Shown: positions 1-64,000 of the stretch, one piece after another
Position numbering within the stretch: the stretch's first letter is position 1
Layout: each line of letters opens with the position of its first letter
Assembly (NCBI GenBank): GCA_905178155.1
Contig: CAJINV010000012.1
Location: forward strand, 243,271 to 307,270
DNA length: 64,000 bases
Reading direction: 5' to 3'
Source of the DNA: Amoebophrya sp. A120
Lineage: Eukaryota; Protista; Dinoflagellata
The notes under the pieces: generated by a model
Database searches by the model: none
Told to the model about the DNA's origin: nothing
The model's input: the letters and a program-made list of their open reading frames with translations, nothing else
Program-made: the position numbers and the translations under genes

Positions 1-688
1 AAGCGCACATGGCAGATAGACAGATGAGGTTTATAGATACTTTTTTATCGTGCTTCAAAACCACAATTAAAATCCTCAACCTAAAAGACCGAAAAACGAA
101 CCCTGTCTTGAACAAAACCGATGACTGCAGACAGGGAGCCGGCTGAAAATGCGCTCGGCCGGTTTACAAGGTTATGTTGCTCGACGTCCAACGGGCGTGC
201 TTAAGTGGTGCTGGAAAGAACATGCAACACTACACAAAACAAAAGCACAACATCAGACCGCAGAAATCTTGCAATCCTTCGTATGTGTTCTACAGATCCG
301 GTATCGACGGTAATCGTGTAGTCTACAGTTTTTTCTGGCGCGCCGCAGATGCAGCTCCAACTACGTCTGCTGGTGCTGCAGTATTATACTTCAGCATCAC
401 AAACTAGTTGTACTTCTTTTTGGAACTGCGTCAAAGGAGGTTTTTTGTCATGCACAAAAGCGAAGATGGTGCATGTGCAGGAAGCTGGAGTGCAGGTATA
501 CATTGACAAAAACAGTTGCTCGTTACCCTGGACCAAAGATTCGCTCCGCCCATACCTCAGGTGAAGAGCAGCCAAAAGACCGTTTCGCGGCTATCGTACG
601 AAAAAACTGCTATTTCACTGATGTTAACCGATTTTGGTTTTGCATGAAATTATAAAGGTTGGACTGCCCAACGAGGTCCTTGTTCCGC

Positions 689-3600
689 CTAAGGGAAAAC
701 TTCGCAGCTTAAAATCCGCTGTTTTGCATTCCTAGCAAGACGGAGACAAACCCATCTCAACTTCTGTGCTGCAGGACATGCTGCATTTTCGAATCCGAAA
801 GTTACCACAACTGAAGCAGTTTTTCCTATACGATAGCCGATGTTCAGAGTCGAGTGCCACCAGTCGTCGGGTAGCCACAATGCTTCGTCTTCATTTTGCG
901 TGCACATTTGAATCGTCGCCAGTATCCTGGAGAAAAGCGTGCCTGTACCCGTTTCAGATGGAAGATCTGGGAAAATCTGCTACGGCTACGCAGGTTCGAA
1001 AATTGATTTGCAAACTGCGTAGGACAAGCCTGAACCCGATGCAGTGCGGTCTTCTCTTCGTGCTTTTTATCGATGAAGACTTCGCTACATTTTCTATATT
1101 CTGATTGATGGAGGTTGGCAAATTGCGAAAGAGCAACACGAGTTGTTAAAAAGGCCCTCCATGCCTACCAGCATGCAACCAGACTTGCACTTGCTTCATA
1201 TGACAATCCGCATGACAAATTTACTGTCGTGGGCACGTTTTATTTCCACAGGATAGCGGAGTCTTTATCTTCTTGGTCGTAGAACCAGTTGAAGCTCGAC
1301 TTTTCCGGGTCGAAGGGTGCATCTATCAATTGCAAATATGTCTGATTCTGGAAGATTCTGAGACTTGTCATGCACGTTTTGCATGAGTCATGATATCTGT
1401 GACGCGTGCCCTAGCATCACAGATTTTTTGAGGGCTTCTTGATGCATATTCCGCATGACAAATGCCTTCTCCGCGCAGGAAAAATTGCACTCCCTTTGCT
1501 GCTCATGCAATACAGATTTTTTTGGAATCCAACTGCAGCATCACAAGTTGCATCCTTCCAGACCTAGACATATTTGCAATGCATAGGATCGACGGGTTTG
1601 CTATTTGCAGCGGAGGAGGTGAAAAGGGGTTTCTTTTCCACGTGTCGATGTCCTTGGGGATTCAGATTGTCCTGCTTGGTAGAAGTGGTTTTTGCAGCTT
1701 TCATCGAGTTGATCTTGTGATCCTGAAGTTGTAGATCCTCTTGGTCTTGTTTCGTCGCGGAAGCGACGACTCCTCCAGCCAAGTCCCCACTGTTCATCGC
1801 AACGTCGAAAAGATCAGACTCGGTTGACCCGCCGTGTCGCCTAGCTCCTCCGCGTCGCCCCGTTCTCGCCAGTTCTTTCCGGTGCGCTGCTGCTGCTGCT
1901 GTTGACGGGGAAGTGCGGCTGGGAGCAGGAGAAACATGTTCCAGGAGGTCCACCTGTTCTGTACTGTCACCAGTCGACTCCTGCACTGATCTCGCGCCCA
2001 CGATATTTTCGATCCCGACTGAAAGCAAGTTTGTGCCATCCTGCGTGGATGAAGTTGTAGGCGTCTTTATCAACAGTTCGACATCCTCGATTTTTGAAGA
2101 CGTGCTGGCGGACACCTCCGTAGTACTATGGGCTGCAGCTGCAGCTCTTGCGTGGGCGGCCGGAATTCCTTTTCGCTTCACCTCCGAGCTGGTCGGCGCG
2201 ACAAACCAGCGCTTGCGCCGGTATGAAAGTGGACAAGAACTTCTCGGCACCCACTACTTCCTCTCCTTTGTACTACAGCATCTTCAGCGACAGAAAGAGG
2301 TCCGGAAAAATGCAGCAACTACCGGACAAATTGACGTCCGGACAATAGCGCGGTTTATTGGGATTCATCCGGTCCTGGACGAACTTGTATATGCAAATAC
2401 TGTCCAATAGCAAACTACCAAGACTTATGCCGATTTTGCATGACAAGTGAGGAGGGGACCATCAAGGGGGTGTTCGGAGTTGTCCACTATCTTAGTCCAT
2501 TTGTCACTTCGAGCAGGGCCCCTCCGTGCCGGTGCAACGGGATGCCGGACCCCGTCCGCCCGATCCCGAAAGCCAGGGCGCCATGCTCACTGTTGGGCAG
2601 CCACGACGGGCGCACGTTATGCAATGCAAAAGCATCGTAGAAGTTGTAGAACCCGTTACTAGTAATTCTAATTGCAAGCAGGCATTGGCATTCCAAACCT
2701 CTTTCTGAAGGTAGACGCGCATTACAAATTCGATTCTCCTGCTAGAGAAACAGAAACTTGTCGTGCGCTTTCTACTAGTACGATGCAACTTTTGCGTGGG
2801 ATACACGTACTCGTCCAGTAACTCGGGCCAAAAATTGTCGCCGCACAGGTACCAGTATGGATTGCAAATATGTCTGGGTCGTCCTCTGGATTTGTGATGC
2901 GGGAGCGGGACTTCAAGGACAGCAGGTGAATGATCTGTATATGCCCTAATGCGATTGGACAATTTTGTTGTCGTGCTGTATGGAGGTAGTTTGTAATGCT
3001 AAATGCGAATGAATCCGAAAGAAGCTCAAGCTGAGGAAAACTTCTAATTACTGTTATGCCGTACAAGCAGCCATTCTGCAAAAGTGGCAGCAACCGTTAC
3101 TTATACAAGCTCCGCCCCCAGACATATTTTAAATGCGTAACCAGGTGGTGCTAGCATTTTTCTGCAGCTCGTGATTATGCACTGCAAAAGTATCGCACTC
3201 GTATAAATGCATTACAAATCTTCTCAGCGTGAGAAATGAAATTTGTAATGCTGATTTGCCTTGAGAGAGAGATTTGTAATGCATGACTGCAATTACTACG
3301 AGTGCGATACTTTTGCACAGGATAGTGATCGAGCGATGGCAGCCTCTCGAAGGTTTTCAAATACTCCGCGAAGCTCATGTACTTCTTGTCGTGCGAGTAA
3401 GTAACCGCGTTGGACAGAATCACCTGCTTATCTCCGAACTCGCGCAGCATCCTGTGCTTCTGCGTCTTCGCCTTCAGGGCGTGGTTGAGTCGGTATATGG
3501 AAGTGCCAGAATCGAAATTGACAAAATCGAAATGATTTGTCATGCATAAAATGGATTCCAGTTCGAACCCAGTTTCTAAGCGGCGCATGACAAATTCTGG

Positions 3601-5967
3601 TGATACCTAAATCCAGTTTGTGATGCTGTTTAGGCAAAGAAGACTGATTCTCTCATGCTGCTTCAGCAGCTCGAGCTATAACCCCAAACAGGCTTACAAT
3701 CGGCCTCACTTGCCTGCTCTGAAACACACGTATTTCGCGTCATGCATTTTATGCATCACAAGTTTTTCGATTTTATCAATTTCGATCCTGACAGTTCCAT
3801 ACGGTAGTTCGTGAACATGTAGGGTTTATTGGACCAGCTTTATCCAAATGAATAAATTATGGAAGCGTCAGGTTTGAAATCGTCAAAGTTGAAATAATTT
3901 GTAATGCATAAAATGCATGACCCGAGGCACGTGTGTTGCAGAGCAGGCAAGTGAGGCCGATTGTAAGCCTGTTGGGGGCTACAGCTCGAGCTGCTAAAGT
4001 AGCATGAGAAAATCACTCTTCTTTGCCTAAACAGCATGACAAACTGGATTTACTAACCACCGAAATTTGTCATGCGCCACTTGGAAACTGGGTTCCAAAT
4101 GGCGTCCGTTTTATGCATGACAAATTATTTCAACTTTGTCGATTTCAACTCTGACACATCCATATAAATCGAGGAAACCGTAGACGTTCCGGCGGTAGAT
4201 AATCAATGCATGGAAACGAAACTGTTCTTGTACAAGAACTTCAGTAAATCATATTCCGCATGACAAGTCTCATGCTCCTTCAGGTTGGCAACAATAAATT
4301 GTCTTCATCCGACATCACTATAATCCATTTCATTTGTGCTACATGTACGGTCACGTCGGTTGTAAATTTGTCTTGCATAAGTCCAAGCGGGCGGGGTCAA
4401 AATCTGGACTCGAGACGTCGATCTTTTCCCAGTCGTATCCTGTGCAAAAGTATCGCACTCGTAGTAATTGCAATCATGCATTACAAATTTTTTCCTTCAG
4501 GTAAATCAGCATTACAAATTTCCTTTCTCATGCTGAGGAAATTTGTAATGCGTTTATACGAGTACGATACTTTTGCAGTTCATAAGTCGCACCGGTCCAC
4601 ATCGCGGAGGAGAAAATCGTATCCGACAACAGTGTATCCTGTGCGAAAGTAGTATCGCATTCGTATAAATGCAAGTCTTGCATTACAAATATTTTTCCTA
4701 CAGGTATATCAACATGACAAATCTTATTTTTGATGCTGCGCAAATTTGTAATGCATTTATACGAGTACGATACTTTTGCAGTTCATACGGTGGACCAGTT
4801 GGCTTTATTCTCGACGTGCGGCGATTCCGGCTTCAGCATTTCTGGCTCCGTTGAAAAAGACGTGCCGGACGTGGTCGTCCTCGTGGCGCCGGGAGATTTG
4901 GGTCGTGGACCTGCAGAAGTCAATGCCGCAGTTGTAGTACCGGTCCTGGTGGTATCCTCCTCGTTAGCTGCAGGACCACCACTACCTGCACGGTGAGCAA
5001 TAAATTTTTCCAAGACTTCTTCATTTTCAGACGAAAGTTCCACTTCCTCCGAAAATTTTTCCTGCTCAAAAAATCGGATCTGCATCAAGTCCGGGGTTTC
5101 CGCGATGGTGTCCTTCCGTGAATTAGAGTCTTTGTGCAGCATGGGATCGTGCAAGTAACAAATCTGTTGTGGGTTCTCGGAAGTAGTGGATGAAACACCT
5201 CCTTCGCCGGCGAGGAGACACGTCTCGGTTTCAGGACGACCTTCCAGCGCCTGTTGCGCCACCTCTTCACTACTTTCTTGTGGTGGAAGCGCAGACGTAG
5301 TGGTAGTGGGAAGCGTCCTCCGCAGTAGTTCCTCTTCACCTCCGTCCACGAAAGGCGGTGAAAATCCGTCGACGCTTGCTTGACGTGTTGACTCAGCAGG
5401 GTCCACTTCCTGATCAGGAGGTGCTGTGCTGGTACCCGCTGCCTGTCCGGAAAAGTGCTTGTCACCTTCACCACGACGGGGAGGTACTAGTTGCACATGT
5501 TGTTCAATAACGCCTGCATCCGCTCGGGCGAAAAGAAAAAGACGGCCCAGAGACTGTTGCTCTCCATTCTCGCCACCGAGGATGGAAGACCACGTGAGCA
5601 GGCTGAAAATCGTGGCGCAGAGGAGGAAAATGGACACAAAGTAGGCGACAGCAGCTTTATCTCGCGATGGCATAATTCGGCGACGAAATAATCTCGATTC
5701 TGACCGACACGTCGAAGTAGTGCCGCTAGTACAACAACCGTCGTCGGAGAACATTTTAGCGTAGTTCTTTGGCCGAAAACGAAAATGATCGGTGCGGTGT
5801 CGTTGTTTCGCTCGGTCGGGACGAAGTACTTCCCAAGCGACGAGACGAAAATGCCTGTCGTTTAAATTTGACGCAGGCGAGCCGGAAGAAAAAAGCGTCA
5901 TGATGTAGTGGACGGCGGTAGGTCCGACCGTCTTCGTGGTGATTGTGGTAAATGCAGACTCGGGCAC
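689..5967 (-). CDS. JMJD8-like JmjC-domain protein with N-terminal hydrophobic segment; 10 introner introns; start codon uncertain
   Basis: Manual splicing gives ...RCDWEKIDVSS...LDWSNKPYMFTNYRLN...MLREFGDKQVILSNAVTYSHDKKYMSFAEY...TTWYLCGDNFW...FGIGRTGSGIPLHRHGGALLEVTNGRKRWFV...PFDPEKSSFNWF...IQMCTQNEDEALWLPDDWWHSTLN, colinear with JMJD8 motifs (HxH, GRKRW, PDxWWHxTLN). Confidence 0.85.
923..1255. mobile_element. Introner element (non-canonical intron), degenerate direct repeat
   Basis: tatcctgg...ccacaggata; flanks gccag/gcgga; removing element + 5 nt gives DSATIQMCTQ. Confidence 0.75.
1324..1585. mobile_element. Introner, family B (~260 bp)
   Basis: tatcaattgcaaatatgtct...agacatatttgcaatgcata; DR gcatc/ggatc. 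Confidence 0.85.
2222..2494. mobile_element. Introner, degenerate direct repeat
   Basis: IR tatgaaagtggacaa/ttgtccactatctta; removal + 5 nt restores EVTNGRKRW. Confidence 0.8.
2618..2803. mobile_element. Introner, family A
   Basis: tatgcaatgcaaaag...cttttgcgtgggata; DR cacgt. Confidence 0.85.
2856..3139. mobile_element. Introner, family B-like termini
   Basis: tatggattgcaaatatgtctggg...cccagacatattttaaatgcgta; DR accag; restores TTWYLCGDN. Confidence 0.85.
3176..3324. mobile_element. Introner, family A (149 bp)
   Basis: tatgcactgcaaaagtatcg...cgatacttttgcacaggata; DR gtgat. Confidence 0.9.
3496..3801. mobile_element. Introner, family G (306 bp)
   Basis: tatggaa...ttccata; DR cggta; reverse-complement paralogue of 3858-4164. 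Confidence 0.9.
3841..4379. mobile_element. Old introner hosting a nested element
   Basis: tatccaaatgaataaat...atttgtcttgcata; removal + 5 nt gives RLDWSNKPY. Confidence 0.7.
3858..4164. mobile_element. Introner, family G, nested in 3841-4379
   Basis: tatggaag...catccata; perfect DR taaat. Confidence 0.9.
4436..4584. mobile_element. Introner, family A (149 bp), opposite orientation to 3176-3324
   Basis: tatcctgtgcaaaag...cttttgcagttcata; DR agtcg. Confidence 0.9.
4635..4787. mobile_element. Introner, family A
   Basis: tatcctgtgcgaaag...cttttgcagttcata; DR cagtg/cggtg. Confidence 0.85.
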
Positions 5968-6837
5968 CAGAAGCGCCAGCCACTCAGAATTCTATTGACC
6001 ACTACACAACTTGTCCTCCTTGTCCTTGGGCAGCAGATGGAATGATCACAGAACCTGCTACAGCTTTCGCGCAGATGATCAGCTAGATCTCCATAGAGCT
6101 TTTTTTACGCACGATTGCAATCATCACTATCGGACAATAACGCCACAAATCATACAAAAAATGGTGTCACGTCAACATCTTACCAAACAGAAAAGTTGAT
6201 CTGATCCACTACAAAAGCAAAAAATAAAGAATGTCGCGATCTTGTTCGCCTGGTGCTACAAAATAAACCAAAGCTACTGGACCTGCTCTTATTTCGAGAT
6301 CTTTGAAAACAGATAAACAGATGTAGTTTTTTCGACCGAACTCGTACTTGAACTTGTTAGGTAGAAATATACCACAGGATCCAGCTGGCATAAAGTTATG
6401 TGCGTGTTGAGCTTCATCTTTGCCATCAAATCCCACCTCGTCCGTAGCACTATCCTATGACAAACAGGCGCAAATATCTGCTCAACACTCTGGCCAGTCA
6501 CGTGCTTGCAGCACACGGGCGGATCGTGTAGCAGAAAAATCCTTCTTCACTATAGTGAAGATGCTGCAGCAAGAGAAACAGCTGGAGCTGCAGCACTTCG
6601 TTCTACATTTCACCAGGAGCAAATAGTAATAGATCGAAAGGGGAACACAGTTGATCTTGATTAGGTGAAGTTGACCCGGCGGCGCCTGGTTATCTCTACT
6701 TCTACTTCATCTGCGATTTGGTTAACCTAGTTTCGGGAAGAGCAAGAAGGCAAGGAGGCCCAGGTTGGAAGAGGTCGTGCGAATGGAAATTCGCGGTGTT
6801 TGTGTAGTTACAATGTCCTAGCTCACCATCCACCTGG

Positions 6838-8056
6838 TAAAAATGGTCTACACGCAGCCCGATCTTCTACTTACAATGGTCTACACGCGCCAATGAGGGG
6901 CGTGGCGCCCGCGCGAGACCCGCGCGCGCCGCGCCAAATCGGGGCCGCGGCCGGCGGTCGGGTCTGTGGCCCGGGAGGGGGGGGGTGCATCCGGGGCCCT
7001 TTTTTTCGGAAAATTGCCCCCCTTCTTGGGGGGGGGGGTAAAATGGGGCCCAAAGTGGCCCATTTTACCCCCCCCCTGTAGCATCGGGGGAAGGGCCAAA
7101 ATTGCCCCCCCCTCAAAAGGGGGGTTCATTTTTCGGCTTTCTTGATCCCCGGGCCCCCGTTTGCTGCTTTGCCCACCCTTTGCGCGCGCACCTGCTCTGT
7201 TCTTGTCGTGGCGCCCCCTTGTCTATTGCCTTTTCGTCTGCTTCAACCGAGCGAAAGACGCCCACCGAGGTGTGGTCTACCTGCCATATGACTAAAATGC
7301 TTTGTGGCCTTGCAACTGAATAGCACCCCAGCGACATCATCCAAGAGAAATCATGAGCGACCCTCCGTGGCCCCGGCACCTCTTCGCTTCGCGGCCATTA
7401 GCAGGCCCGCGCGACAGCTTGTAGGCGTTCCGGCGGCGTCATGGTGCGCCTCAACTGCAATAAGCTCTGGCTGCCGAAGGAGGCGACAAAAAAAATATCG
7501 CCAAACGTATGGGCGGCCGCAATGGAGGCCTCCGGCCTGCAGGACGCGTCCCCGAGCGGACAGTGCAGCGCCGCGCCGGAGAAGTGCAGGATGCGTCTTG
7601 CGCAGCTCGTCGCGAAACCGCCGGCCGCCCCCACCCAAGCCTCCCAGAAAGGGGACGCCAACAAACAGCAGAAGGAGTGGACGACCACGGTGGGCATCAG
7701 CAGCGACGACGACCGCGCGAACTGGGAGAGGATCTTGAGCTGGGTGCCACAGCGCACCAAGCTGCACTGCGTGTGCAGGATGGACATCGACGATGGGGGC
7801 ACTGCAGATGAAAATCTGAACCCATTCAAATTCGAAAGAGGGCAGGACCTCCACGCAAACGCTTTTTCGAACGCTTGAACATGTACACAGACATATGAAA
7901 AAACACGCCCGCAATCTGGGGAAGTGGTTACTTCCCCAAATCAAGAAAACAACTAATTTCGCCCCCCCCTTCCAAGGTGTTCCCAAAAAACATGTACTTC
8001 TTCCGATTTTCTGGTCTAATAAAAATGGTCTACACGCAGCCCGATCTTCTACTTAC
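6838..8056. mobile_element. GC-rich insertion bounded by a 37-bp direct repeat; class unknown
   Basis: taaaaatggtctacacgcagcccgatcttctacttac at 6838-6874 and 8020-8056; internal G/C-run palindromes and a 145-aa ORF (7441-7878). Confidence 0.5.
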
Positions 8057-9115
8057 TTCGTCGAAACAGCAGGGCTAAAACAACCGCCCTTGGCTGCCTC
8101 GCGATCTCATCTTTTTCAGCGGGGAAAAGCTCTGTCTGTTAGGTCGTGGGGGGAAGGTCGTGATGCTGGTAAAGATGTATCTATGCGAAAGGACGGCTGT
8201 GATTTTGTATTTGTTCAAAAAACTTGTACAGACTACTTGTCCACCAGGATACACAATCGTAGGTCAACATATCAAAGAAGTCGTAGTCGTACTACCATTT
8301 ACTACAAATACAAAGCGATCATACTAGCGTTCATTTTCAACTACAGTCTGCGCGAAGAAATCCGAATCAACTCATTTTCTTTGAAATGTTCGTTCATATT
8401 TTATTCCTTGTGGTACAATTGGTGGACTCTCCTCCGGATCTCTCCTTACAGCAGCAGCGCCGGATCTCTCCTTACAGCACAAGTGGCGGAATCAGTATTT
8501 ATTATGTGCTGCTTCATCAACATCTCGGTAGAAGAAGATGTGCTCCGACTCCTTGTACTGTATACTTCCTGCCCCTGCGTGGTGCCGACTGCGTCGTGGA
8601 GCTCTTTGTCGTGACTGACTAAAGATGCTGCGTCAACGAAGTCCGGTATAAACTGCGTCCTCGAGGGTCGTTTGGCTTCCAGCGTTGAAAAAAAACCGTT
8701 CTTTGCTCGTCTTCTTCACTTCTCGTATCGTCGTGTAGTTGACCGCCGTGGGATCATCGGCGTAGACGATCCCTTGTTCGCCTAGAATTGTTCTTCGCCT
8801 AGAAGTACTGAGCAGTGTGAAACAGAAAGTCGATAAACTTTTTCTCGTTCTCCAGCACTTCTACTTCGCGTTACTCTGCGATGACGTGCTGCTCGTTACC
8901 GACTTTATTGACTGCTTCGACTGTGTGTTTTTTCCCATGCCGCCGCTATTTATGCTAGAGAAGTAGAAGGTACTGTTTTCTAGAATCTAAGAGCTGCAGT
9001 GACGGTCTTCACGACAAGAAATTCGTTTCTGTTACGTGGAAATCGGCATGTATAACAACTGTACAAACAAGAACGTCCTGTGCTGGAGCTTGTTTAAGAG
9101 AGTTTCGCAGCGTTT

Positions 9116-12100
9116 CTAGAATGAATCAGTATAGTCTTTTTCTCGTCTCATACTTCCGTTGACGATGACATTCGACGCCCCGTCCGCCTGCTGCTGGTGA
9201 AAGTCGGCGATCAGGTTCATGTATGCACTGCAAAAGTATCGCGCTCGTAGTAAAAATCGCTGTCATGCATTACAAATCTAGTTGGTTAGGTAAATCCGCA
9301 TTACAAATTCAATTTGTAAAAATGCTGAGCCAATTTGTATTGCGATTTTTACTACGTACGATGCTTTTGCAGTGCATATCATGGCCTCCTGGGTTTTCAG
9401 CTGCAGGTCGGACACCATGTCGGTCAGCGACCCGTAGATCATCTCGTCCCGCTTGTTGCCCTTGTGTATCATCTGCTCCGCCTGCGCCTGCTTCTCGTGG
9501 CACAGCTCCACCTGCTGCAACAGCTGCTTGTAGCGCTGCTCCATCTGGTTCAACTGCTGCTGGAGCAGGGAGTTCTGCGACTTCAGGGTCTCCACGTCCC
9601 GGTTGCTCGCGGCTAACACTGCGGCCTGCGCCGCCGAATCTTGGTATCAAAATGAAAAAATGTTGTTTCTGGGTCCTCTGGAAAGGGTTTTTATCCTGCT
9701 CGGCTGGAGGAAAGAACTCCATAGGAACCGCTTTGTTTTCCTCACGCGCAGCCAAGCATGAGAAGTTTTGGTGACGCGGGGGCCCATCATTTGCTGCGTA
9801 TTGTCCATGACAAAGTTTTACGAATCGCGTTTTATTCCCATGAGATGACAAACAACGGGAAAGACTCCCCATCTAGCATGACACGGTTGAAAGTCAGGCC
9901 AAATAAGCAAGACAAATGCAAGAAATCTTGCATGATTCACCTTTCCAGACCCAAAGAACATCACATTTGCAATGGATATTTGGGAAGTAGAAGCGTTGTC
10001 CGCGGAAGTAGTGGTTGGCTTCGCGCGCGCGCCCCGTGGTCTGGTGGTTGTACCTCCGGCTCCGGCGGCAGGCTGTTTCCGTGAGGTAGAAGATGAGAAT
10101 TTCAAGTATGCACGACAAATGTTCCGTCGATCATGTTGACATCTTCTTCTCATGTACTACGGACTGTTTGATTTACAAGGTTACGAGCAAAGTATTTCAA
10201 AAAATGGAAATGTCTACATACATCATTCGCTCAAATTCTACTTCGACTCCGAAATGTAACAAAGACGCAACGAAAGAAAATCATCATCTAGCAAATCATC
10301 AACTCTGTCCATCAACTAGTTCTAGTACCTGCTGCACCACCTGCACGACGACGTTCTCGCTGCTGTTCCCTCCGCCAAACCACGAGCATCCGTTCAGGAA
10401 CCAAAAGTTGAACCAGAGAAAAAGCACTGCCAGGTAAAACACCGCCACCGGGGGGTGCTCGTAGAAAAACGCGGACAGCTTCACGGTCTGCAGACTGGTA
10501 TCAACTGCAAAAGTGTCTGGGTCTGGGAGGATGGGACTTGTGATGCGTCCTGTGGGTCACACAAAAATCTGTGTTGCGTGATCAGCAAAAGTTGTCCTTT
10601 TTTAACCAACACGAGCGGGAACTTCTCATGCCGGGTAGGCATGATAGAGACTTCGCAGAATTTGTCATGCTAGGTCCCGCATTCCAGACCTCATGGGGCA
10701 TGTAAAATATGCATGACAAGTCTGCATTCGTCCAGACCCAGACATTTTTGCATTTGATAACTGGCGTAGAATTCCAATTCCGTCGCGAACCACTTTGCGT
10801 AGACTGGCACTGCTATGCAATGTAAATTTCCCGCACATGTACAAAATGCATGACAAATTCCGCTAACTTGCAGTGTACAACTTGTCATGCTAGACTAGGA
10901 TTGAAGGCAAGTTTTGTCATGCAGAGACTGCATTTGTACGTGTACGGGAAATTTACTGTGGATAACTGCGTACTTGAGTTTATCCAAAAAAACCTCTGAA
11001 CTCAATGCGTCGACTTTCTTCACGGAGGGGGTCGCGGTCGCCGTCGCACCTCTGCCGGCCGCTGCTTTCGACGTATTCGGGCCCTGCTGTGATCTCGCGT
11101 GGTTGTGCGCCGGAGGGGCTACTCTAGTGGAAGCAGGCGCAGGATGCTGCTTGTTGTTTTGGTGAGGCTGCGGCTGTGAATGTGATTATTTGAGGTTGAT
11201 AAATCGGATGTACAAAGGAGAATGGCAAATGTTGATTTTTTTGTAAGTATGTTCTTCATATACATATTTGCTTTGTTCCAAAACTTGAAATCGCAAGAAT
11301 GCCGAAACAAGACGACCTGCTTCATCTTCGCCCCTGTAGAAATCTTGCCACCAAATAAACTACACGCACGTACAAGTAAAGATAAGTACCTCGGCCGCCG
11401 TGTTTTGTTGCTGCTGTCCCCCCGGCTGCCCGGCCGCTGGCTGCTGTTGCTGCGAAGTCGATCCGACCGTCGCCGCAGTGTCTCCTCCTGGGGCCGCCCC
11501 CGGCGGTACCTGACCACCTCCCGGAGGCGCCACGCCCTGTGCAGTCGCTTGCTGTTGCTGCTGCTGCCCTTGCTGCTGTTCCTGCCCTGCTGATAACGAC
11601 GCTGCAACGCCTGGTGGGCCTGTGAGATGTTGCTGGTGGTGCTGTTGTTGCGCCCCTCCAGCGGGCAGAGAGGCCGACGTGTCTGGTTGTTGCTGGTTGT
11701 AACCTGGAGAACCACTAGCAGCAGGAACTTGTTGGTGTTGATTCAGTTGTAAAGACGGGTCTTGCAATTGCTGCTGCTGCTGCTGCTGCGCATTCACATT
11801 ACCGACCGCATCATCTTGCGGAATCTGTCCTGGTAGTTGCTGTTGTCCGTTTTGTTGTACTACCCCTCCAGCACCTGCCGCTGCTCCTTGCTGCTGCTGC
11901 ACCGGGTCGACCCCCAGCTGCTGCACCCCCTGTGTAATTGTGGCAGTACCTGCTCCAGCAGCGGGATAATTGTTGTTCCCAGCCGCGCCGAGGTTCATTG
12001 GCGTTCCCAGGTTGCTGTTTTCCACCTGGTGAGCATGAGCAGTACCATCGCCCGGGACCACGCCAGCACTTCCCTCCGCTCCGCCGAGCATTTCCCCGGC

Positions 12101-13663
12101 ATTGCCGAAAGCATCGCCGTCGAACATCTCCACCTCGGGCAGAGCTTCGTTGCTCAGGCCAGGCTGAAGATTCGTGCTGCTGTGAAGATTTTCCGTGCCT
12201 GCGGGTGTGGCTTGCTGCTGCTGTTCTTGGTAAGCAGAGTCCTGCTGTTGATGTGCGGGAGCTCCTTGATGTTGGAGGTTCATTTGTTCACCTGCGTGCT
12301 GCTGCGGCTGGCCTGCAAGAACAGGTGGCCCCCCAGAAGCCGTGGTTGTTTGAGGACTCAACCCGCCCTGTTGTTGCTGTAGCAAGACCTGTTGCTGTTG
12401 TTTTTCCAGCTGCTGCTGCATAATCGCATCTTCGCTCAGCAGCTCGAGCTCCTGCTGTTGCCCAGAAGATGCCGCAGCCTGCTGTTGCTGCTGTTCCCGC
12501 ACGATGGTTGCCGGGTCCACAAACTGCTCCGGATAGCCACCTTGTTGTTGGCCTGCTCCCACAGAATTCTCATGCGTAGAAGTTGTCGGGGGAAGTACCT
12601 GATCCGACGGAGGAACTGCTCCACCTGCTGCGATCGGCATGCCAGTAGCCGGATCAACTGCAGGAGCGCTAGGAATACCACCCGCAGGAGGTGGAATCGC
12701 TGCGGGATCGTAAATCGTGTCTTGCTGCTGTCCAGTGGCGGCCTGGACTTGGTTTTGCAGCAGCTCACCTTGTTGGTGGTGCTGCTGTTCCTGTTGTTGC
12801 TGCATCATCTGGTCTTGGTGTTGCATTTGCTCAATGTGCTCGACGTTGTTCCCCGTTGGAGGAACATTTCCACCGCCAGCAGCGTCATTCACCCCTGGTA
12901 TACTAGCTGCGGGGTCCTGCTGTTGATACAACTGCTGAGTTGGTATAGCGCCGGCAGCTCCAGCTGCGCCCTGTAGCTGCTCTTGTTGCTGCTGGTAGTT
13001 GTACTGTAACTGCTGTTGCCCAACAGCTCCTGCCCCTCCAATGGGATTGGGCATCTGTTGCTGCGGTTGCCCTTGCGGGGGAATCATGTCAGGGGGAGGG
13101 TTCTGCTGTTGCTGCTGGTAATTATTGTTGTACAGCTGCTGTTGCTGCTGCATCGGAATCTGGTTGGCGCCCACTCCTGGAATCATTCCCGCACCTCCAA
13201 CAGGTTGCTGCTGTACTCCGCCTGCTGGCGGAGGAATCCCACCACTTCCGACATAATTCGGATTGTTAATATTCGGATAGTACGACCCACCAGGAGCAGC
13301 CATTCCCGGATTGATGCCTCCTGACGGCGGTTGTCCTACTCCTCCCGGCTGAAGATTCATCTGGGGTGGCATCTGCTGCTGTCCTTGGCCTTGCTGCAGC
13401 ATTGTAGGTTGTTGCTGCTGCTGTCCCTGTCCTCCGCCAACTCCACTACCCAAATTCATTCCACCACCAGCACCACCGCCCAAAGGAACGCCACCACCTT
13501 GCGGTTGTACCACACCCGGCGGCGGGCTCGCCGTGGTGGTCGGAACTGGCCGGGGAGGCTGCTGTGCGTTCTGGCGGTTGTGCCCAATAATCGCGTGGAC
13601 GGAATGGAGGAGAAAAGTGGATGCGGAAAGTAGACCGGTAAGGAAATAAAGTCGACTTCTCAT
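9116..13663 (-). CDS. Q/G/P-rich predicted type I membrane protein with cytoplasmic coiled coil (ORF stays open upstream to 14182; 3' end approximate)
   Basis: Signal-peptide-like MRSRLYFLTGLLSASTFLLHSVHA at 13663; long polyQ-rich exon; GT-AG introns 11174-11389 and 10073-10328 plus 4 introners join in frame to a TM segment (VAVFYLAVLFLWFNFWFL) and heptads (VETLKSQNSLLQQQLNQMEQRYKQLLQQVE). Confidence 0.7.
9222..9378. mobile_element. Introner, family A
   Basis: tatgcactgcaaaag...cttttgcagtgcata; DR tcatg. Confidence 0.9.
9645..9978. mobile_element. Introner, diverged family B
   Basis: tatcaaaatg...catttgcaatggata; DR cttgg/tttgg. Confidence 0.8.
10499..10759. mobile_element. Introner, family B
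   Basis: tatcaactgcaaaagtgtctgggtctgg...ccagacccagacatttttgcatttgata; DR actgg. Confidence 0.9.
10814..10964. mobile_element. Introner, family D (151 bp)
   Basis: tatgcaatgtaaatttcccg...cgggaaatttactgtggata; DR actgc. Confidence 0.9.
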
Positions 13664-15107
13664 TGTTGTTGTTTTTCCGTTTTTTGTGTGATATGAGGAA
13701 AAGGAACTCACCTTGTTCCCTGAAAGTCGGCTCCTCTGCGAGGACGTCGTGAGGCTGCGTGGTCGGTGGCGTCGTTTATTTTTTACTGGCATAAAAACAG
13801 CGACTTTTGTACTGCGTTCTTGATCTTGCCTTCGTCCCGAAGATTTCTTCGCATGACAGGTTCGTCGCTGCGCCACTGCAGACGGAGTTCGTCGGCCGGG
13901 ATGTAAGCTCGGGGCATTAGAAATTGTACTACAGCCACCTTCGAAGGTTTTTCTTATTTCCGCAGGTTGTTGTATCCTCGCTTCGCTGTCGCTAGTTTGT
14001 CTTGATGTAGTTGCGGATCTTCCTCCCGTTGAAAACTCCGTCATTGGATGAGAAATGTCGTCGCAAGTAGAACTTCTGTCGCAGCTATTCTGCTGTGTAC
14101 AACCCCCTGACGGAGCAGGAGATGGAGAAACAGCGGCTGCGCCGTCAACAAGAACGGACAAGGGAGTCGTTGTTGAATCCATTTTCTTGGCTTTGACAAG
14201 TTCGTACTCCCTGCTGTAGTTCCTCTATCTCTACGTCGCTTTCTCTACTACTCTCGTCGGGTCGTGCCAAGTTCTTGTACTAGGCCAAGTAGTACCAGGG
14301 CGGCGCCTTCTACTACTGTGCTGTCACTGGTAAATCTTTGTAAGGTTACAGTGAAAATAGAACTAGCCTGTTTCACCTTGACCTTTTTCTTTTTCGGACT
14401 ATGATGTTGGAAGTACTAAGTCGCGTAGAGGCTTTAGCGAACAACCTCAAAACCAAAATCTAAGCCATACATCAAAGTCGGTAATGGTAAAAATCAAGTT
14501 GAGATGAAATATGGTGTTGAAAGAAAGCGCGTCTTTGTGTCGGAACTTTAGCTACTTCATCACAACACTGTAGGTGCACGTGTAGAGAAATCGTTGATAG
14601 GTATAATGAATTGATAGCGCCGGGGGCGCGGCTCGTGGTCTCTCAAATGATTGAAACTTGAGAAAGTTGTGTATGCATAGACATAGATTGAATTCTTTCC
14701 CTAACGTTCTTCAGCCTTGCAGGTCCTACCACTTGTTCCTACTGCATTTCGAGGATCTTCCTTTTTGATTTTGGCATATCTTCCAGCGAGGAATTTCGAT
14801 CTGTTTATTGGAACATCAAGAATGCCACGGAAAAATCTTTTACAGGTGACTTCTTAACGTTAACGACCGAGGAAAGCAGCGCGACGTGGACACGTACACG
14901 TTGAAACATTTTGCTCTCATACATTTGTTCTTCCGCAGGTGAAGGCGCCAAGATTCTGTCAACATCGTACAACAAAAAATTACACTCGATCATCACGTAG
15001 AATCTGTCCACTCAACACAGCACCCAGCAGTCAAATGTGTTTTGTTTGGAAAAGAAAACATAGTAGTGTTGTATCTATTCTTTCAACATATTCTACAAAA
15101 AAAATAC

Positions 15108-18100
15108 TCAGCAATTCTCCCGACAGCCCTTCAGTGGAATAATTCCCTCGTCGCCCCGCTCCCCGTGAACCAAGTAGCCCAGCTTCATTGTCTTTTCAGA
15201 TTTTTTTCCGATAGTACTAGGACTACCGTTCTTGGGTAGCAAAGAACTCTTCCCGACCACAGTAGGAGCCACACTTTGTTCAACATCCTTACCAGGTACA
15301 ACAGTTGCAGGCTCTGGGTCCTCGACGTGCTGCGCCCCGTCGTCCGTGTGGTCGTCCATAGCTCTTGTAGTGCTCTTCTTGTCCACGTTGCCAACATCTT
15401 CTGCCCCGTAGTTGTACACCCTCGCGACGTCCACATACTCGGAATTGATAAACCCGAGTCGTGGATGGTTTTTCGAACGATCGCGGCCCGCACCTCCGTG
15501 TACGGCATTCGATAATGAAGACTCCACCTGGTACTGCTCTCCTCCCCCATGCTGATCATCGCCGCTCAAAAACTGGTATCCTGTGCAAAAGTATCGCACT
15601 CGTCGTAATCGCAGTCATGCATTACAAATCTAGTTCCCAAGGCAAATCAGCATGACAAATTCATTTGTCATGCTGAGCGAATTTGTATTGCAATTACTAC
15701 TAGTACGGTACTTTTGCAAACCATAACTGGAACACAGTCGCGAACTTGCGCAGAAACGGCATGCCCAGAATCAAAAGCGGTCCCCGCCCGGTGTCCTCGG
15801 GGCCGTCCATGAAGTGCAGCCAACAGTAGTCTTTCCTGAGTGAAAATGTCCTCACACGAGAGGCAAGATGGGAAATCCGCTGGACAAATCCACAAGCCTT
15901 GGCTGTTTTGCATGACAAATTTGGACTCGCAGCGTAGTGCTGTTTAAGCTAGCTCAGCACCAGCATCAAAGGTCTAGTATATCATGCTGATTGGAGCATT
16001 ACAAATTCCAAAACACAACTAGAAAATGCGTCTCATGTTGGGGCTCCGCATGAGAAACATTTTCAGCATGCAGATTTGCATTGCAACTATCGGGTGGGGA
16101 CGTTTTTACTCAGGATATAGTCCTTCCCGTCCTCACTCGCCCGGTCCATGTAGTCCTTGTCTTGCAGCTATCCACAGTAAATTTCCCGTACACGTGCAAA
16201 TGCAGTCTCTGCATGACAAAACTTGCCTTCAGTCCTGGTCTAGCATGACAAGTTGGACTCTGCATGTTAGCGAAATTTGTCATGCATTTTGTACATGTAC
16301 GGGAAATCTGTATTGCATAGCAGCGAGAACTCGTAGGGAATGTTGTTTTCGCCCCGGATGACAAAGCCCAGGTCCGGAAAGGAATCGATGTTCGTGCAGT
16401 CGTTGTCATCGGAAGCGTAGTTCAGCCCTTGCCGCACTTTTTTCACGATTTCCTTCGGACCCAGGATGACAGAAGAACCGGAATCAATCACCGCCTGGCA
16501 GTATGGACAGCAAAGCAAAGTACTAATCTTTTTTTGTGTTGCAACCACATGGCATGAGAAATGACAAATCCACTTTTAAAAATACCTGACTTTGCATGGG
16601 AAAACAAGTTTCCTTTCATCTGGAAAAATTTGCATATGCAGGGGCAGAAATACTTGCACGTAGAAGTACATCTACGTTGTCGAAGATTATACTTTGCAAC
16701 GCATAGGCAGCAGGTTGGGCAGTCGCAGTCGAAGCCAAGTGGCTTTCCGCCAATTGTCAGGTCCTCGATCTTCAGCTGCCAGTAGCCCGGATTTGTCACC
16801 GGCGTGAAGATGATGCGGTCGTCGAAGGAAGCAGCAGCTCCTCTAGTATTCCCCGGCGAGTTCAAATTGTCCATGCTCTTCACCAAGTTCACCAACTCGC
16901 CCAAGCTGGCGTTTTCCAGATTTTCCAGTGTCTTTTGGTTTTCCAAATCCTGCTTCAACGCGATTTTTCGCGGGTTTTCGTTTTGGGCAGTGTTGCTTGC
17001 ATGCTGGTGCTGTCCACGACCCGCAGCTGGTGGAATCAGTGGCGGAACCTTCCCGAACTCCAACACCGCCGGCGCGTCCACAGATTTCGGCCCGAGGTAC
17101 ATGCTGAAGAGTGGGAGGACTGCGTGAGCTTCTTGTTGTGCACCAGATGATGAAGTTGATGCTCTCTTTTCAGTCTTCTTCTGTTCTTGTTCCCCCTTCC
17201 ACCACTTTAGCAGAAAGGATTCGTTCTCCCCGAACGAAATGTCCGGGAGGCTCAGGCCCATATCAAATGCAAATATGTCTGGGTCTGGAAGTAGAGTGTA
17301 AGCTTGTCATGCAGGATTTCCATGACTCGTGAGGTCTGGAATGCGAGACCTAGCATGACAGAGTCTGTGAGGTCTCTGCCATGCCTATCCTGCATGAGAA
17401 ACTCCCTGCAAACTTGGTCGAAAGTGGACACCTTTTGGCACTCATGCAACACAGATTTATGCATGATTCAGATTTAGCATGACAAGTTGCAATCTTCCAG
17501 ACCCAGACATTTTTACAATCCATAGCCCAACACCGCCCCCCATCTCGTTTCGTTTTTCGGAAACACATCTTTGTCCTTCTCCACCGCTAGGAAGTGAAAA
17601 TCCGGCACGCAGGAGGCTGGATTCTCCGGTTCGAAGCAGAGCGCGTCCTTGGTGAACTGGCCGAAGACGGAGCCAGAGGCGAAGTTCATGCGGACTTGGT
17701 AGTCTTTGGTCGTGCTCGCGGAAGTAGCGATATTAGCAGGGGTCGTGCCAGTACTAGTTGACGATGCTGATGCCACCTTGCGGCCCGATTGTTCCTTCTG
17801 GGAACCAAGTTTGCCATGCGCATCTTCCTGGACCTCGTGGACTGTGTTCTGGTTCTGTGAGTCTGTGGCCTCTCGTTCTTGTCCTCCTCCGCTGCCATGC
17901 TTCCTCTTGTCCTTCTTGACTAGAAAGTTCGTGACGTTGAGAAACTTTTTCTGGTCCCCGGAAATCAGACCTTTCGAGAAATCAATCGCGAGGATATTAT
18001 TCTTTGCTTCACCTTGTTCGGCTTCCTCGTCTACTCCCGTAGAGGTAGAGGCTCTTGCAGGAGTACCTCTATACTGGTTCGCCATGCTTGCTGCGGCGAC

Positions 18101-18951
18101 GGCAGAAGAATAAGGCCGCACAGCTCCACGATCTAGCTCGTACCGCGGGTGCACTTTGCACGAGTCCGAGTCGCATTTGGTACTCGGGTATGCATTTTTG
18201 CAAAAGTACTACGTAGATGTAGAACTAATAGCATCACAAATTTATTTGCCACGAAGAAAAGTAGAATTTGTATATGCTGATTTAGATTTACCTAAGATGG
18301 CAGATCTGTCGTGCATCACTTCAATCACTACCGGCACGATACTTTTGCAATGCATATCGGAAGGAAAAACTCGCCACTGCCGGTGTCGAAAAGGACGCGA
18401 ACTTTCAGCTGCTGATGTTGGCCCAGGTACATGTCCCCCGAGTAGTCGATGGCGTGTAGCTGGTACGTCTTCTCCATTTCCAGCTTTTGCTGGAGCAGGG
18501 ACTTGTTTCTCTTCGTCCTGTGCGTGATGGAGGTCCCAGTACTAGTGGCGCTATCTGTTTGACGTCCGCGGGCCAGTTTCAGTTTGTCCCGGTCTGCGGC
18601 GAAAAATTCCGCTGTGGTCGCACTGCGGTAGGACTTGTTTAGAAAGATCTTGAACCCAGAAGCAAGAGGAGACGGCCTGAGGAAAAGTGACGCAATACAC
18701 ATCGCAGACCACAAGAACCTCACTTGGCCGGCGATGCGCCGAGCCGCAACACCATATGGCCCCCGACGACTGGCGCCCATCATTCCTCTTGGCGGACCAA
18801 GGAGGTCAGTAGCTGAACAGGCCATCCTCCGAAGCACCGACAAGGTGAAAAGGGGACGAGACGACGGATTGACTCCGTGGAAAACACGGACACCCTTTGA
18901 TGTCTTGCTGCTCCTCTTGGTCGGTATTCTGGCAGCTCCTGCGCCGCTCAA
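15108..18951 (-). CDS. Pepsin-family (A1) aspartic protease with N-terminal signal/anchor; 6 introner introns; start uncertain
   Basis: Spliced: VLFDTGSGEFFLPSTKCDSDSCKVHPRY...GAVLGLSLP...GYWQLKIEDLTIGG...CQAVIDSGSSVILGP...LILGMPFLRKFATVF...RLGF; both catalytic Asp motifs present. Confidence 0.9.
15577..15725. mobile_element. Introner, family A
   Basis: tatcctgtgcaaaag...cttttgcaaaccata; DR actgg. Confidence 0.9.
15832..16117. mobile_element. Introner, family C (~280 bp)
   Basis: tttcctgagtgaaaatgtcc...ggacgtttttactcaggata; DR tagtc. Confidence 0.85.
16169..16319. mobile_element. Introner, family D, opposite orientation to 10814 and 24272 copies
   Basis: tatccacagtaaatttcccg...tattgcata; DR gcagc. 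Confidence 0.9.
16502..16705. mobile_element. Introner
   Basis: tatggacagcaaag...ctttgcaacgcata; DR ggcag; restores CCQAVIDSG. Confidence 0.85.
17261..17524. mobile_element. Introner, family B
   Basis: DR gccca; restores GAVLGLSLP. Confidence 0.9.
18189..18356. mobile_element. Introner, family A-like
   Basis: DR tcggg/tcgga; restores FLPSTKC. Confidence 0.85.
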
Positions 18952-20042
18952 GACAACGCAGTCATGGAGGTTCTTCGTACCACAAAAGTACCCAGTAGCG
19001 GAGAATCTTTTTGCGTTTCACGTCTCCAACAAGCCACCTGAAACAGGAAAGGATTTCTTCTTTCGGCAGCAGACGGTATCGACCGCGAAGTATCGGCCTG
19101 GCGGTTCATCATGTGTTTCACTTTCAACGTCGATCGATACAACGCCGGTCCATTTTTTCGTTCAATAGCAATACTAGAGAGAGTTTTTGAATTCATGAAG
19201 CAACTTCGCAAGACGACGACATAATGGAAACAAGAATGGCAAGTCGACCCAGCGACCTGCTGGCACTCGCACTCTGCGGTTCCTGCATTGAAGTCGGAAG
19301 AAGTAGAACACAGCGAACTCACAAGCATGTGGGTCTGCTCTGTATTGCAGGCAGTCTCCGGCTCCGCCGTTTGCATACGCGCACGCTGGTCTTGGTGAGC
19401 CTTGTTGGAATTTGAGTTTGTTACTCTAAAATGTAAAGTATTCAGCTTTCATTATTGGATGTTGTCGTCTCAGTCCTTTTTTCCCACTCTAGTGGCTCTG
19501 TGTGCTAGAAAGAGTTTCTCATGAAAAAGAACAAAACCACTCGAGGAAAACGAAAGTCGTTATGATCCTAGTAGCAAAAAAGCTATAATCGAAGTTCTTC
19601 ACAGAAATCTGTACGGTGAAAGAAATAGGTGCTATTCTTCTATTGTCTCCCTTATGAAAAATCAATCCCCATGGTGAAAGGTCTCTGGTGCGCAAAGCAA
19701 CAGATTCCTACTCCTACTACGGGAATATCACAACGATAGAACGTGGACATGTATCACATAGCGTATAGCGTACTTTCCGTACGCATTTTGATTTTCAAGC
19801 GGTTCTATATCAACCTTCGTAAAATACAATCAGCTCCACTTGATCTTGATCATACATAGAAACAAGCGGTAATTAAATTTGATTGGGATATTAGAGATCA
19901 TACGACTGATAAGATATCAACAGACGCATAATTTCACCTGGTTCCAATTCGCGCCTGGACGTCGACGATATTTGGATGTAGAGAAGATAGTCTTGAAAAA
20001 ACGACGACAACTTCTCCGCATACAGTATCACTCGTCCAGACT

Positions 20043-23000
20043 TTATGAGGATCAGCTCATCACGCGCACGCCGGCTTTCCCAAACTGCCAATCGGGCGAG
20101 CGGGTGTTCCACTTACAGGGCAGGGAATCGGTGTATGGGTTCTCAAACAGCTCGTGAAGTTCCCGGACGACGGACATGTCGCCCTGTTCCGCAGCTTCGT
20201 AGGCCAACACCATTTTTTATCCACAGTAAACTCAACACCGTAGTACACGACGTTACGTACCAGTGCGCTTTCATCTGCATGACAAAAATACTGCCAGCAA
20301 GAGCCCTACGTATACAGGAGCATGACAAGCCTTTTTTACACCCTGAAGTTGCCGAACTTTGTGATGCATCTGGTACATACGTTTACGTGTTGTACAGGAA
20401 ATTTGTATTGCATATCATCCAGTTGCGCGGGATTACTGCGGGGGAGGTCGCTTTCATCTCGGCTACAATTGGTTTCTCACTGTTGTTTTTGTTCACCTTC
20501 TTCACCATTTCTGTCCAGTCGTCCAGCCACTTCCTGCTATGCATTGCAAAAGTATCGTATTCGTATAAATGCATTACAAATTTCCTCAGCATGGAAAATA
20601 AAATTTGTAATGGTGATTTACCTTAAGTAACGCATGACTGCAATACGAGTACGATACTTTTGCACAGGATACCTACAGTTTGGTGACAATTTGGATCCCG
20701 TTGAGGAGCTGCCCGTCGTGCTGGTACTACTACCCGCGTCGGATTGGAAATTCTTGTAGTAAAACGCATTTTTGAAAATCACGTCGGCGTTTGCAGCGGT
20801 GTTTTTCCCGAAGTTTTCGTCCAAAGCGAGATTCGACAAGGCCCGGAAGAAGTGCGTGAAGTCCAGCTATCGTAAGGAAAAATCCCCCATCCCCATATCA
20901 AAAAAGTACGCCTCAGAAAATTTGTAATGCTGATTTGTGACCACAAGTCTTTTTGTCTTGCAAGAAGGCAGCTGTGGAGTCTCCGCCGCATCACGCGGGC
21001 GGTTTGTGATGCTGCTTGGGCTACAGCATAGACATTTGTGATGCTAAGCGTCCACGTCAGAGACAAGCTCGGCACTCAGGCACGGCATAAGTTGCCTGCA
21101 GTCCTCTACTGCAAGACAGCTCTGATTTGTTTGCGCACATCCAGCATCAGAAACTTCGTTTTGATATGCGGAGGGAGGATTTTTCCTTTTGATACCAGCT
21201 TGTCTTTCTCCATTACTGTTTCCAACGCCTCGTAGAGCTTCAAACAGTCGTCGTTCCACGATTCCAGACCCAATTTCTTGCGGCAATTTTCGTAGTGGTT
21301 TTTTTTCCACATCTCCGGGTACCCTTGCAACAGCTTCTGCATCTTTTCGATGAGCGACTCCTGCTTTTTCTCGTCGTTCGCAAACACCGCTACCATCGCC
21401 TGACACAGCGTCATCAGATATGACAATGCACAACTCCCCCTCCCCCTCATTTGTCATGCAAAATCCCAAATCCAGTCGCTGCCCTGTGGCACTGTCTGCA
21501 TGACAACTTTCGAAAGCCCAAAGAACAGTAGAAGTACTACGGTAGGCACGAGCATAAATTTGTCTTGCACAGGCTCCAGGGTCGATAGGTCGTGCAATAC
21601 AAATGAGGGGGAGGGGGAGTTGTGCAGTGTCATATCAGAATCACCTGCCCGGCCAGCGGCTGGTTTTTGTACGCAAACTTGCCCTATGCATTGCAAATAT
21701 GTCTGGGTCCGGAAACTTGTGATGGTGGTTGGACAAAGAGGAGCACGCCTCAATTGGCTGCCGAGCATGACAAGTTTTGGAGATACTGCAGTGTTGTACA
21801 TTCTGCATGACAAACTGGGCTTCTGCATGACAGAAAGCAAGTGCTTTTGGGTGATCTGCATGACAAACCTGAGAAACATGCTAACAGAGCATGACAAACC
21901 TTTCATCTTTCCAGACCCGGACATATTTGCATTTGATATGCCCTCCATGTCGCCCTCCCAGATCTGCTGCATCCGGTTGTACTCCTCCAGCATGTATCCT
22001 TTGCAAAAGCATCGCACTCGTACAATTGGAATTGCAGCTAAGCATGACAAATTTTTTTCCCAGGCTAAATCAGCATGACAAATTCCCTTTGTGGTCATGC
22101 TGCGAGAATTTGTATTGCAATTACTACTAGTACGATTCTTTTGCATTCCATAGCATGCCGAAGGGGCCGAAGTCCATCGTCCGCCCGCACAGCAAGGCGT
22201 ATTGTGAGGAAAAACGTCCCCACCCCGGAGTTGGCATGCAAATACGCATGCTTCAAATGTTTCTCATGCGCAACCCCATGAGAAGACGCGTTTTCTAGTG
22301 CTGTTTCGGAATTTGTGATGCACGAATCAGCATGATAGGGAAGGTCTGCAATGCTGCTGAACTAGCTAAACAGGATTACAGGAGGAGGCCAAATCTGTCA
22401 TGCGAAACAGCCAAAGCTGGTTGATGATTTGTGTAGCAGATTCCCCATCTTGAGTCTGGGGTGGGGACGTTTTTACATGGGATAAGGCGTTGTCGTTGTT
22501 CATGTTGCCCTGGATGTACCCCACCCGTAGCCACTCCGTGTGCAGCTTCGCCTGGCGCTGGGCAAAAATCTCGATCATCTTGAAAATCAAATCCACCGAA
22601 AGCTGATCCCCATGCTCGTCGTCGTTCCCCGAAGGCAGGAGGTGGTTGATTTCGGTATCAAATGTAAAAATGTCTGGGTCTGGAAGAATGCATGTTTGTC
22701 ATGCTTGTCTGGCATGACTCCTAAATCTGTCATGCACATTGCCCAAGAGACGTTTTTTTCTGTCATGCGGAGACGCAGTTTGTCATGCAGAATAGGCAAC
22801 ACCTACAAGGGCTCAGAAATTTGTCATGCTGAGCCAGCACTTGTGGCCTCCTCATGCTACGCCACTCAGCATCACAAGTTTCCAGACCCAGACATTTTTA
22901 CATTTGATATTCGGGAAAGTCGCGCAAAATTGCGAACTTCACGATTTGTACCAGTTCGTGGTTTATGGATTGCAAAAATGTCTGGGTCTGGAATGTTGCC

Positions 23001-25092
23001 GGGTTTGTCGTGCATATTCTGCGTGACCCAGGATGTCTGTAATGCACGACCTAGCCTCACAGATTTTTAGTTGACTTCCTGATGCCTACTCCGCATGACG
23101 AATGCCCTTCCCGCGTAGCACAAACTTCTAGCCTCCTCCTGCTGGTCATGCAATACAGATTTTTTTGGAGTCCAAAGCTAGCATCACAAGTTCCAACCTT
23201 CCAGACACAGACACTTTTACATTTGATATGGTTTTTCCTGGTTCGCGCAAACAGCTCCATCTGTCCGACCCGTAGAAAACTGGGACTCGCCCGACACGTG
23301 ATGGCGCACGGCTCGGTCTTCATGATCTGGTAGTTCTGCTTGATGCTGCTGTCCCCGTACCAGGCCCGCTGGATGGTGGTCTGCGGGCTGTTCGGCTTGT
23401 CCCCGCTGGCGTAGAGGCAGAGCGCGCGGGTGGAGGGCACGCCGAGGTGGTAAAACGCCTCGCTGGCGAGGAACTCGCGAATGCTGGACCGCAGGACCGC
23501 GCGCCCGTCGTGGTTGCGGCTAAAGGCCTATCAAGTGTAAAGGTGTCTGGGTCTGGAAGATAATTCCGAGATTTGTCATGCAGTTTTTCCAAGCGCCATT
23601 AAGTCTGGAATGCAGGACCTAGCATCACAGGATCTGCAGCCCCTTTGTGATGCCTCTTCTGCATGAGAAATGCCCCCTCAGCATGGCCAGAATTTTTGAG
23701 CACCTTTTGCAAGTCACGCAACCCAGATTTTCGTATGATGCGCAACATGCATCACAAGTTGCATCCTTCCAGACCCAGACATTTTTACATTTGATAAGGC
23801 CGTGCGGCCGGACCCCTTCAGCTGCAGTTCCCAGGTTCTCTCTTGCGTGCCCGCACGGGCCTCCACCTCCACGATGCTCATGGCGCGGCCGTCCCCGTAC
23901 CCAAACACGCCAAAGGGGGAGTTGGTGGCCCAGTAGCCGTGGACGCTGACTCCGTAGCAGGTCGCCCAGGGGTGGAAATTCATTTTCTGCCACTTCTCCG
24001 GAACGGTAGTCGAATCCGCAGAAAATGTTCGCATGAAGTTCTCGTCCTTCTCAAATTGTACGTACTCCAAGTCAAGCTCCCGCGCGAAGGTATCCACAGA
24101 AAAAAACCCATCTTCCACACCAAATTTGTCATGCAAAACATACATAAAGTTCTGTGTTTGTCATGCAAAAAATGGATGTGGATTGGTTTTTTTCTCTGGA
24201 TAGAAGGATTTCGAGTAACACACCAAATACGGGTTCTTCAGCGGCTCGCCCTTGGCGATTACGTAGTGCCCTATGCAATGTAAATTTCCTGTACATGTAC
24301 AAAATGCATGACAAATTTCGCTACCTTGCAGAGTCCAACTTGTCATGCTGGACTAGGATTGAAGGCAAGTTTTGTCATGCAGAGACTGCATTTGTACGTG
24401 TACGGAAAATTTACTGGGGATATGCCCCTTCTTGACCGCACGAGACCGGTGCGGATCCACCACGCCCTGGTCTGGGTCAGTGGACAGATGTTTCAGCTAT
24501 CCTATGTAAAAACATCCCCACCCCAGAGTTGTCATGCAGATTTGCAAGCACCGGAGCATTTGTAATGCGCATCCCCATGAGAGGCATTTTCCATCGTGTT
24601 TTGGAACTTGTAATGCTGCAAACAGGATAAGGAGATGGATTTGCTATGCTGCTTCCCTTGCTAAGCTGCACTACAGTGCACCATGCAACTTGTCATGCGT
24701 GACCCCCAAAACTTCAAGGTTTGTGTTGCAAAATCCCCATCTCGACTCTGGTGTGGGGACGTTTTTACATGTGATATCAGCAGTTGGTTGGTCACCGTCA
24801 AGTCTCCGAGCTTCTTGGTGCCGGGAGTTGAGGGTGGTCCGGAAGGCCCGGAAGCTCGCGAGGGCGCCGAGGTGGTCATGATCGTTCTTTTTGATGTTGC
24901 CTCCTTAGTAGTTTTAGTGTGAGGACAAGAATACGATGATGCCGGCGCAGCTGGCGAAGAGGTCGTCGCTGATACGGTTGAGTGGTTGTGGTTAATATGG
25001 GTCCTCGCGGTAGAACAAGTTGATGCCACCTGGCCGACAGTTGTACTGAGCTTCGAAACTACGTGCTGCGACAGCTGCTGCACACGTCGCAT
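20043..25092 (-). CDS. SELENOO: Selenoprotein O (SelO/YdiU protein adenylyltransferase), 13 introner introns, probable Sec UGA at 20052-20054
   Basis: Spliced motifs GDGRA, [83 protein letters not shown]; ends MS-TGA-SS-TAA; N-terminus is basic and S/T-rich like a mitochondrial presequence. Confidence 0.95.
20218..20414. mobile_element. Introner (family D-like ends), downstream DR decayed to A5
   Basis: tatccacagtaaa...tttgtattgcata; flanks ttttt/tcatc; removal + 5 nt gives PRNWMMVLAYEAAE. Confidence 0.85.
20538..20671. mobile_element. Introner, family A
   Basis: DR cctgc/cctac. Confidence 0.9.
20868..21194. mobile_element. Introner (327 bp)
   Basis: tatcgtaaggaaaaatcc...ggatttttccttttgata; DR ccagc; restores KLDFTHFF. 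Confidence 0.9.
21419..21634. mobile_element. Introner with long (~35 nt) near-perfect TIR
   Basis: tatgacaatgcacaactccccctccccctcatttgt...acaaatgagggggagggggagttgtgcagtgtcata; DR tcaga. Confidence 0.9.
21685..21938. mobile_element. Introner, family B
   Basis: DR tgccc. Confidence 0.9.
21995..22152. mobile_element. Introner, family A
   Basis: DR gcatg. Confidence 0.9.
22200..22484. mobile_element. Introner, family C
   Basis: aaaaacgtccccacc / ggtggggacgttttt IR; DR aggcg. Confidence 0.9.
22656..22909. mobile_element. Introner, family B
   Basis: DR ttcgg. Confidence 0.9.
22964..23228. mobile_element. Introner, family B
   Basis: DR tggtt. Confidence 0.9.
23529..23796. mobile_element. Introner, family B
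   Basis: DR aggcc; restores [10 protein letters not shown]. Confidence 0.9.
24091..24202. mobile_element. Introner, family E (~110 bp)
   Basis: tatccacagaaaaaaaccc...ggttttttctctggata-type IR; DR gaagg. Confidence 0.9.
24272..24422. mobile_element. Introner, family D
   Basis: DR tgccc; highly similar to 10814-10964. Confidence 0.9.
24498..24776. mobile_element. Introner, family C
   Basis: DR tcagc. Confidence 0.9.
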
Positions 25093-28020
25093 AGGAAGCT
25101 CAAATGAAAGACAGGTGTGTAGTTAAGCATCCATCCTATGTAGAGTGCAAATGAAATAGCTATGCTACATGAACGTATTTTGGAGGTCATAAGCTCCTGA
25201 TTTGATGATTTTGCCTTTTTCTGTGGAGAGACGGAGCCTATCGTATCGAAGAGAGTCCAGCAAATGATATGGTGTACTTCTCAAGTGTTAGTATGTTTTC
25301 CTTGTGCAGATGGTGATCGTATTTGAAATGTGATCGTCGTCCCGGCGACAAGAAACCGTTTTACTCTTACTTCGGCATGTCGATCACTCTTTGGCTGAAC
25401 TACTTCTACTAAGTGCGTCCTTTAGAAGATCATGCTCCACCTCCTGCTGCTCATGCACTTTCTTATTTTCATATCTTTGTATAAGGCGTCTTTATTTTTT
25501 CCTTCTTCGGAAATAAATAAAGGGTTATTCATTATTTCTACCATGATTCAGGAGGTGCTGTGCGTTTCGCCGCAAGCGCAAGGTCGCTGTTGTACTACAT
25601 TCATATGGAAGCGGCAACACTCAAAAAAACTGCGGATGATTTTCTTTTCTGAGAAGCGCCATGTCGTTCGCTCTGGAAACACTCACAGGTCTCATTTAGT
25701 AGAAGAGCTGCTCTCCTTACGGCCCAAGAGAAGGGGTTCGCGCTTTCTGTGCGTCGTAAACCCTCGAGAAGTAGGAAAGAACACACTCGTGGGCAGCTGC
25801 ACGTTGTCGCCATCTGACAGACGACGACGTTATGTGCGCGGCATAAATTAACGCGCGGTCGCGCCACGTCGCCGCGGGTGCAATGAGGTTGCACAGTCTG
25901 GAGAAGGCACGAATACTTGCGCACTGATCATGATCAGATACTGCCATGGACTTCAGCTAATCCAGCCTCGTCTTCCGGCACTGTGGCTGAGCTGCCAACA
26001 CGCACCGGCTCGCAACCGCGGCTGAATGACAGACGAAAGCGAAACAAAGTGTTCCGAAAGAAATAACTCGCACCCAGCGCGGGCAACCCAGGACGCGACC
26101 GACGGCGCCACGGGCCGGCAGACATACCGAACGCGCGGACGGAGAGCACGCGGGCGCGCCCAACCTATCGAAGACGGCCAGCGAGAATGGTGCGCGGCGC
26201 GAAACGCCCGCAGGCGGCGGGGCCGGCCGGCCAGCCGTGCCGCCCCCCGGGCGGGTGCTGGCTCGCTGCGTGCGGCCCCACATTCCGGCCGAAGCTCAAC
26301 AACTGAAAGGGGGCGCGCGCGTGCTGGTACCCCCGCAAGAAGCCCACAGGCACAAAGCGCGCGGGCCCGCTGGGCCAGCCAGATAAAACGGCCAAGCCGG
26401 GAAAGGGGGGCCGACGCAGGCAGATGAAGGCGCACAGGGGTCCGAATTCGACGAAAATGATATCGGGCGGCCCCGACCCCGCGTCTGTGCATCCTCCACT
26501 GCATTTTCCAACCCGGCCCATCCGAGGCCGATCGCCATGCATTATCGAGGGCGCGGCCGTGCGTAGGGCCGCCCGGCTTTGGCCTTTCAACATGCCCGGG
26601 AATCCAAGCGCGCCATCGCGTCAAAAGCCGGCGGGCGCGCCGCGCACTATAGCACACCTACTGGGGCGCGTGCTCTGCTTCAATACTGATACCAGTAGGC
26701 CCATGCTGTTTGTTCCTCTGCTGTGCATCATCATCATGTAGTGGACACCCGCTCCCAGCGCCAGTGTGCGTTGCCGTTGTATTCCATCCTCACAAGTATG
26801 ACAGTTAGTCGCTTCGGCGGGTCGCGGGGCAACGGCATTTTGTTCGTTCGCTCGTCTCTCTACCTCGTCACAGAAGCACGAGCAGGTCGCTGCAGAAAGA
26901 AAAAGCAAGCTCCAAACAGTAACAGGCGCCTCATCTCATGCATCTCAACGCTCGTCGCCCTTCTTCTCTCTCCTTGCTCCGTATAATATCTACCACTTCT
27001 GAGGCGCTCGAGGGTGTTCTTTTCTTTGGCGCCTCACTGTGATGTGGTTCCTTCCTGTGCAGCATTCTCAAGGAGGACGGGAGAACAAATACAAAAGAAA
27101 CTACCCGCAAACCATGCGATCCTCGCATTGGCCTGAGTATGGCCGCAGTGAGTTTGCTTCGTCTTTGATCTACTTTCGTCTCCATTTACTGGGAATATTT
27201 CTGTTTTGTATCGCGGATGGAACTTCCTTTCTCTGTGCTGATTTTCGATTCGGTCAAAGAAGCAAGAGCAAAGTTTGCTTATTAGCGCTCCGTGGTTCAA
27301 TCCACCAATTCTATGCTCGGATTCCCTCCATGGTGTTGCAGCTGGACACTCGCGTTGACCGCTGCTGCAAGGGTGTATGAAAGTGCAAAAAGCTCGCCGC
27401 AGCTGCGCTTTGCTGACGAGGAGCAGGAATTTCTCAACTTCATGATCATCTATGCATCCATTCATTAGCCCTCTCTACTATGCAGTAGATGCGTTATAAT
27501 TCATCAAATTCATGCGCTACTCAATGTTGTGCTCTTGTCTAGCAACTGGCAGCAACTTCTCGCATTCTCCTCCATATTTCATCCGCTTCTCGCTTTTCGG
27601 CTGCCTCCTTTTCCTGCATGGAGATCAGCAACGCCATTTCCAGCTCCTCTTGCGATTTGCTCTTGTTCATTTGCAGGTATGGCGCCGAGAAAAAAAGGCT
27701 GCAGTATCAGATTGGAACCTCTTATTCCTAGACTATTCTCAAAAAGAACCAGTACGTCGGCCTCAGCATCGCTTTTCCTTTAATCGTCTTTCAGAAAGTC
27801 GATTTCTCTTCTTTATCTTTTCGTCGAAAGTCACTTTCTCTCTTCGAAAAGATAAAGAAGTGCCTCGATCTATGTACGTGTACTAAAGGTAAACTTCCAA
27901 TCCCTGCAACCCGGTCTTTTCTTTCATACTGGAGGCGCCACGGCCGCAGCTCCATCCCCGGATTTGTTTTGTTCTTCAGTCGAAATACTCCGGGAGGCGG
28001 GGTTGCTATTCGGAGGCTGT

Positions 28021-28146
28021 TATGCATTGCAAAAGCATCGTACTAGTATAAAACGCATTGCAATTTGTCATGCCGTTTCAGGTAGAAAGTTGGATTTGTC
28101 ATGCATATCTGCAATCAGTACGAGTGCGATACTTTTGCACAGGATA
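28021..28146. mobile_element. Introner, family A (126 bp)
   Basis: DR gctgt. Confidence 0.9.
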
Positions 28147-28937
28147 GCTGTTCCATGGAGATCACGCGCGGCTGGTGTGCGTGCATGCTCGCCGCTGTTG
28201 ACCCGGTGGATTCCCGTGCCAATCCCTCAATCCTGGACTTCACACCTCCTCCCGCCGCAGACGTAGTTTCGCTCGACCGGCTTTTCCTCCCCGTGGTTCC
28301 GTCACCGCGAGAGGTATGGAAGGAAAATCAAAATCGCGCGGCGCGGTTACAACTACACAAGGTCATCAGGTGCTGAAAAAAAATTTTTCCTGCTTTTTGG
28401 TTGTAGTACAACTACTTACTTTTGCTTTTCGTTTTTTCCAACATCGCTTGCGAATTAATAAGTGCGTCCTCGCACTTCTCACTAACAAGGACAACCCCAC
28501 GAAACGCGATTTCATTCCATCCGCGGATATGCAGTGTCGGAAGTATCTTTGTGTTTCGAAGAAGATGAACCGCTTGTCCTTCCGGAAGACCGTCTCTCCG
28601 ATTTCGGCTCTGGTGGGCCATCGGTGCCGTCCTTGTCGGGAATGTATTCTAGCTCTTTCCGTGCGTATGAAAGTGGAAAACTTGTCTCAATTCATGGATT
28701 TGTACTAAGGCACGAGCTGCAGAACGGAAAATACGACGAGAAGCATAACTTCCGTTGTAAGATGGATATGCAACAAGATTGATTGGGCTCTGGTCATGCA
28801 AAACGAAAAAAACTACTTGGTGTTGGGTTGAAATTTGAATGCGGAGAAGGGGATGCCGCACGGCTGATGTCCACTTTCATAGTATGATGCTCTCCCACTC
28901 TTCTATGGCGGTTTTGCTGGTGGCGATCAAATTGCCT

Positions 28938-29047
28938 TATCGAGGAAAAAACACCCATCCGCATCCATTTTTTGCATGGTAAACAGTGCAGTTTATGCAT
29001 GTTTTGCATCACAAAACGAATGTGGATGGGTGTTTTTTTCCTGGATA
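28938..29047. mobile_element. Introner, family E, opposite orientation to 24091-24202
   Basis: DR tgcct. Confidence 0.85.
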
Positions 29048-30558
29048 TGCCTCCGGTTATCACTACTCCCTCACACTTCTCCTGGATCCACAGTCCGCTC
29101 TATCCCGTTTACAATCAGCAGAGCCTCAGACTAAACCGATTCGAACTTGTCATGCGCGACGAACGAAGTAAAATCAATGTTGCAAAAAAAGTTGGCGCTC
29201 TTTCTGCTATGAGCATGTTGCGACGCGCATGACAAATTGATGCGTAGTTAGTACTTCATCGTATAGTAATAACCATCACTGCTGATTTTACGTGAAATAA
29301 CTTGTTTAGATCGTCCAGACTGCCGCTGAATTGTAGGTACTGGTAAATCTTTGATTTCCGGCGGTATTGCAGGTACTCTTTCTCGTTTATGGAGTGTAAA
29401 AAATGCACGAACCTCAGCGGGAATTTGTCATGCGAAAACGACGAATATATATTTTTTCGTACAGCTGCTGTGGGAGGAGCATAGAGAGAATTTATTCCGC
29501 GTTTTTATCATTCTCGTTTTCTACATGAGATCAAATTCCAGGCGGAGGTCTTCCTTTGATTATAGCATTTCATACGGGACGTGGTCAGTTCAAATTTGTA
29601 TTCTCCGGTGAAGGTTGCGTTGGCCGACTCGAGTATGAAAAGTCAAGAGGATGAGTAAAGCCGTTTTTTTCATCGAAATTACAGAAAAATCATTTCACCA
29701 AAATTCATCTTTTAGTCAAAGGCAAAAATCATAAAAACAAATCTTCTGTTCCGAAAAAGATCAACTTTCCCCTGACATAATTGACATTTTCATACCAAGC
29801 ACCTGATTGGAATGGGTAAAACATCTTTGAGTTTTGTTATAGATAGCACAGGGATCGTCCTCCACTACCGGTGCAAAACATGACCTCCAGTCCCGTCATC
29901 ATCTACACGCATTACAAACTCATACGATACCGCATCATAACTTCTGCATGAGAATTTGATGCCGCTTTACCTGTAATGAGTCGCCGACGATTGTTTGACA
30001 AAGTTTTTTCTCCCGTATCGGTAGCAGAGTTTTCACCGATCTGGAGAAGAGCAGGACGTCTTATGGGCGGAACAAAATCTACTTCGAAGAAGATGAAGTA
30101 AAAGCTTGTTTCTAAAGCTGGATATCATGCAGCAGCTGTTCTTTTGTTTTCGCGCGAGCCTGTGCTTGATGGCAAAAATGGAAAAAGAACAACTCGTCTG
30201 AAGGGTATGTTTAATCTTCCGCATGGAAGTCGATTTTGTCTTTCATAGCTGGTTCGGTAAATAATCTCCGGTCTGAAACGGGCCGACGAGAAAGTAATCG
30301 ATACACTTGGCGTGGTATGCGAGTGCAGAAGCCCCCCTCCCCCGCACTTGAGCTAGACGGTCATCAATCTTCGCAAGACAAACAGCTCTGGACAGTCTAC
30401 AGTTTTCTTCGCATGACAGATCTAAATCTATGAAGGTACTACTACTAGATATCGAGTGAGAATATCGTTCTTGTAGCTACTTTTGTCATATTGCAGTCGG
30501 CACTTTGCATTATACAAATGAGGCGGAGGTGGAAGGGCTGTGCACTCTCATACCTGGT

Positions 30559-30712
30559 TATGCAACGTAAATTTGCCGCAGATGTACAAAATGCATGACA
30601 AATTTCGCTAACTTGAACTGTCCAACTTGTCATGCTAGACTAGGATTGAAGGCAAGTTTTATCATGCAGAGACTGCATTTGTACGTGTTGTACGGGAAAT
30701 TTACTGTGGATA
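30559..30712. mobile_element. Introner, family D
   Basis: DR ctggt. Confidence 0.9.
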
Positions 30713-33700
30713 CTGGTTAAGCTGCGAGTTTTCGTAAAACCCTTTGAAAAAATCCGGAATCCACACACTATGCATTGCAAAAGTATCGTATGAGTATGAG
30801 TTCTTGTATTACAAATTTTCTCAACCACAAAAATACAATTTGTCATGCTATTTCACACGGAAAATTGGATTAATATTTATATTGCTTGACTTCCGGGTTC
30901 TGTAATCACATACCCCAGACGAGAGGCGACGGCGAGAGGTGACGGCGACAGGTGGCGGCGAGAGGTGAAACGACAGGCGAAACGACAGGCGAAAGGACAG
31001 GCGAAACGACAGGCGAAAGGAGAGGCGAAACGACAGGCGGCGACGACAGGCCAAAAGTGGCAACTTCCCATGCGGTTTCGCACAAGCAGCATGGACATTC
31101 CAAGCAAAAAAATAAATAAAATTGTTATTGACTTTCGACAAAAAAAAAATAGTTTTTTTTATTTTTATTCACGTGCAAAAAATAAAAATAATTGCTTCAC
31201 TCTTATCCGAAAAAATAATTAATTACTAATTATTTTTTCGGATAAGAAGAAACTAATTATTTTTTGCACGTGAAGAAAAACAAAAGAGCTATTTTTTTCA
31301 CATACCCCAGACGACAGGTGACGGCGACAGGTGAGGACGAGAGGCGACGGCGACAGGCGAAAGGAGAGGCGAAACGACAGGCGAAAGGAGAGGCGAAACG
31401 ACAGGCGACGGCGACAGGCCAAAAGTGGCAATTTCTCACGCGGTTCCGCACCAGCAGCAGCAACAAAAAAAAGCAACGACTCAGCTACTTCCGAGAAGAA
31501 AAAGCCAACTTTTTTATTTTTATTCATGTGTAAAAAATAGCCAGCGCATTCATATCCGAAAAACCGGGACTATTTTATGCACGTGAATAAAAATCAAAAA
31601 ACTGCTTTGTTGCTCGCGGAACTCAATAGCCCTTTGCTTTTTTTTGTTGCTGCTGCTGGTGCGGAACCGCATGAAGCGCTGCAGCTTTTGGCCTGGCGTC
31701 GTCGCCTGTCGTTTCGCCTGTCGCTCCACCTGTCGTTTCGCCTGTCGCGTCGCCTGTCGCCGCCGCCTGTCGCCTGGGGTGTCTGATTCCAGAGCCCGGA
31801 AGGAAAGTCTGACGCACTTTGGCTCTTTGCCTTTTCTTTTCGCAAATAAAGGAGAAGCCGATCGCGCCCGAAAAAAAGCGCCTCGGACTGATTTCCAGCG
31901 TTTTTAGTAGAATGCCCGCAAATAGCCGGGGCAGGGGTTTTCTTCTGGAATATCCGCGCACATTCGGGCGGGGGTTGTGTTCTGGAATATTCGAAAGCAC
32001 TTACCTCCAAAAGCATGAGGCCCGCCAAGAGCCTTCAGCTGTTCGTGGAATATACGCGAAGAGCCGCGGCAGGGGTTTTGTTCTGGAATATCTGCGAGCA
32101 CTCTCCCCGGCCGGGGTTTCGGACTGCCCTGGTATATTCGCGAGTATTCGGGCGGGGGCTGTGTTCTGAAATATTCCGAAACACTTCGCAAGACCACCTA
32201 TCGGGCCCGCCAAGGGTCTTCAGGTGTCCTTTCGGGAGAATCTTCGCGCACAACCCGGGGCGGGTTTGGTTCTGGAATATTCGCGAAGAGCCGGGGAGGG
32301 GGTTTTGCTCTGGAATACTCGCAGAGGCTTCCCAAGGGGCTGTGGGCTCGCTGTCCTGATATACTCGCGAATATTCGGGCGGGGGTTGTGTTCTCGAATA
32401 TTCGCAATTATTTCGCAAGAGCATAGGGCCCACCCCGAGTCCCCGGGCGTTCGTAGAATAGTCGCGAACAGCCGGAAGCGGAGGTCTGTTGTGGAATATT
32501 CGCGAATTGCCGGGGGAAGGGTTTTGCTCTGGATTATTCGCGAATACTTTCCAAGGGGCTTCGGCGAACTAACTTTGGATAAAATCAACATTACCTCGAT
32601 GAACTTGATATTTGCTCCTCGGAGCCTTTCTCAGCATCGCCAAAAAAAAAGAGACTCGCAAGCGACAGCAAGCAGTTATCAAAAAAATACTCTTTGGAGG
32701 CTATACGACTATTGAGAGCTCCTCGGAGACTAGATCTTACCGATCCAGTGACGATTCAATAAGCAAACCGATTTGTAATTAATTCTCCTCGGAGCCTAGC
32801 AGATTATGCTTCTTCGGAAGCTAGAAGCTATGATGCGCCGCGTCTAGTTATCTCGAGTCCTCGGATTCTATACGGTATCGGGCCTTCGGGCATCAGTCGG
32901 CCAGTTAAGACTGGACGATCCCCTCCAAGGGGCTTCGGGCTGCCCTGGTATAGTCAAAAATATCTGGGCGGGGGTTGTGTTCTGGAATATTCGGAAATAT
33001 TTCGCAGGAGCAGGAGGCCCGCCAGGGGTCTGCAGGGGTATGCTCCTAGAAAGAATATTCGCGAAGAGGCGGGCCAAGGGTAGTTTCGCTTCCTCTGGAA
33101 TATTCGCGAAGAGCCGGGGAGGGGGTTTTGTTGGTTCTGGAATATTCGAGAGCAAGTCCCAAGGGGCTTCGGATTGCCCTGAAATATTCGCGGACATTCG
33201 GGCGGGGGTTCTTGTGTTCTGGAATGTTCGGGAATATTTCGCAAGAATATTGGGCCCGCCAGGAGTCTCCCGGTTTTCCTGGTTGGAATATTCGCGAATA
33301 GTCGGGGGGGGGTTTGGTTCTGGAAGATTCGCGAAGAGTCGGGGAAGGGGTCGTGCTCTGGAATGCTCGCGAATATTTCCCGGGGGGCTCCGGACCGCCG
33401 TGATAAATATGTATCCGAATATTCGGGCGGGGGTTGTGTTCTGGAATATCCGGAAACATTTCGCAAGAGTGTAGGGCCCGCCCCGGGTCTTCGGGTGCTC
33501 GGGGAATATTCGCCAACAGCCGGGGAAGGTGTTGCGTCCGTGGTGGAATATTCGCGAACAGCCTCAGTAGGGGTCTGGACTGTCCTGGAATATGCGCGAA
33601 TATTCTCCGAAGGGCTTCGGATTGCCCTGATATACTCGCGAATATTCGGGCGGGGGTTGTGTTCTGGAATATTTGAAAACTTTGCGCAAGAGTATGGGGC

Positions 33701-36700
33701 CCGCCCCGAGTCTTGAAGGGAGAGGCCTTCTGCTGGGACGAATACGCGCGAAAATTTCTCGAGGGGTTGCAGCCCGCTCCGCGTGCGAAGCCCCGGGGCG
33801 CCATTTTGGCCGTCAGTAATGCGAAGGCGGGGAATCTTGGAAAAGCGTGCAACTTTTTCAAGTTTGCCGAGCTTATCCGAAAATCCAAGGGCGCAAAGCA
33901 ATCCAGTTGGCCAGCCTTGCCCCGCTCTGTTCCGTCCCTGGGGTGCCGGGTATCGCGCGAAGCCCCGAGGCCACATTTTGGCCGGCCGCAGGTATTTCCA
34001 AGACTGGCAGCCTTCAGAAAATTTCTCAAGTTTGGCCAGCTTTTCCGAAAAGTAAGCCAGGCCACAGACAAAGCGGCCCAGTTGGCCAGCCTTGGCCCGC
34101 TCTGCTCCCTGCTTCTCCGGCTCTCGCGCGAAGCCCCGAGGCCACAGACTGGCCGCAGGTAATGCGAAGGGAGGCCGGCGGGGAATCTTGGAAAAGTTCG
34201 AAAGCTTTCAAGTTTGGCAAGCTTCTCCGAAAATCCAAGGCCATGAAGCAGCCCAGCTGCCTGGGCAGCCTTGCCCCGCTCTGTTCTTTGCTTCTTCGGC
34301 TATCGCACGAAGCCCCGAGGCAAAGCAATGGCCGTAGGTAAAGCGAACGCGGGAAATTTTGAAAAGCCCGAAAAGACAAGCCCTCAAGCTTGGCCGGCTT
34401 CTCCGAAAACCAAGGCAGGGCCGCAAAGCAGTCCAGCCGGCCAGCCTTTCCCCGCGCGCCCTGCTCCGTGCCCCTCCGGCTATCGTGCGAAGCCAGGGGG
34501 GCCATGCGTTGGCTGCTGGTGATGCGAATGCGGAAAACCTCGGAAAGACTTGGCAAAATTTCGCAAGTTTGGCTAGCTTTTCCGTAAACCCAACCAAGGC
34601 CGCAAAGCCGACCAGCTGGGCAGCCTTGCCCCGCTCTGTTCCCTTCCTTGCCTCTCCGGCTATCGCACGAAGCCCCGAGGCCGCCCACAGTTTGGCCGGC
34701 CGCTCGTAATGCGAAGGCGGGGAACCTTGGAAAAACTTGAAAAAATTTCCAAATTTTGCCAGCTTCTCCGAAGAGCCAAGGCCGCAAAGCAGCCCAGCAG
34801 GCCAGCCTTGCCCTGCCCGTCTGTTCCTTGCTTCTCCGGCTATCGCGCGAAGCCCCGACGCCGCAAAGCGGCCGAAGGTAATGCGCGGGCGGGAAACCTT
34901 GAAAGAACTCGAGAAACAAAAGCGCGCAAGCTTGGCCCGCTTTTCCGAAAACCCAAGGCCAAAAAGCAGGCCGGGGCCGGCCTTTCCATCCTTTCTTTGC
35001 TCCCTCGCCCCTTGCTTCTCCGGCTACCACGCAAAGCCCCGCCCGACGCCACAGATTGGCTGAAGGTAATGCGAAGGCGGAAGGCCTTGGAAGGGTTTGA
35101 GGAAATTCCCCAAGTTTGGCCAGTTTTTCCGAAAACGCAAGGCCGCAAAGCGGTCCAGCTTGCCAGCGTTGCCCCGCCCTGTTCCTTCCTTCTCCGGCTA
35201 TCGCGCGAAGCCCCGAGGCGGTGGGCTTAGGTAATGCCGAAAACTAACCAAAGGCAACACGCAAACAAAGCAGTCCAGCTGGCCAGCCCTGCCCCGCCCT
35301 GCTCCCCGCTTCTCCGGCTATCGCGTGAAGCCCCGAGGCCACAAATTTTTGGCCGCAGGTGATGCGACGGCGGGGCTCCTTGACACTTTGGCCAGCTCTT
35401 CCGCAAACCCAAGGCCGCAAAGCAGTCAAGCTCGCTGGCCAGCCTTGCCGCGCTCTGTTCCTTGCTTCCCCGGCTATCGCGCGAAGCCCCGAGGCCACGG
35501 ACTGGCCGTAGGTAATGCGAGGCGGGGCATATTGAAAAAGCACGGAGGCAGCAGAGCAGTCCAGCGCGCTGGCCAGCCTTGCCCCGCTCTGTTCCTTGCT
35601 TCGCCACTTATCGCGCGAGGCCCCGGGGCCACAAATTGGCCGAAGGGTTGGGAGGGAATGCGAACGGGCGCGGGGAATTTGGAAAAATGCTTGGAGTTTG
35701 GCAAGCTTTTCCGAAAAGCCAAGGCCGCAAAGCATCCCAGGCTGGCCAGTCTTGCCCCGCCCTGTTCCTTGCTTCTCCGGCTATCGCGCGCGCGAAGCTT
35801 CGGGGCCACAGACTGGCCGGAGATAATGCGAAAGCGGGGCGGCTTGAAAAAGTAAAAGCCCGAAAGCCGCGGGAGCGCTCTCGAGTTTGGCCAAAACCGC
35901 AACCAAAGCAGTCCAGCTGGCCAGCCTTGCCCCGCTCCTTTCCTTGCCCCTCCGGCTATCGCGCGAAGCCGCGAGGCCACAGATTGGCCGCTCCCAGGTA
36001 ATGCGAAGCCGGGGAAGTTTGGAAAACCTTGAGAAAATTTTTCCAGTTTGGCCCGCTTTCCCGAAAACGCAAGGCCGCAAAGCAGTCCAGCCGGCCAGCC
36101 TTGCCCCGCTCTGTTCCTTGCGTCTCCGGCTATCGCGCGAAGCCCCGAAGCCAGAAGTTGGCCGCAGGTAATGCGAACAAGGTGGGGAATCTGGGAAAAA
36201 GTTGCGAAAAGTTTTCAAGTTTGGCCCGCTTTTCCGAAGGCCCAAGGCCACAAAACAGCCCAACGAGCTGGCCCGCCTTGCCCCGGTCTGTTCCTTGCCT
36301 CCCCGACCATCGCGCGAAGCTCCGAGGCCAACAACAAACCGGCCGTAGGCGATGTGAAGGCGGGAAACCTTGAAACAGCTCGGGGAGATTTGCCAAGTTA
36401 GGCCAGCCCCCCCGAAAGCCCAAGGCCGCAAAGCAGTCCAGCTGGCCGGCCTTCGCCCGCTCTGTTTCTTGCCTCTCCGGCTATCGCGCGAAGCGGCCCC
36501 GCGGCCCGCCAGAGATTGGCCGTCGGTAATGTAAAGGCGGGGAACTTTGGAAAACCTCGGCAGAACTTTTCGACTTTGGCCAGCTGCTCCGAAAACCCAA
36601 GGCCGCAAAGCCGTCCCGCTTGCCAGCCTTCCCCCGCTCTGTCTGCTCCTTGCTTCTGCGGCTATGTACCGCGCGAAGCCCCGAGGCGAGGCCACAGATT

Positions 36701-39700
36701 GGCCGCAGGTAATGCGAAGGCGGGGACCCTTTGAAAAGGCTTGAAAAGATTTCGCAAGTTTGGCTAGCTTTTCCGAAAACCCCCCGACACCGCAAAGCAG
36801 TCCAGCTGGCCGGCCTGCCTCGCTCTGTTCCTCGCTTCTCCGGCTATCGGACGAAGCCCCGAGGCCGCAGGTGGTGCGAAGGCCGGGGACCTTGCAGACA
36901 GTTGAGAAAAGTTCTCAAGTTAGGCTAGCGCTTCCGAAAACCTACCCCCCAAGGCCGCAAAGCAGTCCAGCTGGCCAGCCTTGCCCCGCTCTGTTCCTTG
37001 CTTCTCCAGCTATCGCGCGAAGCCCCGAGGCCGCAGATTGGCCGGGGGTAATGCGAGGCGGAACACCTTGGGAAACTTGAAAAGAGCCCCCAAGCCGGGC
37101 CATCTTTTCCGAAAACCCAAGCGAGGCCGCACGCAGCGCAGCCCAGCTGGCCAGCCTTGCCCCGCTCGTATCTTTCCCCTGCTTCTCCGGCTATCGCGCG
37201 AAGTCCTGGGGCCACGGATTGGCCGCAGGGAGTGCGACGGCGGGGAATTTTGAAAAAACCTGACAAAGCGGCCAAAGCTTCCAAGTTTGGCCAGCTGTCC
37301 CGGAAGTCTGTCCGAGGCCGCATAGCCTTCCGGCTGGCCAGCCTTGCCCCGCTCTGTTCCCTGCTTATCCTGCTATCGCGCGAAGCCCCGAGGCCACGCG
37401 TTGGCCGCAGGTCATGCGAAAAACTCGAAAAAAAAAACTTGCAAGCTCGGCAGGCTTTTCCGAAAACCGACCCGAGGCCGCAATCAAAAAAGACCAGCTG
37501 GCCAGCCTTGCTCCGCTCTGTCTGTTCCTTGCTGCTCCGGCTATCGCGCGAAGCCCCGGGGCCGCCCTCACATTGCCCGGAGGTAATGCGAGGGCGGGCG
37601 ATCTTGAAAAAACTTGGCAAATAAAGCTTGGAAGCCTGGCAAGCTTCTCCGAAAACCCAAGGCCGCAAAGCGATCCGGCAGGCCAACCTTGCCCCGCTCC
37701 TTTCCATCCATCCTAGCTTCCCCAGCTATCGCGCGACGCCGCGGGGCCAAAGGGTGGCCGTAGGCAATGCGAAGGCGGGCGGGAGATCGTGAAAAAACTT
37801 CAAAAAATTTTTGCAAGTTTGGCAAGCTTTTCCGAAGCCCCCAGGCCTCAGTCAAAGCCGTCCAGCCGGCCCCGGCCTGCCTTGCCCCGCTCTGTGCCGT
37901 GCTTCTCCGGCTATTGCGCGAAGCCCCGCGGCCACACTTTGGCCGTAGGTAGTGCGAAGCTGGGCGGGGGAAGGGGAGTGCGAAAAAACTTGAAAAATTG
38001 TTTCAAGTCCGGCCCGCTTTTCCGAAAACGCAAGGCCAACTGGCCGGCCTTGCATGCCCCCCTCCGACAGCTCCTTGCTTCCCCCGCTATCGCGCGAAGC
38101 CGCGGGGCCGCCTCTATCTTGCATCGGCCTCGGTAGTTTTTCCCGGTTCGCTTGGCCAGCGTTTCCGAAAACGCAAGGCCGCGCGCAAAGCAGTCCCGCC
38201 GGCAAGCCTTGCCCCGCTTTGCTTCATTTTTGCTCCCTGAGCTACCTAGCGCGCGAAGCCCCAGCGCCACACTTTGGCTGCAGGCGGTGCGACCCTGGGA
38301 GGTCTTGCAAAAGCTCCGAAGTCTCGCCGCCTTTTCCGAAAACTCAGCCAAGCCCGCAAAGCAGCCCAGCGAGCCAGCCATCCCTTGCTCCGTTCTGTTG
38401 GCTCCCTGCTTCTCGGGCTATCGCGGAACGCCCCGGGGCCAAATTTTGGCGGTAGGCAGTGCGAAGTCGGGAAGGGGGGTCTCGGGAAAACGCAGAAAGC
38501 TCTGGGGAGCTTGGCAAGCTTTTCCGGGAATGTAAGGCCGCAAAGCGGTCCAGCGAGCTGGCCAGCCTTGCCCCGCTCTGTTCCTTGCTTCTCCGGCGCT
38601 CGTGCGAAACCCCGAGGCCCGCCACATTTTGGCCGTAGGTGATACGAACGCGGGCGGGGGACCTTGAGGAAAGTGGCAAAGCCTTTTCAAGTGTGGCCAG
38701 CTTTTCCGAAAACCGACGCAAGGCCGCAAAGGAAGCAACACAGCTGGCCAACCTTGCCCCGCTCCCTCCCTCTGTTCTTCTCTTCTCCGGCTATCGCGCG
38801 AAGCCCCGGGGCCACATTTTGGCCGTGGGTAGTCGCGGGGCGGGAAGTCTTGAAAAAGCTTGAAGGCTTCAAGCTGAGCCACCTTATCCGAAAACCCAAG
38901 GCCACAAAGCCATCCAGCTCGCCAGCCTTGCTCCGCTATGTCCGCTCTCTGTTTCTCCGGCTACCGCGCGAGGCCTCATTTTGCCCGTAGGCAGTGCGAA
39001 GGCTGGGAAGCTTGAAGAAGCTTGAAAAAATTGGCCGGCTTTTCCGAAAACTCGAAGCCGCAAAGGGGTGCGCTGGCCAGCCTTACCCGCTCTGCTCAAT
39101 GCTTCTCCGCCTACCGCGCGAAGCCCCCCCCCCTGGGCCGGCCGCATTTTGGGCGTAGCTAATACGAGGGCAAGGGATCTCGAAAAAAGTCTGCGGAGCT
39201 TTTTCGTGGGCCGCTTTTCCGAAAACCGGAGGCCGCAATCGCAGCTAGCAGTCTGTCCAGCTGGTCAGCTCTGGCCCGCTCCGTTCCGTGCTTCTCCGGC
39301 GATCGCGCGAAGCCCCGCGGCCGCGTTTTTTTTTTGGCCGCGCGCCCGTAGGTAATGCGGCGGCGGGGAATCTTGGAAAGCTTGGAAACTTTTTCCAGTT
39401 TGGGCCCCTCTGCCGAAAACCCAAGGCCGCAAGCAAAGCAGTGCAGCGGGCCAACCTTGCCCCGCTCTGTTCCTTGCCTCCCCGACTATCGCCCTGGCCT
39501 CGTGCCTCGGCCCTTGCTCTCATGCGAGAGAGCGGCGCCCAGCGTCCAGATTTGTTCGGCGAACTTCGCAGCGCTCGGCCTACGCCTCTGGGGCGGTGGC
39601 ATTTCTGAACGGGGCGCACCACAGTCCAACGCCGTCGCCTGTCTGTCGCCGTCGCCTGAAGCCGAAACCCCAGGCCGAACCCCCAGGCCGAATCCTCAAG

Positions 39701-40260
39701 CCGAAACCGAAGCCAAGGGCCCGCGTGGGGACCCTGTCCCCACGCTCGGGCCTTGTTTGTCATGCATAACTGCGATTCCTACTAGTACAGTACTTGTGCA
39801 AAGCATACACCCAGAGCGCCGGCATTTTCTTCCCGCGGAACATCTTCCGGACGCTCATCACGTAGTCTGGAATATGCAATTGCAAATCATGGATTTCAGC
39901 ATGATAACATGTACTGAAAGATTCTCTTCCACGCAGAATCACGATGAAGAGCCGCTCCTAGTTGCTAGCATGCAGTTTAAGTATTAAGCCTGATGAAAAT
40001 TTTACGATTTTTGTATCTTTCGAACCGATGTTTCCAAAACCATAATCTAAATTATCTTTTGCAATGCATATTCCAGTCCCTTCAGCAAGACCGTGTCCAG
40101 GTCGATTGCGATAACCTTCAAAGAGTCCACCATGTTGCCGGCGAAGATTTTTCTTTCGCGGGGTTTTTCGCTGCCTTGACAGATCAGATCGCGGCTGTCT
40201 TTGCAGTTCAGATCGCTGCCGCGACGAAGATTCGACCGACGCCGCCGCGCGAGGGAGTGT
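30713..40260 (-). CDS. Partial gene, possible DxD nucleotide-sugar transferase-like protein spanning the giant introner; both ends uncertain
   Basis: With the 5-nt rule the exons join as ...KVIAIDLDTVLLKGLEDYVMSVRKMFRGKKMPALWVWIPDFFKGFYENSQLNQ; DLD after a hydrophobic strand; followed by either stop or a CAG|GTATGA donor. Confidence 0.4.
30907..31785. repeat. Three blocks of 12-bp CGACAGGCGAAA-type minisatellite (two direct, one inverted) in AT-rich spacers
   Basis: Blocks near 30915-31055 and 31305-31425 (+), inverted copy near 31630-31785. Confidence 0.85.
31940..33715. repeat. Satellite of GAATATTCGCGAA subunits with ~185-235 bp higher-order period
   Basis: Anchor attcgggcgggggttgtgttctggaat recurs near 31962, 32146, 32373, 32963, 33196, 33420, 33643. 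Confidence 0.85.
33780..39500. repeat. ~173-bp GC-rich tandem satellite, about 33 diverged copies
   Basis: Anchor ccagccttgccccgctctgttccttgcttctccggctatcgcgcgaagccccgaggcc counted from ~33951 to ~39487. Confidence 0.95.
39873..40070. mobile_element. Introner, degenerate DR
   Basis: tatgcaattgcaaa...ttttgcaatgcata. Confidence 0.7.
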
Positions 40261-42873
40261 AACTGACAGAGAGGAGCGTGCTGGGGAGAATTGACACTGC
40301 GAATACAACTACGTATGTAGCGCTCCCCGCAATGTGGCGTCGTGGCGTTCCAGTGCCCCGCTACCCCTGTACCAAAACCGGATCTCTCGTCCCTCTCATT
40401 TCTGTATCTCACTCGCCTTGTTTCCAATTCGGAGTCGAACATATACGCTTGACTGCACGACAGCGCGCGCGACGCGTTTGGCGCGTTCGCGCCAATGCAA
40501 TCGGCATACCGCGCCCTCAGGTCTCTCTTCGGCCGACAGGCTCGAATGCCATCTCCAGAAACCAATGGATGCTGCAGCCCAGGGGCCGGCACAACACATA
40601 CGCGCGAATAAATGGGAGGGGCGCAGCGAACTCCCGATGCCGTATGTCCGTCGGCACGTTCCACGGCGGCGCCGCTCCTCCGCCGGGGCGACGCGCCCTC
40701 ACAGGCCCCGCAACCTCGGGGGCCGGGCGGGTAGGTATGCACCCGGCACACACGAAGATGAGGCCCGGCAGGCCTGGGCCGATGATAGGGAAACACGCAC
40801 CCGAAACCGACGAACAAGCGCGAGCCTGGCTGCCCACCAATAGACCGGCCGCGCGGAGGGGCCGGCCGCCCACTAAAAGTAAAGGGCTCGGCGCCGGGGC
40901 CGGCCGAGCAGACGGATGCGCGGCCCCGCCCTGGGGAAAACCAGCGCCAAACTAACCGGGAGGCGCAACAAGCGGGCCGCGGCTGCGCCCCGGGTGGCGC
41001 GCACTCGCAGCGCGAGGCCGAAAGGGCGGGCGGATGGTTGGGCGCGGACGTTCTCCTTCGTCGCTGGCCATGATGCTCATGTCTTGGGCCTCCGCCGCGC
41101 TGGCTTCTCATCCGCCAGGGTTTTCCCCCGCGTCGGCCTCTCCTCTTGCGGGGGAGGGAATAAAATGACCCCACCCTCACGCGACAACGCTACCGCCGCG
41201 GCGAACTGAAGGCAGGACAAAGCCCCGCGCCCGTGCAAGAGTGAGGCGATCCCTGCGCGCTGGCTCCATCTTGTATTTTCCAGGAACAAAGATTGCTCCT
41301 AAGAAGCAACAGAAAGCTATGAATATGTGAAACCCAAAACACCTAGACGAACCATCTATAGACGCCCCTCTAATGGGCAAGGTCGTCATCAGCAATCACA
41401 GTTACACGACTCAAGCATTCTTGACCGCTCACCCTCTACACAGAGACGCCACACAAGTTACCTTACTCTCACCTCGCTCGAGAGAAGCGAAATATTTGAG
41501 TCGCATTCCTTCTTTTTTCCTCACTACCAAGCATTGTGAAGATATGGCAAGACATCAAGGCGCGGAGCTGTCTTGTCTTTCCTGCTTTCCTCCCTCGACA
41601 CGGCTTATTTACAATTGATCACCATTTAAAACAGGGGCGCCTGCGCTTGCGCTTTGTTTCAAATATGCTTGAAAGCACAAGGACGGAAAAACTGCGAAGT
41701 CGATGTTTGTATTCATGGTCGAAAAATAGATCTTACACGGTGACAAAAGTAATCCAAAGGGTGACCGGTAATACAGCGAAGTCGTGAAGTCCTTGCTCAT
41801 TCGTTTCTACTAGCATCATATTTTTCAAGGCACCAACTGAAACTGCTAGAGTTAGGTAGCGCTACAGCACTTGACCGCATCAAGAAAAAATAAACAGCCC
41901 GCAACAAAAAAAAAAGTTCACAAGTGTCGTAAACTTCACTCATTGAGAAATTTTGGCGAGGGAGGACCTAGGACAGTTTTGTCAAAATTTGCAGACTATA
42001 AAATATAGCCGCTGGTGGCTCGAGAAAGGCTCCTTGCATTGCTTAGTATCTATTTATCTAAAGTTTTGTAGAAGTGCATCAAAAGGTTTGCGATCCCGAA
42101 ACTGGTCTTCTTGCTGTAGTGCGAAACAGACAAGCACAAGTAGTTCGTCCAACTACAAATGTCAGGCTTCAGAATAAATCAATCTTACATGTTGATGTTC
42201 ATCGCCCCAACCTTCCTCCTACTTCCTCCCAACAACTCTCTTCCCACTCTGGCGTCAGAGGCTCAAACTCTAGCTCAGGTGCTTGGGTCGGATCGATGTG
42301 GATGTGGATGGTTGTTGTAGCAGAAGCAGTTCTTTACAGCTTGTTCTGGCCGTCGGTAGAAAGAATTATACTGCATGTGCGGAATTTTGGACTAAATGTG
42401 AAGCCCATGCTACATTCAAACTGTTCGTCGAAACATGTTTCCGGACACGGGGACGCTGCTGTGTTTTTTGAAAATCAAATGACTCCATTCTGAATTTCAA
42501 TTTTTTTGTTTCATAGTAAGTACACATCATCCCATCAGTTTTTATTGCATGACCACCACTAGTAAAAGAAGTTATCTTGTTCACAACGAAACCTGAAGAA
42601 CCGGTTTCGATCTATACCTCACGTCTCTCTGGTACCGGATGAATATGGAGATGTTCATGTCGTAGATGTTTCTCCGTCAGGAGCAAAAAAAAGTTCTCGA
42701 TGGAAATGTTGCTGTTCTGCCTTTTACTCTCGATCGTTCGGAAAATTCGAGCCTCATCTTGGATGTTGTACTAGAGGAAGAAATGGCGGTGGGCCGCCCG
42801 CCCGCTCGTGTAGTAAATTAAACTCGAACCCGTAGAAGTTCGTAGAATCTCGCTATCGTTCCTTACATTTCTT

Positions 42874-44040
42874 TTATCCCACCTTCGAAGCTGTATCCAC
42901 CGCCGCCTCCGAACCGGTACTCGCATTCAAATTGTCACTCCCGGTTGCGGTCTCGCGCGTTGGCGTTTTCAACAACTGCACCACGGCGTCGGCTGTTCCG
43001 GCAGGTACATCATGCGGCGCTGCATCGTCCACATTCCGCTTTTCTTCGCCGCCGTCGTAACCAATAAAGGAAGCTAGTACACCCCGGCGACCAGAAGTCG
43101 TAGTAGCGGACATGATGTACAAGTCGCTTGTGAAGGATGGAGTCGCAGCCGTTATCTGCTGTAACTGTTCCGCAGGAGTAGTTGCTTCAAAAGCAGAGAC
43201 GGGCGTGTTGTCAGTGTCGACAGCGGCGCTTGCTGCAAGAGCAGGCCGTGGAGAGGTGCCGCGGTGTGGTTGCTGCGACAACGCTGGCTTCGCTGCGTGG
43301 TGGATCTGCTCATTGGAGATCATGCTGGAAGCGACTGTGCGATCCTCGTGCGGGACTGTTGCTGTTCCAGCGGGGTGTGTAGAGGCGATAGCCTGCTCCT
43401 GCAGGGGAAGGTCCTTATCGTCGACGTTGCCAGTGCCCATAAGAATCTTGCTGGTGTCCACGACTTGCAATTCCGCCACCGCAACTCCGTCCTGTGGTTT
43501 CGGTTTGATCCATTTAATACTGATGATTCGCACGATTCAAAAATCATACTTGATGATCAACACGCCATTATGCGTTCTTCTCTAACTTCAGTACGTACAA
43601 AAACACCATACCGACGTATCCCCAGCGGCTGCATTTGGTAGCCCTTTCTGACTCACCGCCTCTTGCAGCTTCCGCAATTGCTCATAGTAATCAGCCCGGA
43701 GTTGCTCTGCATCAATTTGTTGTTGCGGAAAGTCGATATTTTCACCATCGGACAAGGAAGAGGTCCTCGAAAAAACCGGCGTCCCGACTTCACTCGACGA
43801 ACCTGCACACTGACCATCACCAACCACAGTTCCGTCCTTCCGGATTGTGTCACCCACCAACCTGTAGCTGCAGTAGCTGTAGTACGATTCGCAATGGGAG
43901 TCGCAGCTGTCGTTTCTGCTGATGGAAAAACTGACACTGATGTTTATGTTGCTGGTGCTGCTCTCGTCCTCGAGCTCGTCTTCGGTGATGGGGTATAGTG
44001 CGTCGCCGACCGCAACATCGCCGTCAACATCCACATCCAC
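42874..44040 (-). CDS. Hypothetical low-complexity acidic/Ala-Thr-rich protein (probable exons 43588-44040 and 42874-43533)
   Basis: Long minus-strand ORFs with protein-like composition, no recognisable domain. Confidence 0.35.
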
Positions 44041-47000
44041 ATCCCAGAGTTCTTCCCCCTCCAGCTTGTCGAAATAGGCGTTGTATTCCCCAAGGGTATG
44101 CTGGTCGAAAAAGTCGAGGTCGGGCCCGGGCCGAAGGAATTTCTATATGCAGATGTTTCTCATGCAACAGAAGCAAGAGTGGGGATGTAGATGAAACAGG
44201 CTAAGTTCTCGCATCAGCCGCAGAGGAGAACGCATTGGCATTCAATACTGACATATTCGTTGATTTTCCATTGGTTGCACCTGCTCAGTCATCTTTGTGT
44301 ACCCTTCTCCGCATATGAAAATTTCTTCGGCGAGACCGAGTGTAGTTTTTTCCTCTGGTAAATCTGCAGGCAGGTGTGGTACAGGTCACTCGTGTACCAG
44401 TTGAAGTTGGTATGAAAGGAGACAGCTTCTTTGTTTTGACTCCCCTCACGTGTCACTGCAAAAACCAATGCAAACCCTATCGTGTTTCTTCTTCCCGTGC
44501 TTTTTTGATGAGCCTCGATAGCCCAGACTGAAGCTGTACATACTGCCCGATAAAGATAGAAGATTTAAAACGCAAAAGCTGCATCCCAAGGGACCACGGA
44601 TGCTTCCGTTGCTAGACATGCTTTAATGCTTTCCAATAAAGTATAAACCTCAAGTGAGGGGACGGGAAATAAGTTGCTCGCTGTCATAATTCGGGTCATC
44701 GAGGGGGTCCTGCTTGTCCGCATCCTCACATTTATCGTCCAAGCCACATGCGCCAACATTCAATGCCAGACAAGACGCAGCGGTCTCTTCTTCCGGCGAG
44801 CAGCTACAACCGCTGCCCGGCTGCAACGAAGGGATAGAGGCGCCGCTACCGCCATTGAAATCTTCGCAATGCTGCTGGTGTTCCTGCGAAGGCGCCCAAG
44901 AACTTGTTCTGGGCATCATATCTTTTAGCTGTGCGTTCGAATTACCTCTGCGAGAAGGTGAAGCACAAATTGGTTAGCTCAGATCAACGTGGTAAGAATT
45001 CAATCTGACAACCGGGCTCAAGAAGGGTAGTATCGCAGTCAACGTGGCTTTGTTCCACCGAAGTTGCTTCTTCTGGACAGAATTTTTGCAGAACGAAATA
45101 CGACAAGCACAGGTTGGTGGTAAGGTAGTACCTCAATCTTGCTATGTATGAGACGACAAAGTATAATTCTTTCTGGGAGATTGACTATGAGTCTGGAAGA
45201 GGATGCGTCGATGCATCGCGTTTTGAGTGGTTTTGATTGTAATGTCCCTCTAGGAATTTTGGAAAATGAAAAATCTCTCGGGCGTAAAGTGCTCGACGCA
45301 TCTGCATTATTCTGTTTAAAAATTTGCTGCTACTCCTCGCTTTGTGCTTCACATTTGGAAAAAAACGAAAAGAAACGGGCACAGAGGAACGCTGGATAGC
45401 GATACTACGCTTTACGACCATGCAAAGCACTGCAGTCACTCCCATTCGTCACTCCTACAACTACTAAAAGCCATTTTGCATGAGCAATAATGACTGAGAC
45501 TAAGTCTGAGATGTTCAGAAATAAAGAAAGCCAAGTAGAATAATATGCAAAACAAGTCGATGGAGGTTGTGAGGCGCCTCGCCTATTCTTGTCCTTCTCT
45601 CCGCTGAAGGTAAAGCCGAGACCTAACTCTCAAAAATGAAGCTCAACAGAAAGGCTGAGAGCGCATCACCGCAAGCGCCCGCCGCCATACCTTCTTCTGG
45701 CGCAAGCGGATATCCACGCTGCGCGTTTTAACGACCAGGTTGCGTGCTCCAACCACGACGCCGCTCGACGAACACACGACGCTATGGACTGCTGATGCAC
45801 ATAGGAGGACAAAATGCGACCACTGTGGCGCAGGCACTCTACACGGGCGCGCGCGGGCGCGTGCGCTCTGGGTTCGGGGTGCGAACGTTCGAAAGCTGCA
45901 GGCCAACCTGGGCGGCCCACCAAGTGGCTCGGTAGGAACCATACCCGGAGCGCCCAAAGGTGCTCGCGCGCCTTCGCATAAATGCGAGAGAACTGAGCCA
46001 ACCACCTCTCACTGCTCGGCCACAAAAACGGACAAGGGCGGGGGGGCGGGCGTGAGGCCGCCCGGGCGCCTACCAGCATGCTTGCATGGACGCGCGAGGC
46101 CGACAAAGCCCGGCAGGGAGCTCCGCTCGCACCGGGGTCGCCGGCCGGGGCAACGACAGAAACAACAACACACGCGCGCGCGCCGGGACGGCGGCGCGAC
46201 ACGACGCCGCCCTTACTCATGCCCTTACTACAATGCGGGCGGGGACCTGTCGCCCGGCCGCGGGCGTTTGGTGGGCGTTTTCGACTGCTTGAGAGCACTG
46301 ACCTCTTCCTCTAGTTCAGTTACCCGCTTTTTGGGCTGCGGCGCTCTTCCTCTGCCGATGTCGACGTGCGGGCGCCAGGGCGATGGAAAGAAATGCACGC
46401 GGCCCGGGCGGCCGCCATCGGATAGGCCGGCGGAGCTCGCTGCGACCTCGGGCGGCCGGGATTCTGGTATCCTCCCTCCTGACCTCCATCAACCCACCAC
46501 AACTCCGTCGCCCCGGGTCTGTAAATGCGCCGGGCTGAAATACCAGAGCGAGAAGCAACGACAAGAAGAAATAGACGCCGGCGCCATCTTTTTTGCAATT
46601 AGCGCAGCACGTAGAAGTATGTGTATCTATTACTTGACCTCTCAGCCATCGGACCACCCGGCGCCAATCGAACGATCCAATGTTCCTGATCTAGAAATCG
46701 CAAAACCGCTCATCGCTTATCATTTGTCTAATATCCTTTGCCGAGCCTGAGACACTGGCGCATAAGGATAAGCACATGAGGTCAGGGCACTACTTAATGC
46801 TGCTTCGACCACTAGTGCGTCTCGGTAGACACTGGCAAGGCCACCTCGCGCACGCGCAGCTCTCGCCCGGTAGTTGGTTCAGAAAAGTCTTGGTCGCTCT
46901 CATATGTATGTGAAATCGCTTCACCCACCGCACATCGGATAATTTCTTTTTCTCTCAGAAAAGGACTGACTCCATTATCCTCAGGCCGGCTTCATCTCAA

Positions 47001-49100
47001 GTTAAATTGTTCGCGACCATGAAGAACGAGAACGACTACACAACCGGTCGGGCTTTTTAATAAGTTCTTTCCATCTTTCTGAACATAGTCGCAGGTTGTA
47101 GCGTAGCAAATCGCTGCAGATGGTGTAGCAAAAACCCTGCCTGCAACCCAACTTTTTTCTCGTGATGTACTTGCTCCTGTCCACAGGTACATTTGCTGGC
47201 TCGTCGACCAGATGTACTGTTGACTAGGAGATACATTGTCTGGCTGCAAAAGTGCTGAGCATCCTTGTACGCTTGACGGCTTTACGCGGAGGACAAGGAC
47301 TGGAGTAGTTTGAAAATAAAAATTTAAATAACGCAGAGCGAAACTAGTAAAAAAAACATGTCATTTGCAGCTAAGAAAAAACAGTCTAATACTAGTCTTG
47401 AGAACTTTATTTTCATTTCTTGATTTTCGCATACAGTTTCGTTTTTTCTCCAAACCAGATCCGTTAAGTACAACTACTGTGAGGTCGGTTTATCTTTATT
47501 CCTTGCTGTATTTTTGTTTTTCACTAGACAAATTTTGCAACTTCGGTTCTGTCATCGCGAGCTGAAGTTCATTTGATTCCAATCTGTACAAGTTCGTATT
47601 ATACAGAGGGTACTTGTGTGCTGAAGTCAATACTTCCCCCTGCTGGAAGGGGTCAGCAACATTTTTGAATCGACGCCGCACCTTTCTTAACTACAAGCTG
47701 TGTAAAGCGTTTACTTTCCTGAAAGGTTGTTCCTTTGCAAGTGAGCAAAAGCAACTTCATCGACAACTAGAAAGAAGAACACCAGCACCACTCCCGCTTC
47801 ACAGCTGCCGGGGGAGCGCACGTTATGCTCTCGGTGGTGGTCGTTGCGGTCGTAGCCGATTCGTGCAAAACGGCTCCCACCTGTAGCTCAAGTAAATCTT
47901 GCCTTTACATCGACGCCACGCATGCAAATTTCGATGTCTTCGCCAAGGGCGAAGGGATCCTAAGAGCAAGCCGAAGCCGTCGCGTGTCGAAGCCGACCTC
48001 TTCGCTATCATGCGAGATTCTTTCATTCTCATTCTACCGTCATCCAGACAGGCCAAGTATTGCTAAGTAGTGGACTGTCTGAGTGGGGAACGAAATGCTT
48101 TCCATTTCGCGACCCAACAAGATTTGGCTTGAGAGTGTGCTGGAAGCCTTTATTTCATTGCGATAATGCCTCGTCCTTTCCCAGCTTCGCCAAGATGAGC
48201 ATCTGCAGAAGGAGCGGTATCACATCCAACAGTCCCCTCCCGACCTCGACCTTCGCCTTCATTTGTGATGCTTCAAGAACATGAGACGAGCATGCGCTTC
48301 ATAATCATACTTCAAAAAGTCAGCATTATTCTACAACTTGTTGACCTCCGTCGGTTGAGAAGCAAGGTAATGCGGGCTCAGAACCCGAAATCGTGCCGTC
48401 TCAACTGATTCCGACATACCTTCGACTACCGGAATTGTGAGGATTTTTGTCTTAGACTACAAACAGAAACTGGAAAGAGCGAAGGAGTTACTGGGGAAGG
48501 GGAACATCCTCACACAACATATTCGCGAGAACCAGGAGACCGACAATCGTATTGCGCGACTCGACCGCGAACTCGTAGTGGTTTCATTTATCCGGTCGAA
48601 AAGTATACCACCACACAGCTGTGCCTAGTATGGGTATATACAACAGCAAGCTTTTCTTATTCTTTTTATTTCATCGTGCGCACCAAACTCTCAAGTACTT
48701 ATGCAAATGCTCATGCGGAAAAATAAAAAACACAATTCCGGATAAAGGTGGTCTCCTTTTCGCTACGCATGATTGGCAGTGATGCAATTTTAGTACAGAC
48801 CAGCTGCTGGTGTGGTGTACCTCTACACAAGATATGCTGCGGAGGAGCTCACGGTCCCCTTCAGGTCTTCGTGCTTCCTATTCGCGTCGCTATTCGCGGC
48901 TGCCCGGTGCTCGATATGAGAGTTGGAAACGAGGACCCCCCCTCTACAATTTCTCATTTGAAAAATGCCAGTAGATGAAGAACCAGCAGCACAAAGAAGG
49001 CCTGCGTAATTGACGTTGATCTCAAAAGCACCTCGGTTCTGCAACTTGATATGATTAGAGGTCGTGTGAAAGCGAACAGGGAGGGGAACAGGATGAAATT

Positions 49101-51197
49101 TCAATTTTGTATTCCAAAGAAATGGTGGAGAAGGGATTCTCGTGCACTCTCATATGCGTCGAGCTTTAAGTCCACACCACTGAGCTGTGATGATACCTGG
49201 TCACGCCGTGCAGCCAGCAACCCGCGCTCCATCATCTGCTTCTGCAGGATCGCGACGTGCTGCACCGCGGCCGCCGCGTCGTGGACTGCCAGATCTGCAG
49301 GCTTGACCTTCAACCCACAGATCTTGCACGCGACCAACAAGCTCGCTATGGGGTACTCAAACCTTACACTGATCGCTGTTTCATCCTGTGGCTTTGTTTG
49401 TGTGTGATGCAAGAATTACATCATCAAAAGTGAAACTGCGCGTCGTGAGCTACAACTTATCTGCGAGGGATCTCATAGGCATACACCACTTGTCGTTGTC
49501 ATGCGAAGCCAGTAGTTTGGTCGTGTGAGAAGTGTGCTCCTGGAGGATACTTGTTTTTACCGGACAGAATTGATTTTGCATGGCGAATCAACATATAACA
49601 CTGATCCATGTAACGTTTGAGAGCACCATACTCGGGCAGATCAGCTTGTGTGCGTTTCGGTCTTTTCTGCGGATTGCCAATCCGCATTCACTATGCTGTG
49701 CAAAAGTATCGCACTCGTATTTTTGCAATCATGCATTACACTGTTCTTAAGCTAAACCTAAATCCGTAATACAAATTTCATTTCTCATGATGAGGAAATT
49801 TGTGATGCATTTAAATAATTTATACGAGTACGATACTTTTGCAATGCATATTCACAGGTGACCTTAGCAAACTGGCAGTTAGCCAGATGCTTTCCCATCA
49901 AATCCCCGTACTCGCCCTTCCATTGGCACCATTCTTCGTCCTCGGGACTGCTCGACGCTGAGGTACTAGAGGAGCTTCCGTTCGTCGAGACTACGGTGGA
50001 GGACAGGGAGGAAAAGGTATCCCCGTGCAAACACACCCGTTGTGATTGTTCGTAAAAAAGCAACTGCAATCTATCCCCCTAGTCGTTCAAAACTCAGCAT
50101 TGGCCTCATGTCCCTTAAGGAGTGAGGCCCGAGACTTGTACTGCAACGGGCGTTTCACTAATGAAAAAATCACATACGAGCAGGAGGTAATGTCATCACA
50201 AGCACAAAGTCGATCTTATGCATTGCAAATATAATGTCTGGGTCTGGAAGGACGCAAGGTTTGTCATGCTTGTCTTGAGGTATGAGTGAAGAGTCTGTCA
50301 TGCGCGTCCAAGACGTCAAGATCCGTGTGCTTCTGCGTGTCATGCAAAAACGCAGCTTGTCATGCGGAAAGCGAAACACTGAGCCGTACTTGGCTGTGCA
50401 TTTCAGAGCATTCCATTTGCTATTGGTACGTATTGATTCACAACTCAGCATGACAAGTTTCCAGACCAAGACATATTTGCAGTGGATAGGCCTGTCCAAG
50501 AGCAGTCGCAGCTAGTGGTGCCGCAAGAGATTTTTCTTCGATGCCAAAGTTGAGCCGGACAATTTTCATGTGATGCAGCACAGCCATGTAGTGAGGCGCT
50601 TTGTCTTCAATCACAAGAAGGTATGTTTGCACAGGATAGGACCCGCCGCTCGACGCCGTTTGCCGGTGGCGCATACTCCACGGGCAATAAACCTGATTTG
50701 AATATTATTTTTTCATATTCGATCGCTTCCGTTCCGTATAATTTTAATTACAACATTTAACTCGTAGGCAATAAACATCACGCTGCAGTCATCCAGATGT
50801 CGCAAGCAGAACGACGCAGAGAACTTTTGAAATTTCCGAGATTATCACTCAATGCGGAGAAGGAGCGAACTCTAGCACAAAAACGACTTATGCAAGTCAA
50901 TACGTTGATTTTGTTGATCATGCGTAGGGCGTGGATGTTGGATTTTTTGAGAGGACTCCCTCTGGTGGCGGTTGCTTCCGTGCCGCGACCGAAGGGAACG
51001 CGACAGGTTGGGCAGGATCTGACCGAAGGGTGTTCAATGCAGCTTGTGCAGAAAATCGAACTGCAGCAGGCCGTCTGCAGCGGGTCCTCCACCAGGTTCA
51101 AACAGACGCTGCACTCGTAGTGCTTGGCCAGGTCTCGTGCCTCCTCGCAGACGATATCGTCGACGCGAAATTTATCAAAGCTTCCGGGCGAGGACAT
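49101..51197 (-). CDS. RING finger + TRAF-type zinc-finger protein (putative E3 ligase); C-terminus uncertain
   Basis: YECSVCLNLVEDPLQTACCSSIFCTSCI...CPTCR; KIN|VYCPW via a GT-AG intron; CQWKGEYGDLMGKHLANCQFAKVTCE|CGLAIRRKDRNAHKLICP; VACKICG...HVAIL. Confidence 0.8.
49692..49850. mobile_element. Introner, family A
   Basis: DR ttcac; restores VTCECG. Confidence 0.9.
50018..50638. mobile_element. Old introner hosting a nested element
   Basis: tatccccgtgcaaac...gtttgcacaggata; removal + 5 nt keeps frame (GGSSSLSS). Confidence 0.7.
50217..50488. mobile_element. Introner, family B, nested in 50018-50638
   Basis: tatgcattgcaaata...catatttgcagtggata; flanks gatct/ggcct. Confidence 0.8.
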
Positions 51198-54100
51198 GGT
51201 GATGATTTCTTTCTCTTCGCACTTTTCTTTTCGTAATTCGAAAGGACGCCTCTCTCGGGTATAAGTAAAGTCTACTACAACGTATTACGGCTTCATAGTC
51301 GACCACTTCTATTTTGCAAAGCTTCCACTTCGTACCATGTATACGGACAATCTTGTTCGTCCGAGTTCTGGTGGATAATCGTTTGTGTAGCAACTCGCCG
51401 ACTTCTTTCTTTCACGAGGGAACGAAAGTAATAAGGCCGAGAGACCCTTTTGCACCTCCCATTGCAGAAGAACAGACTGGTATGCATCAGGATTACGAGG
51501 GCCACGAGCAGCAGACGAACCGACCATATCAGTCTTGGACGCATTTTCAGTACGTAAACACTATAGATACCGACACCAAACTGGCCAGGGTCGCCGGCAT
51601 CCCCGACGACAATCTTACAGTTGTACCACGGTGCGACTTTGAAAACACTGCTTTGTGTCGCTCTTGTTTCGATGAAGAACAATGACGAGCCTCTCTCCCC
51701 CTCTCTCGCCCCTGATGATGGTGCAACAAACCACCACTCTAAGACAAAAGGAGCACGCTAGTACTTGGAACAAAAGCGAAGTCGGAGCTGCAAGGACACG
51801 TCAACAACAAAACACCCAATAGCTTCGGTTGCAATGGATGACTATGGTGAAAGGGGGCCTTCGCAAAGCCGAGGAAAAGCTGCGCCATGCACCGACCGAT
51901 GGGCAGGGCTGCGTTGCGACTCCTATCCAGACGAGAGCGCCAGCGCCACAAACACCGGCCAAGAAGGTTGGTTAGTGCATACGTGCCGGCGTTTGGCTTT
52001 GACCGACAAACACTCACTGGGCGAGGGCGCTGGCCCCTTTCCAAGGGTGGAGAGGAAAGTGCGCGGGCCCGGGCCCGGCCGCACATCAGCGCGCCAGAAA
52101 AATCAATAAAAGCGAGCAGAGGCGCTGGCCCGCCAGCGGGCGCAGGCGCGGCTGTGAATGCTTGCTGCGCGCCTGGGTTGCGCGCGGGCGCTTTGCCGGG
52201 ACAGGCCCACCAAACGCGAGGACGGGGCCCCAAATATGGGGCGAAGGAAGGAGTGGGGCCGTGGGGTCGGTGGGGGCGACAACGCACGCACACGATGCAG
52301 CTTCCGCTGCAATGTTTTCACGTTTTGTCCTGCTCCTGCACTTTCCGCGGCCCAGGCTCGCTGGCCCGCCTCCTCGCCCCGCGCGCCCCGGCGCGGCCCC
52401 GGCCTTGGGTAGATTTGTTTCTATAGCGCCGGCAACCCAACGCCGACGCCTTCGACTGGGAAAGGCCTCCGGGGCGAAGCGCCGCGACCAATCTTACGCA
52501 GCTGGGCGCACATAGATGCAAGGGGGCCCCTGTGCCTGTCCTCGTGCATGTGCAATATATAACCCCGGCGAGCGGCCATGAGCTTTAAATTTTGGGTCAA
52601 CATCTCTACCGGACTCTCTCTGTGGTCAGCTATGCATTTTTTCGACAGGATGAGAATTTGGCACGGCTGGATTATAAACATGAACCGCCACCAGCGTTCT
52701 GATTCTCTTTCTGTCACAATGATTTTGCATCTGCCCACACGGACTTGCATTTGAGTCAAAACCGGATCGCTCCATAGTACTAGAATAAAATGGCTTTGCT
52801 CTGATGCTCGACTCAGGCTCTCTCCCTTCTCCTCAGAATGAATTGATCGGCGTCGAACAGGTAAAGCTTTTCTTTCTCTGCCAGCTTTATCCGCCCCTCG
52901 AAAGAGCAGATTGACACGCACTCGTGGCGAAGCGTCCGAGCCTTTCAAGATTTCACAGACTACCATGAGGACAAAGAGACCCTTCGCTCCTCGGTCGCAA
53001 AATGATAAGAGGCCCTACTAGCTACTTAGCGAGAAAAGCTTCACTCTGGGCCACCTCGTGATGAGCGGGGCTGCCGCGGTGCGTGCCTCCACCACCGACC
53101 TGAGCGAAAGCCGGCGCCGCGCAGGCGCGGGGCTGTCCCCTGGCAGGGCCAAACACTGACACTCGCCCGCACCGAACGAAACACAACGCGCCCTCCACAC
53201 ACTGCGAGCATGCGGATCCGCGGGGGTTGGATGGATCGATGGCGCCGCCGGCTGGCGTGGGCCCCGCCGGCCATCCAGAATGAAGAAGCCAACAGCCTGG
53301 CCCGCCCGTTTGTGTTCACAGGCTTGCTAGCACCGAAAGCGGGCGGCGCACCAGATGGAGAACCGCCGGCCGGAAGAAGCCCCCAACAAGGGCGCCACAG
53401 GGGCGGGCCAACTTGTCGCGCGGCGCCGGCGGGCAACCGGCGCAACGTGATCGGAACAAGAGCGAGGCGCAGGAACTGGCGGCGGCCGGGTCGGCGGCGT
53501 GTTCCGTGGCAAGCGCTTCGCTTCTTCGTGCCGCAGTTCTGGTAGCTCAACCGCTGCGCTAACAGCCGCGCGCAGGCGAGTTTTGCTCCGGGCGTCCATG
53601 TTCTACACAGAGGGGGGCGCGAGAACAAAAGGAGGAGCCGCGTACCAACGCCGGCGGGCCATGCTTTATCCAAGCGGGCGGAAAAAATAACACCATCACC
53701 GCGGCACGTCGATAAACCGCCGCCACTATCTTGCAATCGGTTTTCTCGGTGGGCATGTATTCGGTTCAAAAGCTGGCCAATCGATGATGCCTTCGTGTGA
53801 AGTCCGGCTCTCACTAGCCTACTCAGACCTTGACAGACCGGATCAATGCCGGCAAGGTAGAAATCTTTTTCACCTTTACGCTCAGAGAAACCCACGAAAA
53901 GGACAGAGAAAAGCTAGCACACCTTTGGGTTAGCATTTATTTTGATCTCTCGAAATAGAACTGGCGCTCTCTTTTGGAAACGCAGCCCTCCTGTCACACA
54001 TTCAATATTCTGCCGTCAGTCTCTCTCGGGCAATAAAAAGCTAAAGCTCGTCGTCCCACCGAACCTATCCTATAGCGACGAGGCATTTTCTTCTCTTTTG

Positions 54101-54666
54101 CATCTGCGGAGCGCACAAAGACGAGCAGTGGCGCTTTTAGTTGCGTACTAGTTGTTCTGGATGTAGCAGAAGAGCTGAGAAGGCAAGTCGTGCTGAAACC
54201 CGTCCTGCGCCTAAAGTTAAGAGAACAAATTAATACCGGAAAAACCAAGTGACTCTCTTGAACCGCCACGCCAAGCTGCATAATGTCCTGCACCTCCACG
54301 GTGCCACTTTTGCCATCTGTATTAAGCATAAGCAATCCTGCTTCATTTGCTCAATTCGTTTTCGTATTATTTCCCAGCAGACCCATTTATGCTCCGCAAG
54401 GTGCTTCACAAAAGTCACCTTAAAGCTCTACCTCGCACACAAGGCAGAAAAAGACTTCTCTTCTATATTCAAGTTCTTGACCAGTCACTAAAGCTACTAA
54501 ATTCATCGCGCTATCAGATCTCTGACTCTGAGTGTACCTAGCCGATGTGGGATCGTTCTTCTCGGGAAAAAGAACAGCGGTGTCGGCAACGTAGCCCAGA
54601 CCACAAATGCAGCCTCACAACCACCTCTTCTTCGACACACGAACAGCTCCTCCGGAATTTAAAACT

Positions 54667-57600
54667 TCATCTCGCTTTCTTTCCCTCCTTCTTGTTACCG
54701 CCCGATTTGCTTTCCTTGCTATTCTGCGAGTTCTTGTTCTCCTTGTTCTGTTGGTCTTGGTCGTCCGTTCTACTTTTACCACTTTGACTCCCGCTGCCAC
54801 CGCCCCCTGCGCCCTCATTGTCTGCTGCAGGAGGGGCCTCGTTTTCGCGAATAATATGGAGCTCTCAAGCGTTACATTCTCAACTGTTACATGGTTTGTC
54901 ATGCAAAACTACCATCGTGATCCACAGGATGAAGCTGCTTCGATTGACAAATTTGCGAAGGGATACACAGCACCTAAATGATCTGCGCGGGACTTGTAAT
55001 GCATTTTTTGCAATCTTCGCCCTTTCGCTTTTCCATTTTTGCATTACAGACTCATGTAACAGTTGAGAATGTAACGTTTGAGAACGCCATAAATAAACCG
55101 CTCCGAGTGTACGTCCGGGGGAAAGACCACAAGTCGCCAGTTTTTCCAGAAGCCCTTGTTGTATGTATTCTTCATCATCTTCCGCAGGGTATCCGACGCA
55201 AATCCAAAAATGTTCTTGGGGTCTGGAACAAGAACGCAGAAGTTTGTCATGCAGCACAAGAACGCAGAAGTGCTCCTTCAACATGCCCAACGCGCATGAA
55301 ATAAACCCATTCTCGGATCCAGCATCACGAAAACCAAAGATATTTTTCCGCTCATGCATCACAGATTTTACTGCCAGCCGCATTTAGCATGACAAGTTGA
55401 GTGCTCCTTCTCGCAAACCCGAGTGGACATATTTGCAACGCATAAAGGTCTTCCGGGGGGTCCGGCTTCTCGAGGATCGGCTCGTTCTCAGGAAGTGCTG
55501 AATCCGTTATGAGATTCTCAACTGCTGCATTCTCAACTGTTACAATTATTTTACTTTGTGATGCAAGAATGGCAAATATTAATATGACGGCAGCGAGCTG
55601 GCAACCCTCACAGAACGAATTCGCCACAAATTTTCACGCTGTTCACCCCTTCTGAAATTTGTCATGCGCAGCAGCTTTATCACGTGGCAGCTTGTTGTAA
55701 TTTCGCACGGCAAATCATGAAACTGTTGAGAGTCTAACGTTTGAGAGTCCCATACCCGTGAGAATAAGGTTTTGCTGCTCCTCATCTGCTATGCATTGCA
55801 AAAGTTTTGCATTTCTTCAGTGGAAATTGCAATCAAACTTATTCACGAAAAAAGTTACAGAGAGAATTTGTAATGCTACACCGACCAAACAATAAACACA
55901 AGCCAAAGGGCCACCGGGTCGTGGAGTCAGGCGGAGAATCAATTTGTAATGCTGATTTCCCTTTCAAACCATATTTCTCATGCTGTATTGCAATTTCACT
56001 ACGAGAAGTACGAAAATCATTTTTGCACAGGATATAGGCTGCAAGGGCTTCGGAGTACTCCTTTTGATCATCCTTGTACTTTTCTCCGAGAGCCCACCTG
56101 AGGGATCCCCACTTCTGTAGCTCATTGATGTATGCTTTGCAAAAGTATCACAGTCGTACTGATTGCAATCGCGCATGACACATTTAGTTTGTTAACCAAA
56201 CCAGCATTACAAATTTCATTTCTCCTTCTTCTGAACAAAATTGTATTTTTACGATTTATGCGATTTGCACAAGTACGATACTTTTGCAATCCATAGACTG
56301 GTGGTCGCGGCGACAACCAAATACGCGTGCCACAGGAAGAATCCCACGAGAATGATGAACATCATGCCACACAGGAGCACGAGAAAGAGCAAATACCCCT
56401 TCGTCGCCATGAGGTACTGCCCGATAACCCAAAAACTGGCCGGATAGCGTTCCTTGGTCACAGGGTCAATGAATACCTGAGTTTTGATGTTGAATTGGAT
56501 TTAGTGTTCCGAAATCTTCTGCTTTGATCTCTTCGCAAAAACATGAGGGAAAGGAAATTGCAGATGAAAGGACCTTGACAACTTCTCGATGAAGTATAGC
56601 AAACGAAATAACTAGACGTAGACTACTAGTACCGCTTCCCAGAGCTTTCTCTTCTCAATGATATGATACAATATCGGCCCTCCGAGCGGCGTATGAACGA
56701 AAATCGCTGCGTCAAAACAACTATTTGCCAGGCGAAGTAGCGAATAAATCACAAACAGAATCACTATCACGACGAGGTCGAGGACTAGCATCATTCCTCA
56801 TATTCCCTAGAAGTACTGGCTAACTAATTTGAATCTCTTATAAGTAGAAGTACAACAAGAGCAAGATCTCCTCTACAGAGCGCTTCACAGTTGTTCCTGC
56901 TCCGCATTTTATTTGCAAGCTCCTGGTTGATGTTGACTCAGCTGTTTTCACTTTCGTTACGCCAGGCAGTAGAGGCAGATGAGACCGTTGGAAAGCAAAA
57001 ACATCATGAAGTAGTAGTGGTTTTGGAGGCCGACGCAGTTGTTGATCCAGATGTGGCATCCTCTGCAAAAGCATCGCACTCGCACTGATTGCAAATATGC
57101 ATGACAAATCATCTTCCTAAAGGTAAAACAGCATTAGCAAATTCCATTTCTTTTTGCCAAAATTTTTTGCAATGCAATTTATACGTAGTGCCATGCTTTT
57201 GCAATTCATATGCAGTGGTGGTCAAATTTGGCGACACAGTGGTTGTGCGTATGGGAGGAAGACGACCCGGTAGCACTTGGAACGACGGCGGGCTACGGGC
57301 AAATAAGTAAATCTTCTATGTTGACATTTACCGTTACACGTATAGTAAGGTAGGGCTCAAGTCTAGCAAGAAATTGCCCAGAACCAGAAGTGCTGCTTCG
57401 TCATTTTTCACTTCTCATAACACAAGCTGCAGTGTTTACTCCTTCCCGGCTTCGGTATTTTGCAAGTCGTACACTCCTGAGTCGGATCGAATATCTGCCC
57501 GTCGGCGGGAAAATAGTTCACCAAGGCCTTCTATACAGTGCAAAAGCATCGCGCTCGTACTAATTGCTGTTATGCATGACAAATCTCTCTCCTAAGGTAA

Positions 57601-60012
57601 AACAGCATTACAAACTTCATTTGTAATGCTGAGGAGCTAATTTGTGATGCAATTTATACTACGTACGATACCTTTGCACTTCATACCTTCACATTTCGTG
57701 ACGTCACCACACCGGGATCTTTGAAGCTGGCCATAACCGTATGCAACTCGAAAAGTAGTTTCTCCTTGTCCTAAGTCTACCAAACCATGTCATGCTCACG
57801 TGTAACGTACTCTGTCATGCATAACTTACATGCAGGCATAGGCATATCCGACTATTCGCTTTAGCGTTTGCTATGCAAGAACTACACGTCTAGCATGGAA
57901 TTTCGGACAAGAGAGAAACTCTGATCCTCTGTTCCGAGCATACCCGAAATAGTAGATGCAGATCAAGAAAGCGGCAAATCCACTGTATATCAAAATGAAA
58001 TAGTAAAATTACAAGCGATTAAATTTGCAACCTTACCTACTTCAGCAGTTTGCTGCTGCGCGTGTAATTCGACAGAATTCAGATTCACATTTCTTGGCTT
58101 CGTGCGTGTAGAATGCACAAGGTCATTTTCTACTTTTTGTTTCACGCAACACAATATGATCTCATTACATTTTCTGTAGGCGCTTTGGCTTTGCATCACA
58201 ATGTGCTGGTTGTCTACTGTATTACATACTAGGCTGTAAATGAACTTTTTTCATTTTGATATCGTACTTGTGGTGTTCGCCGATGTACCTAAAATTTTTA
58301 CTTCGCGTTGCGCATTGATGTATTTATCTGCGCATAGCTCATCGAAACAAACATCGCCCTGGTACTTACTGAAGTTGAAAGCACGCCCCTCCGGCAACGA
58401 AAATTTCATTTCGATCCAAGCGCACTGCTCTTACAGCGACTGCGACAAAAAGGAAAATATTAGTACTTGTTTGGCCGTATGCTGCAGAAAACGAGCAATT
58501 GATATTGCTGAGTCCTTTATTGTTCGGTAACGTTACTCGCGAGGATATTCTAAGACCAAGCATACCGTCCGTGAATAAAGTTTGCCCCGATGGGTTTCTG
58601 TCTTGGTTTCTGTTATTTTGTAGTAATTTTGGGAGCGCGCTACCTTTATGCTCCCGGGGGATGCGTCTTCTCTACAAACTGGTGGGGAACACGGCACGAG
58701 TGCGTGTTTTGCCCGTGCGGGTCGTGCTATTGACATCAATTGCTGATTCTTCTTGGATACGGATTTCCGGGTGTGCGTGCAACGTGACAAGTGTCCAGGG
58801 TAAAAGGGATCGGTCTACGGCGGGTTAGGTTGCGGGTGCTATGTCACAGCAGCACAAAGTATAAAACACATTAAGCACAATGCCGTCCGTCATCACCGTG
58901 AGCATGACAAAAATTGTCCCTGAGGAAGCAAACAAATTGCGCATAAGAAATTGGTGATTCTCGCGCGCCAATTAAGTACAATCTATCGCCGCGACGATCG
59001 GACCGCTTCCATCGATAGAAATGAAGTAGCCGCAGCAAGTATCAGACGGGAAATGTCCTGCTTCGACTTCTCCTATGAACTTGATCGTGTTCTGTGCATT
59101 CCGAAAAGCATGTTGAAGTTGTCATGCTAAATTTCATGAATCTTTGCTGTACTGTGTACTTATAAGTACGAAAGGAGAAGGCGAAGGCGTTGCCGATTGT
59201 AACATATTATCCCAAGGTAAAAGATCTGCACCAGCGGGTTGTTTTGCCATACCTGAAGTTTATTTTGCCAAACAGTTCGGCGTGGACAAGTCAATTTCGC
59301 TGCAAAAGACTTCACTGTCACGACATTTATCCTTCATATGTTATTTGTTTTTCAAAAATGACCCGCACATAATTCTAAACCCGCGTACCACGTAGCGTTA
59401 TTCTGCGGAAGCTTTCTGAACCACGCTCGCTGATACTCGTCCCAGAAGGAGCCTTTGCGCAGGCCTAGAAGAGACGCGCAAAGATCTCACCTATGCTTTT
59501 TACCACAACAGTAGATCATATGCATCTTTGAGCAATTCATTCGTCTTCAAAGAATGGCGCTGCTAGTGGTGCAACGCGTTCTTCTGGGACAATGCGCCCT
59601 TGATTCAGAAAGTGTTCTTTCCCAGCATAGATTCCAGCAGCCGCGCACTGCATTCTCGCCCCGCTGTCCGCAGAGTGTTGTTGCGACCGCTATTACCGCC
59701 TTGGGGACGGCCTTATGCACTGCAAAAGCATCCTCGCACTGGTGGCAGCATCTACAACCTTCTGTTTTTCTACAATACAATAATGCAACCTGTCATGCTA
59801 TACTAACTCAGGGACGACCACGTACTATAGATTTGTCGAGCATGATCCCGGTTAGCATTAGTACGAGTACGACACTTTTACTCCAGTTGATACGTCTGCA
59901 CGAAAAACCGCCAGCTCTTGTCAAAAAAGGAGTTTCCCTCCGGCTTGCCCTTCAGGAAGACAGCAGCGCCGAAGGTGATAATCAGTACGTAGGCGATGAG
60001 GAGGTAGATCAT
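54667..60012 (-). CDS. DHHC palmitoyltransferase, ZDHHC4/SWF1-like; some internal exons unresolved
   Basis: Spliced: MIYLLIAYVLIITFG...; FKDPGVVT...[44 protein letters not shown]; TTSxE; NTYNKGFWKNWRLVVFP (PaCCT-like); ends KKAR-stop. Confidence 0.9.
54855..55091. mobile_element. Introner, family F
   Basis: tatggagctctcaagcgttac...gtaacgtttgagaacgccata; DR aataa. Confidence 0.9.
55190..55444. mobile_element. Introner, diverged family B
   Basis: tatccgacgcaaat...atttgcaacgcata; flanks caggg/aaggt. Confidence 0.8.
55508..55754. mobile_element. Introner, family F
   Basis: DR tccgt/cccgt. Confidence 0.85.
55790..56034. mobile_element. Introner, family A-like
   Basis: tatgcattgcaaaag...tttttgcacaggata; flanks tctgc/taggc. 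Confidence 0.8.
56131..56295. mobile_element. Introner, family A
   Basis: tatgctttgcaaaagtatc...gatacttttgcaatccata; flanks tgatg/gactg. Confidence 0.85.
57057..57210. mobile_element. Introner, family A, directly after the catalytic DHHC Cys codon
   Basis: catcctctgcaaaagcat...atgcttttgcaattcata; flanks tgtgg/tgcag. Confidence 0.85.
57250..57419. mobile_element. Highly decayed introner
   Basis: tatgggaggaag...cttctcata; removal + 5 nt gives KHCSLCNHC. Confidence 0.75.
57532..57685. mobile_element. Introner, family A
   Basis: DR ccttc. Confidence 0.9.
59714..59892. mobile_element. Introner, family A-like
   Basis: tatgcactgcaaaag...cttttactccagttgata; flanks ggcct/cgtct. Confidence 0.75.
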
Positions 60013-62949
60013 CTTCTTGCTTCGAACGATTTTTCGGAGACAATGACGTAGCAGGAGGTGATATTTGTCTTCTTCTCGTTATTTCCGGCGGTTCGGTGCA
60101 GTTCCGCGTTTTAGCTCGTGGATCGCTGGTCCGTCGACCACGTTGTGGTCCTTCTTGGGTCTTCACTTTAAGCGCTCGTGACCAGCAGGACGACTTGCGG
60201 CACAACAACTACTCACTGGTTGTTCGCGTGCAATGTTGTTGACAGGAGCTCGTCGTGTGGGGGTGTTCTTTGCAACCAGAAGCTGGGCTATTGTAGGAGC
60301 TGCTCCTGTTGACCACGTAGAATTTTTGCACGCAGATTTTTTCGACGCAGGTCCTGGCGGGACGACCTCGTCCAGTAGCCTCTGGTGCACACTCAACGGC
60401 AGTTAAAATCAAAATCTAATCATGCTGCAGGTGCGGCTCGTGTCCTTTTTCACTTGCTGCGCCGCGCCAAATTAATTGATAAATGCTGCGTATTTGCTGC
60501 GTTCGCCCATGCGGCGATTACGATTTCGCTTTCTACTGCTTTCCCGCCGTCGTGGATGTAGTAGCAGTTGGTTTGGTGGCTACAACTACGTTATGTGTGG
60601 TGGAATCCGCGGGAGCCGTCGCAACTGGAACCCTAGAGGCCCTCTGTCATCACGTGTAGTTGTCCTACCTGCCGCGCCGTCCCGGTATCCAAGTGTAGTC
60701 TCGAAAGTGTGGTTTCCGCTTCAACTACATTCAGGTATCGTGCCGCCCCGTCGCTGCGTCTCCTGTCGAGACGATTACTAAAACTGCTTCTTCACGATGG
60801 GTGGCGAGCCAACACGAGGCACCAGCGAGGTTTTCTGGTGGTTCGCGGCAAAAATATTCACAGAGAAGCCTCGGCGCTATAATCCTTGTCGTCCTTTACA
60901 GCGATGAAGCATCAAAGGGAATCAATTTGTATGCAATGCTGGCGAAGGCCACATTTTTCTGTACTTCAACAATTTTGGGAAAGAGAATTCTGAGTATGAC
61001 TAGTGCCACAATTTCTCATAGAGAGGAAGGTAAATTGTAGTAAACACCGAGCACAACTGGGAAAATGACGTGAAAGTGAAGACTAAAACCTAATACTAAG
61101 TGCGAGGATACGTGAAAGTCAAAACCTTTATCTTTGAGAATATGAATGTTTCAACAACATCAAGATTGCAGGGTGCATTTGGTAGTCCGCAAAAGTGATA
61201 TATACTAGTTGCATATTTATTCGTCACGACAGATGTATCCCTGCTCCTTCATGCTACTGTGTCCATGCTGACGAGCACGAAAAATGTGCAGCCAACGACG
61301 TCATCTCACTGTATACGTTAAAATTGACCGCACTACGATCGAAAATCCACTTCAAGATCACGTGCCACGGATCACAAGAAAAAACAAGTTTAGCACTCTT
61401 GCAGGCCACCCTTTGCTGCAACAGCGACGAAAAACCACAAGATGAACGGTTGCAAAATCCAAGGAAACTGAAAACAACGAAAAGCAAAATCAAAAGATCC
61501 TCGAGTGCTGGAACAAAGTGGTCAGATCTATCACTTCGAGAGCAATAACACGAGTGTTGCGTAGAACAAGATGGGCAGTAACGTTATGATGCTGGGCATT
61601 TAAGGCTGTGCTCGGTATCCGAGGTTCTTGTTGCATCGTCGAGTTCGATGACTACATAAAGCTGCTCAAACATCCAAGGTACATTAGACACGGTCGTGAC
61701 ACCAGTTAGACCTCGTTCTTCCAACACTTTGGTTCATTTATTCGAAGCGAAGCAGGCTATCATGGCAAATCAATTTCTTATGGTACATTCTTGGATACTA
61801 CTAGACGCACGAGGAACTACGGGCGGTGCTCGACTTCTACATGATTGGCTCAATTTGTCTTTCAGCGTAATAAAACGCGGCCAATGTTGACTAATTTCCG
61901 TGCCTATGCACCTCTTGCGAGCTGCTTCTAGAAAGTGCGGCTGCGAAGAACGCCGCGAGCGCGACCCGTAGGTAGCTGAAAAGATAAATAATTCGTGAAA
62001 GTTGAAAGGCATAATCTTCTATTAAGGATTTTTGCTACTCCGCCTCGTGCTTTGCGTATTTTTTGCCTAGTTTGTCCATGTGTTTTTGCTCTTGTTTTTT
62101 CTTTTGCGTATCTATGAATTCAAAAAAAACTGTTTTGCTTAAATGTTTTTCTCAAGTACAAGTAGCAGTGATCGCTCGCTCCGTCGACCGACGATCGTGT
62201 TGATTTTTCTACTCAGTCCGGGATGCCCATGGCCGGCGCTGCATAGTCGTAGTCCGGGGCGGGGTGGTACGCGAAAGTGTGGAAATAAAGCTGCATTTGT
62301 ACATCCAACAATGTTTGAGCTTGAATTTGGTGTTATCAAAACGGCCTGATTCCGTCGTTGAATCAATTTATCGCCCAAGTCACGCATTACAAACTCCCGA
62401 TATTAGTTTTCCAACACGCATGACAAATGAGTTCATTTCCTTATCCGCCGAAAGTGGAGTAGTTTCCGCTCTGCAGGAACGCGCCGTAAAGTATTGCCAG
62501 CATCGTTAGCAAAGGTATGAGCTTGTAAAAATCACTGTCATGCCTACTTTGTCGGAATCTTCGCATTCGCTTGTGCGCGTTCAGAAAATAAGTGCGGTGT
62601 GAGAGCATTCATGCACTTTGTGTCTGCGAAAAAAATTCAGAAGATGTCTTTCTTGATCGTGAAGGCTACGTTTCTGCATGACAAACTCGTAAGTTTATGT
62701 TTTGCCACAAAGGAGGACACCGGGTAACAGTGACAGAAAGAACGCCTAGGTTTCTGGTGCATAATCACGACTATCACCGCTGCTGCGTCCCACATGAGGA
62801 TGCTCCACCTGTTTTTTTTGCAGTCTGACTTTGCTGGTTCCAAAACTACAACTAGCGTAGAATTTGTCATGCATATAATTCTCCAGGGGTAGAGGATCGG
62901 GTAGATTTGTCATGCAGATCCAGATGATATGCAAAAAAGGAAAAACCAA

Positions 62950-63440
62950 AAGTACATGACTCCATCCTGGACAAAGCCCTGCTCTGCCGCGCTGCCCGAA
63001 TACGCGGAAACAAAATTCTTCTTCTTCTGGATCTGCTTGGTGGTTTTCTCCAGCGCAGCCAGCTTTGACATGAGGTCGGCCTTTTCTCGCTCGGATTTGT
63101 GGACCTCCTTTTTCAGGCGTTCGACCTGTGAAAGTTTTTTTGGACGTCGTGCATCAGCATCACAAGTTTTGACTTTTAGACTCGGCCCTGCTCATGCAGC
63201 CGATGTTGCATCATAATAGATTTTTGTGTATTGGTGTTTCGCATAGATCATGAACACAGACCTCCAGAGAAACAAAATCATACCACTATTATCGCCTCCT
63301 TTGTTGTTTCGGATTCGTGTTTCTGCCTCAGGCGACTCAGTTCCTCTTCAAACGCCAAGGAAAATTCTCGTTCCAGGTTTTGTATGCGTTCGCGCTCGTT
63401 GACCAACTCCACTCGCATCTTTTCAAACAGAATAGAATGG
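62950..63440 (-). CDS. Internal exons of a coiled-coil protein; gene limits unresolved
   Basis: Minus-strand frames FEKMRVELVNERERIQNLEREFSLAFEEELSRLRQKHE and RRLKKEVHKSEREKADLMSKLAALEKTTKQIQ, flanked by GCATGACAAA-containing intron-like DNA. Confidence 0.45.
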
Positions 63441-64000
63441 AAAAAACGTCGAATCCAACCACGCTTGTATTCAGTCGCAGTTTGTCATGCAGATCATGCA
63501 AGAAATAAAGTCGTCTGCAAAAAAATGAACATAGAAAGGAAGACCATGCGGCTGCAGCTCTCCGTGGCACGAATTGCTTACACAACAGGAAGAACATGAC
63601 AAGATTAAAACAGTGAGACATCCACCTGCTGAGTCATGGCATATGACAAGCATAAGTTGATTCGAAATGTCCCTTGTTTCATACTCTGTGCCGCTAGTCG
63701 TTGTGTTTCGAGGGACCGCAACCGTTCGGACTCCTTGAGCTCCGTTCGAAGCTTGGTGCACTGGTTTTCCACCTAGAAGTAAAAAAAGAGACGATTGATT
63801 TTTTGCGGACCAAAAGAGTTCAGGTGCCCTCTAAAAGTGCCGAAATAAAGCAGAATCTTCAGAAACACTATATCGTTCGTCCACATCCCAGACTCCATCT
63901 GCGATGCATACGCTCGGCGTCCTCGCTACATGGCATGCGAGACCCTAACTGTGATGATAAAAAGGAAAGATCCACTTATCCTATACCACTATCCTGGCCT

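What the first reader, a model, noticed from the sequence alone, without database searches (positions are those of the whole stretch)
3176..29047. The same introner families are used in both orientations
Seen: family A at 3176-3324 and 4436-4584 are reverse complements inside the same gene and both restore the frame. Family D at 16169 is inverted relative to 10814 and 24272, all in minus-strand genes. Family E (24091 vs 28938) is also inverted, though the host gene at 28938 is unresolved. Inference: no strand-specific donor, branch point or acceptor is needed. The symmetric stem is the signal and transcription direction decides which DR is discarded. This supports DNA-level MITE-like insertion over reverse splicing.
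Basis: partly seen in the sequence, partly recalled or inferred. Interest (0 to 1): 0.8.

Follow-up and report, generated by a model that had tools for sequence, protein, structure and literature searches.

The report
Transposon introns spliced in either orientation
Small hairpin-shaped transposon copies, already published for the marine parasite Amoebophrya A120, sit in its genes facing either way and are missing from transcript contigs in both directions at one fixed offset, likely because their mirror-image ends give a loosened splicing machine the same start and end signals whichever way they face.

Summary
Observation confirmed and extended. The window matches Amoebophrya sp. A120; the elements are its published introners. 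A 3176/4436 are 90% reverse complements in one gene; D 16169 is inverted (92-93%) against 10814/24272; E is inverted only weakly and its host is unresolved. Transcript-like contigs lack both orientations of A, D and B, always element plus 5 nt; a DNA-like run keeps them. In 420 stranded elements from other loci, 9 of 9 families with 4+ copies occur both ways, none departing from 50:50. Mismatched duplications fix one register: 1 nt before TAT, 4 nt after ATA, set by transcript direction. Best reading: DNA-level MITE insertion, removal by an adapted spliceosome reading signals inside the inverted repeats (inferred; no lariat seen). Either-way introners are known elsewhere with GT/GC-AG ends; orientation was not found reported for Amoebophrya. 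Two earlier scan notes on other pieces of this genome reached the same register.

The parts
3176..3324 (-). Family A introner, TATC end first in the transcript, 5-nt TSD perfect
   Evidence: joint 3170>3325 skips 154 in runs X1 and X4; contig arithmetic exact
4436..4584 (-). Family A introner, opposite orientation (TATG end first), same gene
   Evidence: joint 4430>4585 skips 154 in X1; 90% reverse complement of 3176
4635..4787 (-). Family A, TATG first, imperfect TSD; limits the register to -1..+1
   Evidence: joint 4628>4787
20538..20671 (-). Family A, TATC first, imperfect TSD; excludes the mirrored register; reads GT..AG at the +1 register
   Evidence: joint 20532>20672
9222..9378 (-). Family A, 4436-type orientation
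   Evidence: joint 9216>9379; orientation
15577..15725 (-). Family A, 4436-type orientation
   Evidence: X4 contig of 1043 nt equals span minus four elements+5 exactly
10814..10964 (-). Family D, majority orientation
   Evidence: X4 contig piece stops at 10965; 307-nt arithmetic exact
16169..16319 (-). Family D, inverted copy, in aspartic protease gene
   Evidence: X4 contig piece resumes at 16320, length arithmetic exact; X5 contigs keep both ends in DNA
24272..24422 (-). Family D, majority orientation, in SelO
30559..30712 (-). Family D, fourth copy, 6 nt from another element
24091..24202 (-). Family E, in SelO
28938..29047 (.). Family E, weakly called inverted copy, host unresolved
1324..1585 (-). 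Family B, imperfect TSD (register 0..+1)
   Evidence: joint 1318>1586
10499..10759 (-). Family B, inverted against 1324, 17261, 22964, 23529
   Evidence: orientation; removal by contig arithmetic
15832..16117 (-). Family C, inverted against 22200 and 24498; 3' end mutated (AAA) yet removed
9645..9978 (-). Element whose TSD differs at the discriminating base; excludes register 0
   Evidence: X4 piece ends at 9640 with 0 other letters; the far side is inferred from arithmetic
3496..3801 (-). Family F copy 1
   Evidence: joint 3490>3802 in X1
3858..4164 (-). Family F copy 2, inverted (85%), nested in element 3841-4379; its 5' end is joined to the 3' end of copy 1 in a hybrid joint
   Evidence: joint 3491>4166 in X1 and X4, no shared letters, register exactly +1
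3841..4379 (-). Outer element with decayed TSD holding the nested F copy
   Evidence: joint 3835>4380 in X1
1256..5991 (-). Host gene 1 (801-codon ORF after removing 9 elements; cupin/JmjC-like by eye only, no Pfam hit on three exons tested); ends approximate
15108..19017 (-). Host gene 3, aspartic protease, 6 elements; ends approximate
20115..25122 (-). Host gene 4, SelO, 13 elements; ends approximate

Best explanation
These are short inverted-repeat elements with 5-nt target duplications that lie in exons in either orientation and are absent from transcript contigs at one register (1 nt before TAT, 4 nt after ATA); they likely inserted as DNA transposons and are likely removed by the parasite's own loosened spliceosome, which would read signals carried inside the inverted repeats. 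Shown: both orientations, near 50:50; removal of element+5 nt; the register; its dependence on transcript direction; no GT/AG requirement; unequal conservation of the two ends. Inferred: at that register every intron starts N-U-A-U-(G/C), a donor with a free first base; the near-invariant A at -7 serves as branch nucleotide; the 3' cut is measured by distance, so no AG is needed; the long stem from TIR position 8-9 onward holds the two ends together. Because the repeats are inverted, either orientation delivers the same donor-like start and the same A at -7, so any insertion at any target sequence is removable and the exon is restored to the base.
For: Joints and exact contig arithmetic for 20 elements (13 direct; 7 by length); the only register compatible with all 15 joints tested is +1 (7 of these have perfect TSDs and do not discriminate). 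DNA-like run X5 keeps the elements at depth 25-26. 9 of 9 families with 4+ copies in both orientations, binomial p 0.10-1.0. U at +2 deviates in 3 of 413 while its partner deviates in 9; A at -7 deviates in 1 while its partner deviates in 11; window copies 2222 and 2856 with a changed +4 base and 15832 with a changed -6 base are still removed. Published Table S4 lists nine predominant A120 end pairs, all with T second. A120 keeps U2, U4, U5, U6 and nearly all spliceosomal proteins; U1 was not detected. Giardia spliceosomal introns use [G|C]TATGT and a branch point fused to the 3' end; Fritillaria non-GT/AG introns need the U2 spliceosome. Both orientations fold alike: -66.5 and -63.3 kcal/mol, z -8.9 each.
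Against: No lariat or spliceosome dependence was seen. The 3' end has no likeness to a standard branch sequence and the -7 A is predicted paired (P about 0.75 at 20 C). About half the elements have C, not G, at +5 with only a slight bias (97 vs 74, p=0.09). An endonuclease could equally need these bases. The asymmetry rests on about 24 deviant ends with strand inferred from a codon model (31 of 33 right in leave-one-gene-out), no RNA for those loci. The register k=+1 is pinned from below by only two joints (9645 and the hybrid). All RNA-tested genes are on the minus strand. No transposase and no empty-site allele were found or searched for.
Confidence: 0.55

Rival explanations
1. One reading: a non-spliceosomal nuclease-ligase (tRNA-splicing-like or the unknown euglenid pathway) measures staggered cuts from the base of the RNA stem.
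For: Strong stems in both orientations; no terminal dinucleotides; sense strand slightly more stable than antisense (218 of 404, p=0.04); U.G favoured over C.A at family A position 21 (36 vs 5); hybrid joint across the 274-nt inverted F pair; U1 not detected; Euglena uses a paired motif with fixed spacers.
Against: At TIR position 3 pairing predicts tolerance of A-to-G on the 3' side; seen 1 of 420, against 11 pair-breaking changes on the 5' side. No wobble excess outside family A (422 vs 397, p=0.40) nor at position 16 (12 vs 11). The hybrid joint also fits each end being read locally. The register puts U at +2 and A at +3 as in ordinary donors; the window's GT-AG introns start GTAC.
Confidence: 0.32
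2. The junctions are reverse-transcriptase template switches across hairpins with short direct repeats, not splicing.
For: Hairpin plus direct repeat is the classic setting (own knowledge); only assembled contigs were available; the hybrid joint breaks the frame.
Against: Joints with 0-1 shared letters still remove exactly element+5 (1318, 2216, 3491); keeping any one element breaks the ORF in 6 of 6 and 13 of 13 cases; the spliced SelO aligns with the A25 orthologue at 56% identity; ends are under direction-specific constraint.
Confidence: 0.04
3. The copies spread by reverse splicing of the excised intron RNA.
For: They are repeated introns; no transposase was identified here.
Against: Reverse splicing would give sense orientation and no 5-nt duplication (own knowledge); seen are near-equal orientations, mixed within subfamilies (nearest core neighbour opposite in 69 of 121), perfect 5-nt TSDs in 389 of 595 calls and a nested insertion with its own TSD.
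Confidence: 0.03
4. The joined forms are DNA-level precise excisions or insertion polymorphisms, not RNA processing.
For: X1 and X4 are only guessed to be RNA by the tool; the joint table for the DNA-like run was crowded by repeats (84 rows hidden).
Against: The same X4 contig also lacks GT-AG introns (11174-11389; 10073-10328 by arithmetic); X5 contigs run unspliced through 9645 and 16502 and across element ends.
Confidence: 0.02

Closest known systems
Amoebophrya sp. A120 introner elements (Farhat et al. 2021, PMC7789003; Gozashti et al. 2025, PMC12130899)
   Same: Same organism by a 100% protein match; TAT + 7 nt + A-run ends, short direct repeats, hairpin, non-GT-AG ends.
   Different: Orientation of the elements is not mentioned in the main text or the supplement text that I could search; the intron border is drawn there as variable or unknown. 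The single register, the direction-specific conservation and the hybrid joint are additions. The 2025 screen required same-orientation similarity.
Either-orientation introners of Aureococcus and Polarella glacialis (Huff et al. 2016, seen only second-hand in PMC10228655; bioRxiv 10.1101/2020.10.14.339549)
   Same: TIR/TSD elements that create introns in both orientations without changing the mRNA.
   Different: Those recruit GT/GC/GA and AG from element or TSD, need particular target sequences and all Polarella classes cited show an orientation bias. Here the target sequence is free and no family-level bias was detected.
Euglenid nonconventional introns (PMC12501133; PMC11282704)
   Same: Paired termini, non-canonical ends, fixed spacing between paired motif and cuts, proposed MITE origin.
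   Different: Signature N3CDG...CHG N5-6|R is absent; no purine rule at the exon start (241 of 413 vs 54% background).
Giardia type A introns (PMC10711314) and Fritillaria non-canonical introns (PMC13326754)
   Same: Spliceosomal introns with relaxed ends; Giardia donor [G|C]TATGT and branch point fused close to the 3' end.
   Different: Giardia keeps AG and a long conserved 3' motif and is not transposon-derived; Fritillaria keeps preferred end dinucleotides.

Membership tests
Amoebophrya A120 introner elements | Terminal inverted repeats starting TAT, then about 7 nt, then an A-run | tested here: met
   end logos of 420 elements and window list against the published text
Amoebophrya A120 introner elements | 3-5 nt direct repeat at the borders | tested here: met
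   5 nt; perfect in 389 of 595 calls (the caller favours this)
Amoebophrya A120 introner elements | Removed from transcripts, non-GT-AG ends | tested here: met
Amoebophrya A120 introner elements | Repeated families in the A120 genome | tested here: met
   P0001 match; X5 summed depth up to 49,000 over elements vs 25-28 on unique DNA
MITE (non-autonomous TIR DNA transposon) | Short, non-coding, TIR, fixed-length TSD, either orientation | tested here: met
MITE (non-autonomous TIR DNA transposon) | Cognate autonomous element or transposase | not tested
   no whole genome held; Farhat found none in A120
MITE (non-autonomous TIR DNA transposon) | Empty-site allele in a close relative | tested here: inconclusive
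   none of 96 fetched loci overlaps unique window sequence
Canonical U2 spliceosomal intron | GT/GC donor | tested here: not met
   +1 base free (126 G of 413); +2 U and +3 A are kept
Canonical U2 spliceosomal intron | AG acceptor | tested here: not met
   35 of 420 vs 39 in the exonic copy
Canonical U2 spliceosomal intron | Lariat at a branch A; dependence on U2/U6 | not testable with these tools
   only contigs held the stretch; raw-read runs X8, X9 laid 18 and 14 partial reads
Aureococcus/Polarella either-orientation introners | Intron creation in both orientations | tested here: met
Aureococcus/Polarella either-orientation introners | Canonical splice dinucleotide recruited from TSD or element | tested here: not met
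   TSD composition flat at all five positions
Euglenid nonconventional introns | N3CDG...CHG N5-6|R signature | tested here: not met
   end logos, exon-start base
Euglenid nonconventional introns | Excision as non-lariat circles | not testable with these tools
   no raw reads of this strain

The most novel reading that the evidence does not exclude
Amoebophrya has a general 'transposon-healing' RNA excision pathway, possibly outside the spliceosome, that removes any TAT...ATA element from any target sequence in either orientation by a fixed -1/+4 rule, restores the exon to the base, and pays for it by cross-joining the ends of neighbouring inverted copies; orientation is then filtered only by fine stem quality (U.G allowed, C.A not).
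Probability: 0.25. Interest if true: 0.85.

Novelty: new variant of a known kind. Interest (0 to 1): 0.52.

Why it matters
How the 60% or more of Amoebophrya introns without GT-AG ends are removed is left open by the genome paper. Orientation-blind removal at a single register turns this into one sharp test: a lariat branching at the A seven bases before the 3' cut means an adapted spliceosome; its absence means a new excision chemistry. It also explains the invasion: with free target sequence and free orientation nearly every exonic insertion is harmless at protein level, unlike introners that need a GT or AG in the target. Practically, annotation and introner screens that cluster only same-orientation copies will split or miss about half of each family. 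The elements themselves and either-way introners in other algae are already published, which caps the novelty.

Tried and rejected
Whole-genome analysis: no genome is held for this window, so genome-wide counts come from 96 loci picked by one family A end motif. Splicing efficiency by orientation: not measurable; raw-read runs X8 and X9 laid only 18 and 14 partial reads, and no holder is on record as RNA. Second lay: the DNA-like run filled the 15 visible joint rows, so D, B, C removal rests on contig pieces and length arithmetic; 15 of 30 joints were hidden and 84; one visible joint (1350>17487) joins two family B copies and was set aside as a repeat artefact. D 24272, E 24091 and E 28938 were never laid on RNA. 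Idea that the fifth TSD base must match: suggested by old window copies, rejected in 420 elements (mismatches 34, 24, 26, 33, 24 by position, p=0.49; very old copies are under-called). Idea of drift towards AG at the 3' cut: rejected. General selection for U.G over C.A: not significant outside family A. Cryptic canonical sites inside family A (a donor-like motif mid-element in one orientation, an acceptor-like CAG in the TATC end): not used in any joint seen. Host gene at 28938: not resolved. 214 of 420 stranded elements could not be assigned to a window family and are not in the orientation counts; 41 of 96 loci were dropped for lack of a confident strand. Huff et al. 2016 is not held and was seen only second-hand; figures of the Farhat supplement (S19-S25) could not be seen and may show orientation or register. 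Not-in-print statements rest on searches and in-paper searches.

Full report
Identity. An exon of the SelO gene at 23231-23521 matches a protein named Amoebophrya sp. A120 at 100%, and my spliced model of that gene, with 13 elements removed, is identical to it over 691 residues and 56% identical to the A25 orthologue. The elements fit the published A120 introner signature (Farhat et al. 2021, PMC7789003: abstract, passages, sections 10, 11, 12, 16, supplement text search and part 3 of 5 read). No whole genome is held.

Observation. The inverted pairs are at the stated coordinates. Scored in both orientations against their own palindromy and 200 shuffles, A (102 vs 238) and D (86 vs 254-258) are clearly inverted; E (74 vs 118, self 96) only weakly. 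A caller for inverted ends plus 5-nt repeat gives 49 calls against 1-3 in 3 shuffles. In a hand-curated list of 54 elements all 8 multi-copy families occur both ways: A 4:9, D 3:1, B 4:1, B2 1:2, C 2:1, F, E, G 1:1 (counted on the minus strand, some hosts unverified). The four genes that I rebuilt are on the minus strand; keeping either A copy in gene 1, any of 6 elements in the protease or any of 13 in SelO breaks the ORF. The host at 28938 is unresolved.

RNA evidence. Runs X1 and X4 are contigs, guessed RNA. One search showed 15 of 30 joints: 13 remove one element, one is a hybrid, one is a repeat artefact. Both A copies are skipped (154 nt each), and contig lengths leave no room for extra letters (245 and 95 nt). 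In one search an X4 contig of 1043 nt equals the span minus four elements plus 5 nt each, including inverted D 16169; another fits removal of D 10814, inverted B 10499, element 9645 and a 256-nt GT-AG intron. DNA-like run X5 keeps these elements at depth 25-26. So 20 elements are removed, with both orientations for A, D and B. Efficiency by orientation could not be measured.

Register. All 15 joints tested remove element+5 nt. Seven have perfect repeats and do not discriminate; six imperfect ones allow 0..1, 0..1, 0..2, -1..1, 0..2, -1..1, and 20538 allows 0..3; 9645 requires at least 1 (near side seen, far side inferred); the hybrid requires exactly 1. The one value that fits all is 1 nt of the upstream repeat plus 4 nt of the downstream repeat. 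The mirrored register is excluded for both orientations of A (20538, 4635), so transcript direction decides. At this register every intron has T second, as do all nine predominant A120 end pairs in Farhat's Table S4, and 20538 reads GT..AG.

Larger sample. A 26-nt family A end found 98 stretches in one metagenome-collection assembly (96 loci, 503 kb; same strain or a relative, unknown; no overlap with unique window DNA). Of 595 calls, 420 unique elements lie in the 55 loci with a confident strand (codon model right for 31 of 33 window elements). Of these 206 were assigned: A 51:70, B 19:13, C 12:7, D 5:3, E 2:4, G 1:5, F 2:3, I 2:2, H 3:1, B2 1:0; no p below 0.10. Opposite orientations are mixed within A subfamilies. 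Target repeats show no sequence preference, no G at +1 and no AG at the end.

Against 'stem only'. Caller and strand call are blind to end identity, yet the ends differ: TIR position 3 deviates 11 times at the 5' end and once at the 3' end (the A at -7), position 1 deviates 3 times at the 5' end (U at +2) and 10 times at the 3' end (9 after removing duplicates); interaction p=0.001-0.003. Pairing alone predicts the reverse at position 3. Positions 4-7 pair in only 46-61% of elements, positions 9-13 in over 90%. Orientation is also not wholly neutral: the exact anchor variant lies at the 3' end 44 times and the 5' end 12 times (p=2e-5), traced to position 21 where U.G outnumbers C.A 36 to 5 (15 to 2 without anchors), while position 16 shows 12 to 11. 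This is unexplained.

Mechanism. Insertion at DNA level in either direction with a 5-nt staggered cut is inferred from orientation, TSD and nesting. For removal I favour (0.55) an adapted U2-type spliceosome: N-U-A-U-(G/C) as donor, A at -7 as branch, 3' cut by distance, stem as splint. A120 keeps U2, U4, U5, U6 and lacks a detectable U1; Giardia offers a [G|C]TATGT donor with a fused branch point (PMC10711314, passages); Fritillaria removes non-GT/AG introns with the U2 spliceosome (PMC13326754, introduction and passages). That U6 rather than U1 reads donor positions +2 to +6 is recalled, not tested. A stem-measuring nuclease-ligase remains a strong rival (0.32); Euglena shows a paired motif with fixed spacers (PMC12501133, abstract and passages). 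Template switching, reverse splicing and DNA polymorphism are unlikely.

Hybrid joint. 3491>4166 joins the 5' end of nested F copy 3858 to the 3' end of inverted F copy 3496, shares no letters, obeys the same register, appears in two samples (X1, X4), skips a 34-nt exon and truncates the ORF at 442 codons. It shows the cuts do not need matching repeats. It was not checked in DNA or by direct RNA reads.

Known versus new. The elements are published; either-orientation introners are published for Polarella and Aureococcus (bioRxiv 10.1101/2020.10.14.339549, passages; PMC10228655, one passage), but with canonical dinucleotides and biased orientation. Gozashti 2022 (PMC9860276, passages) allowed opposite-orientation matches; Gozashti 2025 (PMC12130899, passages) required the same orientation; the Mikina review (PMC11282704, parts 1-2 of 5) assumes spliceosome adaptation without a register. 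Eight searches found no statement on orientation or register for Amoebophrya; subscription papers and supplement figures were not visible. Two earlier AI notes on other pieces of this genome report the same register and the -7 A; I had noted both before, and they are not independent support. Verdict: real, a new variant of a known kind, interest 0.52.

Noticed in passing
window 3491-4166: Hybrid joint between the ends of two inverted family F copies, at contig depth 84.9 against 64 for the frame-keeping joint in X1 and present in X4; may be a cost of orientation-blind removal (depth of contigs is a poor measure).
   Followed up: partly
window 3841-4379: An introner nested inside another, 17 nt from the outer element's 3' end, with its own 5-nt duplication.
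   Followed up: partly
window 30316-30712: Two elements 6 nt apart with overlapping duplications; at the +1 register the exon between them would be 1 nt, implying ordered removal.
   Followed up: no
loci L001-L078, family A TIR position 21: U.G outnumbers C.A 36 to 5 in the transcript stem, position 16 shows no bias; unexplained orientation filter.
   Followed up: partly
inside most elements, window and loci: A shared 9-nt motif of the GCATGACAA type occurs in unrelated families in both directions (512 forward, 524 reverse in 413 elements); candidate transposase or splicing-factor site.
   Followed up: partly
window 30769-30880 and 39756-39808: Truncated family A copies with one end only.
   Followed up: no
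window 31900-39600: Satellite-like arrays: a unit of about 100-120 nt at 31.9-33.7 kb and a G+C-rich unit of about 178 nt, some 30 diverged copies, at 33.8-39.6 kb.
   Followed up: no
window 30920-31790: Long inverted and short tandem repeats flanking the satellite, unrelated to the TAT...ATA elements.
   Followed up: no
window 6880-7170, 26100-26650, 40500-41250, 45800-46500, 52000-53700: G+C-rich islands upstream of or between genes; the first has a G-run/C-run inverted repeat at 7030-7076.
   Followed up: no
window 6838-6874 and 8020-8056: An exact 37-nt direct repeat 1.2 kb apart near the 3' end of gene 2.
   Followed up: no
window 10073-10328, 11174-11389: Ordinary GT-AG introns (both start GTAC) share a gene with five introners.
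   Followed up: yes

Follow-up and report, generated by a model that had tools for sequence, protein, structure and literature searches.

What keeps one short sequence intact inside introner families whose ends and bodies differ? The question is raised by a stretch of DNA from the dinoflagellate Amoebophrya sp. A120 (contig CAJINV010000012.1, positions 243,271 to 307,270), 64,000 nucleotides long and hereafter called the window. A120 contains tens of thousands of non-canonical introns, and the text of Farhat 2021, in which no transposase was reported for A120 and general mobilisation by transposases was disputed, left open both the mobilising enzyme and the splicing route (PMC7789003). An original prediction, made from the letters of the window alone, held that nearly all introners share a box, GCAT(G/T/C)ACAAA, which serves as a common cis element for a mobilising transposase or for a splicing or folding factor.

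Element families and their ends

The elements fall into 13 families of 109-321 bp with terminal inverted repeats (TIRs) of ~30 bp; short, non-coding and dispersed, they have the features of MITEs. The set of 292 copies combines the window with metagenome assembly JACKZZ01, which holds the same families, and 257 of the copies were drawn from metagenome loci picked for an exact pair of boxes at 31-32 bp. The scan for such pairs returned at least 130 metagenome loci (among the matches listed, 79 of 130 from JACKZZ01); L076 repeats L077 and was excluded, and overlaps were trimmed from L010 and L073. The 51 other metagenome loci and two viral loci gave three weak chance pairings of TAT and target-site duplication (TSD) and no convincing element; the viral loci, near-identical and low in GC, carry tandem-like repeats and were rejected. 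Family letters were assigned independently here and need not equal the A-G of the original prediction.

Across the 292 copies the ends begin with T (0.98), A (0.99) and T (1.0), followed by C or G equally at position 4 and by A at positions 11-14 (0.81-0.92), a run that is weaker in families G and H. Beyond TAT(G/C) the TIRs vary by family, with family-specific hexamer repeats at positions 15-30. An exact 5-bp TSD flanks 214 of the 292 copies and TSD lengths of 6-9 occur in none; no insertion-target preference was seen among the copies examined.

Judged from their sequences, the elements appear to match the published A120 introners, for which the text of PMC7789003 gives TAT-starting inverted repeats with seven looser bases and an A run, direct repeats at the boundaries and many families; the direct repeats there are 3-5 nt, whereas here a 5-bp TSD combines with a 1+4 splice register. 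In the accessible text of Gozashti et al. 2025, A120 family 38 has "5-bp TSD, TA/TA termini", as here, and most A120 families among those seen are "TIR DNA, unknown superfamily" (PMC12130899). Family 38 is tied there to Copia/Gypsy-like ORFs; no such ORFs were found here. The internal box seems new to the literature searched: no description of an internal introner motif or box was found in published work outside subscription papers, figures and bioRxiv supplements, the text of PMC7789003 outside its supplement figures gives terminal repeats only, and the box string is absent from 12 of the 14 supplementary files of PMC12130899, whose long cells are incomplete.

Abundance and whereabouts of the box

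The enrichment of the box is real. On both strands of the window GCAT(G/T/C)ACAAA has 89 exact matches, against a mean of 0.54 and a maximum of 3 in dinucleotide shuffles, and 84 of the 89 lie inside TAT...ATA elements or spliced introns: 35 full-length family copies, together 7.3 kb, account for 61, further TAT...ATA elements for 14, and introns that RNA-like contigs span for 9. No exact box occurs across 11.4 kb of contig-supported exon or 31.8 kb of long-ORF cores; the remaining five stand outside assigned elements and introns (394, 444, 1210, 29424 and 29909). The predicted motif is, however, too narrow. Over the 292 copies the wider form is GCA(T/A)(G/T/C)A(C/G)AR: position 4 is A at 231 of 1447 sites (16%), position 7 is G at 174 and position 9 is G at 321, while position 5 is nearly free among G, T and C (A in 26).

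Elements and introns along the window

Strands are given in brackets where assigned. The left end holds a family B element with TAT...ATA ends, boxes and a 5-bp TSD with one mismatch (1324..1585, +), a single TAT...ATA element with exact TSD CACGT and a box at 2719 (2618..2803), and a B-like element with an exact TSD, one mutated end and boxes at 2891 and 2990 (2856..3139). They are followed by a family A element with the box pair 3242/3273, 31 bp apart, and an opposed box at 3209 (3176..3324, -); by family G elements at 3496..3801 (-) and 3858..4164 (+), the latter with box 4034 paired with an upstream box 32 bp away; by family A elements at 4436..4584 (+; pair 4478/4509) and 9222..9378 (+; pair 9267/9298), with an A-like element outside the full-length set at 4635..4787 (+); and by a family B element (10499..10759, -) and a family C element (10814..10964, -). 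Family A (15577..15725, +), family D with one end TTT (15832..16117, +), family C (16169..16319, +) and a single TAT...ATA element with an exact TSD (16502..16705) come next. The consensus boxes of the D element are all antisense to the minus-strand gene. Removal of the first two of these elements is deduced from the length arithmetic of a contig, in which 810 nt are missing (154+291+156+209).

Removal without GT-AG is seen in contigs of X3 and X4, which skip an element plus 5 nt. Such contigs skip 17256-17524 at a family B element (17261..17524, +), and an A-like element (18189..18356, -) lies in the skipped stretch 18184-18356. X3 and X4, one sample, are presumed to be RNA, and their contigs also come without the GT-AG introns, which supports this. 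Raw RNA from another sample (X9) gave no exon cover, with reads only over one family B element.

The SelO gene contains a C-like element with one decayed TSD copy (20218..20414), family A elements at 20538..20671 (-) and 21995..22152 (+; pair 22042/22073), family E (20868..21194, -; pair 21003/21035), family I (21419..21634, +), a B-ended element with boxes at 21805, 21825, 21858 and 21889 and the pair 21858/21889 (21685..21938, +), family D (22200..22484, -) and family B at 22656..22909 (-), 22964..23228 (+) and 23529..23796 (+). Further on lie family F at 24091..24202 (+; pair 24125/24157, 32 bp) and 28938..29047 (-), family C at 24272..24422 (-) and 30559..30712 (-), family D at 24498..24776 (-), family A at 28021..28146 (-; pair 28064/28095), a TIR-bounded element with box 29227 (29101..29299) and a decayed family I element (30316..30552, +). 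A family A element at 30769..39807 (-), its TSD with one mismatch, is split by an insert of ~8.9 kb.

To the right, contigs bridge family H elements at 49347..49630 (-) and 54855..55091 (+) and a family A element at 49692..49850 (+). Also present are a B-like element (50217..50488), an intron that is a decayed B element with box 55243 (55186..55445, -), family H (55508..55754, -), an A-ended element with boxes 55867 and 55943 (55790..56035), and family A at 56131..56295 (+), 57057..57210 (+) and 57532..57685 (+; pair 57574/57605). Non-canonical introns on the minus strand include two without family match at 48214..48522 (box 48262) and 58788..59018 (antisense box 58902), a third at 59036..59202 with the variant box GCATGACAAC at 59118, one with decayed ends and antisense boxes 62384/62418, 34 bp apart (62274..62444), and those at 62511..62763 (box 62676) and 63427..63684 (box 63481). 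Of the 14 non-canonical introns that X3 contigs bridge, four lack a box even when one mismatch is allowed, and yet are removed: 47854..48166, 48584..48834 (TAT ends intact), 58474..58760 and 59395..59630, all on the minus strand. Two GT-AG introns hold boxes, one of them a variant: 62809..62955 (-; boxes 62863 and 62906) and 63126..63283 (-; GCATCACAAG).

Every place that the original prediction had quoted holds a box, exact or, at 59118 for 59120, variant, and the isolated copies that it saw in decayed intron-like DNA are exact at 58902, 62418, 62863 and 63481. Its statement that boxes stand in both orientations is true of the family C element at 10814..10964 (10848+, 10881-, 10913-), but not of 21805-21889 (all +), of 24125/24157 (both -), or of families D and F, in which all boxes face one way.

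Conservation and spacing

Within families, the core of the box is kept four to five times better than the spacers. At positions 1, 2, 3, 6 and 8, 343 of 7181 sites (4.8%) in the 292 copies depart from the family consensus, compared with 22.3% for spacers and 28% for box position 5; window-only copies give 43 of 787 (5.5%) for the core and 21.8% for spacers. Pairwise, the cores of strong boxes stay at a difference of 2-5% as spacer difference climbs from 11% to 32%. The idea of a common cis element stands across the 13 families. Per-copy decay of the box runs from 2.1% where the TSD is intact to 3.1% where it is mismatched, a range close to the rate after insertion that the mismatch between two TSD copies implies (5.9% with six copies of at least three TSD mismatches excluded, 7.3% with them included); the comparison is loose. 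Should drift be confined to the intronic TSD copy, the neutral rate would be closer to 4.5% and the box would still be held after insertion.

Direct pairs dominate the layout of boxes. At 30-33 bp, about three helical turns, 20 direct pairs occur in 12 of the 13 family consensuses (null mean 2.7, maximum 10, 5000 permutations). Because metagenome loci entered the copy set for having an exact pair at 31-32 bp, the set favours that spacing; in the window alone, free of pair-selected loci, 14 of 38 direct 9-mer pairs below 100 bp still have it, and they come from 7 of 9 families. Gaps are rarer in pair spacers (1.2%) than elsewhere (2.4%): the length is kept although the spacer sequences are dissimilar. 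Inverted spacings also recur (convergent 41-42, divergent 8-9 and 39-41), and in six families a box facing outward lies 41-63 nt from each end.

A probable docking site on DNA

Conservation of the box is equal on both strands, with core substitutions at 154 of 3072 sense and 143 of 3069 antisense sites (p=0.55) in the 249 of 292 copies that can be oriented; the strand tests omit the 43 copies without assignable orientation. Among the options of the original prediction this favours the transposition role. The box is probably a docking site on double-stranded DNA for the machinery that mobilises miniature transposons with TAT...ATA ends and 5-bp TSDs, which are then spliced as introns. Box pairs would be bound by the site-specific domain of a transposase of the cut-and-paste type, either one enzyme or several relatives of the same specificity; a putative oligomer, seated along a single helix face, would bring the TAT ends into the catalytic centre, much as hAT enzymes use their subterminal repeats. 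Selection on the box would act when a copy propagates, and decay would follow insertion. Splicing uses a separate signal, the N-TAT donor and the ATA+4 acceptor. We infer the binder from the DNA side, since no transposase was found in the window or the fetched loci. Eight exact boxes that remain in 15 introns without family match, and boxes in two GT-AG introns, count against this reading, as does the position taken by Farhat 2021.

If so, two codes are separated, the box on DNA for movement and the N-TAT donor with the ATA+4 acceptor for splicing, and the shared box points to a way for families to diverge with little constraint and yet stay mobile. Two boxes 31-33 bp apart would offer a defined bait for the binding protein and for candidate transposases.

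A possible shared factor and inserts at the box

The family-specific TIR positions 15-30 are as compatible with more than one enzyme, or with a shared factor apart from the enzymes, as with one enzyme. Less likely than the transposase reading is that the box is read by one shared, non-catalytic DNA factor (host, domesticated or helper-encoded) and the TIRs by family-specific enzymes. Such a factor might stay bound after insertion, aid co-transcriptional marking of introns and attract other mobile elements. It would suit a box that is constant while TIRs differ by family beyond TAT(G/C), the strand indifference expected of any DNA-bound protein, and the persistence of boxes in introns with decayed ends and in the two GT-AG introns. 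It would also suit four secondary inserts, of two kinds, that sit exactly at a box. Two of them are related, occupy different boxes and have duplicated 21 and 13 bp starting at box position 2; the other two, which share one end, come after box position 10, and the elements hit belong to families H and A. The ~8.9 kb insert in 30769..39807, a 177-180 bp satellite, lies directly after box 39756. Against the factor stand the box-free introns that are still removed, a box decay compatible with a neutral rate and rising with TSD mismatch, and three other long elements and one nested case with no clear junction at a box; moreover, the inserts could be targeted by direct recognition of the sequence.

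The further proposal that the box is a genome-wide address for one adaptor apart from the catalytic transposases, persisting on introns as a landing pad for unrelated elements, is doubtful. Were it true, families with different TIRs could plug into different enzymes, the adaptor would stay on tens of thousands of introns and possibly aid a U1-less spliceosome during transcription, and unrelated mobile elements would thereby insert within DNA that is spliced out.

Strand, RNA and splicing

That the box is a strand-specific RNA signal, either a branch site or a site for a splicing protein, is very unlikely. Branch sites have the consensus yUnAy, whose free position resembles the free fifth base of the box; box positions 4-7 read UnAC, and the outward-facing boxes of six families would place a sense copy near the 3' end whichever way an element inserts. 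A branch site or RNA splicing enhancer should depend on the sense strand and lie near the 3' end. Core conservation near the 3' end is equal on the two strands (27 of 605 sense, 42 of 904 antisense), as it is overall; a sense box at a distance of 20-70 nt from the 3' end is present in only 99 of 249 oriented copies, 35 of the 249 have no sense-strand box at all, and position 4 is A at 16% of sites. Families D (10:9) and F (4:4) insert in both orientations without bias, and family J is skewed 15:5 (p=0.04, uncorrected, one of 13 families). The same strand test, as a positive control, does register selection for splicing, with the donor TAT changed at 3 of 747 sites and the acceptor TAT at 15 of 747 (p=0.007). 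Equal conservation of the strands, insertion in either orientation, the lack of covariation between opposed boxes and the removal of box-free introns show that the box is not an RNA signal, and the splicing or folding factor of the original prediction loses its footing.

What is spliced has another signature. Cleavage lies 1 nt upstream of the donor TAT and 4 nt downstream of the acceptor ATA; canonical introns here likewise start with G-TAY. The pattern N-TAT...ATA-NNNN fits 19 of 23 contig joints with at most two mismatches; three are GT-AG and one is left over (the listed joints are 15 of 31 and the listed aligned pieces 8 of 93).

Could the box instead be a functionless relic of the common ancestry of the families? 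Over their full length, families A and C align at 66% (z=3.5), 12 of 23 length-matched family pairs score z 2.7-4.5 above spacer-shuffled controls, and 12 of 78 pairs retain short local matches after masking. On these alignments the description of the families as unrelated is overstated, and shared descent contributes: alignment from end to end, which the original prediction named as refuting it, is seen for the pair A/C and weakly for several others. A mere relic is nonetheless highly improbable, given the better-kept core, a position 5 limited to G, T and C, and pairs whose length is preserved although the spacer sequence drifts. Since the box was kept while the spacers diverged, selection is still needed beyond descent, which can explain the origin of the box but not its upkeep.

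Internal stems of RNA or single-stranded DNA between opposed boxes can practically be dismissed: predicted folds of 89 copies pair 76% of box bases, 40% with another box, but position 5 agrees within copies no more often than with copies swapped (501 of 1377 vs 514, P=0.9), changes that preserve G-U show no excess (262 vs 284, p=0.37), D and F lack opposed boxes and direct pairs dominate. The TIR arms of one copy match each other better than swapped arms, and for an RNA stem in the TIRs a test of wobble asymmetry gave no significant signal (p=0.14 and 0.70).

Transposase search and known systems

The suggested search for long elements with the same ends that encode a transposase gave eight long candidates, none with a transposase, which hold captured or nested DNA or are mispaired ends. 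Pfam found no transposase family in 80 ORFs (18 from the window and 62 from metagenome loci, a subset of those of at least 250 aa); the matches were to host genes, apart from a weak RNase H hit outside any element (L079, E=0.001). No autonomous partner was found in the 389 kb searched.

Ginger elements end in TGT and have an integrase-like transposase, and Lemi1/Emigrant elements duplicate TA at the target. Membership in Ginger was rejected, as the ends here are TAT in 98-100% of copies. Family 38, too, is described without Ginger termini and TSDs in the accessible text of PMC12130899. IS3EU ends begin TAY, as here, but the 6-bp TSD and TAYGG ends given in the text of PMC12730594 do not fit, with a 6-bp TSD in 0 of 292 copies and C or G equally at position 4. 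The same text gives the hAT5 group 5-bp TSDs, like those here. A hAT transposase combines a BED finger, a DDE domain and a dimerisation domain; neither the window nor the fetched loci yielded any transposase sequence.

Subterminal repeats inside the TIRs resemble hAT as an arrangement only. As far as the accessible text of PMC10368747 goes, Hermes also has short repeats inside its ends, in both orientations and unequally laid out at the two ends, which are bound by a site-specific domain. The Hermes repeats are 4 bp long and belong to one element, whereas the box is 8-10 bp, is common to families with different TIRs, stands in fixed 30-33 bp pairs and fills the whole element; Hermes also prefers nTnnnnAn targets, a preference not seen here (PMC10368747). 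The Lemi1 transposase binds subterminal motifs of the Emigrant MITE cooperatively, besides the TIR, in a system that the text of PMC1636448 presents, unlike the present one, as pogo-like, with one MITE family and no intron formation.

The box may also serve as a family-independent tag for locating old introners.

Distribution of the box and its carrier elements

The window contains 89 matches to the box GCAT(G/T/C)ACAAA; shuffled sequence gives 0.54. Of these exact boxes, 61 lie within 35 full-length introner elements, 14 in other TAT...ATA elements and nine in contig-bridged introns, while five were placed in no element, bridged intron or exon. No exact box is present in the 11.4 kb of contig-supported exon in the window or in 31.8 kb of long-ORF cores of related loci. 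The box is restricted to mobile or intronic DNA, which bears out the enrichment over exons expected in the original prediction. Every site cited there carries the box or a near variant, and the isolated copies thought to mark intron-like DNA (58902, 59118, 62418, 62863 and 63481) all fall inside bridged introns, mostly without a match to the 13 element families recognized here (lettered independently of any earlier naming).

The elements start with TAT, finish with ATA, carry ~30-bp inverted repeats and duplicate 5 bp of target, with no target preference seen. They interrupt minus-strand genes, including the SelO gene. Their ends, inverted repeats and target site duplication (TSD) agree with the Amoebophrya sp. 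A120 introner elements in the description drawn from PMC7789003, and an entry in supplement 8 of PMC12130899 gives one A120 introner family a 5-bp TSD and TA termini. Contigs of sequencing runs X3 and X4 (one sample, presumed to be RNA) omit the element plus 5 nt, and GT-AG introns are likewise missing from them. The register 1 nt + TAT...ATA + 4 nt fits 19 of 23 intron junctions examined; three are GT-AG introns starting G-TAY, and one was assigned to neither class. In these three (62809-62955, 63126-63283 and 58289-58466) the G-TAY start equals the +2 to +4 letters given to the donor by element ends, and the two that hold boxes may be elements turned canonical. Micro-exons of 7, 17 and 5 nt (58467-58473, 59019-59035 and 59390-59394) lie between introns of an X3 contig.

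Families and their relationships

Searching metagenomes for box pairs spaced 31-32 bp gave at least 130 loci. The same families were found in at least 79 loci of one assembly, at ~67-93% identity among the matches listed; the remaining listed loci, outside that assembly, held no convincing element. Together with the window, the full-length set comprises 292 copies of 109-321 bp in 13 families. Because the loci behind 257 of the 292 had been chosen for carrying a box pair, key tests were rerun on window copies.

The families had been regarded as unrelated and not alignable end to end. This holds only in part. A and C, identical in layout, can be aligned over their full length at 66%. Once boxes and ends are masked, the matches left are short and local, in 12 of 78 family pairs. 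In 12 of 23 length-matched family pairs, z reaches 2.7-4.5 over spacer-shuffled controls. The families may plausibly have radiated long ago from common ancestors; shared descent accounts for the origin of the box, not for its upkeep. The terminal inverted repeat (TIR) arms of one copy agree better than arms exchanged between copies.

Conservation and geometry of the box

The full motif is GCA(T/A)(G/T/C)A(C/G)AR. Each family consensus has 2-7 boxes, and one or more loose matches are present in 290 of the 292 copies. Core positions (1, 2, 3, 6 and 8) deviate from family consensus at 4.8% (5.5% in window copies alone) versus 22% in spacers; position 5 deviates at 28%, hardly ever to A. The box, better conserved than its surroundings, is under selection. 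Twenty direct pairs 30-33 bp apart are spread over 12 of the 13 families, against a null mean of 2.7; among window copies by themselves, 31-32 bp is the spacing of 14 of the 38 direct pairs closer than 100 bp. Spacers within the 30-33 bp pairs are dissimilar between families: geometry is conserved, spacer sequence is not. Recurrent spacings are also seen for convergent pairs (41-42 bp) and for divergent ones (8-9 and 39-41 bp), with P ~0.001 each in bins picked after seeing the data, and outward-facing boxes start mostly 40-42 or 48-51 bp from the element end. A selected box, directly paired in 12 of 13 families, supports the common cis element that had been proposed.

As to when selection acts, strong-box cores differ between nearest copies by 2-5% at any spacer distance (11-32%). 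Boxes have decayed by 2.1% per copy where the TSD is intact and by 3.1% where it is mismatched. Between the two TSD copies the difference is 5.9%, equivalent to ~3% each if both drift or ~4.5% if mainly the intronic copy drifts. Given these rates, box decay fits neutrality after insertion, as proposed for a role in transposition; mild retention, as for a splicing role, is also compatible. The eight exact boxes in 15 introns that match no family, and those in two GT-AG introns, may represent rarer families or retained sites.

A probable signal in DNA rather than RNA

A codon model assigned a host strand to 249 of the 292 copies; in the window, 32 of the 35 scored individually as minus strand, in agreement with contigs. 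Elements insert in both orientations, and this includes the two families with boxes in a single direction, D (10:9) and F (4:4); J shows a skew of 15:5 (uncorrected p=0.04). A splicing or folding factor acting on RNA, one of the roles first suggested, is disfavoured. Core substitution is 5.0% in sense and 4.7% in antisense boxes (p=0.55, 249 copies), and the same data register splicing selection at the ends, the donor TAT being changed in 3/747 and the acceptor in 15/747 (p=0.007). An RNA enhancer is unlikely given this strand indifference and the four of 14 non-canonical bridged introns that lack a box even at one mismatch. A branch site is unlikely too, as conservation is equal on both strands, insertion goes both ways, and of the 249 oriented copies 35 lack a sense box altogether, while just 99 carry a sense box at 20-70 nt from the 3' end. 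Internal stems of opposed copies were also envisaged, and predicted folds often pair them; neither covariation at position 5 nor a G-U bias was seen between opposed boxes, making this role unlikely.

A proposed role in protein binding

The motif is strand-indifferent, geometrically spaced and selected, and sits in TIR elements with a 5-bp TSD. Box pairs would lie on one helical face and be bound by an oligomeric site-specific protein serving mobilisation, for which a transposase would be the simplest candidate. In the accounts taken from PMC10368747 and PMC1636448, respectively, the Hermes transposase binds subterminal repeats and Lemi1 binds Emigrant; the box pairs, known here from sequence, can be likened to both. 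The 5-bp TSD is shared with hAT5 as presented in PMC12730594. No transposase gene was found among the long elements and ORFs inspected in the window and fetched loci. In most families TIR positions 15-30 carry family-specific hexamer repeats at a 6-nt lag, which are distinct in A, B, C, F, I, K, E and L and weak in G, H and D; with such repeats a single enzyme would fit, as would several related enzymes or an adaptor shared by the families. Subterminal binding repeats of MITEs are a known kind, of which the box would be a form shared across introner TIR families. The box was not found in the published papers searched, within a reach that stopped short of figures, two supplementary files, long table cells and subscription papers.

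Inserts at the box and other observations

Eight insert-bearing elements were aligned. Metagenome loci L005 (6584-7838) and L052 (3862-4492) hold inserts that are related to each other (70% identity) and sit at different boxes of family B, with duplications of 21 and 13 bp that begin at box position 2. Another two inserts, alike at their end, come immediately after box position 10, one in the L059 H element and one in the window A element at 30769-39807; the other four elements showed no clear junction with a box. The window insert splits the A element and consists of ~8.9 kb of repeats, inverted as well as tandem, with a 177-180 bp satellite; its end, with a GC hairpin, matches that of the L059 insert, and no clear target duplication is seen. 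It may be Helitron-like. These few inserts suggest that the box site is recognized by other mobile elements, or through a protein visible to them.

A 38-bp stretch at 26726-26763 recurs unchanged in an insert carried by an L061 H element (6184-6998); since X3/X4 contigs continue beyond 26763 with L061 sequence, another repeat is cut off there. An ORF at L079 4247-5599 matches RNase H weakly, has a cysteine-rich tail and is possibly the end of a non-LTR retroelement. A GC-rich stretch at 6780-8060, flanked by a ~40 bp direct repeat (near 6835 and 8015), is possibly a small mobile element. The SelO gene (19400-25230) contains at least 13 elements, and its neighbour (14900-19170), aspartyl protease-like by eye with no Pfam match on the pieces sent, contains six. 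At 3494-4166, a 274-bp inverted repeat is made up of two oppositely oriented copies of family G, separated by 56 bp. In X9 (raw RNA from another sample, with no exon cover), ~190 reads at 17440-17517 derive from a B element of another locus, with the outward box intact.
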